In this document: positions 1 to 64,000 of the stretch, in pieces
How the letters are laid out: every line of letters begins with the position of its first letter
Position numbering within the stretch: the stretch's first letter is position 1
From: Cetorhinus maximus
Taxonomy: Eukaryota
Reading direction: 5' to 3'
Assembly (NCBI RefSeq): GCF_964194155.1
Contig: NC_135893.1
Span: forward strand, 84,754,001-84,818,000
DNA length: 64,000 nt
Translations under genes and position numbers: made by a program
Notes under the pieces: generated by a model
Seen by the model: only the letters and a program-made list of their open reading frames with translations
Told to the model about the DNA's origin: nothing
Databases searched by the model: none

Positions 1-2283
1 GGGCCGAGGACAGTACCCTAAGGAACTCTTGCAGTGAGTTACTGGAACTGAGATGACTGACCTCCAACAACCACAACTATCTTCTTTTGTGCTAGGTATG
101 ACTCCAACCAGCAGAGAGTTTTCCGATTCCCATTGACTCCAGTTTTGCTAGGGCTCCTTGATGCCACACACAGTCAAAAGCGGCCTTGATGTCAAGAGCA
201 GTCACTCTTACCTCACCTTGGAAGTTCAGCTCTTTTGTCCATGTTTGAACCAAGGCTGTAATGAGGTTAGGAGCTGAGTGATCCTGGTGGAACCCAAACT
301 GAGCATCTCTGAGCAGGTCATTGCTAAGCAAGTGGCACTTGATAGCATTGTTGATGACCCCTTCCATCACTTTACTGATGATTGAGGGTAGATTGATGGG
401 GTGGTAATTGGCTGGGTTGCATTGGTTCTGCTTTGTGCATTCAGGACATACCTGGGCAATTTTCTGGGTAGAGGCCAGCATTGTAGCTGTACTGGAACAG
501 CTTGGCTAGGGGCGCAGCAAGTTCTGGAGCACAAGTCTTCAGTACTATTGCCAGAATATTGTCAGGGCCCATAACCTTTGCAGTATCCAATGTCTTCAGC
601 CGTTTCTTGATATTACTTGGAGTGAATCAAATTGGCTGAAGACTGGCACCTATGATGCTAGGAACCTCCAGAGGAGACCGAGGTGGATCATCCACTTGGC
701 ACTTCTGGCTGAAGATTGTTGCAAATGCTTTTGTAGCCTTATCTTTTGCACTGTTGTGCTGGGCTCTTCCATCATTGAGGATAGGGATATTTGTGGAACC
801 TCCTCCTCCAGTGAGTTGTTTAATTGTCCACCACCATTCACGACTGGATGAGGCAGGACTGCAGAGCTTCAGTCTGATCTGTTTGTTGTGGAATCGCTTA
901 GCTCTGTCTATTGCATACTCCTTACGCTGTTTGGCCATGCAAGTAGTCCGGAGTTATAGCTTCACCAGATTGACACCTCATTTTTAGATATGCCTGGTGC
1001 TGCTCCTGGCATGCCCTCCTGCATTCTTCATTGAACCAAGGTTGAACCCCTGGCTTGGTGATAATGGTAGAGCAGGGGATATGCCAGGCCATGAGGTTAC
1101 AGATTGTGTTCGAGTACAATTCTGCTGCTGAATATGGCGCCTCATGGATGCCCAGTCTTGAGTTGCTAGATCTGTTTGAAGTCCCCACTTAGCACAGTGG
1201 TAGGGCCACACAACACGATGGAGAGTATCCTCAATGTGAAGGCAGGACTTCATCTCCACAAGGACTGTACAGTAGTCACTCCTACCAATGCTCTCATGGA
1301 CAGATGCATCTGCAGCAGGCAGGTTGGTGAGGAAGAGGTCAAGTATGTTTTCCCTCTTGTCGGTTCCCTCACCACCTGCTGCAGACCCAGTCTAGCAGCT
1401 ATGTTCTTTAGGACTTAGCCAGTTCAGTCCATGGTGGAGCTACCAAGCCACTCTTGATGATGGACATTGAAGTCCGCCACCCAGAGTACATTCTGCACCC
1501 TTGCCACCCTCAGTGCTTCCTTCAAATGGTGTTCAACATGGAGGCGTACTGACTCATCAGCTTGGCGGGGGGTGGTGGTGGCAGTACGTGGCAATCAGCA
1601 GGAGGTTTCATTGCTCATGTTTGACCTGATGCCATGAGACTTCATGGGGTCCAGAGTCGACGCTGAGGACTCCTAGGGCAACTGCCTCCCTACTGTATGC
1701 CACTGTGCCGCCACCTCTGCTGGGTCTGTCCTGCCGATGGAACAGGACATACTCAGGGATGGTGGTGGTGATGGCGTCTCTTATTATCTGTGAGGTATGA
1801 CTCCATGAGGATGACTATGTAAGGCTGTTGCTTGACTAGTCTGAGACAGCTCTCCTAATTTTGGCACAAGTCCCGAGATGTTGGTAAGGAGGACTTTGCA
1901 GGGTTGACAGGGCTAGGTTTGCCGAGCAGTCCATCCGGTTTCATTCCTTATAGACTTCGTAGCGGTTTTATACAACTGAGTGGTTTGCTAGGCCATTTTA
2001 GAGGGTGGTTAAGAGTCAACCACGCTGCTGTGGGTCTGGAGTCACATGTTGGCCAGACCCAGAAAGGACAGCAGATTTCCTTCCCCAAAGGACATTATGA
2101 ACCAGATGGGTTTTTACAACAATCAACAATGGTTTCACGGTCATCATTAGACCCTTAATTCCAGATTTTTATTGAATTCAAATTCCACCATCTGCCGTGG
2201 TGAGATTCGAACCTGGGTCCCCAGAACATTACTCTAAATCTCTGGATTACTAGTCCAGTGACAATACCCACTATGTCCCCGCA
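1..2283 (-). mobile_element. Degenerate non-LTR retrotransposon (CR1/L2 group, possibly Crack/Daphne-like) with tRNA-like 5' head
   Basis: Broken EN/RT frames (NYHPINLPSIISKVME, AQFGF, LDIKAAFD). EN N-terminus near 1899. Box B GGTTCGAATC at 2204-2213 on minus. Confidence 0.8.
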
Positions 2284-2300
2284 TACATTGCTCTCCATAC

Positions 2301-2396
2301 CCGTAATATAGCCTGCACAATCTGCAAGGGGTAGGTCGCCATCGTGGCAATCGCTTTTGCTATGGCTCCAATCATAAATATTTCCCAGGACGGTAT
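2301..2396 (-). CDS. SLC25A17: SLC25A17-like exon 7
   Basis: [32 protein letters not shown]; 96 nt; GTATGG donor. Confidence 0.92.
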
Positions 2397-5300
2397 CTGC
2401 AAAGAGATTCATCATATCTGTTAAAGTCAAGTGTTCTTCTTTCTTTTGTAATACTGCTGATAATTACCATGACTTTTAATGCAAGAAAGATTATGTCCCC
2501 ACACGGTTCAAGGAAGAAAAGCTTAACCGCAGTCCTGACGCTGAAATATTATTGCTCAGGCAGTGAGTCCATGAGCTTGCAAGTGCTAAACCCCTACAGG
2601 TACCTGTCTCCCTGCTTTGCTGGCTTTTCGTTTCAACCCCTCATAAAACATGAACTGGATTCCAGGATTACAGACCAAGATAAGGGATGGTAGGATCCCA
2701 TTCCAGAGAGTTCCCACACCTTCGTTTGTGATGATCTGTTGAAAGGCATCTGAAGAGAAAGGGGCAGTTAAATTTGACAACACTTTTCCTCCAACATACC
2801 CTGACGTCTCACCCACTACATGTTGATTACAACACCCCCCCCCCACCCCCCCGCATCCCCAAATATTATGGCCAGTAATGTTCCTCAGTTTGGCACAGCT
2901 GGCATTCTGTGTGGCTAAGATATAATGACATTGAGTTATATAGAATATATAGTACGGAAACCCCAGACCGACCAACCCATGCCAGCATTGATGTTCCAAT
3001 CGAGCTTCCTCCCATCCTTCCTCATCCTAATGCTCAGCGTGACCTTCTATTACTTTCCCCTCATGTGTTTATCTGGCTCACCCTTAAATGCATCCATACA
3101 AATCGCCCAACCACTTCCTATAATAGCAACTTCTACATTCTTACCACTCTGAGTAAGAAGTTTTTGAATTCTTTATTTGACTTCTTAACTATCTTACGTT
3201 GATAGTTGTATCTAGGTTTGCTCTTCTCTACAAGCGGAAACACTGCATCTACTCCATCAAAACCCTTCATAATTTTAAAGACCTTTATTAGACCCCTATT
3301 AAACAATGGTTTGTTTTTGCTTTTTACTTAGAATTCTACTAATCCAAAGAGAAGGTAAACAGCAACTGGGCTTAGCTGTGTAAATAGTTCAGATCAAGAG
3401 ATTTAGATTTAGAGATCAAGTTGCCTCTTTTTTCTCTTCCACCCCACCATCTACCTCAACAAGAACCACTACCACTTATTCTATCCCTCAGCCAAATGCT
3501 GCAAATATTATTCATGAAGCTTCTTTATCTTAAAAAATTATACTTTGTTTACTTTAATATTTGCAACATATGCTAGTTTGGTGCAGCCGTGCACAGCACT
3601 ACATTGAGTGCTTGTCCACAAAGTTCTCAATCCCAATCTGGCACAACAAGTGCCAAAGTGTCTGAGGCAAGAATCACAATGGGGCTGGTCTCTGGCACCT
3701 CGTCACAAGAAGTTTAGGTCAGCCTGTGAGCTATGATTTTGGCAGTGGCTGGTGGATTAAAGGCTGCGAATATACAAACTAAACAGTTGATAATTTGCCT
3801 AAGTAATCTCATAAAATAAAACAAATCGACTGGATTTTCCCTTTTGTTAAAGAAGAAATTGTGACTAATCTCTATGTTGCTTTCTCCACTCGGTCAAACT
3901 GAATTAAGTTCCTATTGAAAATGAGGAAAAGATTAAGGACAGACTAACATATTTTGACTTGATTGTGCAGTTTGGTCAGAATGCAAGAATATTTCATTTT
4001 CAGATATTGGGGGTCTGATGGTCTGGGGAGCAAAGGGGAACCCAACTTCAATATTTGTTACAGTTCCAGAACCAATTCAAGATTTTTATACTAAACAAAG
4101 TGGCCTGCTGTAAATAGTGATTTTCCACACCATCATGCTCACCCTCTCCCATTAGTCAATACTACAATTTAACAGTGAATGGGTTCCTTTTCCTTGCTGA
4201 CACAATCACGCAAACTATTTTTAATTTCCACAGTAATTTTTCTTTGTATTTCTAAGTGCTGAAGCAGAAAGGATTTACTGAAAACAGTTCATTTACTAGT
4301 TTGAAGACTCACCGAGAATACCTTTGTACTCAGTCTGATGGACATCCTCTTTTCGAAACTTTGCTCCTTGCAGTTTCAATCTTGTATTGACTACCCACAT
4401 TGGCGTTGTTAGGACAACATTAGTAGCACCTAACCAAACAAATAGGCGATTAATTCTACAAATTCCCAATGACGGCCCTTTAGTAAGTGCAGGTTGATCA
4501 TTGTATACCAGTGCATAATATATGAATTCTAAATTGCTATATAATACATCACAGTTTGCAGCATGGGAATGGGCTTTCTCTTTTAAACAACTGTCACATT
4601 CTATCTGGAGATCTGATGGCTGCCTTAATTAAAGCACAATGTCAAGAGTTGTACCAAAAATTTGGATTTCATTTCAAAATGGATTATGCCAGCAAAGCAA
4701 AAGGACCAAGGTAAGTGGAATAACCCTGCCCCCAGCTGAGATCAGCTCATTTAGAATAGGCCGAGGAACTGAATTTGGGACATTCCTTATCGGTGCTGCT
4801 CAGCCCCTCAATGATGGATAAAATCAATCAGGCAGATAGCAAAACCCTCGCCTGTAGTTGCCTGACCCAATTAAACAAATGAGAAGGCTTTCTCCCCATA
4901 ATCGCAAAGTTCAAGAATTTTACTTTGACTAGTCCTCTGAGTCCACCCACTATTGTGCATCTCATCACTTACAATCTCTCCTCAGTTCCATAGGCTCATC
5001 CAAAATTCTGCTACCCAGGTCCTGACTCGTATCAAGTCTTGAGTCCGTATGACTCTTCTTCTGAAGAGTCATACCGTCTCGAAACGTTAACTGTGTTCCT
5101 CTCCGCAGATGCTGTCAGACCTGCTGAGTTTTTCCAGCTATTTTTGTTTTTGTTTCAGATTTCCAGCATCCACAGTATTTTGCTTTTATTGTATCAAGTC
5201 TTGTTCACCCATCACCTCTGTACTTGCTGGGTGACATGTGCAAGTGGCCAAGAGCCAATCTCCACAATTTCCATTGCTCCACTATTGATGGCCGTACCTT

Positions 5301-8300
5301 GAGCTGCCTAGGCCCAAGACTCCTTAATTCCCTCTCCGAATCTTCCCGTCTCTTCACCTCTCTCTCTTCCTGTAAGGCGCTCCTTAAAATCCACTTCCTT
5401 GATCGAGCTTTTGATCATTTAACCTAATATTTCCTCGTGTGACTCCCGGCACATTTTGTTTTATAATGTGCCTTTGAGATGTTTTATTAAATGAAAGGCG
5501 TTATACAAATACAAGTTGTGTTGCTATGAAAATTTATTTTATCAGTGTTTGTCATTATCATTCAGGAACTAAAGATCAAATTCTTGGAGTGATATTCTAG
5601 CACAGTTCTCAACTGATTAGGAATCAGTCACAGGATTGCCTAGAATCTAACAATTCTAATAATGAAGTCTGGACACAGGGCAAAAACAGAATTACCTGGA
5701 AAAACTCAGCAGGTAATTCTGTTTTTGTTTTGGATTTCCAGCATCCGCAGTAGTTTTTTGTTTTTATCTCTGGACACAGGGCAGCTTTCAACCCCATTAA
5801 GCATCATTCTCTACCTGCAATGCAACCCATCAGCAGATCTTTGCTTGGTGTAGCCCTGCCATTACCCTTCACCAACATTGCTTTCAGGCTGTTGAATGTG
5901 TAGAAGTAAACAAAGTTCGAACAGCAAACACTAGAAATGACAGGGAACAATCCACGATACAGAGCTGATCTGAAACAGAGAGAAAAGGGAGGCTCAGCAT
6001 TCTGTGCTTGACATTAGGAATCCCTCTGAGCAAACCAAACCACTAAGTATTTAGTAATTAACGGTCTCTAAGCCAGTTAGAAATGACACATTCCGACTCA
6101 CAACTAGGTCATGGATCAGAGGAGCTAAACCTGCAAATGCTGCCAGACATTATTTCTTGAAACCTATTGATGAAGGTCAGCCAGCAGCTGCAAAGAGGGA
6201 AATAATGGTTTTGGAATTTTCTGTGTGTATATCCTTCAGAGAGTGTGGTTGTCTTATGAAGGCTACACATCTGAAACAGCAGGATCTGTTGGCTCTGCCT
6301 GGATGCTAATTGACCCATTGATTTCCTTTTTTATTTTACTTTGAGTGACCGATTAATTTTTTTTAAAAATCATTTAATCTGTTTGAATTGCATTGGTACA
6401 AAATAAACTGCCATACTTGAACACATCACTTATTTCTGAAACTTAATTCCCAACAATTACATAAAAAGCAGGAACAAATAGATTTACTTTGCACTCAGGC
6501 CCATTACCTGGTGAACATCACTAGCAGAATAAATACATTGAATAATGCAGCTGTTAAAAGATCAGCACTCTTTAATAAGGCAAGCCCAGATAAGCATAAG
6601 GGAGAAAGTATTGGAAGTATATGCTGATAGGTTGAGCTGAAGAGTGGTGGGGAGCATAAACACCAACATTGACTAGTCGGGCCGTATGGCCCACTTCTGT
6701 GCTTAGATTATGTAATACTCACAAGCCTTCCTCTTTCACAATTTCTGCCAGTATCACAGGTGTGGCGCTGGATTTACGTTTTTCATCAACTAAAGTAAAT
6801 GCAGGCAAGAATGAGGGGAGTTAGAAATCGGAGTGACTATTCTTAAGCAATATACATTACTGGCCAAAAATATATATGTACTGACCTCAAAATTTAGACA
6901 AATACTGTGTTTAATTTCTTTGTCCTTAATATTAGAATACCTCCAACCTATGGTCATTCTGCTCCTGAATGATGTATGCTACTACACCAGTGTGCAGACA
7001 GACTCAGTAAATGTGCTTGTACAGCTACATTAATATATTCTCTCTCAGGTCCAACCCTGACTTTGTTATCAAACCTGCCGACAAGGGCTGTTGTTGTCAG
7101 GCGTACTGATCTCTACCTCGCAGAGGTTGAGCACCAACTCGCAGACACTTCCTCCTACCTCCCCCTGGACCATGACCCCACCACCGAACATCAAGCCATT
7201 GTTTCCAGTACTGTCACTGACCTCATCTCCTCTGGAGATCTTCCCTCCACAGCTTCCAACCTCAGTCTTCCAACCTCAGACAGCCCGCTTCTACCTCCTC
7301 CCCAAAATCCACAAACAAGACTGTCCCGGTAGACCAATCGTGTCAGTCTGTTCCTGCCCCACAGAACTAATTTCTTCCTATCTTGACTCTGTTCCCTCTC
7401 CCCTTGTCCAGTTTCTTCACACTTACATCCGCGATTCCTCTGATGCCCTACATCATATCAACAATTTCCAGTTCCCTGGCCCCAACCGCCTCCTCTTCAT
7501 CATGGACGTCCAATCCCTCTGGACCATCATCCCCCACCAGGATGGTCTGAGGGCTCTCCGCTTCTTCGTTGAACAGAGGCCCGAACAATCCTCATCCACC
7601 ACCACCCTCCTCCATCTGGCTGAACTCGTTCTCTCACTGAACAATTTCTACTTAAACTCCTCTCACTTCCTCCAAATAAAAGGTGTGGCTATGGGTACCC
7701 ACATGGGACCCAGTTATGCCTGTCTTTTTATGGGGTATGTGGAACATTCCTTGTTCCAGTCCTGCTCAGGCCCCCTCCCACAACTCTTTCTCCAGTACAT
7801 TGATGACTGTTTCAGTGCCACTTCATGCTCTCGTCTGGACCTGGAAAAATTTATTAATTTTGCTTCCAATTTCCACCCCTCCATCACTTTCACATGGTCC
7901 ATCACTGACACTTCCCTTCCCTTCCTTGACCTCTCTGTCTCAATTTCTGGTGATAGACTGTCCACCAATATTCATTATAAGTCCACCGACTCCCACAGCG
8001 ACTTCGACTACAACTCCTCACACGCCGCTTCCTGTAAAGACTCCATCCCATTCTCTCAGTTCCTTCGCCTTCTTCGCATCTGTTCTGATGACGCCACTTT
8101 CTAAAACAGTTTCTGACATGTTTTCCTTCTTCCTTAACTGAAGTTTCCCACTCATGGTGGTTGACAGGGCCCTCAGCCATGACTGACCCATCTCCCGTGC
8201 CTCTGCCCTCTCCCTCCCAGAACCATGATAGGGTCCCCCCGTCCTCACTTTTCACCCCACCAGCCTCCGCATTCAAAGGATCCTCCTCCAGCATTTCTGC

Positions 8301-11300
8301 CAACTCCAGCATGATGCCACCACCAAACACATCTTCCCTTCACCTCCCCCCCCCCCGTCAGCATTCCGTAGGGACTGTTCCCTCTGGGACACCCTGGTCC
8401 ATTCCTTCATCACCCCAAACACCTCAACCCACCCCCACGGCACCTTCCCATGCAATTGCAGAAGGTGCAACACCTGCTCCTTTACTTCCCCTCTCCTCAC
8501 CATCCAAAGCCCAAACACTCCTTTCAAGTGAAGCAGCATTTCACTTGCACTTCCCTCAATTTAATCTACTGCATCCGCTGCTCCCAATGCGGTCTCCTGT
8601 ACATTGGAGAGAGCAAATGCAGACTGGATGACCGCTTTGTGGAACACCTTCGGTGTGTCCGCAAGCATGACCCAGACCTCCCTGTCGCTTGCCATTACAA
8701 CACACCACCCTGCTCTCATGCCCACATATCCATCCTTGGGCTGCTGCAATGTTCTAGTGAAGCTCAACGCAAACTGGAGGAACAGCACCTCATCTTCCAA
8801 TTAGGCACTTTACAACCTTACGGACTTAACATTGAGTTCAACAACTTCAGACCATGAACTCTCTCCTCCATCCTCACCCCCTTTTTTCAAATATTTATTT
8901 TTAAATTTTTCATTGTTTTATCCCCACCTTTTAGCCTATTTCAATCTTTTTTCCCACACCGTTCCCCTCCCCCCACCCCACCTCACCCCTACTAGGGCCA
9001 TCTGTCACTTGCTCATTCTACTTTCTACTCTTAATGTAACCATTAGCACCTCCTTTAACCAGTATCACCACTATCACCACCCCTTCGATCTTTTGTTTAT
9101 GACATCTTTTGCAATCTCTCCTTTGCCTCCACCTATCACTGTCCTTCTATCCAGCTTCAGCTGTCCCACCCCCTTAAACAGTATATATTTCACCATATTT
9201 TTACTTCTCTTTAGTTCTCAAGAAGAGTCATACGGACTTGAAACATTAACTCTGTCTTTCTCTCCACAGATGCTGTCAGACCCACTGAGTTTTTCCAGCA
9301 CTTTTTGTTTTTGTTTCAGATTTCCAGCATCCGCGGTATTTTGCCTTTACATTAATATATTAACTAGTGTCCAAATTTTCTCTTTAGTGTCAGAATGTTT
9401 ATTCACGGGTTGATAGCAAAACTTTTCTGCGTTAAGCAAAAGGTTACACTGCTAGTTTGTGGGCAGTCAAGGTCTCAAGTCTTGTTACCCAGACAGACGG
9501 TCAAGACCAGGACACTAGACTCATTTACTTAGAAAATGTCAGCTAGATCATGTCATGGGGAGGCGATAGGGCTAGTATTCTGAAAGCATGAGATCAGAAT
9601 GGCCATTGGACCTTCTCCATCCAAAGCAGTCTTATGATCATGAGACAGTCAAGGAAATAGATGGAACGTTGCAAAATAGTAGAAGTGCTTGGACTGAATT
9701 CATTTTTCATTAGTGAAATTAGAGAACTGTTAAACAGGAAATAATTATCACGAGTCAGTAACATTCTAGGCATAAACGAGTGCAAGTTTTATGCATTTGT
9801 TTTTCTTAAATCAGCTCTATCGACCTACAAATCCATCTTGAGATCCTCATTTCACCTTCAAACAGCCACATGGCTTTGCTTCAGTGAAATATCAGAAGTC
9901 ACCTCAGTGACTTCCTTCAGCCCCGTGTCCCCATTTACAAACCTTCGCTCATTCCACCACAACCCTGCCCTCAGGAGTACCCAACCAAAATCTGGAATTC
10001 ACTTCACACAGAGGGCGAAGGCTGGGGTCCCATTAACCATATCGAGGGTTAAGATACAGATCAACCATGATCTAATTAAACGGCAGAGTAGGCTCGAGGG
10101 GCTGAGTGACCTCCTCCTGTTCCTAAAATCCTTCCACCTAACTCCCTCCTTCCGTTTTCTCTTCCATTGCTTGTTTGGCCTAGCCTCTTAACTCCCTCCA
10201 CACTGGTGTCCATTTTACTCACAAAAACCTATAAATCTCTGGTACATTTTCCCAACACGGTCATAGCTACTTAAAGCACAAACTGTTGGTTCAAATTATG
10301 AATACCAGTTACTTGAAATATTTTAATCAAAAATAATTTCAATAATGAATAGGCGTACTATAAAAATCCAAATTGCAACAACATAAAAGCAGTTTGCTTT
10401 GTAATTCTATACAGTGATTTGGGGCTATAAGTAGTTTTTTTTTACTGTATAAGCTGTAGGTTCAGAAAAAACTGGATTATTTATGTTACAATTCCAACCT
10501 TGAAGTCGTATCCTCGCAGTGTCCAAAGGGAAAAACGTTGTTGTGGCAGTCACACTACCCTGCAGAAAACAAAGTGAGGGAAAAGAAGTGTTATCCTGCA
10601 CTTTCCAAAAAGGGTCCTATAATAGTAATTGGAGGAGGGAGTGCTGACACATATTCCTCGCTCTAGTCCAAGGACACTGGCCTGGCCCAACCAACTCCAA
10701 CCCAGTACCATTAAGTCATTGGGAGCATGTCCCACCTGTTTGGTTTAAGCTGATTTTTGAAAATTAACCAATCACATCCTGGGGTTCCTGGATCACAGGG
10801 TCAATAGACTGAACTTAGTTGAAATAATTGCAGTGAGACAACAATAGTCAACTAATGGTCTCAAATCATTTAGAAATAGGCAGGTTTTAAATTCATTCTC
10901 AATGTGTGGGCAACTCTAACACTTAGTTCCCATCCCTAGTTTGAAAGAGACTAAAATTGGAATGTTGGATATTAAAATAAGTATTTTATGTCAGACGATA
11001 AGCACAATTGATAAAACGTCCCCCTTGCAGTTTGATGACTTATGCAACTAAATGACATGACCTAGGAAATAGGAGTAGGAGTAGGCCATTCGAGCCTGCT
11101 CCGCCATTCAACTAGATCATGGCTGATCTTCTACCTCAATGCCATTTTCCTCACTATCTCCACGTTCCTTGATGTCTTTAATATCTAAAAATCTATCAAC
11201 CTCTGTCTGCCTTGAAGATACTCCATGACTGAGTCTCCACAGCCCTCTGAGGTGGAGAATTCCAAAGATTCACCAGCCTCTGAGTGAAGAAATTCCTCCT

Positions 11301-12996
11301 CACCTCAGTCCTACCCTTTATTCTGAGACTGTGTCCCCTGGTTCCTAGAAGCTCAGCCCAAGTGAATCATCCCTTCCTGCATCAAACCTGTCCAGCCCTG
11401 TAAGATTTTTGTATGCTTCAAAGGAGATCACCTCCCCAAGCTTCTAAACTCTAGGGTGGGGCTTAAACCTCCAAACACCTGGTTCAGGGGCAAAACAAAA
11501 ACAGAATTACCTGGAAAAACTCAGCAGGTCTGGTAGCATCGGCGGAGAAGAAAAGAGTTGACGTTTCGAGTCCTCATGACCCTTTCAACAGAACTGAGTA
11601 ATATTAGGAGAGGGGTGAAATATAAGCTGGTTTAAGGTGGGGGGATGGGGGGAGAGAAGTTGGGGGGGGCGTTGTAGGGACAAGCAAGCAGTGATAGGAG
11701 CAGATAATCAAAAGATGTCACAGACAAAGGAACAAAGAGGTGTTGAAGGTGGTGATATTATCTAAACGAATGTGCTAATTAAGAATGGATGGCAGGACAC
11801 TCAAGGTACAGCTCTAGTGGGGGTGGGGTGGAAAGACTAACAGGGCATTAAAGGTATAGATTTAAAAATAATGAAAATGGGTGGGAAAAGAAAAATCTAT
11901 ATAAATTATTGGAAAAAACAAAAGGGAGGGGGAAGAAATGGCCACTCCATTTATGTTAGTGACCTCTTCAAAGAAATTCACCACCTTTGTTAAAAAATAG
12001 CAATAAAGTTTGAAAAGTAACAATTAAGAAGAAAACATTAGTGACAGAGCCTTAAAATACGCAGTTGAGGTGGAGACAGGTGATACTCTATTGTTGATGA
12101 ATATAAATATTACATTTGGAACTGGTAACAGGATAAAATCACATTTTAAAAAGACATTATCTTCATGTCAAATAGAGAGCTGCACAAACATATTATTGAC
12201 ACGCACATAAAAAAAGGGAAAACCGCATCAAAACACTCAAGTGACTAGAACAGCCCACATTTCTACAGCCTCTTTCCACAGTGTCAGAAAGGCTGGGAGC
12301 AGAAAACTAGACGAAGGGACGGTGAGTGGGATCGATGAGGAAGGAGAGCGGGGCAGGTAACCAACCCAACTCGATCACAGGGTTATTTCCCAAAAGATGC
12401 TGCGCGACCGAAACCAGATGGTGCGTTTCAGCCTCAAGTACATGAGCGTCTCCTCCAGGCGGCCCGCTTCTCTCGCCCCTCAAAGAAAAGTTTGATCAAA
12501 CTGTTCCATGAAGACATCTTTTTTTTTTTCACCCCGTTTGAAAGAGATCTGGTCTGAATCTGGATTTAACAGGTGGGCCCTTTCACACAACATCACATCA
12601 CACAGAGCAACACGAATGACTGCATTTCCGCATTGTCAAATCAAACAAGGGAACCGCTGTTGACACCCGAATAGAGCTCACCCTCGGTGCTCACATTTAA
12701 AACTCATCATTAAATCAGAACAGTTCAAGGGACGCTCGACTGAATCTTTAACCGTGCAATTACCAGGAGGAAGAATTCGACTCCAATTTCCACACTGCAC
12801 TCATGCCTGGCGAGGTTAGACACAAGGGGCTGTTATGTGTTTCTAACTGGAGATCCCTGGTGCACGATCAGCCCCCCGCCGCCCCGGGTAAAGGTTCGTT
12901 CACTAACTCCACATCCTTACAACTTACCACAACCCCGGCCACGGCATGGACAAGGGTCTCGTAGGAAGCGAGCGGGGACCCGGCAGAGGCCTTCAT
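2301..12996 (-). CDS. SLC25A17: SLC25A17/PMP34-like peroxisomal solute carrier, exons 1-7 (3' partial)
   Basis: Exons 12928-12996, 10499-10559, 6723-6789, 5815-5969, 4313-4429, 2604-2749 and 2301-2396 splice in frame (711 nt, all GT-AG). Carrier motifs [16 protein letters not shown] and PLQIVQAI match PMP34. Probably the '-like' paralog rather than the true ortholog. Confidence 0.92.
2604..2749 (-). CDS. SLC25A17: SLC25A17-like exon 6
   Basis: [49 protein letters not shown]; 146 nt. Confidence 0.92.
2925..3300 (-). mobile_element. CR1-like LINE 3' fragment
   Basis: Decayed CR1 3' end with tail similar to other copies. Confidence 0.55.
4313..4429 (-). CDS. SLC25A17: SLC25A17-like exon 5
   Basis: [39 protein letters not shown]; 117 nt. 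Confidence 0.93.
4960..5525 (+). mobile_element. L2-like LINE 3' fragment interrupted by a Penelope terminal element
   Basis: Similar to 44370-45340; tail ending atacaaatacaagttgt. Confidence 0.55.
5042..5190 (+). mobile_element. Penelope-derived terminal mini-element with 5' inversion
   Basis: 13-bp TSD gtatcaagtcttg (5029-5041, 5191-5203); matches the 3' end of 7040-9347. Confidence 0.85.
5683..5768 (+). mobile_element. Penelope-derived terminal mini-element with 5' inversion
   Basis: 15-bp TSD tctggacacagggca (5668-5682, 5769-5783); 17-bp inverted repeat. Confidence 0.85.
5815..5969 (-). CDS. SLC25A17: SLC25A17-like exon 4
   Basis: [51 protein letters not shown]; 155 nt. Confidence 0.93.
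6723..6789 (-). CDS. SLC25A17: SLC25A17-like exon 3
   Basis: (V)[21 protein letters not shown]; 67 nt; GTGAGT donor. Confidence 0.92.
7040..9347 (+). mobile_element. Penelope-like retroelement (RT + GIY-YIG endonuclease), 5'-truncated, frameshifted
   Basis: RT motifs [21 protein letters not shown] and YIDD (ORF 7091-8104). GIY-YIG motif [15 protein letters not shown] (ORF 8450-8857). 14-bp TSD tacattaatatatt at 7026-7039 and 9348-9361. Confidence 0.93.
10499..10559 (-). CDS. SLC25A17: SLC25A17-like exon 2
   Basis: ttttctgcag acceptor; [20 protein letters not shown]; 61 nt. Confidence 0.92.
11062..11455 (-). mobile_element. CR1 LINE 3' end
   Basis: Matches the 3' end of the 29118-31567 copy. 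Confidence 0.8.
11492..11940 (-). mobile_element. Penelope-like 3' terminal (pLTR) fragment
   Basis: Reverse-complement homolog of about 8900-9320. Confidence 0.8.
11556..11595 (-). ncRNA. Minimal type I hammerhead ribozyme-like motif (Penelope-associated)
   Basis: agtt-CTGTTGA-aa-gggtc-atgag-gactc-GAAA-cg-TC-aact: stem I, core, stem II and a palindromic stem III. The core is non-canonical and activity is untested. Confidence 0.55.
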
Positions 12997-14050
12997 TATC
13001 GCTCCAGCAAACGAAGGCAAAGACTGCCCGCCAAGTCAGCGGAGAGGAGAGACACTTCCTCCAACACCGGCTCCTCCCACTTGCAAACAGCCCACACCCT
13101 TTACACCACATCCCCGGGAAATACTCCCGGCAAGCGCCTGACTCCCCAAAACCCGAGTGCAGACACAACTGGGCGAGATGTAAACCCACTGGCACAGTTA
13201 AAATCGGACCCAGAGTTTTCCAGTAAAAACCCATTGACCAACCAAAGTGTGGTTATAGATGCAGCAATTTAGCCACAGACACTAAATTGGGGGGGAAAAA
13301 AACACACACAAGTGTATATTCCCCATGTGTTACTTGTGACCAGCACCAGCGACCAAGGAAATAATGCAGCCAAAATAAAAAATACACTCAGGTGCTCTAC
13401 TTTTCATCTTACAAACGCACTCAGGGTTAAAGTTTACCCGGTACCATATATCTATTGTTTATTTCTCACTTATTAGAAACGGAATCAGCCGCCTCTGGCT
13501 GGTGAACGGCAAAGCAGGGGAGAAAGAAATGTGTTTAAAAAGATTGAGAAGAAAGATTGCGTTTCGGACACTTTCAAAAGATTCGCAGCCGCACAACCTC
13601 ATCTTCATTTATTTTTCAAAGATGCAAAGTGTTGGAATTCGGAAACAACAATGGCAGAAATAGGGGTAGGAGCAAAGGACGGCCATTCGGCCCATCGAAC
13701 CGGTTCCGCCATTCAACGCCGCGGAAAATGCTGCAAATATACGGCAGATCAGTCAGGATCTGGGAGAAAATACACAGTAACTCTCGACGAGGGGCTATAG
13801 AGACATTAATCTATTTTTCTCTTTGCTGGAGATACAAGACCCCCTGACCCAGGGGCTGTTGAACTTGCAAACCAGGAGCACAGAGTTACTTGTAAAGACC
13901 CCCTAAACAGCAGTCGGTACCGGGAGAGGTCAGTGTGAATCACCCCCGCCCGCCCGATGCAATGGCCCCATCCCCCCTCACGCGGCTGGCTGCATCAGCG
14001 GAGCCGATAACTTGCATTTACTTAGCGCCTTATGCAACCACAAAGCGTCC
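12300..14050. promoter_or_regulatory. CpG-enriched promoter region of SLC25A17-like, head-to-head with ANKS4B
   Basis: Visibly higher CpG density around exon 1; start codons at 12996 (-) and 15165 (+) diverge. Confidence 0.55.
12928..12996 (-). CDS. SLC25A17: SLC25A17-like exon 1
   Basis: [23 protein letters not shown] followed by donor GTAAGT; lies in a CpG-rich region. Confidence 0.9.
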
Positions 14051-15041
14051 CAACCCATTTCACAGCCAAAGAAGTACTGCTGAAGTGTAGCCACTGTTGT
14101 GGTCTAACCCGGTGTCCAATCTGCACACAGCAAGGTCCCACAACCAACATTCACTAAAACCCCTTATCTGGTCACTATCACATGGTGGGAGTTTAGCCAG
14201 CTGGCTGCTGTTTCCTAATTCAGTGGCCGCACTTCAAAAAGTGCTTGTGAGAAATTGGTTGTACAGGAAGGGCTTAGGAACGTAAAAAGTGCTATTTAAA
14301 TATCTTTCCACTATAGGCTGCATTTACTTTCTGTGCCATGTTGGGAGCCCCTGAAATACTGTGCAGTCACTTGAGTGTTGCTTGCCTAGTTTGACATGGA
14401 CGGGGTCTCCCTATTCAATGACTGAATCCGTCTTTAATGGTTCACTGACCACCGCCCCCTCCCCTTCCCCCTCCCGTGGATCTCTGGCTGCCAGCGGCTG
14501 CGTCCGCACAGAAGAATATAATTATGAATATGAATTCATTATGCTTCTCAACCGGAATAATTTACTGCACTACAAGGACATCGAATGGAAAAAGAATTTC
14601 CAGTCTTGACATCAGCCTATAATCCAAAGGTCGGTGGGTGTTATAATGTTATTGCTCTTTAAGGTCGTTCCGCCCTTTCTAAATCAAAATGAATAATGCA
14701 AATAAAATGACACAAAAAAAAACCCCTGCTGAGGATTCAGTTGCAAATATTAGAGACACAACTGATGCAAAATAGCGAGAACGTTGCATTGTGGAAAAAA
14801 ATCGCAAAAGCAAATCAAGTTCCTTTTTCCAGATGAACAGACATTGCGAGCGACCTCTGAAATGTGCAAACACATCAACTCATTTGTTTGCAATTCAGTT
14901 TAAAACGACAAATGGTTCCTTTCTTTTTGCAAAATGCGCCTTTTGCCAAACAAAAAGAAATATTGTGCTGAAGAACCGCGGGAAACAGGACCTGAGATTA
15001 GTTTGCCAGCTGGGCTACCTTAAATTGCAGTTCCTGGCGAG

Positions 15042-15054
15042 TGGACTTTGTCCT
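15042..15054 (-). promoter_or_regulatory. HNF4 DR1 element in the ANKS4B proximal promoter
   Basis: TGGACTTTGTCCT (reverse complement AGGACAAAGTCCA) contains the HNF4-type CAAAGTCCA, about 110 bp upstream of the ATG. Confidence 0.65.
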
Positions 15055-15164
15055 TAATGTCCCAGTTTGGGCGGTGCCGCTACATCTCTGGGTTCTCTCA
15101 CTCACTGGCTGCTTGGCTCCTGATGCTTGCAGTGTGTGCGGGGGGCAGCCTGAGGATTTGAACC

Positions 15165-15328
15165 ATGTCTGACAGGTACCACAAGGCAGCTAGGGATGGA
15201 TACCTCGGCCCCCTTAAGGAGGCCACCAGGAGGGATCTCAACAATCCGGATGAGGATGGGATGACCCCGACCCTTTGGGCGGCGTATCACGGGCATCTGG
15301 AGGCTCTTCAGCTCATCTGTAGCAGAGG
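15165..15328 (+). CDS. ANKS4B: ANKS4B exon 1
   Basis: accATG; [55 protein letters not shown]; GTGAGT donor. Confidence 0.93.
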
Positions 15329-18300
15329 GTGAGTGTCAAAACCTGGTTCTCAGACTGTCATTCATGTTTTTTCTTGTCTGGTGATGCATGGGTTCTGGCA
15401 TGTCGGCTGTTTCAGAGGGTAACACTCTCGCCTCAAAAGGAGTCAAAAGGTCGTAGGTTCAAGATACCCTCAAAAGGCTTGAGCACATAACCCAGCCTGA
15501 GCAGCACTGAGGGAGTGCTGCATTGCCGGAGGTGCCGTCTTTTAGATGAGACTTTAAACCAAGGCCCCATGTGGCCCCTCAGGTCGATGTAAAAGACCCC
15601 ACAGTACTATTCTGAAGAAGAGCAAGGGAGTTATTCCAGGTGTTCTGTCCAACATTTATCCCTCAGCCAACAGCACAAAACCCTTCTATAACAACACTTC
15701 CAACACATCTTCCTTTGTCGTCAGCCAAGGATTCACCCGCCCCACTGTGTTTGACATGGATCCTCAACCATGTCCGACCCATTTCCTGCGCTTCTGCCCT
15801 CACCCCTTCCTAGAACCACGATGGGGCCCCCTTGTCCTCACTTTACACCTCACAAGCCTCCTCATTCAAAGGATGTATCTGCCACCAAATCCAGCATGAT
15901 GCCACTACCAAGCACATCTTTCCCCTCCCCTCCCCTGCCCTGTCAGCATTCCAAAGGGACTACTCCCTCTGCGACATCCTGGTCCACTCTTCTATCACGT
16001 TCAACACCTCGTCCCCTTCCTAAGGCACCTTCCCATGCAGACACAGGAGGGATAACAGCTGCCCCTTTACCTCCTCTCTCCTCACTATCCAAGGCCTCAA
16101 ACACTCCTTCCAGGTGAAGCAGCGATCAACTTGCACTTCCTTCAATTAGGTCTACTGTATTCGCTACTCATAATATGGTCTCCTCTACATTGCACTTCCG
16201 TCTGAGCATGGATTTTGCTCTCCCGGGCCCAGCAGCCACTTTCCACGGCCTTGCCAATGCAATCCGAGGTGCATTGCCCTTAGCCGCCTTCCCGGCCGGC
16301 TTCGGGACTTTCCCGGGGCTCCAACTGGGGCAAATCCGGTCCCTCAGGTGAGGGGGAGCCGTCCCCGGGCATGCCCAGGCTTCAGGCCACTGCTTTTCAA
16401 GCCCAACCAAAAGACGGGAAAAATGCCGAAAATGCACAAAAATGGCCGCCCGGCAGGGCCTCGCGGTCGGTTTGGCGGCAGCCTTGGTCGGTCCCTGCAG
16501 ACCTGGAGGCTCGAGAAGGCACTTGGTGCTGTTGACTGAATCTTGATTTGCCACCTCCTACTAATCTGCAGATATTGGAAGTCGGACTAGGACCACTTTG
16601 CAGAACAGCTGTGCTCAGTCCACAAGCATGACCCTGACCTTCCGGTTGCTCGCCATTTTAATTAATCATCTTGCTCTCATGCTCACATTTCTGTCCTCGG
16701 CCTGCTGCAGCATTCCAGTGAAGCCCAACACAAGCTGGAGGAACAGCACCTCATCTTCAGGCACTGATCAGGCACTTTACAGCCTTCTGGACTCAACACT
16801 GAGTTCAACAACTTCAGAGACCATGAATGCTGTCCTGAATTTTAATTCCCCCCCCCACCCCCCCACCCCAAGTGCCAGTGTGTATCTAGTTCGGACTGAG
16901 CTGACCTTTGTTCTGCTATTTACACCTACTCTGGACTAAACCTTTGTTTCTTTAATACTATCATTACTGCTCCCTTTGCCTTTGGTTCCATGACATCTTT
17001 GCCATTTAGTCTCCCCTGCCCTCTAACTCTAACCAATCCCTGACCTCTTTTGCTCCACCTGTCCCTCTGCCCCTTTTTAACAGTATAAAACCCATTACAT
17101 TCCTCCTTCTCTTCAGTTCTGAATAAGTCATATTGGACTCAAAATGTTAACTCTGTTTCTCTTTCCACAGATGCTGCTAGACCTGCTGAGTTTTTCCAAC
17201 ACTTGTTTTTATTTCAGATCTGCAGCATCTGCAGTATTTTGCTTTTATCACAAAACATTATCTGGTCATTATGTCATTGCTTTTTGTGGCACAAATTTAG
17301 CAGCCAAGTTTCCTATATTACAACAGTGACCACACTTCAAAAAATCCTTCATTAGCTGGGAAAGTGTTTGGGACATCTTGAGGTTGTGAAAGGCTCTATA
17401 TAAATGCAAGCCTTTCACTATTTAATTTTACAAAGAACAGTTTAATCATTGTTATTTTTAAATATTTGCATGTTTTACATTTGCTTTCCAATGTTTCCTT
17501 TATTGGTTGGGAACTAATTTTGTAAATGTGTTTTGAAATGACAGACATTGAGAGAACTGCTACAGGTTATTCAAGGTCTAAGTTGACAAGCTTTCCTTAA
17601 ACCATGTGTCATTTGGGGTAAAGAAGCAGACACAAAAAAACCCCAGATATTTTTGGAAACAAACAGTAGGTCAGTTTGTAGAAAGAAATTATGTATTAAT
17701 ATTTCAAGGGTGTGGCCCTCATCAACATGAATTGATGCCACAACCCAAGTCATGGTTCAGTGTTGTCTGCCTATGTCATTGCTAGTAGTAATTGTAAATA
17801 GATAGAAGTTATTTCCCGTCACTGTCAATACACACAAACCTGAGGGTTCAAAGTGTATAACCATTCCAGTCACACCCTGGGAGAAAGAAAAAACGAAATA
17901 TTGGCATTTATGATAGCACTGTCAACCACAACCTCAGGTGTTCCAAAACGCTTTACAGTCAATGAAGTAATTTATGATGTGTGGTCACTGTTGTAATGTA
18001 CAGATCGCAGTAGCCAAGTTACAGCCAGCAAGCTCCCACAAAGAGCAACAGGATAATGACCAGACAATCTGTTTCAGTGATATTGGTTGAGGGATAAATA
18101 TTCACCAGGACACTGGGAAGAACTCCCCTGATCTTCTTTGAATAGTTCAATGGGATCATTTACATCCACCTAAGAAGACAGACAGGGCCTTGATTTAAAT
18201 CTCATCTGAAGGACTGGCACCACTGACAGTGCAGCACTCCCTCAGTATTGCAATGGCTTATCAGCTTGGATTTAAGTGCTCAGGTCTCGAGTGGGATTTG

Positions 18301-19934
18301 AACCCACACCTTCTGACTTAGAGACCAGAGTGCCAAAAACTTTAATTAGTGGACACAGTCTGTCTCACAAGTTGTTAAAAGTGTTGAAAGTGTCTAGTAG
18401 AATTCATTGTCTTGCTCAGTTTGACACTTGTCTAGGCTAAGGCCTCAGCCTGCACTGAGTGAGCTGGCCTTTGTTGACTTTGATCTGGTTGGGAAATTGG
18501 TGAAGCTACTGTTGGCTTCAGCAGCCCTGGAGAGAGGGGAAGTCAGCCTCTTTTCTGCTTCTGATCTTTTTGGAAGCCTGTCAGTGCAGGTCACAAGTTA
18601 GATCAGGCTTGGCCATGATCCAGGTTAAAGTGTCAAGAATGTCCACTTGGGTAAAGTATCAGAGGGCCAGAGCCCAATATGTGTCACCAGCTCCAGGAAA
18701 AGATGGGTAAGGGGATAAAGTTAGAGAGGCTGCACCAAAAGACTTGCTGCATATTGTAAAACCCTGTACTAAATCAACTCTTTGTGGTTTGCCTTTCAGA
18801 GGCGATCCTGACATATGCGACATCTGGGGCAATACCCCCTTGCACCATGCTTCAACCAATGGCCACCTTCACATTGTCACTTTCTTGGTCAACTTTGGTG
18901 CAAACATTTGGGCTTTGGATAATGATTTCCATTCTGCCATGGATGCTGCAGCCAATAAGGATCGAATGGAATGTGTCCGCTTCCTGGACACAGCTGCCAC
19001 CAAGCAAACCATCATGAATCCTAAACAAATCGCCAGGCTAAAGGAGAAGGCGATAAAGGACAGCGAAAAACAGATCAAAGTGTGTGAAAGACGCAAGAAA
19101 AAGCACCAAAATCGGATGAACAAGAAATATAGCCAGGAGATGGAAGGCCAAAGGAATGGTGCTGCCCCCGTACAGAGTGGGACTGTATCTAGTGTCAGTG
19201 ATCTTTTCAAAGCAGGTGGATCACAACGCATAGGTGGCATTTCTTCCATCATGAAAGGATCCCTGCAGAAGAGACTTAAGAAGAAGGATAACAGCAAAAG
19301 CATCATGGAGCAGCAACTAGGAAAGGATGTCATCTTTGTCAGTCAAGAAGGGAGCAGTGGGATTCGGGCCAATGTATTGGATGTGTTTAATGAAAGAGAT
19401 GAGGAGAATGCAGCCTCCCTCGATTTGAAGTGCTCTGAACATGATAATAATTTTGGCCATGAGTCTCTCTTCAATCGACCTGGTTTGGGGAATATGCTTT
19501 TCAGAAGGAATTTTGTCTTGGGTTTGAATGTGGAAGAGGAAATGTTCAGCAACAATGAGGTGGAAGATGTTGGTTCCAAATTGCGTAATGAAGTATTGAA
19601 TCCCAAGGAAAATTTTACCGATCCTGAAACCTTTCATGGATTCAATGAAGAACAGGAAGATGATTTGCCCTGGAATGAGGATGATATAGGTCTAGATGAT
19701 GACGAGCCTGAGACAACGCCACTTGAAACTTTCTTGGCATCTCAGAACATGACAGAGTTCATCCCGATCCTGGCAAGAGAGCAGATTGACCTGGATTCCC
19801 TCATGCTGTGCACTGATGGAGATTTGAAAGGCATCCATCTGCCACTTGGACCACGGAAAAAGATTATTTCTGCAGTGGAAAGAAGAAAATTAATCTTTGA
19901 AACACCAAACAAACTAGTGGATACCGTATTGTAA
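15165..19934 (+). CDS. ANKS4B: Ankyrin repeat and SAM domain protein 4B (432 aa, 2 exons)
   Basis: Exons 15165-15328 and 18800-19934 give 1299 nt. N-terminal ankyrin repeats, C-terminal SAM domain and PDZ-binding tail VDTVL. Tail-to-tail with CRYM as in mammals, which favours ANKS4B over USH1G. Confidence 0.92.
15410..17415 (+). mobile_element. Deu-domain tRNA SINE split by a Penelope-like insertion (15682-17248)
   Basis: SINE halves at about 15410-15681 and 17249-17415; TSD cacaaaac; the insert has GIY-YIG remnants and the pLTR tail. Confidence 0.8.
16193..16583. mobile_element. Unclassified GC/CpG-rich insertion inside the Penelope fragment
   Basis: Interrupts the GLLYIG codons; absent from the homologous position (about 8600) of the 7040-9347 copy. 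Confidence 0.65.
17900..18340 (-). mobile_element. Deu-domain (AmnSINE/SacSINE-like) SINE
   Basis: Core gtgcagcactccctcagta, tRNA-like head and L2-like tail. Further copies near 20095-20330, 32170-32480, 34850-35210, 53190-53590, 57650-57890 and 60915-61130. Confidence 0.8.
18800..19934 (+). CDS. ANKS4B: ANKS4B exon 2
   Basis: cctttcag acceptor; [15 protein letters not shown]...LGPRKKI...VDTVL-stop. Confidence 0.95.
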
Positions 19935-21044
19935 GTATCACAGTGTTAAAAACATATAGTGATGTTTGCTACCCAGTTAGAGATGTGTTGTGTTCTCCAT
20001 TAATAAGTATTAAGTACCATTTATTCATTACATCCTTCTTCATCTAAGGATATCTGCAGCCAAAGGGCAAAAGCCTTTGTGACTTCAGTAATACTATAAG
20101 GTAGTTCAGTTGGTAGCACTCTCACCTCTAAGTCAGAAAGCTGTAGGTTCAAGTCCCACTGCAGGACTAGACCATTTAATTGAGACTCAGTCCAATGCCA
20201 TACAGAGGAAACTGAGGTGCCGGGTTTCAGATAGGATGTTAAACCAAGACCTCTTCTCTCTTCTCAGGCAAACGTAAAAAATTCCACAGCCACTTTTTGA
20301 AAAAGAGTGAGATCCTCACAGCTGACTCTAGCCTACACTGTTTGGTTGACTCTTATTGCCTGCTGAAGTAAGCAAACTGCAGTGTTTCAGAAAGAAGCCA
20401 GCTCACCACCACCTTGTCAGGGCAGTTAGAGATGGGCAATCATTGCCAGCCTTGCCAGTGATGCCCACATCCCAAGAACAAATAATAATAAAAAATGTTG
20501 CATCAGTTTCTGCCTCTACTCAGGAGTTTCAGGAGAACATTGGCCTCATTCAATCATCTGATGATACTCTGTGTGTCAGGTTGCTGGGTTTCATGTGGCT
20601 GTGAGCCAGAGATGCATCTTTCTAAACAAGCATCTCTGGAACCTCAACCTATGGGTTCTGGATTGGAACTCCTTTGGTGAGATGATGAAAGTCATGCAAT
20701 GTTTTTCATTACACCCCTATTATTTATGCCCAAAATATCCTACCTCTTTGACTATGCTCAGAAACAGAGGCAGTGGAGAGAAACCTGATAGAAATCGCCA
20801 TAACAGTCCATGAGAAAAATCAAAGCAGTCTGGAGTCAAACCAAACAGAGGGAGAAAATAACGCAAACAAAAATAGGCAAAGGAAGGTAAGACACAAGAG
20901 ATAAGTGACCCTATGAAAGAGGACAACGTATCTCTTGTGTCTCAGGTAAGGTATTAAGCCATAACCTCAGCCACAAGATATAGAATACATCCAAGCCTGC
21001 GAGAACCATATCAGAACCAATTTACAACAGCTTATAACTCACTC

Positions 21045-22160
21045 GGGTGAGGTAAGAGTGACTGCCCTTGATATTAAGGCAGCATCTGACCAAACGTAGC
21101 ATCAAGGAGCCCTAGTAAATTGAGGTTATTGGGAACCAAGGAGAAAACTCTCCACTGGTTAGAGTCATACCTAGCACAAAGGAAGATGGTTGTGGTTGTT
21201 GGAGGCCAATCATCTCGGCTCCAGAACATCACTGCAGGAATTCTTCGGGGTAGTGTCCTAGGCCCAACCATCTTCAGCTGCTTCATCAGTGACCTTCCCT
21301 CCATCATAAACTCAGTGGGGATGTTTACTGATCATTTCACAGTGCTCAGTACCATTTGCAACTCCTCAGATACGGGAGCAGTCCATGTCCAAATGCACCA
21401 AGACCTGGAACATTCAGGCTTGGGCTAATAAGTGGCAAATCACTACTCACAGTTGCCAGGCAATGACCATTTCCAACAACAGAGAATCTAACCATCTCCC
21501 CTTGACATTCAATGACATAAACATCGTTGAATCCTCCACCATCAACATCCTGGGGATTACAATTGACCAGAAGCTGAACTGGTCAGCCTTATAAATACTG
21601 TGGTGACAAGAGCAGGGCAGAGACTGGGAATTCTCCAGAGAAACCAACTTCCTGACTCCCCAGAGCCTGTCCACCATCTACAAGGCACAAGTCAGGAGTG
21701 TGATAGAATAACCTGCACTTGCCTGGATAACTGCAACTCCAACAACACTGAAGAAGCTCCACACCATCCAGGACAGCCCACTTGATTGGTACCTCACCTT
21801 AATCATTCACACCCTCCACTACTGGTGCACAATGTTACCATTTACAAGATGCAATGCAGCAACTCGCCAAGCCTCCTTCAATAGCCTCTTCCAAACCTGC
21901 AACCTCTACCACCCAGAAGAACAAGAACAGCAGGTGGATGGGAAAACCACCACCAGCAAGTTCCCCTACAAGTCACACACCATGCTGAACTTGGAAGTAA
22001 AACGCCGTTCCTTCACTGTTGCTGGGTCAAAATCCTGGAACTCCCGCCATTAGTCCTGTGGGTGTACCTACACCAGATCGACTGCAGCAATTCAAGAAGG
22101 CAGTTCATCACCAGCTTCTCAAGGGAATTTAGAGATGGGCAACAATTTCCAAACATCCTA
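21045..22160 (+). mobile_element. LINE RT-3' fragment, same family as 1-2283
   Basis: WLESYLAQRKMVVVVGGQSS...GSVLGPTIF; family tail gatgggcaa. Confidence 0.85.
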
Positions 22161-23455
22161 TAATTGAGTAAATGAGCAATAGGTTAGACTTTATCATAGT
22201 GATTGCTACAGTTTAATGGGCAATGTAACCAGTACTTGAAACAATTGTTCTTCACAAAGTAACAAGCTTTAGAACACAATAGTTGTATGTGATACTGTAA
22301 CACATATTTCATTTATACATTTCTACTAGCTCTGATTTATAAAGCCCAACTAATACAGTGGAAGAAAGTTGCCTGCTGGGAATGTGCACCACCCGGTATG
22401 GTACTGAGCCAGAAAAACACTAAGATGCTCCATGGTCAGTTAGTCACTCCCACCTGGAACCTGGACAGGTGTTGGCCTCAGTGGTTCTTATGTTACAACG
22501 GTGACAACACTACAAAAATATTTAATTGGCTGGAAAGCACGTTTGGGCCTCTTGACGTCATGAGACATGCTATGTAAATACAAATCCTCCTTTTTCCCTA
22601 ACAGGAAAAATCTAAAAGATGCAGTACTTTACTGTGAAACTAAATCCCTTCAATTACCTACATTTTCAGTATATAGTGTGCTTTGGCCTTCACTATTAAC
22701 ATGTAACATTCTTTTAACATGAAATAGGTAAACAAGTTTGCACACCATTGAGAAGAGTTGCAGCCGAAGCAATCTCCAGCATTTAATCCGGGACCACCAT
22801 CATTCCCTGGAAATGACAGAATCAGCCAGTATGATATGGAGCAGAAAATACAGCAAAGCCTCCATTATCTATTGTACTGGGGGAGGATAAATAGAAATTA
22901 GAGGATTGTTAAAAGTATCCAAATTTTTGTCTTGCATGTTTAGATTTAGCAAATGGGAATGGAGATGTGTTCAATACACACAATTAGAAAGTTTTGGTGT
23001 CTTACACACGGACATGTTATAGGACATTCTGGCAAATAATTTGAACATGGAACATGGAGGTTCCAATGTACAAGAAATTTCTTCAGAATCGATGACTCGA
23101 ATCCAAAGATGTTCATGTGCTTTATCTGGGGTTAGAAACTGTTCCTCATCCATTCATCAGGGGCTCATCTACAGCTGGGCAGAAGGGTGTTGTTGGGGAA
23201 AAACAGGGAAGGCTTTACCCTGCATCTGCCTGTATTATCCCTGACCTGGGAGTTCTTGGTGCCAACACTAACTGGCTGAAATGGGAAAAGTTCTGCCCTC
23301 CAGCACTGGCATCCCTCACCTCAACCAGCACAATGGTTCTAAGGAAGGAACTCTGCCTGAATGACAACTTGTATTGCACATGTGGCCCTTTTAAATGTTT
23401 CTTCAATTCCTGTGTTGTTTAATCCTTAAAATTTATTATAAATTGCCCTGTAACA

Positions 23456-24094
23456 GGATGGAATCACATGCCCTCCCCTGTGGCGAGTTTGGTGGGGGAG
23501 TTTAATCTAGTGGGAGGGTGTAGGTGGGAACCCTGCCACATTCCCACCTCCACCCTGATTAAGTCCATGGTGGGAAGGCCCACTTAAGGGCCTCATCCCA
23601 CTGCCGCTGGTATTAACCCAGCAATGGGGGTGGCGGGGAGAGATGGGAGGGTGTGGGGAGGGACTCACCATGCAGGCAGCAAACGCTGGTGTGTTTGTTC
23701 TGGAGGGGCGGAGGCTGTCACTCATTCAAAGGCACTCAGTACCTGATTGGGGGTCTTGCTACTGTCCACCAGCACCCCACCCCCCAGGACCCTCACCCCA
23801 TGATCCCCCTCCCACCATCACTCACGTGGCCTGGGCCTCTCCTCAATCCGAGGCCTCCCCAGTTGCACTGCTGAGTCCAGAAAAGCTGACGGCCTCTGGT
23901 TGGCAGCTCTCAGCAGGTGGGACTTCCACCCCTGGGCTCCTTGATCCTGGGGGAAGGCCCACTGCTGACCTGTTTAGTGCCTGAATTGCACAAGGTGCAG
24001 CAGGCCTTCTCAAAAAAAGGTGACACGGGGAAATCACCGGCTCTCCAGCTGGCAGCTGAGACCCACCCCCCGGCACCTCCATAAGGTTCTGCCC
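23456..24094. mobile_element. MITE-like non-autonomous DNA transposon (possibly PIF/Harbinger-like)
   Basis: GC-rich; shares cccacttaagggcctcatccca with 35496-36194; ends ttctgccc. Confidence 0.6.
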
Positions 24095-24279
24095 TTTGGA
24101 CCTTCAAATTTTATTGGAGCTTCCTTTAAACTGCTCTACACTCACTTGGATGTGTAACATTGTGCAAATATAAAAAGTTTCAAGTCACCCAGGTCCAATG
24201 ATAAGAAATTGTAAAATGGTAATTTTAAGTGGAGTGCATTGCACAGTCCTCTAATATAAATATGATGGTCACCAATAAC

Positions 24280-24545
24280 TTCAATAGGGAATTCAGGATA
24301 AACTTCTTTTTCCAGAGAATGGTGACAATATGGAACTCACTACCACAAGGAATGGTTGAGGTGAATAGTATAGATACATTTAAGGGAAAGCTAGATTAAC
24401 AGATGAGGGAGAAAGGAATACAAGATTATGCTGACAGGGCGGGATGAAGAGTGATGGGAGGAGGCTCGTGTGGAGCATATACACCAGTATGGACCAGTTG
24501 GGTGGAATGGCCTGTCCCAAATGGCTGTAGACTCGATGTAATTCT
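24280..24545 (+). mobile_element. CR1 LINE 3' fragment
   Basis: RINFFFQRMVTIWNSLP remnant plus tail. Confidence 0.65.
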
Positions 24546-25892
24546 AACTTCTGTCGCTGCAGCCATTGGTTTTTTTGATGTGACGAATCACATTCAGTTC
24601 TTCTCTCCTGAAGATGCAGAGCCTGACTTGGCCTCTAACCATAACATGTTGAACCCTAACCTCCCTCTGATCTGTGCGAGAGATGCCTTTATGGCCTCAG
24701 CCCCACCAAGGGATATCTGGAATGGAGAGGTGATGTTTGCGTGGGATACAGGATGTATAAACCTGAGCTGGTTCTCGCACAGTTGATGATGCTGCCAGTC
24801 TATCTTCATGCCTCTCCCATTCCTCTGCCATTAATAAAAGGTTTTCTGCACAGCATAGAATTTGTGAATGGAGTTGATGAATTTGTGCCCAAAAGAGGAA
24901 AACTCCATATTGCAAATTGACACAGTCTAAATGGACAAATCAAGCAGTCTCATTAAGGGACAGTAATAAATCAAAAGCAAAAATAGAAACCTGGATATTC
25001 CATTGTTGGGATGTTCCATATCCCAGGAGCAAGAAACCTCCCTCTGGGCTTCTGGCAGTCTTCTGCTGATGTTACACAGTGAAATTATGCTTCACAAGGG
25101 AATCCAGCTTCCAATTATGGAACATGATCCTAAATTAATTCCAATACCTACATCAGGAGTCCTCTCCACATTTTCCCAATTTCCACCATAACTACACCCC
25201 ATCTACAGAACCTGCTCTGTGTGCTCCTCACTGCACATGACTGGCATCCCACCTCATCAAAGCCTTTTCCAAATGCTGTCACTGGACCATATTCAGTCTC
25301 ATGCTAAGACTGTGTTAAAATAAATCTTCACTCCAGACAAGAAAGGACAGTGAAGGTACAAAACAGAGGAACTTAAGGCTTTTTATTTCTATTCAATGTA
25401 AAATCAACTGGTAATCTCATTAATAACTTGCTCTACAGATATTGTAAGGACAAGGTGTCAATTTGGCTCATTTTAGCAGCTTTTCTTTGAAATGTTTTGA
25501 CACAAGGTATATATATAAACACAGTTACAATTAGAGATGAATTTGAAAGCAGACATTTACAGGGCTGTGGGGAAAGAGGAGGGGTGTGGGACTATTGGGA
25601 TAGCTCTTTCAAACTCAATAGCCATCGCTGTTTCATTCTGTGTGGTTCTATAAGGTCATGAAACCAAACATGTAAAAACATTGGTAACAGTTGGGTTGAA
25701 GTTTAACAACTGATACTGTGTTTGTGTAAGTTAAGAGGGTTTGTTCCTAACTTGTTGCTATCAGGTTTGCTTTTTCACGAGCTGAATTAAATACATCATT
25801 AATTTCTTTCAGTTGTCCCATTATTCTGATTCAACATCATCTCATTCAGTGAAACAATCTTCAGTAGAAGGGAAACTGTATTTTTTTTTATG

Positions 25893-39796
<13,904 letters not shown>

Positions 39797-39931
39797 ACCG
39801 AGAGGGCAGCAGGACTCCTGCCCGATGGTCACGAGTTTGGAAAGCTCTTCAATTTTACCTCGGCAGTCCTAGTCTGTTCACTAGTGACTCGGAACCAGAG
39901 AGACTCAATCAAGCACAATTTGCTGAACGAC

Positions 39932-39956
39932 CTGATTAAACATTAGCTTTTTATAA
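39932..39956 (-). promoter_or_regulatory. Candidate CRYM core promoter (TATAAAA plus HNF1-like site)
   Basis: TATAAAA at 39949-39955 (-) with adjacent GCTAATGTTTAAT, about 150 bp upstream of the ATG. Confidence 0.35.
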
Positions 39957-40164
39957 TAATGCTTCAGTAATATGTCACTGATAATATGCACTGTGTATCC
40001 AATAATGTGCACTGCCAGCCAGTGAACCATTGGGACAGCCTTATTTGCATTTTTCTATAAAAACTTCACAAACTATTAATCTGAAGAAGAGTTAAAGATA
40101 TGTTGCGTTTATGCAAAGAAAATAAGTGTAAATTGTAAGAATTTGGTGATAGATGAGGGAAAAA

Positions 40165-40980
40165 AATATTCGTTCACGAAATGTGATGTCGCTGGCATAA
40201 CCAACATTTATTGCCCATTTGTCATTGCCCTTCAGATGGTGGTGGTGGTGAGCCAACTTCTTAAACTGCTGCAGTTCCTGTGGTGTAGGAACGGTCATAG
40301 TGCTGTTAGAAAGGGAGTTCCAGGATTTTAACCCAGTGACAGTGAAGGAACGGCAATAATAGTTCCAAGTCAGGCTGGTGGGTGACTTGAGGGAGAACTT
40401 GCAGCTGGTGGTACCTGCTGCCCTTGCCCTTCTAGGTGGTAGAGGTTGTGGGTTTGGAAGGTGCTGTTGAATGAGTTGCTGCAGTGCACCTTGTTGATTG
40501 TATACATTGCCAATGTTGTCAGGAATGAATGTTTAAGGTGGTGGATGGGGTGCCGATAAAGTGGGCTGCTTTGTCCTGGATGGTATTGAACTTCTTCAGT
40601 GATGTTGGAGCTGCACTCATCCAGGCAAGTGGAGAGTATTTCATCACACTCCTGACTTGTGCCTTGTCAGGAATGCAATGCTTTGGGAAGTCAGTGGATG
40701 AGTCACTCATGACAAAATTTCTAATCTCCGCCACAGTATTTATATAGCTGATCCAGTTACATTTCTGGTCAATGGTAACCCCCAGCATGTTGATGTTGAG
40801 GAATTCAATTATGTTAATGCTGTTGAATGTCAAGGATGGATGCTTGGATTCTTTATTGTTGGAAATGGTTCTTGTGTGATGTGAATGTTACTTGTTACTT
40901 ATCAGTCAAAGCTTGAATGTTATCCAGGTCTTGCTGCATGAGGCACTTATCTGAAGAATTGTGAATGGAACTGACATTAT
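40165..40980 (-). mobile_element. LINE 3' fragment (family of 1-2283)
   Basis: ORF 40519-40833 with the same C-terminal motifs. Confidence 0.82.
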
Positions 40981-40987
40981 TAGCATA

Positions 40988-42044
40988 TGTCAGTCTTGGT
41001 TTTGCTCATTACGCACAAGAGGGGGGTTAATTTAAACAGCCCTGATTTCTCCTCTCGCCACCCATCCCTAAACAGAAAGGTGTTTTGATTTCCCCCTTTA
41101 TAAGCGGAGGCATATTTCCTAATCCCTCAGTTTTGGTGTGATCCAATTTTGTATTAATAACCCCACAGCAAACTCAAGATAGGATGAATTCAAAGGGTTA
41201 GTTTTTTAGCACATTCTCAAATGCGGGAGGGAGGGTCACAATGTAGCCCCCTTTGCATTCATACAATAAAAGAAGGGTAGAGAAAAGAAAGATTTACAGG
41301 GCAAAGTCCACAGGGAAAATAATTATTGTTTCACATGGGTCCACAGTCCAGAATCAACATCCAATGAGGTATTCCTTCACATAGATCAGCAGGTTGAAAA
41401 CTGACGCTGTATAATTCACTTTTCTGATGGAGTTGACTTCACATGATGAGATAGGCATGCAAAGATGAATCAGTCTTGTAGGCAATGATACAGGAGTTCC
41501 AGTAGTAAAAGTGTAAATGGGACCAGATATTCAATCTGGACAGAGCCCCTTTTCTATGAGGCTGTTTGTAGATGGTAAATGGCAGACTAAGTTCTGCAGT
41601 TCCATAAGGCAACATTACTGGTTCCACAAGCTAGGTCCAAGCCACATGACTCTCACCTCTCCACAACGGCTTTGACAAAGGGAGTCCCTTTGTCTGGGTC
41701 CCTGAGATTGTTAAATGTTCCAACCATTAAGTCTTGAAAGGAAGGTTGAGTGTTCTTTGTCCTGGCAGGTGAATAGGCTACAGTTGACCAGTTTGGCTTA
41801 TGAAATGTAGATTGCCTTTGTGTAGTTCTCTTTGAATTTGGTCTCTGCAGCCCACAGTGGGTCATCAGTGTCTCTTCAGAGATAGCCAGGTGCAAGTTTC
41901 CGCGATAGTGCCATGGGACACAGACAGGCATAGCTTCAGCCATTTTAAAATGTCTTTGTCCAGTTTTTAAATTTTTAGAAATATCCATGAGAATATCTAT
42001 ATCTATATATAAAATGTCCAGCATGAGGCCTTAGTCCCCTCACA
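40988..42044. mobile_element. Solo-LTR-like repeat, copy 2
   Basis: Starts tgtcag, ends ctcaca; abuts or splits the head of the SINE that resumes at 42045. Confidence 0.65.
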
Positions 42045-42480
42045 ATCTCATCTCTGCATCAGAAATTTGTGGGTTCAAGTTCTACTCGTCTGACTTGAGC
42101 ATAAAATCTTGACTCATGCTGCCAATGCATACTGAGGGAGTGCTGCACTGTTGGAAATATTGTCTTTTCAATGAGACATTAAACCAAGGCCCCTTCTGCT
42201 CTCTCAGGTGGATGTAAAAGATCCCATGGCACTACCACTCAAAGAACAGCAGGTGTCCTGGCCAATATTTACTCCTTAACTAATGTTACTAAAACAGATG
42301 ATATGGTCATTATCACATTGCTGTTTATGGGAGCTTGCTGTTTGCAAATTGGCTGCTGTATTTCCTACAACAATTGAAAAAGTATTTGCTGCACTTCAAA
42401 AGTATTAATTTGCAGCAAAGTGCTTTGGATATTCTGATGTTATGGAAGGTGTTAAAGAAATGCAAGTTCCTTCTTTATAG
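42045..42480 (+). mobile_element. Deu-domain SINE
   Basis: Box B gggttcaagt; core actgagggagtgctgcactg; tail aaatgcaagttccttctt. Confidence 0.82.
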
Positions 42481-43352
42481 GCATATGTTTGCATATACAA
42501 GATGGAGACAAGAGGGAAGAATATTTCAAAGTTATTAATCTGGGTATCGAGTGGCACTATTGTTAAGGAAAGTCTAACTATATATATATATATATTTAGC
42601 ATTGCTTAAAACATCTTTCTCTCACTACAAAGGCTTAGCTTAATAACTGGGTTTGCATACAATATACAGGGAGAATAAAGCTTAATTGCATATAATTAAC
42701 ATGTGGTTTTGGAAGTCTACATTTATATTTAGGGATGTCATGTCTTTGGAAGTAATGTTAATTACAGTCATGTAATTATTTGGTACATAATACTTAGCTA
42801 TTTATCCTTCACTCATCGCATATAGTTCTTGTATGTATCTTCATGTAAATTTGACCTCATTAAATTACAAATTATTCTCCTGGGGAAATGAAATACATTG
42901 TAACAACCTGTGATTCTGCAAATTGCCAAGGAAATGTTCATAATAAAAGCATCAAAGTTATTGTTAAATATTCAATTTCTAAATTTTCATTTAAAAATGT
43001 AACTTTACTGATTAATAAACAGCATTGCATATTCACTTTATTTCAATTTTTCTGAAGGCCTGCACCCAATAAAAGAACCAATCTCTCTGTCTCTCTATTC
43101 CATTTGCCATCTGCACATTTCTGTTAAATGTTCCATTTGTAGAATTGTACTGTCTTAATGCCATGTCACATATTAATTCCTTCATTACTGTCAGGTACCA
43201 GGAGGGCAGAGGAAATGTTTCAGGGATGTCCTCAAAGCCTCCCTGAAAAAGATGCAACATTCCCACTGATTTGTGGGAATCTCTCGCTCGAGACCACCCA
43301 AACTGAGAAGAAGGTGATTGAAGGAAAGGGAAATAAAGGACCACGAGAGCAG

Positions 43353-43455
43353 AAATAAAAACAGAAAATGCTGGAAAAACTTAGCAGGATCAACAGTATC
43401 TGTGGAGAGAGAAATAGAGTTAATGTTTTGAGTCCGTATGACTCTCCTTCAGACT
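43353..43455 (-). mobile_element. Penelope-derived terminal mini-element
   Basis: 10-bp TSD a(c/t)gagagcag (43343-43352, 43456-43465). Confidence 0.8.
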
Positions 43456-43589
43456 ATGAGAGCAGGGCAGGCACATGAAATCAGGGATTCTGCTAATATG
43501 GAGGATGAACACCAACACAGGCTGTTTGGGCGGAATGTCCCATTTCTGTGCTGTAATTTTATTATTAATTTTGCATATCATTGTATATT

Positions 43590-44350
43590 ATGCAGTGAGT
43601 TGTTATGATCTGGAATATGCTGCCTGAAAGGGTAGTGGAAGCAGATTCAATAGAAACTTTCAAAGGAAAATTAGATAAATACTTTTTTTTATTATTTCAC
43701 AAAGTGGACATCACTGGCTAGGCCAGCATTTATTGCCTATCCCTAATTGCCCTTGAGAAGGTGAAGGTGAGCCACCTTCTTGAACCGCTGCAGTCCATGT
43801 GGTGTAGGTACACCCGCAGTGCTGTTAGGAAGGGTGTCCCAGGATTTTGACCCAATGACAGTGAAGAAGCAGTGATATATTTCCAAGTCAGGATGGTGTG
43901 TGATTTGGAAGATGTTCTGCTGCCCTTGTCCTTCTAGGTAGTAGAGGTTGTGGATTTGGAAGGTGCTATCGAAGGAGGCTTGGTGAGTTGCTGCAGTGCA
44001 TTTTGTAGATGGTATGCAATGCTGCCACTGTATGTTGATGGTTGATGGAGTGAATGTTTAAGTTGGTGAATGGGATGCCAATCAAGCAGGCTGCTTTGTC
44101 CTGGATGGTGTTGACCTTCATAAGAGTTGTTGGAGCTGCACTCATCCAGGCAAGTGGAGAGTATTCCATCGCACTCCTGACTTGTGTCTTGTAGATAGTG
44201 GACAGGCTTTGGGGAGTCAGGGGGTAAGTTATTCGCTGCAGAAGGGGAAAAATTGGTAGGGTTATGGGGAAAGAGCAGGGGTAGATGGAACTGATTGAAT
44301 AGCTCTTTCAAATACCTGGCACAGGAATGAATGAACTCCTTCTGTGTCCT
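43590..44350. mobile_element. LINE 3' fragment (-, about 43685-44240) nested in a CR1 3' end (+)
   Basis: MEYSPLAWMSAAP ORF flanked by CR1 tail halves. Confidence 0.75.
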
Positions 44351-44369
44351 TGGCCCCCTCCTATTTTTT

Positions 44370-45340
44370 ATTTCAAACTGCCATTCAGCAATATCATCCA
44401 AAAACACAATGCCAATTTCCACAGTGTTGACACCTAACTCCACTTCACCACCACCTCTCTTGACTCCCCCACTGTTGCTAAATTAACAGACTGCTTGTCC
44501 AACAACCAATACTGGATGAGAAGAATTTTCCTCAAAATAACCATTGACAAGATCAAAGCCATTGTCTTCAGTCCCTGCTACATATTCTGTCCCCTATCAA
44601 TTGCATCCCTCTCCCTGGCAACTGTCTGAGGCTGAACCAGACTGTTTGCAACTTTGGCATCATATTTGACCCTGAGATGAGCTTCTGATGACGCATCTGC
44701 ATTGACATCAAAACCACCTATTTCCTCCTGCATAATATCACCCAACTTTGCCTTTGTCTCAGCTCATTTGCTGCTGAAACCCTCATCCATACCTCTGTCA
44801 TCTCTAGACTTAACTATTCTAGTGCACATCTGGCCAGCCTCCCAGGTTCTACACTCTGTAAACTTGAGGTCATCTAAAACTCTCTTGCCCATACCCAAGC
44901 TCACACCAAAATTCCATTCATCCATTACCTCTATGTTTGCTGATCTACACTGGCTCCCGGTTCAGCAGCACCTTGATTTTAAAATTCTCATCCATGGTTT
45001 TGTCCCTCACTATCTCTGTAATTTTCTCCAGCCCCACAACCCTCTGAGATCTCTGCGATCCTCCAACTCTGGCTTCTTGAGCATCCCTATGACAATCACT
45101 CCATCCATCATTGCCAAATGCACCTTTGACCTTTTTGGGCCCTGAGCTCTGGAATTCCCTCCCTAAACCTCTCTACCTCTCCTCTTTCAAAACTTTCTTT
45201 AAAACCTATCTTTTTGACCAAGCTATTGGTCATTTGCCCTAATATTTCTCTGCTATAATATTGTTTGATAATGCTGGTGAGAAGCGCCTTGGGATGATTG
45301 TTAAAGATCTTAATGCTGCATAAATACAACTTGTTGTAAT
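44370..45340 (+). mobile_element. L2 LINE 3' fragment
   Basis: LHWLPVQQHLDFKIL motif typical of the L2 ORF2 C-terminus; L2-type tail. Confidence 0.8.
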
Positions 45341-45479
45341 AAAATTCTATGAGAGATAAACATAGGCCAGTTATTGGATTGGACCTTTCTTCTACCCCCC
45401 TGAGTTAAAATTCCATGATTTCATTGCCTGGTCCCTGCTTTTTGATTCCTACAATGGTGTGTGTGTGTGTGTGTGGGAA

Positions 45480-45575
45480 TGGGTGGAGCTAAACTAGCGG
45501 AAATAAGGGCTGGAGGATGATTTCCGTTTCCGACTACAGTTCTAGTGAAGGAGTGGGTAGTGCAGCCAGGTAGGT
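45480..45575 (+). promoter_or_regulatory. Candidate promoter and non-coding first exon of the KLHL-like gene
   Basis: Local CpG patch; ETS-like CGGAA/TTCCG motifs; ACTACA motif at about 45533; donor CAG|GTAGGT at about 45570. Confidence 0.45.
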
Positions 45576-46529
45576 GCGTGCAGTGATCAGGTTGGGTGAT
45601 TGACAGCTCTCGGGACTGACAGTGACTCGGTGGCAGACAGAGCGGGGTTCCCGTCTGGGGCGGCTTTCCGCTAACACTCTTATTGCAAATTAAAGGATCA
45701 ACAGCCCAGCTTGTGCCTATTATTGCAAAAATTGGAAGAAAGGTCAATTGAGCATTTGAGAGCCGTCCCATCGATCACTAAGCATAGCGAGGGGAGGATT
45801 TGGGTTGTGTTGGTGAGGGGTGTGCCCCTCTAATCGCTTCATGGTGCATGAGCTCAGGTGCTTCTTACTGTTACACTGAGTAAGTGATTCCACCATCACT
45901 TTCCTCAGTTGAATATTGCAAGTGCTGCGTTTCAGTGTGTGCCTAATTGCCTATTGCTTAAACTGGGTGTGTTAGTGACAGAGTTCGGCTGTATTCATTA
46001 GTAGTAACGCATGCATTGTAATAATAGGCGCATGTGTAGTGAGGCAATGTTATTCTGTTCTACCCTTGTGAAAGTGGCTTTGTTTTCCATTTTAAAAATT
46101 GCTTCCTTGGTTTATTTGCCAGATACTGCAGTGATGTAATATTGCTTTGAGCTGTCTCATTTGGTTAGAAAGTTATCATTGTAGTGGAAAATGGCAACAG
46201 TGTTTTCTGTTTATGTCTCTCTTTCTCCTCTCTTCTCTTCCCCCCCCTCCCCCCGCATGTTGTTGATTAAATAAATTGTAGTTGTAGAGAGAGCTCCTCT
46301 TAGGAATCCTGCTACTGTCTTAATTCAGGCTGGCGTTAGCAGCCAAGCTGTTGCAGGTTGATGTTCTGAAGCTTACGAATTAACATATGAAGTGCCAGGA
46401 GCTTTGGGTCGCCATGCATTCCTTGGGGTGTCTTGATTGACTTCAGTGCAGTTCTTATGTTGGCAGGCATCTTTCTGCTGGTAGGTGTTGTTCCAGTTTA
46501 AAAGCAGCTGTCAAATGCTCTAACAACCA

Positions 46530-46980
46530 ATAACTGCTATTTATATACTACCTTTAATGTAGTAATGTCCTGAGGTGCTTCACAGGATTGTTATAAGGTA
46601 ATGGGACTGGAAGCCAAAAGCTTGGTTAAAGAGGGAGGTTTTAAGGAGTGTCTTAAAGGAGGAAAGTTGAGAGTTAAAGTTTGGGGAGGAGGGTGGTGGG
46701 GGAATTTCAGAGCTAAGAGAAGCCTAGACCACACTATGAGCTACTGCTATAGTGATTAAAGTTAGGGATGCTTAAGTCAGAGTTGGAGAAGCACTGAGAT
46801 TTCTAAAGGTTATAGGTTTGGAAAAGGTTACAGAGGGCATGGGAAGATGTGAAAACAAAGATGAGAATTTTAAAGTCAAGGTGTTGCTTAACTAGGAGAC
46901 AGTGTGGGTCAATAAGTACAGGGGGTAATGGGTGAACAGGACTTGGTATGAATAAGCACTCGGGCTTCAGAGTTTTTCAT
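46530..46980 (-). mobile_element. L2 LINE 3' fragment
   Basis: Reverse-complement similarity to 44900-45340. Confidence 0.6.
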
Positions 46981-48893
46981 TTCCATCCCTCCTTTGAGGC
47001 CCTGTCCCTTCTCTTCTATCCAAGTGAGCTTTTAGTCTTCCTTATCTTAAACATCTGACAGCCAGTTGTTGGAGGAGAACAGAAGTTGATCTTTACTGTG
47101 TTTTAGATTCAATCATGGTGAAAGATTACAAATGTATAGCTCCTAACTCTACAAACCATCACCAGTGTCAATAAGTGTACCTTTATACTTTTGGTGAAAC
47201 AAAAATCAATAAATGAAGGGATGACAGCCCCTGGTGGGGCATTGTAACAACAATCAAAATGTCAAAGGAAACTTAATAAATTGAACCAAAATATCATTCC
47301 TGGGGGTGGTGATGCACCGCAGTGTCTCTTTATATGTGCTCAAGTATTCATCTAATGAATGTTCTCCACCTGTATATCTTTAATTATCCAATTAACACAA
47401 CACACCAGTGGTTTTTTAGTTAGTTTTCTGGGTTTGTACCCAGATCTGTAACTCAATTTAGTTTTAAGAGTATTGACCTGCAGTGGAGTTATTTGCACTA
47501 TAGCTGGGATGTATCTGTTATCTAGCTTTTCTTGTTATGATTTTATGATTTTCAGCTGTTTAGGTATGGCTAGTCCCAGGACAGGTAACGGTTGGACAGA
47601 TGACTATTTGCTTTTGTTGCTGTCCTGAAGTCTCCTGTATTTCTGTTTTGTATCCAATAAAGGGAAATATTCTGTTTGAAAGGTGTTTAAAATGTAGCAG
47701 AAGTTGAGTGAAAGCAACACTTCCTGGCCCCCAACCAGAGCTCAGCAGTTTCCAGCAATTCAAACATGAAGGGATCTGTTCTTCCCTATCGAATCTGATG
47801 TCGGCTGATTCCTGGCTAAAGGAGTCAGTCCCCTTATTAATGAGAGGGGGGCTTCATCGGCAGGGAGAGTTGAATCTGTGTCTCCGTGCTGTTACACTGG
47901 GGTATGGTTCTGTGAGTGTAGTCTTTATTCCAGAACCTTGTCTGATGGTTGTTCTTGCTGTCAGTCTGAGCAGTGACCATTGGTTCACTGTGTGAAATGG
48001 CCTAGCATTCTATTCAGTATCAGACCTCTACAAATCTACATGTATTACAGCAGTTTGAGTGCTCACCCCTCTCAGGGCAGCTGGGGATGGGCAATAAAGG
48101 CAGGATTTGCCAACAATGACCATATTGCCAGAATGAAATAGGTAAAACTAAAACAAGGAGGGTGTGTATTACAGCCCATTAGATAATTGAGACATCATGG
48201 AGTCAACCTTGGGGCAACTACAGATGATAGGCTTGACACCTGCTTTTCATGCCACTGTGCCCATAACTAAAGATAATTCTGTTTATGCTCCAACTAGAGA
48301 AGTAATCCACCTCTATAAATGTTAGCTGTGGCTCAGTGAGAAGCTCTCTGGCTTGAGTCAGGAGGTCGTGGGTTAAAGCCTTTTTCCACAGATTGGTGCA
48401 AGGTCTACCCATAACTTACTATCTTTGTGCATAGTTTGGTCAGTAGAAGCTAATAATGCAGGAGGATCATCTTCCCACAAAATGGCTGCTCTCTGGTCAC
48501 CTCTAATCTGTTGTTCGAAAGCAGTAGCTCACAGTGTGGTCTGTGAGGGTGCTCCAGGTGATCCAGGGCTGGTCTAAAATACAAGTTGCTGATGCTCAAG
48601 GCCATGGCTGAGGTAATGAGAGAACAGGCTAGAACTCTCCTTCCTGCCACTCCGTGTGATGTGGTACAACCAGACTGGTTCCTGCATGTGTGGCAGGCAT
48701 GGTCATTAGAATGAGCGACAATAAACTGTATTTATAAAACGACATTAATTGTTAACATGTACAACTGCAAGATCTGATTTTCAACACTTGGGTTTGAAAA
48801 CCAAGAGGAGAAACCAGCTGAATGTGGAAACAGATCAGACTGAAGCTCTCTAGCTTGGAATTAGACATCATCTTGTTGGTGTTTCGTCAAAAG

Positions 48894-49029
48894 CAGTGTC
48901 ATTCTACCTATTAGTTGTGGTTTTTTTGCAGTTGGAAGCAAAAATGGGATGAGTAGGACTGGCAGGTGGTCCACAGGGTCTCTTGCTCCACCTAAGTGGT
49001 CCATAGATGAAAACATTTGAGAACCACTG
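48894..49029. mobile_element. Small hAT-like MITE
   Basis: CAGTG...CACTG termini; degenerate 8-bp flanks gtcaaaag / ttctaaag. Confidence 0.5.
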
Positions 49030-49389
49030 TTCTAAAGCAACAAATGGGAGTTAATAGGAGAGACTGAGATGTTTCAACCTCTGCCCTTTGATCAGCTTAG
49101 AGACATCTTAATGATGCTGGCACATTGCTCCTGACCAATGATTTGGGTATCTTAAGTTGGGGAGTTTTTGTCCAAGCCTTCCAGCCTAATTGGATTTGGT
49201 GCTATTGTGTTAAGAAGGTGTACATCATCCTTTCTGAGCCCCATGCAATGACTACAATATTATTTTCCTTAATACATGGTGACCTGTAGAAAATAGTGCC
49301 ACTCCGGCAAAGGTTAAATGCCCAGAAAGTTCTTAGTTTGACAATGACTAAAATGAGATGTGCCTGCTCAGCTAGAATTGGTGCCAGAT

Positions 49390-52300
49390 TTTTTATTCAT
49401 TTACAGGATGTGGTTGCTGTTGGCTAGGCCAACATTTATTGTCCATCCCTAATTACTCTTGAGAAGGTGGTGGTGAGCTGCCTTCTTGAATGGCTGCAGT
49501 CCCTGTGGTATAGGTACACCCACAGTGCTGTTAGGGAGGGAGTTCCAGGATTTTGACCCAGCAACAATGAAGCAACGGCAACGTATTTCCAAGTCAGGAT
49601 GGTGAATGGCTTGGAGGGGAACTTCCAGGTGGTGGTGTTCCCATGTGTCCTTCTAGATGGTAGTGGTCATGGGTTTGGAAGGTGCTGCCTAAGGATACTT
49701 GGTGAGTTTCTGCAGTGCATCTTGCAGATGGTACACACTGCTGCCACTGTGCATTGATGGTTGAGGAGTGAATGTTTCTGGATGTGGTGCCAATCAAGCG
49801 GGCTGCTTTGTCCTGGATGGTTTCAAGCTTCTTGAGTGTTGTTGGAGCTGCACTCATCCAGGCAAGTGGAGAATATTCCATCACACTCCTGACTTGTGCC
49901 TTGTAGATGGTGGACAGGCTTTGGGAGGTCAGGAGGTGAGTTACTTGCCCCAGGATTCCTAGCCTCTGACCTCCTCTTGTAGCCACAGTATTTATATAGC
50001 TAGTGCAGTTTCTGGTTAGTGATAACCCCAGGATATTGATAGTGGGGGAGTCGGTGATGGTAATGCCATAGTGGAGTGCCACAAGGATCAGTGCTGGGGC
50101 TTCAGTTATTTACAATATATATTGATGACTTGGATGAGGGGAGTGAATGTACTATTGCCAAGTTTGCAGATGACATAAAAATAGGTGGGAAGGCAAGTGG
50201 TGAGGATGACACAAGGAGTCTACAAATGGATATAGACAGGTTAAGTGAGTGGGCAAAAACTTGGCAGATGGAATATAATGAGGGAAAATATGAGGTTATG
50301 CACTTTGGCAGGAAAAATAGAGAAGCTGAACATTATTTAAATAGAGAAATACTGCAGAAAGCTGCAGCACAGAGGGATTTGGGAGTCCTTGTGCATGAAT
50401 CACAAAAATCTAACATATAAGTTCAACAGGTAATAGTTTAGGCAAATGGAATGTTGGCCTTTATTTCAAAGGGAATGGAGCATAAAAATAGGGAAGTCTT
50501 GCTAAAACTATACAAGGTGCTAGCTAGACCACACCTACAATACTGCAAACAATTTTGGTCCCTTTATCTAACGAGAGGTATACTAGCTTTGGAGGCAGTC
50601 CAGAGAAGGCTCACTAGGTGGAGGGATTTTCTTATGAAGAGAGGTTGAGTAGTATGGGCCTGTATTCATTGGAGTTTAGAAGAATGAGAGGCGACCTTAT
50701 TGAAACATATAAGATTCTTAGGGGCTTGACAGGAGTTGAGGATTATCAGATCAGCCATGATCTCATTGAATGGTGGAGCAGACTCGATGGGCTGAATGGC
50801 CTACTTCTGCTCCTACGTCTTATGGTTTTATTGAATGTCAAGGGGCGATGGTTAGATTCTCTCTTGCTGGAGATGGTCATTGCCTGACACTTGTGTGGCG
50901 TGAATCTTACTTGCTATTTGTCAGCCAAGCCTGGATATTGTCCAGGTCTTGCTGCATTTCAACATGCATTGCTTCAGTATCTGAGGAGTCGTGAATGGTG
51001 CTGAACATTGTGCAAACATCAGGGAACATCCCCACTTCTGATCTTATGATGGAAGGAAGGTCATTGATGAAACAGCTGAAGATGGTTGGGCCAAGGACAC
51101 TATCCTGAGGAACTCCTGCAGTGATGTCCTGGAATTGAGATGATTGACCTCCAACAGCCACAACCATGTTCCTTTGTGTTAGGTATGACTCCAACTAGTG
51201 GAGAGTTTTCCACCTGATTTCCATTAACTCCAGTTTTGCTAGGGCTCCTTGATGCCACACTCGGTCAAATGCTGCCTTGATGTCAACGGCAGTCACTCTC
51301 ACCTCATCTCTGAAGCTCAACTCTTTTGACCATGTTTGAACTAGTGAGGTCAGGAGCTGAGTGACCTTGGTGGAACCCAAACTCAGTGAGCAAGTTATTG
51401 CTAAGCAAGTGCTGCTTGATAGCACTGTTGATTACCCCTTCCGTCACTACTGATGATGGAGAGTAGATTGATGGGGCTGTAATTGGCCAGGTTGGATTTG
51501 TCCTTTTTGCATACACGCAGCTGGGTAGATGCCAGTGTTGTAGCTGTACTGGAACAGCTTGGCTAGGGGTGTGGCAAGTTCTAGAGCACAAGTCTTCAGT
51601 ACTATTGCCAGAATATTGTCAAAGGCTTTGGGCTCTGTAGTATCCAGTGCCTTCAGCTGTTTCTTGATATCACGTGGAGTGAATCAAATTGTCTGAAGAC
51701 TGGCATCTGTGATGCTGGGGACCTCTGGAGGGTGCTGAGATAAATCATCCACTCAGCACTTCTGGCTGAAGATTGTCGCGAATGCTTCAGCCTTATCTTT
51801 TGCATTGATGTTTAATTGTCCACCACCATTCACGACTGGATGTGGCAGGACTGTAGAGCTTAGATCTGATCTGTTGGTTGTGTAATCGCTTAGCCCTGTC
51901 TATCACTTGCTGCTTATGCTGTCTGGCATGCAAGTAGCCCTATGTTGTAGCTTCACCAGGTTGACATCTTTTTAGGTATGTCTGGTGCTGCTCTTGCCAT
52001 GCCCTCCTGCGCACTCCATTGAACCAGGGTTGATCCTCTGGCTTGGTAATGGTAGAGTGGAGGATATGCCGGGCCATGAGGTTACAGAATGTGTTTGAGT
52101 ACAATTTTGCTGCTGATGGCCCACAGCACCTCATGATTACCCAGTCTTGAGTTACTAGATCTGTTTGAAATCTATCCCATTTAGCACAGTGGTAGTACCA
52201 CACAACATGATTGAGGATATCCTCAATGTGAAGACGGGCGTTTGTCTCCACAATGGCTATGCAGTGGTCTCTCCTACCAATACTGTCATGGACAGATGCA

Positions 52301-52650
52301 TCTGCAGCAAGCAGGTTGATGAGGATGAAATCAAGTGTGTTTTTCCCTGTTGTTAGTTCCCTCACCACCTGCCGCAGACCCTGTCTAGCAACTGTGTACT
52401 TTAGGACTCAGACAGCTCAGCCTGTGGTGGTGGTACCGAGCCACTCTTGGTGATGGACATTGAAGTCCCCACCCAGAGTACATTCTGTGCCCTTGCCACC
52501 CTCAGTGCTTCCTCCAAGTGGTGTTCAACATGGAGTACTGATTCATCAGCTGTCGGGGGGATACATGGTAATCAGCAGGAGGTTTACTTGCCCATGTTTG
52601 ACCTGATGCCACGAGACTTCATGGGGGCCAGAGTCGATGTTGAGGACATA
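49390..52650 (-). mobile_element. Long degenerate LINE (family of 1-2283) with nested CR1
   Basis: EN (PTTGKNTLD-like) to RT and 3' tail on minus; colinear with 1-1670. Confidence 0.88.
50070..50830 (+). mobile_element. CR1 LINE RT-3' fragment nested in opposite orientation
   Basis: PQGSVLG..KFADD ORF 50076-50420; the host sequence ggtaatgccat/tgaatgtcaag is split. Confidence 0.88.
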
Positions 52651-53823
52651 TTGGGACTTTAGAAATTGAATTTACCATGACACTTCTCCCTGCAGATCTT
52701 GGACGGACAGCAAACTACCTACTCCATTGCCTGAAATTAAACGTGCAAATATCAACAGTGACTAAACCAAGAATTCTGATCCAAGCTTATGTTTGCTGAT
52801 TTTACAGAATCTCTCAGCACAGATGGAGGCCATTCAGCCCCTTATGCCTGTGTTCGGCCTTTGAAAGAGCTATCCAATTGGGCTCACTCCCCTGCTTTTT
52901 TTGCTTCTGTTATTGGGTATGTGACACTTACGTCAGGTGTAATATATCCAGAAATGTGCCTCACATTGATGTGTTGTCCAGCACAAACTTTAAATACTGA
53001 GTTCTGGGGGTCTGAAAGCAAAAACAGAAAATGCTGGAAATACTCAGCAAGTCAGGTAGCATCATTGGAGAGAGAAACAGTTAATGTTTCATATTAATTT
53101 TGACAATTGGTCTGTTTTGCTCAGCAGTTGAATATTGGATCTTGCAGCAATTAAACCTCATGGCCAGAAAGGGGGGAAAAGAAGGCACCAACATTTTTAT
53201 ATAGCACCATTCACATGCTCCAGACATCCCAAAGTATCTTGCAGCCAATGAACTGTAGTAGTAGTTAATAGTAATTGCTAATTAATTACTGTAATTAGTG
53301 GTCACTGATGTAGGAAACAGTGGCCAATTTGAGTACAGCAAGTTCCCACAAACAGTAATGCGTTAATGATCGGGTAATATGTGTTTTTAATGTTGGTTGA
53401 GGGCTAGGGATAAATATTAGCCAAAGAATATGGGGCATTCTCAATTGCTACTGTTCCGATAGTGCTATCATATGAGTGGCACTCGCCCACCTCCCTGAGC
53501 TGCGCTGGAGTGTTGGCCTGAATTGTGTGGTTAGGTCTCTAGAGTGGGACTTGAACTTCTGACTAAGGTGAGAGTGCTACCAGTGACATAAGGATTTGTA
53601 CCAAGTTATGCAGTGGCCCTTGGCAGCAGAATAATACTGTGCGTTATGCAATACACAGACTCTTCCAAGGTGGCACAATGGGCTGATGCCCTGCTGTACT
53701 GTAAGATTCTGTGATACATTGGTTAACCCTGTATCCTCTGGTGTTGTGTTGCCATGAGGAGATCTGTTGGCTTTTCAGCTATTGATGTTTCCCCTTTTTA
53801 TTTGACAGGGGCACTTTGGAGTG

Positions 53824-54507
53824 ATGGATGATATGGAACCGCCCACTGAAGACACTGTGAGTTACTTGGAGTCTGAGGACTACATGTTTCTTGAATCAGA
53901 GCATTCAAGCAAAGTTCTGGATGGACTCAACAGCCTGCGACTGAACAACGCATTCTGCGATGTTATTCTGTGTTGCGACGGTCAAGAGTTCCCATGTCAC
54001 CGCATCGTGCTTGCCTCCTTCAGTTCCTACTTCAGGGTCATGTTTTCCACAGATCTGGTCGAGTCCCGGCAGGAGCGTGTGGCGATAAATGGTGTCGAGC
54101 CGCAGATGGTGGGACTGTTGGTGGCGTATTCCTACACGGCCCACGTGCTCATTACGAGAGCCAACGTCCAGGCCCTGCTGGCAGCTGCCAACCTGTTGGA
54201 CATCATGCCTGTGCGGGAAGCCTGCTGCAAGTTCATGGAGCGGCAGATGGATGAAACAAACTGTGTGGGCATCCACTGCTTCGCTGAGGCCCACTCCTGT
54301 GTGGAGCTGCAGGCCAAGAGTCTGAACTATATCCTGCAGCATTTCAACGTGGTTTACATGCAGGAGGAGTTCCTCTCGCTCTCGGCAGAGAAGCTGACAG
54401 AAATCATCGCCAGTGATGACCTGAGCATCCCCTCGGAGGAGATGGTCTTCGAGGCTGTCGTCCTCTGGTTGGAAAAGGATCACTCAAGAAAACAGAACTT
54501 TGAGAAA
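53824..54507 (+). CDS. KLHL-like first coding exon (BTB + BACK)
   Basis: Acceptor tttgacag ends 53808; ATG 53824; donor GTAAGG at 54508. The frame stays open back to the acceptor, so an upstream start is possible. Confidence 0.92.
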
Positions 54508-57500
54508 GTAAGGGTATCCTTGAAGTTCTACTCCCTTCATGTAGTGACCTGATTGAGATGTTTATAACTTACAGTGCTTGGGGGGAGTTTGATAGAAGTG
54601 GCGGTTAGTGGGGAGGGGGTGGTCTATAACGAGGGAGTGTGAATGCGAGATTTCATGGAAAAAGATTTGGGACCGAAAGAGAAACATTTTCCCTACACTG
54701 GAGTGCACTCAACATCCTCATAAACCTGGAGTCGGTGATTGAAACAGAGACCAGGTCAACATTTAAGTACAGGTTTGCAAAGTAATGTATTGCCTTTGTG
54801 GAGGATAAACACCATCACAGATTGAAGGTTCAAATGGCTTGTTTCAGGATTATTTCCATGCAATTTAACTCTAAGGAGTAAATGACACTAGCAATTTAAT
54901 ATAGAATATTACAGCAGATAAGGAGGCCCATCCAGTTTGTCCCAGCTTTCTTGAAGAGCAGTCCACTCACCTCTTTCCTTATCTCTGCAATTTCTTTTCT
55001 CCCAGGTATTCCTGAATGAATTGTTTGTAGATTAACTTCCAACAGGAGCAGCTAATTGAACCTGCTTTGCCTAGTTCTGTTTTTATTTTATGAATCTCTC
55101 TGTCCTCAGATCTCTGCATTCCTCCAACTCTGCAGTTTTAATCACTCCGCCTTTGGCCGCTGTGCCTTCAGTTGCTGGGCCCCAAGCTCTGGAATTCCTA
55201 CCCTAAACCCCTCTACCCATCGCTCCTTAAATCTACTTGTGACCAATCTTTCAGTCACCTGATACTTTCTCTGTCAAAAATTAATATGCCTTGTGATGTT
55301 TTGCTATGTTAAACGTACTATATAAATGCAAGTTGTTTATAACTATTTTATAAATCTCTATCAAATTACCTGAAGTGACTAGATCCTGGATTTTTGAGCC
55401 TCTGAGCATCCACATTTTTTTTCAAGCTGGGAATCATTCTTATGACTGGTGTCATGATGATGTGACTTGTGCATGAATGATATTAATCTGTAATTTCATC
55501 GGCTGATCAAACATATACATTGAACTGTTTAAAATAGACTTCCAAAAAGTAAGAAAAGATGCTGGCTGCACAAGTCTCCTGACATCTGGTATTGCAAGTT
55601 GACCAGTTTCTGGAAAGTTCCATATGTGAATTATAACAGTGAATTCTCACGAGTCTTTTACTGGTATCTGTGGCTGCAGCATATTTTTCTCCATGGTGAT
55701 CTTGAAGCTCCATATATAACTGCGATTGCCAGAGACAATTTATTTTTTAAAAACATTCTTTTCCAGAAGTTGATGATTTTTGCACCTGAGGCTCCTTTCG
55801 ATGGCAATTCACTAGCTGTTCTGGATTTTTAATAGGACCAGAGATGGGGCCGCCTTTTGGGAGAAGAGAGCTCATTAGTGTATAACTAGCAGCTTTTCCA
55901 GACTCCTGTTTCAACAGCTTTCATGCAGTAATGAAAGAGATCCGAAAAAATGGTCATTCCTGTTAGGAATCCATTTCTTGTGCATGTGTGCATGTGTTAC
56001 ACTACCGGACTAAAAATTGTATGCTAACCTGTTTTTGCAACATTTTTTGAAAGTTTCATTTCATAATTAGTCATTCTGAGTTTACTGAAAGAAGCCTGGT
56101 TAAAGTCTCTTTTGTTCTGGATCTAACAGTAGCAAAGGTAAACAATTGGCTATTTTTTTTGGTGAGTGAATTAAACATTTACACTTATGGAGTGACCTGT
56201 GAAGTAGTGTGACTATAGAGAAACTGCGCACTCCTCCCACCCTGGTTGTAACACTCCAGTCACATGACCTCTCTTCCCAATGTGATTTCAGAAGGCATTT
56301 GTTCAGCTAATGTCCGAACAGATTGTGTGGCTATTGTCCCATGGCCTATAATGTCCCAGCCATTAGCTCCTGAATGATATAGGAAAACATATTTTCATAT
56401 ATCTATTGTTCAGGTAGACTTTGTCTCACTTGAGGTAGCCTTATAGAAATATAAATGTGAGGTCCAGTCCAGTTTCACCAAACATTATGAAATGGTTCTT
56501 GTCATCAGGTGGGAAATTCCATGAGGATGTCATGGCATGTCTGAATTGTAATTCACATTGGAACTTGCTAGAAAATGATTAACTTGCAATACCAGACAAC
56601 AGGTGACTTGTGGCAGCCATCTTCAGTCAGTATCTTTTCTTCCTTTTTAAGTCCCTTTTAATATGTTTGATCAACTGATGAAATTACAGATCATTCATGC
56701 ACAAGTCACATCATTGTTACACTGGTTATAATGTACTTCCTTGCCTCTTCAACATGAATATCTGCACCTACAAACACTTGGGATTGCTTAGTATAAATCT
56801 TAGTACGATTCCAAGATTCTCTTGCGTTTATTTATTTGCGTTCTGTTTCTGTCCTTGCATTATTTTCCTTCCACAAATGCGCTCTAGTCAGTGTGCTTCC
56901 ATGGTGCAAGTGACTTGATGCTGTGTGCCCACGGTCTCACTGGTGCAGATGGGAAGGTAGAACAGTGTCTGATGCTGGTGGGGGCTGCGATCGTCGGTGA
57001 ATCCAAGTCAATCTCAGGATTTTGGAATTGAAATGGATATGGTTCTCGGACCAGTAATTATTCAGACCACCCATTTGAAATTTGAGTCCCACCAGTCTGT
57101 TGTTTCCTCTTGTGGAAATCAATGGACATGTGATTTACTAAATTTAAGTAATTTTATCCACAATCCATTGAGATCTGCTGATCTAGCTGACTCTTCAGAG
57201 GTGGCTCTGAAACCTCTCTCAACCTGTTGCAACAGATTCTACCACTTTCTGATTAACATTGAGTAGGGTCACTGAATCATTGAAGGATACCATCCAGCCC
57301 ATTGTTCCTGAGCATGGTCAGAGGAATGTTTTGATCTATTGCTCTCAAACTGGGACTGGGGGAGAATTCTGTGCGCTTTTGGCAAGGGTGTATTTTATTT
57401 ATATAGAAAACTGCAGTCACTTTTATTTAAATCCTTTCAGATATTAGAACACATTCGTCTGCCCTTAATTAGTCCTTATTACATCCACGACATTGTAGAG

Positions 57501-60500
57501 TCACTGAATGTCATCCAGGAATCTCTTCCTTGCCAGCGATTGATTTCCGAAGCAAAGGACTACCTCTTGTTACAAGATAGACGTGGGGAACTCTACAGCT
57601 CCAGGACCCGTCCTCGCAGATCAACAGGTGAGTGCGGCAGCAACCAGGCTGTTACTTTGCACACAGCAAACTCTCAAACAGCAATGTGTTGATGGCCAGA
57701 TAATCTGTTTCTGTGATGTGGGGCGAGCTCCTCTTTGAAATAGTGCCACGGGACTTTTTTTACACCCACCTGAGAGAGCAGACCTTGGTTTAACATCTCC
57801 TGAAAGACGGCACTCCCTCAGTAATGCATTAGGAATGTCAGCCTGGATGATGTGACTGAGTGGGACTTGTACCTGTGACCCTCTATCCCAGAAGGTATTA
57901 TAGGGAATGCGAGAAAATGTAATCTTCAGTTGGTCCGAGGTAAACTGTTTAAGTTGTCAAATCAGCATCTCATTAATACTAACAAAGCAGCATATACTTC
58001 TGACCAATTAACTCATTGTTAGATACATAAATTTGGTTGAATTTGCAATATGAAAATTGCCCAGGTATGTCATAGATCATAAGAAATGGGAGTGGGATTA
58101 TTAGGCCATTCGGCCCCTTGAACCTGTTCTGCCATTCAATAATATCATGGCTGATCTGATTGTGGCCTCAACACTTTGCTGCTGACCCCACCCATAACCC
58201 TTGACTCTCTTGTAGACCAAAAATCTGATTAACTCAGCCTTGAATATATTCAATGACCCAGCTGCCATTGTGTTCTCTGCAAGAGAATTCCAAAGACTAA
58301 TGACCCTCAGAAGAAATTCCTCCTCATTGCTGTATTAAATGGGCGACCCTTTATTTTGAAGCTCTGCCATTTCCCCCCACAAGGGGATATCTCGGCATCT
58401 ACCCTTTCAAGCCCCCTTAGAATCTTATCTTTCAATAAGATCACCCCTCATTCTTCTGAACTCTAATGAGTATTGGCCCAACCTGCTCAACCTTTCCTCT
58501 GAAGACAACACCTTCATCCCAGGAATCTGACTAAAATAGCTTTCCCTGCGCCGCTTCCAATGCGAGTATATCCCTGCTTAAGGACACCAGAACTGTATGT
58601 TGTACGCAGTACTCTAGGTGTCATCTCGCCATGCCATGTACGGTTGTATCAAGACTTAGCTACTTTTATACTCCATGCTCCTTGCAATAAAGGTCAACAT
58701 TTCATTTGTCTTCCTAATTACTTGCTGTGCCTGCATGCTAACTTTGTGTACAAGGACACCCAAATCCCTCTTCTGCAGAATTCTGCAGTGTCTGGCCATT
58801 CAAATAATATACTGCCTTTCTATTCTTGCTGCTGAAGTGGACTACCTCGCATTTTCCTATGTTATACTCCATCTGTCAAATTTTTGCCTACTTGCTTAAC
58901 CTATCTATGAACCCTTTGCAGACTTTGTATCCTTCTCACAACTTACTTTCCTACCTATCTTTTGTATCATCAGAAAATTTGGCTACAATACAGTTGGACT
59001 GTTCACCCAAGTCATTATAGTTGAAGCCCCAGCGCTGATCCCTGTGGCACTGCACTCATTACTGTTTGTCATCTTGAGAATTTCCGACTCTGTTAGCTAA
59101 TCCTCTATGCATGAGTTCTTAACTTGTGCAGTAACCTTTTATGTGGCATCTTATTGAATGCCTTTTGGAAATTTAATATGCTGTATCTACTGGTCCCCCT
59201 TTATCTACCTTGCTCTTTACAACCTTGAACACTAATTTGTGTCTCACTTTTCTTTTTCACAAAACCATGTTGACTCTGCCTGATAACATTATGATTTTCT
59301 AAATGTCCTGCTACTAACCTCCTTAATTGATTCTGGTATTTTTTGTGATGTTAGACCAGCTGGCCTATAGTTTCCTGCTTTTTGTCTCCTTTCTGTTTTG
59401 AACACAGGTGTTATATTTGTGGATTTTGAATCCTTTCCATAATCTAGGGAGTTTTGGAAGATTACAGCCAATACATCCACTATCACTGCAGCTATTACTT
59501 TTAAGACCCTAGGATGTGGGTCATCAGACCTAGCAGACTTGTCAGCCTTTAGTCCCATTAGTTTTCCTAGGACTGTCTCTAATAATTATGATTATTTTAG
59601 GTTCCTCTCTCCCTTTTCCCCCCCCCTGCTTTTTTACTATTTTGGGGCGCTTTTTGTGTCTTCCGTTTTAAAGCGGATACAAAATGCTTGTGCGAAGTCT
59701 CTGCTGGTTCCTTGTTTCCCATTATTAATTACCCAGCCTCATCCTCTTAAGAAAGCAACACTTACTTTAGCCAGTCTTTCCTTTTTATATACTTGTAGAA
59801 GCTTTTATTGTCTGTTTTTATATTTCTTGCTTTTTTAAGTAATCTTTTGGGAAAATTTTAGAAACCAGCAATCTTTTGGGCTACCACTAATATTTTCAGT
59901 ATTTTGCATCTATTCTTTCAATTTGATGTCATCCTTGCTTCCTTCGCTAGGAAAAGATTGGTGTATCCTTCTCATGGTCTTTTTTTCCTCAACAGAATAT
60001 ATCTTGGAAAGAAGATATGAAGTATCTCCTTAAATGTCTACAACTGTTTCTCTACTGTTTTACCTTTTAACATATTTTCCCAGTCCACTTTAGCCAACTG
60101 TCTTCAGACCCTTGCATTACCTTCAGTTTAAGTTACTAATTTCAGATCCACATTTCTCACTCAGTTTGAATGTGAAATTCATCATGTTATGATCACTCTA
60201 GAGGATCCTTTACTGAGATCACTTATTAATCCTGTCTTATTACCAGGCCTAAAATAGCCTGTTCCCTGGTTGGTTCCAGAACATATTCTCAAACTGTCCT
60301 GAATACACTCTGAAATCATCCTCCAGGCTACCTTTGCCACTCTGATTTGCCCAATCTGTATGAAGATTAAAATCATCCTCATTGCAGTATCTTTCTTATA
60401 AGCCCCCACTATATCTTGATTTTATACCCCGTCCTACACTGTAGCTACTGACAGGGGGGCCTATAAACCACTCCCACCATTCCCCTCTATCATTTGCTAT

Positions 60501-62598
60501 TTCTTAACTCCACCCAAATTGATTCTAGATTTTCATCCTCTGAATAAGATAACTTTCACCACTGGACTGAGCTCATCCTTTATTAACTGAGCTGCCCCAC
60601 CTCCTTTTCATTTCTTCCCACCTTTCTGACATGTCAAATATTCCTGAACATTCAGCTCCCAGCTGTGGTCATTTTGCAACCTCTTCTCTGTAATGGCTGT
60701 CATATCATATTCATTTACTCTATTTGTGTTATCATTTCACCCATTTTATGAATGTTGCATGCCTTAATAGCCTTTCATTCTTTTTTTTTTAACCATTTTC
60801 CCCTACTTTGACCTCTTTGTGCACTCTTACACTTGTACGCTTTAACTTGTCCTGTCCAACAAAAAAAAAAGGGACACACCCAATTATTGTCCCATCTGTC
60901 TACTCTCAATCATTAGTGGCTGCGGGATCTTTTACATCTTCCAGAGGGGGCAGACAGGACCACAGCCTAATGTCTCATCCAAAAGACAGCACCTCCAACA
61001 TTGCAGCACTTGCTCAGTGCTGCACTGAGAATGTTAACCTAGAATTTGTGCTCGAGTCTCAGGAGTGGAAGCTGAACCCACAGCCTTATGACTCGAACGT
61101 GGGAGTGCTACCCACTGAGCCAAGGCTGACATGCAGGTATTGATGCTGGGATATTGCAAACAAAAACCACGAGAATGCATTTTCCCCGTCCTGAGATGAT
61201 TATTTAGACAGAGCTGAGTTACTAACAAAAGTTTTGATTTCCCCTTTTTTTAAGATTCATTCTTGAGAACTTTCCCGTATCTAAAGAATGTTACCACCTC
61301 CTTCCTCAAATTTCCCCACCCCTGTATTTTGACCTCTTTTATTTTATATAGAGCTCCATTCCAGTGCAAAGAGCTTAAAATACAGAACAAATTCTGCTCA
61401 GCAGAATCATGCCGCTCCCTCTGAGGGTCATTGTCCAGTTTGAATAATGGTTTCGGTAGAGGGAGTGCAACTCGAGACCTGTGGGATTGAGCCTGCCCAT
61501 ACCAAAACTAAATTGTAAGCTCATGGGTATTGGTGCAAACTTTACAACCCACTGCCCTTCAATGGAGAGTCGAGCTGTAAGGCGGTAAAAGTGCACCCAG
61601 TTGGATCAGTCCTTTTTAAAATAGCTTTATCCAGCTCAGATGCACTTGGCAACATTGTCTGAATTATACAGGGGCTTCACCTGGATTCTGTGTGGCACCT
61701 CTCCTACAAGATTAGTCTGCGGAACTTGTCCTGTAGCCTGTTTTTATGGAGTGGACTGTAATACTTGTGCAGTGTGGGGAGAAGGTTGCTGACAATGTCA
61801 GCTGTTAATGTATACTCCTCATATCCGTTGCTTTCTCTTTCCCCACTCTTACTCCACACCCCCTCTGCTTTGACCGTGGACCTATCATGGTATATATGGA
61901 TAAACCTCAGTGAAACAGAATATAACCAACCATGGTTCAGTGGGTAGCACTCTACCTCAAGGTTATAAGGGTGTGTGTTTTAAGTCGCATTCCAGAGACC
62001 TGTACACACAAACTAATCTGACATGAAGTGCAGTACCGTGGGAATGCTGCAGTGTCAGAGGTGCTGCCTTTCAGATGAGGCATTAACCTGAAGTCCCCTG
62101 TGCCCTTGGGTGGATGTAAATGATCCCATGGCACAATTTTGAAGAAGAACAACAGAGGAGTTCCCCTGGTATCCGGACCAATATTTGTCTGCCAACCAAC
62201 ATCACTAACACAGATTATTGGGTCACTTTATTTTTGTGGGAACTTGCTCTTTCTATGCCCAAATTAGCTGCCATGTTTCCTGCATCACAACAGTGAGTAC
62301 ACTTCAAAAATATTCCATTGGCTGTGAAATGTTTCAGGACATCCTGAGGTCGTGAAAGGTGCAATAGAAATGCAAGCCTTTCTTTTATACTAGTTATAGG
62401 TGATATAGCTTTTAAGTTTTTAAGAATGGTGCTGGCCATTTTCTGTTCCAGGTACAACTGAGGTGATAATTGCGGTTGGAGGGGAAGATGATAAAGTGGT
62501 TCTCCGCAGTGTGGAAAGCTTTGATCCCATTGGCCGACAGTGGAAGTGCCTTGCCTATTTGCCCTTTGCTGTTAGTAAACATGGGCTTGTCGCTTCAG
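53824..62598 (+). CDS. BTB-BACK-Kelch (KLHL family) protein, 3' partial
   Basis: Exons 53824-54507, 57441-57627 and 62452-62598 splice in frame. They encode BTB (FCDVIL..FPCHRIVLAS.SSYF), BACK (NCVGI..FAEAH; SEEMVFEAV) and the first Kelch repeat (VGG...VESFDP...W). Subfamily not recognised. Confidence 0.9.
57441..57627 (+). CDS. KLHL-like second coding exon
   Basis: ILEHIRLPLISPYYIHDIVES...EAKDYLLLQDRRGELYSSRTRPRRST; GTGAGT donor. Confidence 0.92.
58075..60780 (-). mobile_element. Old, heavily deleted CR1 LINE (~2.7 kb)
   Basis: Colinear with 29118-31567; remnants LKADKS...HPRVLK and GNYRP. Confidence 0.82.
61930..62390 (+). mobile_element. Full-length Deu-domain SINE
   Basis: tRNA-like head, Deu core and L2-like tail. 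Confidence 0.82.
62452..62598 (+). CDS. KLHL-like third coding exon (Kelch repeat 1)
   Basis: GTTEVIIAVGGEDDKVVLRSVESFDPIGRQWKCLAYLPFAVSKHGLVAS; absent from the ORF track; AG/GT flanks. Confidence 0.9.
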
Positions 62599-62779
62599 GT
62601 ATGGCTGACATGGACCTTTAATCGCAGTCACACTTAATTTGACTGAACATTTTCTATTTCACAGTGAGTTTTGAATGTTTTTTCTTGGAGGTTTTGCAGC
62701 ACCTTTTGTAATGGAAGTGATGCCCTCCACAATTTTTTATATAGATATGGGGTCAAGAACAGTGAATGGGTTGCATAGG

Positions 62780-63570
62780 ATGTACAACACAGAAACAGGC
62801 CATTTGGCCCAACTAGTCTGTGGTGTTTATGCTCCACTTGAGCTGCATCCCATTTTTTCTGATCTAAATCCACCATTGTAACTATCTATACCCTTCTCCC
62901 TCATTTGCTGGACTAGCATCCCCTTAAATACATCCGTACTCTGTTTCAACCACTCTGTGCTCATGAGTTCCACATTCTCACCATTCTTTGGGTGAACAAA
63001 GTTTCTTCTGAATTCCTATTGGATTTCTTGGCAACTATCTTGTATTGATGGCCTCTATTATACTCTTTCCCCCATGAGGAAATATTCTCTCTCTCTTCAC
63101 TTTATCAAAACTTTTCATAATTTCAAAGACCTTTATTAGGTGACCCCTCGGCCTTTTTTCGAAGGGAAAGAGACCCAGCCTGTTGATCCTATGTATACCC
63201 ATGCATTTATACTAGCATCCTTGTAACATCTTCTCTGCACCATCTCCAGTGCCTTTTTGTAATATGGTGACCAGAACTGTATGCAGTACTCTAGGTGTAG
63301 TCTAACTTAAGGTTGTACATGTTTAGAATAACTTCCCTGCTTTTGATTCTGTCCCTCTAGAAATAAAGCAGCGCTTGGGTGTTTTTTGTTTTTTTTCTTG
63401 TGGCCTTGTACCACAGGTTAACTGTGGTTAGTTGTTGGTGTATGTGACCTCAGAGACCCCTTCATTCCTGTACTCCACCTAAACTTGCACCTTCCAAGTA
63501 ACAAGTGACCTCCCTATTCTTCCTACCAGTTGTACTATCTATACTTACCTAGGTTGAACTTAATTTGTCA
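62780..63570 (-). mobile_element. CR1 LINE 3' fragment
   Basis: Tail acagaaacaggccatttggccc; cagaactgtatgcagtactctag core. Confidence 0.75.
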
Positions 63571-63589
63571 TTTATTTATTTATTTTTTA

Positions 63590-64000
63590 TTCATTTACAT
63601 GATTTGGGCGTTGCTGGCTAGGCCAGTGTTTATTGCCCATCCCTAATTGCTTTAGAGAAGGTGGTGGTGAGCTGCCTTCTTGAACCATTGCAGTCCCTGT
63701 GGTGTAGGTACACCCACAGTGCTGTTAGGGAGGGAATTCCAGGAGTTTCCAGCAACAGTGAAGGAACGGCAATATATTTCCAAGTCAGGATGGTGAGTGG
63801 TTTGGAGGGTAACTTCCAGGTGGTGGTGTTCCCATGTGTCTGCTGCCCTTGTCCTTCTAGATGGTAGCAGTCATGGGTTTGGAAGGTGCTGCTGAAGGAG
63901 CCTTGGTGAGTTTCTGCAGTGCTTCTTGTAGATGGTACACACTGCTACCACTGTTCGTCGGTGGTGGAGGGAATGAATGTTTGTGGAAGGTGTGCCAATC
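63590..64000 (-). mobile_element. LINE 3' end (family of 1-2283), runs off the window
   Basis: Near-identical to 49390-49800. Confidence 0.85.

What the first reader, a model, noticed from the sequence alone, without database searches (positions are those of the whole stretch)
5042..43455. Dispersed family of Penelope terminal mini-elements carrying minimal hammerhead-ribozyme-like cores
Seen: the 3' terminus of the Penelope element recurs about nine times (about 5042, 5683, 9213, 11492, 17115, 29767, 35001, 43353, 53015). Most copies carry all or part of agtt-CTG(AA/TT)GA-A-g(a/g)gtc-loop-gactc-GAAA-cg-T(C/T)-aact. This folds as a type I hammerhead: stem I agtt/aact, a 5-bp stem II kept in two subfamilies with different loops (atacg vs atgag), and a loopless palindromic stem III. 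Established: Penelope-like elements carry minimal hammerheads that cleave as dimers. Inference: these ~100-150 bp units with their own TSDs move as ribozyme-containing non-autonomous elements. The CUGUUGA core with extra A is an atypical variant.
Basis: partly seen in the sequence, partly recalled or inferred. Interest (0 to 1): 0.7.

Follow-up and report, generated by a model that had tools for sequence, protein, structure and literature searches.

The report
Penelope stubs stop at ribozyme edge
The nine repeats are shortened, mostly decayed ends of a very abundant Penelope-type jumping gene that carries a small hammerhead RNA motif (a known arrangement); many short copies begin at the motif's first base, likely the start of the uncut RNA, and most intact motifs in this genome have a normally fixed core A replaced by U or C, predicted to slow cutting.

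Summary
All nine copies exist; they are 3' ends (pLTR) of a Poseidon-type Penelope-like element (PLE) with RT and GIY-YIG genes. Three of nine are long truncated copies (0.45, 1.6, 2.3 kb), not mini-elements. Only 11556-11595(-) keeps the whole core; none of the short TSD-flanked units does. The minimal hammerhead is real: stem II shows compensatory changes between subfamilies, stem I none. The extra A before stem II is the published norm; the doubled A is private to that copy. Two things go beyond the literature I could search. (1) A6 to U/C is fixed in the commonest subfamilies (49,868 intact motifs versus 11,996 with A6). (2) 5' ends pile up at the first base of stem I (10 of 91 arms within 4 nt; about 7 times the downstream rate), 29-31 nt below a TATA-like box, and not at the cut site. 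Best reading: internally primed cDNAs run off the 5' end of uncut element RNA, leaving promoterless stubs; no separate non-autonomous family was found. Cleavage and the transcription start are untested. This scan noted the same in this and other shark-type genomes.

The parts
5042..5190 (+). Short insertion: 19-nt inverted arm, then forward arm from about +3 to the tail end; core has a 3-nt deletion (dead); TSD 5029-5041 / 5191-5203
5683..5768 (.). Head-to-head stub of the last 30-60 nt of the element, one arm tailed; no hammerhead; TSD 5668-5682 / 5769-5783
7040..9347 (+). 5'-truncated PLE copy (A-type), 2.3 kb, TSD 7026-7039 / 9348-9361
7061..8104 (+). Reverse transcriptase remnant of that copy
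   Evidence: Pfam RVT_1 E 2.4e-6, below the curated cut-off; translation
8540..8857 (+). GIY-YIG endonuclease remnant (start approximate)
   Evidence: Pfam GIY-YIG E 0.005, below the curated cut-off; motif visible
9182..9212 (+). TATA-like box and pyrimidine tract upstream of +1 (predicted core promoter)
   Evidence: position -29 to -31 in three families; function inferred
9213..9251 (+). Decayed minimal hammerhead (G5, C11.1 and G16.2 changed); 9213 = +1
11491..11938 (-). 5'-truncated, tail-less B-type copy, 448 bp; no TSD found
11556..11595 (-). Only motif in the window with all core bases: U6 core, stem II GGGUC/GACUC, one private inserted A; predicted cut between 11560 and 11559
15682..17248 (+). 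5'-truncated older copy with endonuclease-region remnants; decayed motif from 17115 (G12 lost); candidate 8-bp TSD 15674-15681 / 17249-17256
29766..29867 (-). Tail-less stub starting at +8 (no C3-U4-G5, G12 lost), inserted in a CR1-type RT ORF
35001..35111 (-). Stub starting at +2; +15 to +35 missing, so +14 is joined to the base after the predicted cut; TSD 34988-35000 / 35112-35124
43353..43457 (-). Tail-less stub starting at about +1; decayed core; TSD 43345-43352 / 43458-43465
53011..53091 (-). Old, tail-less stub starting at about +27 (GAAA side only); no TSD found

Best explanation
The nine loci are separate insertions of the hammerhead-bearing end of an RT/GIY-YIG Penelope-like element, and the short ones are likely cDNAs primed inside the element's own uncut RNA that either aborted or ran off the RNA's 5' end at the first base of the hammerhead. 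Shown: full-length elements read 3'UTR - motif (+1 to +39) - short end (about +101) - tail end (about +135) - ATG (+175) - RT - GIY-YIG - 3'UTR - motif - ends; two 3' ends; one tail per inverted pair; a 5'-end peak at +1/+2; no peak at the cut site (+36). Inferred: +1 is the transcription start (TATA-like box at -29 to -31, initiator match); reverse transcription starts at about +101 or +135 as in the anole element; priming at the 5' copy of these sites gives 100-nt or 135-nt promoterless stubs, priming at the 3' copy gives long truncated copies; both nicked strands are primed, giving head-to-head pairs. The motif is a dimer-type minimal hammerhead kept by selection on source elements, predicted to cut slowly, more so in the U6/C6 subfamilies; dispersed copies decay.
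For: Element anatomy from 5 of 29 loci that reach the 5' pLTR; B-type ends are also linked to RT/EN, 70-88% identical to the A-type protein. 5' ends of 91 B-type arms chosen only by a downstream 29-mer: 10 at -1..+3 (0.040 per arm-nt), 25 at +4..+59 (0.0055), 5 at -2..-100 (0.001). Repeats in 12 of 30 A6 loci by script, 14 by eye, and in spread samples, 10 of 67 arms at +1..+3, one counted twice. Genome-wide 5,817 matches lack the A at +1 (control 8) and 18 of 20 fetched are true ends at +2. +1 is also the top loose end in contigs of other runs (73 in X20, 12 in X3, 12 in X4). TATA-like word at -27 to -31 in 53 of 54 Y6, 9 of 11 C and at least 25 of 33 A6 promoter-bearing copies, initiator match in 91 of 98. 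No shared upstream exon in 24 peak arms and no strong donor within 700 nt. 21 of 23 inverted pairs have exactly one tail, p 3e-5. Short arms sit in all subfamilies, several identical to long copies. PMC11167929: internal priming at two sites, both strands extended, uncut RNA the main substrate.
Against: No RNA start was measured: only contigs were available. The YAG at -1..+2 with a pyrimidine tract also fits a splice acceptor, a CTRAY branch-like word is present in 43 of 54 Y6 copies (0 of 33 A6), and in D. virilis the intron ends at the 5' side of helix I (PMC4209133) with a TATA-less promoter further up (PMC2377424). No excess of a cap-derived G before +2 ends (about 6 in 10 T, 2 in 10 G by eye). 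In the first nearest-neighbour test 6 of 10 short arms had only short nearest neighbours; with more loci 14 were closer to long, 14 to short, 11 tied, where chance alone would favour long, so source elements may differ in how many stubs they give. The B sample is from the first 6.1 Mb of one contig. The active dimer fold is not the minimum-energy dimer for any of six subfamily sequences.
Confidence: 0.7

Rival explanations
1. The stubs are copied in trans from non-autonomous sources: ORF-less, promoter-bearing truncated copies (or the stubs themselves inside host transcripts) are transcribed and primed by the PLE protein, so a short ribozyme-bearing unit is amplified on its own.
For: A fixed unit exists (+1/+2 to +101 or +135); most long copies carry the TATA-like region; short arms are somewhat closer to each other than expected; pLTRs can mobilise sequence in trans (PMC3846280); retrozymes are proposed to derive from pLTRs (bioRxiv 10.64898/2026.07.22.740005).
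Against: No stub-specific clade or diagnostic change; stubs lack the promoter region; no captured host flank upstream of +1 in the solo stubs whose TSD abuts it; tail-to-head tandems 2 in the genome (pattern needs an A at the tail end, so variants are missed); the ribozyme is dead in all short units of the window.
Confidence: 0.15
2. The boundary at +1 is a splice acceptor or a protein roadblock on pre-mRNA at which RT stops, not the RNA's 5' end.
For: YAG in 93 of 98 promoter-bearing copies, pyrimidine tract, branch-like word in Y6 copies; same relative place as the D. virilis intron end (PMC4209133).
Against: No spliced junction in 24 peak arms, no strong donor nearby, none among the 15 joints shown (6 not shown); branch-like word absent in A6 copies that show the same peak; TATA-like word keeps its spacing in all three families.
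Confidence: 0.12
3. Ribozyme cleavage (and circularisation) defines the templates of the short units.
For: Proposed in PMC4209133; the window's 35001 copy has a junction exactly after the predicted cut; both arms of one inverted pair end at +36.
Against: Only 2 of 91 arms, one insertion, end at +36, at a palindromic site that favours fold-back; no peak in 155 arms screened round the site; the peak is 35 nt upstream; no reads at the cut site in the anole (PMC11167929).
Confidence: 0.03

Closest known systems
Minimal hammerheads (min-HHR) in pLTRs of metazoan PLEs, incl. fish Poseidon, Neptune, Xena (Cervera and De la Pena 2014, PMC4209133; read: parts 1-2 of 4 of the text, supplement file 2 part 2 and passages; file 1 not searchable)
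   Same: Type I, short stem I, unpaired base before stem II, G10.1-C11.1 in most families, palindromic GAAACGUH with no loop III, thousands of single copies tied to truncated PLEs.
   Different: All alignment rows I saw have A6 (consensus CUGANGAH); here U6/C6 is in 81% of intact 5-nt-loop motifs. No shark term found in the searched supplement. A 5'-end peak at the first base of stem I is not mentioned in what I read.
PAc, Poseidon element of Anolis (Frangieh 2024, PMC11167929; read: parts 1-2 of 4, supplement search without hits)
   Same: Two internal RT start sites giving the 30-40-nt tail, downstream of the hammerhead; both strands extended; uncut RNA used.
   Different: In PAc the ORF starts inside the ribozyme; here the main ATG is at +175, after the tail. 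Run-off stubs and the transcription start were not described in the parts read.
Complex insertions of EN+ PLEs: inverted 5'-truncated copy, one-sided tail, TSD (PMC3846280, PMC8557442; passages read)
   Same: Head-to-head pairs, tail on one end, 8-15-bp TSDs.
   Different: Here quantified (21 of 23 pairs) and with a fixed 5' stop.
Non-LTR retrozymes (PMC7229834, search listing only; bioRxiv 10.64898/2026.07.22.740005, part 1, passages and Discussion read)
   Same: Non-coding, type I hammerhead, pLTR-related.
   Different: Retrozymes are tandem arrays with a motif per unit; these are dispersed singles or inverted pairs.
Natural A6C hammerhead of phage Bcep176 (PMC3088659 section 8; PMC7151607 passages)
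   Same: Position-6 pyrimidine in an otherwise standard core.
   Different: Single phage motif with tertiary contacts; A6C cuts slowly in Mg2+ and well in Mn2+. A6U occurs in neither text (0 hits).

Membership tests
EN+ Penelope-like element (Penelope/Poseidon type) | One ORF with RT and C-terminal GIY-YIG endonuclease | tested here: met
   frameshifted copies, Pfam scores below curated cut-offs
EN+ Penelope-like element (Penelope/Poseidon type) | pLTR by partial tandem; inverted truncated copy; optional 30-40-nt tail; TSD | tested here: met
EN+ Penelope-like element (Penelope/Poseidon type) | Clade placement by RT tree (Poseidon versus Neptune) | not tested
   No tree built; 'Poseidon-type' rests on recalled likeness and on domain order
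PLE minimal hammerhead | Core CUGANGA + one base, GAAAN-palindrome-UH | tested here: met
   A6 families 11,996 hits, older family 350 hits
PLE minimal hammerhead | A at core position 6 | tested here: not met
   U or C in 49,868 intact motifs, incl. the window's best copy
PLE minimal hammerhead | Covarying stems I and II | tested here: inconclusive
   11 hand-picked haplotypes: stem II 55 of 55 cells paired, 2 of 5 pairs changed on both sides, a third via G-U; stem I no double change and broken in one subfamily; pairs-with-double-change 126 of 500 shuffles
PLE minimal hammerhead | Self-cleavage as dimer or with protein help | not testable with these tools
   needs assay
Non-LTR retrozyme | Tandem units each with a complete hammerhead | tested here: not met
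   none in the window; 2 tail-to-head junctions in the genome
Non-LTR retrozyme | Abundant circular RNA | not testable with these tools
   only contigs available
Independent non-autonomous (SINE-like) family | Own promoter inside the unit and own clade | tested here: not met
   TATA-like region lies outside the unit; no separate clade; an internal promoter was not assayed

The most novel reading that the evidence does not exclude
The element's RNA is terminally redundant (+1 to +135 at both ends) and copies like a retrovirus without a tRNA: cDNA that reaches +1 normally jumps to the 3' copy of the repeat and so rebuilds the promoter-bearing pLTR, the stubs are fossils of failed jumps, and the most successful subfamilies weakened their ribozyme (A6 to U/C) because cutting destroys that template. 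This would answer how pLTRs are regenerated, stated as open in PMC2377424.
Probability: 0.2. Interest if true: 0.8.

Novelty: new variant of a known kind. Interest (0 to 1): 0.42.

Why it matters
The ribozyme-in-pLTR arrangement is known, so the finding as written is mostly ordinary. What remains useful: the PLE copying cycle and the job of its hammerhead are open questions, and this genome holds thousands of junctions that place the template's 5' end at the first base of the ribozyme rather than at its cut site, plus a natural series of cores (A6, U6, C6) in subfamilies that all spread. Both make the question directly testable with short RNAs and cap mapping.

Tried and rejected
Rfam scan: no hammerhead family hit; uninformative for a loopless motif. 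Folding against shuffles: not significant; dimer energies did not favour the active fold. DNA searches with 73-nt 3' ends returned nothing because common words are skipped. RNA evidence: all runs are contigs of guessed RNA; depth and ends cannot show a start or expression; a tail-to-+2 joint in 6 contigs of run X20 prompted, which found only 2 such junctions here. Cap-G signature: not seen before +2 ends. Selection on single copies: core 6 mismatches in 708 against 17 in 944 in a control stretch, p 0.14, with a filter that biases it. First alignment had two misplaced rows and was replaced. The script failed for the older family, which I read by eye only. Subfamily age: nearest-neighbour distances (Y6 0.02, A6 0.08, older family 0.19) are biased by sampling, so 'younger' is an inference. 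Lunse et al. (PMC5785218) is not held; it reports many PLE hammerhead variants (recalled) and may include position-6 changes. Literature searches for the 5'-end peak or a shark report found nothing on point; subscription papers, the bioRxiv supplement and one supplement file of PMC4209133 were not seen.
Full report
Setting. The window is G000:C15:84754001-84818000 of a 3.99-Gb assembly. It holds an ankyrin-SAM gene exon and a BTB-BACK gene exon among many repeats. That the host is a shark is recalled from the look of the repeats and stated in earlier scan notes; I did not test it. Numbering: +1 is the A that opens stem I (window 9213+, 11595-, 17115+); the predicted cut is between +35 and +36.

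Observation. All nine loci are present. Three are long 5'-truncated copies: 7040-9347 (14-bp TSD, RT and GIY-YIG remnants), 15682-17248 (8-bp candidate TSD) and 11491-11938. Four short units have exact TSDs of 8-15 bp; two have none that I could find. No copy matches the strict intact pattern. Only 11556-11595(-) has every core base, with one private inserted A. In 118 spread 10-kb samples the same end gives 108 hits in 84 clusters, about 280,000 clusters genome-wide by extrapolation, so the window is about twice average.

The parent element. Of 29 loci found with the RT 5' part, five reach a 5' pLTR. They read motif, short end (about +101), tail end (+135 to +137), main ATG at +175, then a long ORF. 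The U6/C6 (B-type) ends are also attached to RT and endonuclease sequence. Thirty copies most like 9100-9350 have varied 5' ends and frequent inversions and stop at two places about 32 nt apart: the PLE tail, which in the anole element marks two internal RT start sites (PMC11167929). In 23 inverted pairs 21 carry the tail on exactly one arm (p 3e-5), as described in words in PMC8557442 and PMC3846280.

The ribozyme motif. It fits the published PLE min-HHR, including the unpaired base before stem II (PMC4209133). Across 11 haplotypes picked as subfamily representatives, stem II is paired in every cell, with G-C to A-U and U-A to C-G double changes and an A-U/G-U/G-C series; stem I has no double change and one subfamily breaks it; the count of doubly changed pairs is reached by 126 of 500 shuffles, so this is supportive, not statistical proof. 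Genome counts of intact patterns: A6 11,996, U6/C6 49,868, older 3-nt-loop family 350, reversed controls 0. The older family is mostly canonical CUGAUGA (20 of 25), so U6/C6 is likely derived. All cores read in the B sample had a pyrimidine at position 6 (64 of 64). Every row of the published alignment that I saw has A6. A6C is known from one phage and lowers cutting in Mg2+ while sparing it in Mn2+. Whether these motifs cut is untested; S. mansoni min-HHRs cut weakly as dimers and the anole motif needs protein.

Where short copies begin. I took the first 91 of 100 listed matches (of 39,698) to a 29-mer lying downstream of the motif. 5' ends: 25 at +4 to +59, 10 at -1 to +3, 5 at -2 to -100, 51 further up, many censored by the window used; one arm scored -10 ends at +2 by eye. 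The rate at -1..+3 is about 7 times the downstream and 40 times the upstream rate. The peak repeats in A6 loci (12 of 30 by script at -8..+3, two more by eye, 16 long), in spread samples (10 of 67 arms that passed filters, from 108 hits, one duplicate, a few old copies misplaced), in a genome pattern lacking the +1 A (5,817 hits; 18 of 20 fetched are real +2 ends, 10 in inverted pairs, 8 solo; three already-held matches were skipped) and as the top loose end in contigs of three other runs. At the cut site only 2 of 91 arms end, both in one palindromic insertion, and a wider screen of 155 arms shows no peak. In the window, 5042, 35001 and 43353 start at +1 to +3.

What +1 is. Promoter-bearing copies of three families with different upstream sequence keep a TATA-like word at about -29 to -31 and an initiator match at +1. 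The same bases also look like a splice acceptor, and the D. virilis intron ends at the 5' side of helix I with a TATA-less promoter upstream. Against splicing: 24 peak arms show no upstream exon, only inverted arms or target DNA, and there is no strong donor within 700 nt; the branch-like word is missing in A6 copies. Against a simple capped run-off: no G excess before +2 ends (by eye). No raw RNA reads were available.

Mechanism. Most likely the element is transcribed from +1, the protein binds near +101/+135 and primes from nicked target DNA on one or both strands; priming at the 5' copy of the site yields stubs that end at or before +1 and lack the promoter, priming at the 3' copy yields long truncated copies. 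The stubs are then by-products, not a family: they occur in every subfamily and several are identical over 66 nt to promoter-bearing copies, though they are somewhat closer to each other than chance would give, which leaves room for ORF-less source copies. Tandem arrays of the unit are nearly absent, so these are not retrozymes.

Novelty. Ribozyme in pLTR, tail, inversions and TSDs are known. The fixed U6/C6 core in the dominant subfamilies and the 5'-end peak at the ribozyme's first base were not found in my searches, with Lunse et al. unread. I reached these readings before opening the scan's notes (notebook); the notes show the same readings in this genome and at least eight others, which is not independent evidence. 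Verdict: new variant of a known kind, interest 0.42.

Noticed in passing
L045, L046, L039 (sense strand, +55 to +147 of the element): A 30-codon upstream ORF starts inside the repeat end, is in frame with the main ORF and stops 9 codons before its ATG; intact in 3 of 5 full-length copies. A strong pyrimidine-AG acceptor-like site lies just before the main ATG.
   Followed up: partly
window 35001-35111 (-): +14 is joined without microhomology to the base right after the predicted cut; could be a template switch from a cleaved RNA or a plain deletion; single case.
   Followed up: partly
L062:1627-1665: The U6U7 core can pair with the GAAACGUCAAC side in predicted folds, an inactive alternative not available to the C6C7 subfamily.
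   Followed up: partly
L289, L321, L330 and others: An A-type subfamily has AGCU in the 5' strand of stem I with unchanged AACU, a fixed C-A mismatch; the AGCU palindrome often forms the centre of head-to-head junctions.
   Followed up: partly
L369:1500-1530, L370:1500-1525: The only two tail-to-head tandems found; in L369 the two units come from different subfamilies, which suggests a jump between two RNAs.
   Followed up: partly
L304: A B-type tail is joined to the TATA-like region of an A-type copy.
   Followed up: no
window 18799-19934 (+): Exon of an ankyrin-repeat and SAM-domain gene (Pfam); resembles USH1G/ANKS4B by recall.
   Followed up: no
window 53808-54510 (+): Exon of a BTB-BACK (kelch-like) gene.
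   Followed up: no
window 29204-31237 (-), 36627-37124 (+), 26196-26593: CR1-type LINE fragments; the 29767 stub interrupts one RT ORF.
   Followed up: partly
window 16170-16590: About 400 bp of GC-rich unrelated sequence interrupts the 15682-17248 PLE copy.
   Followed up: no
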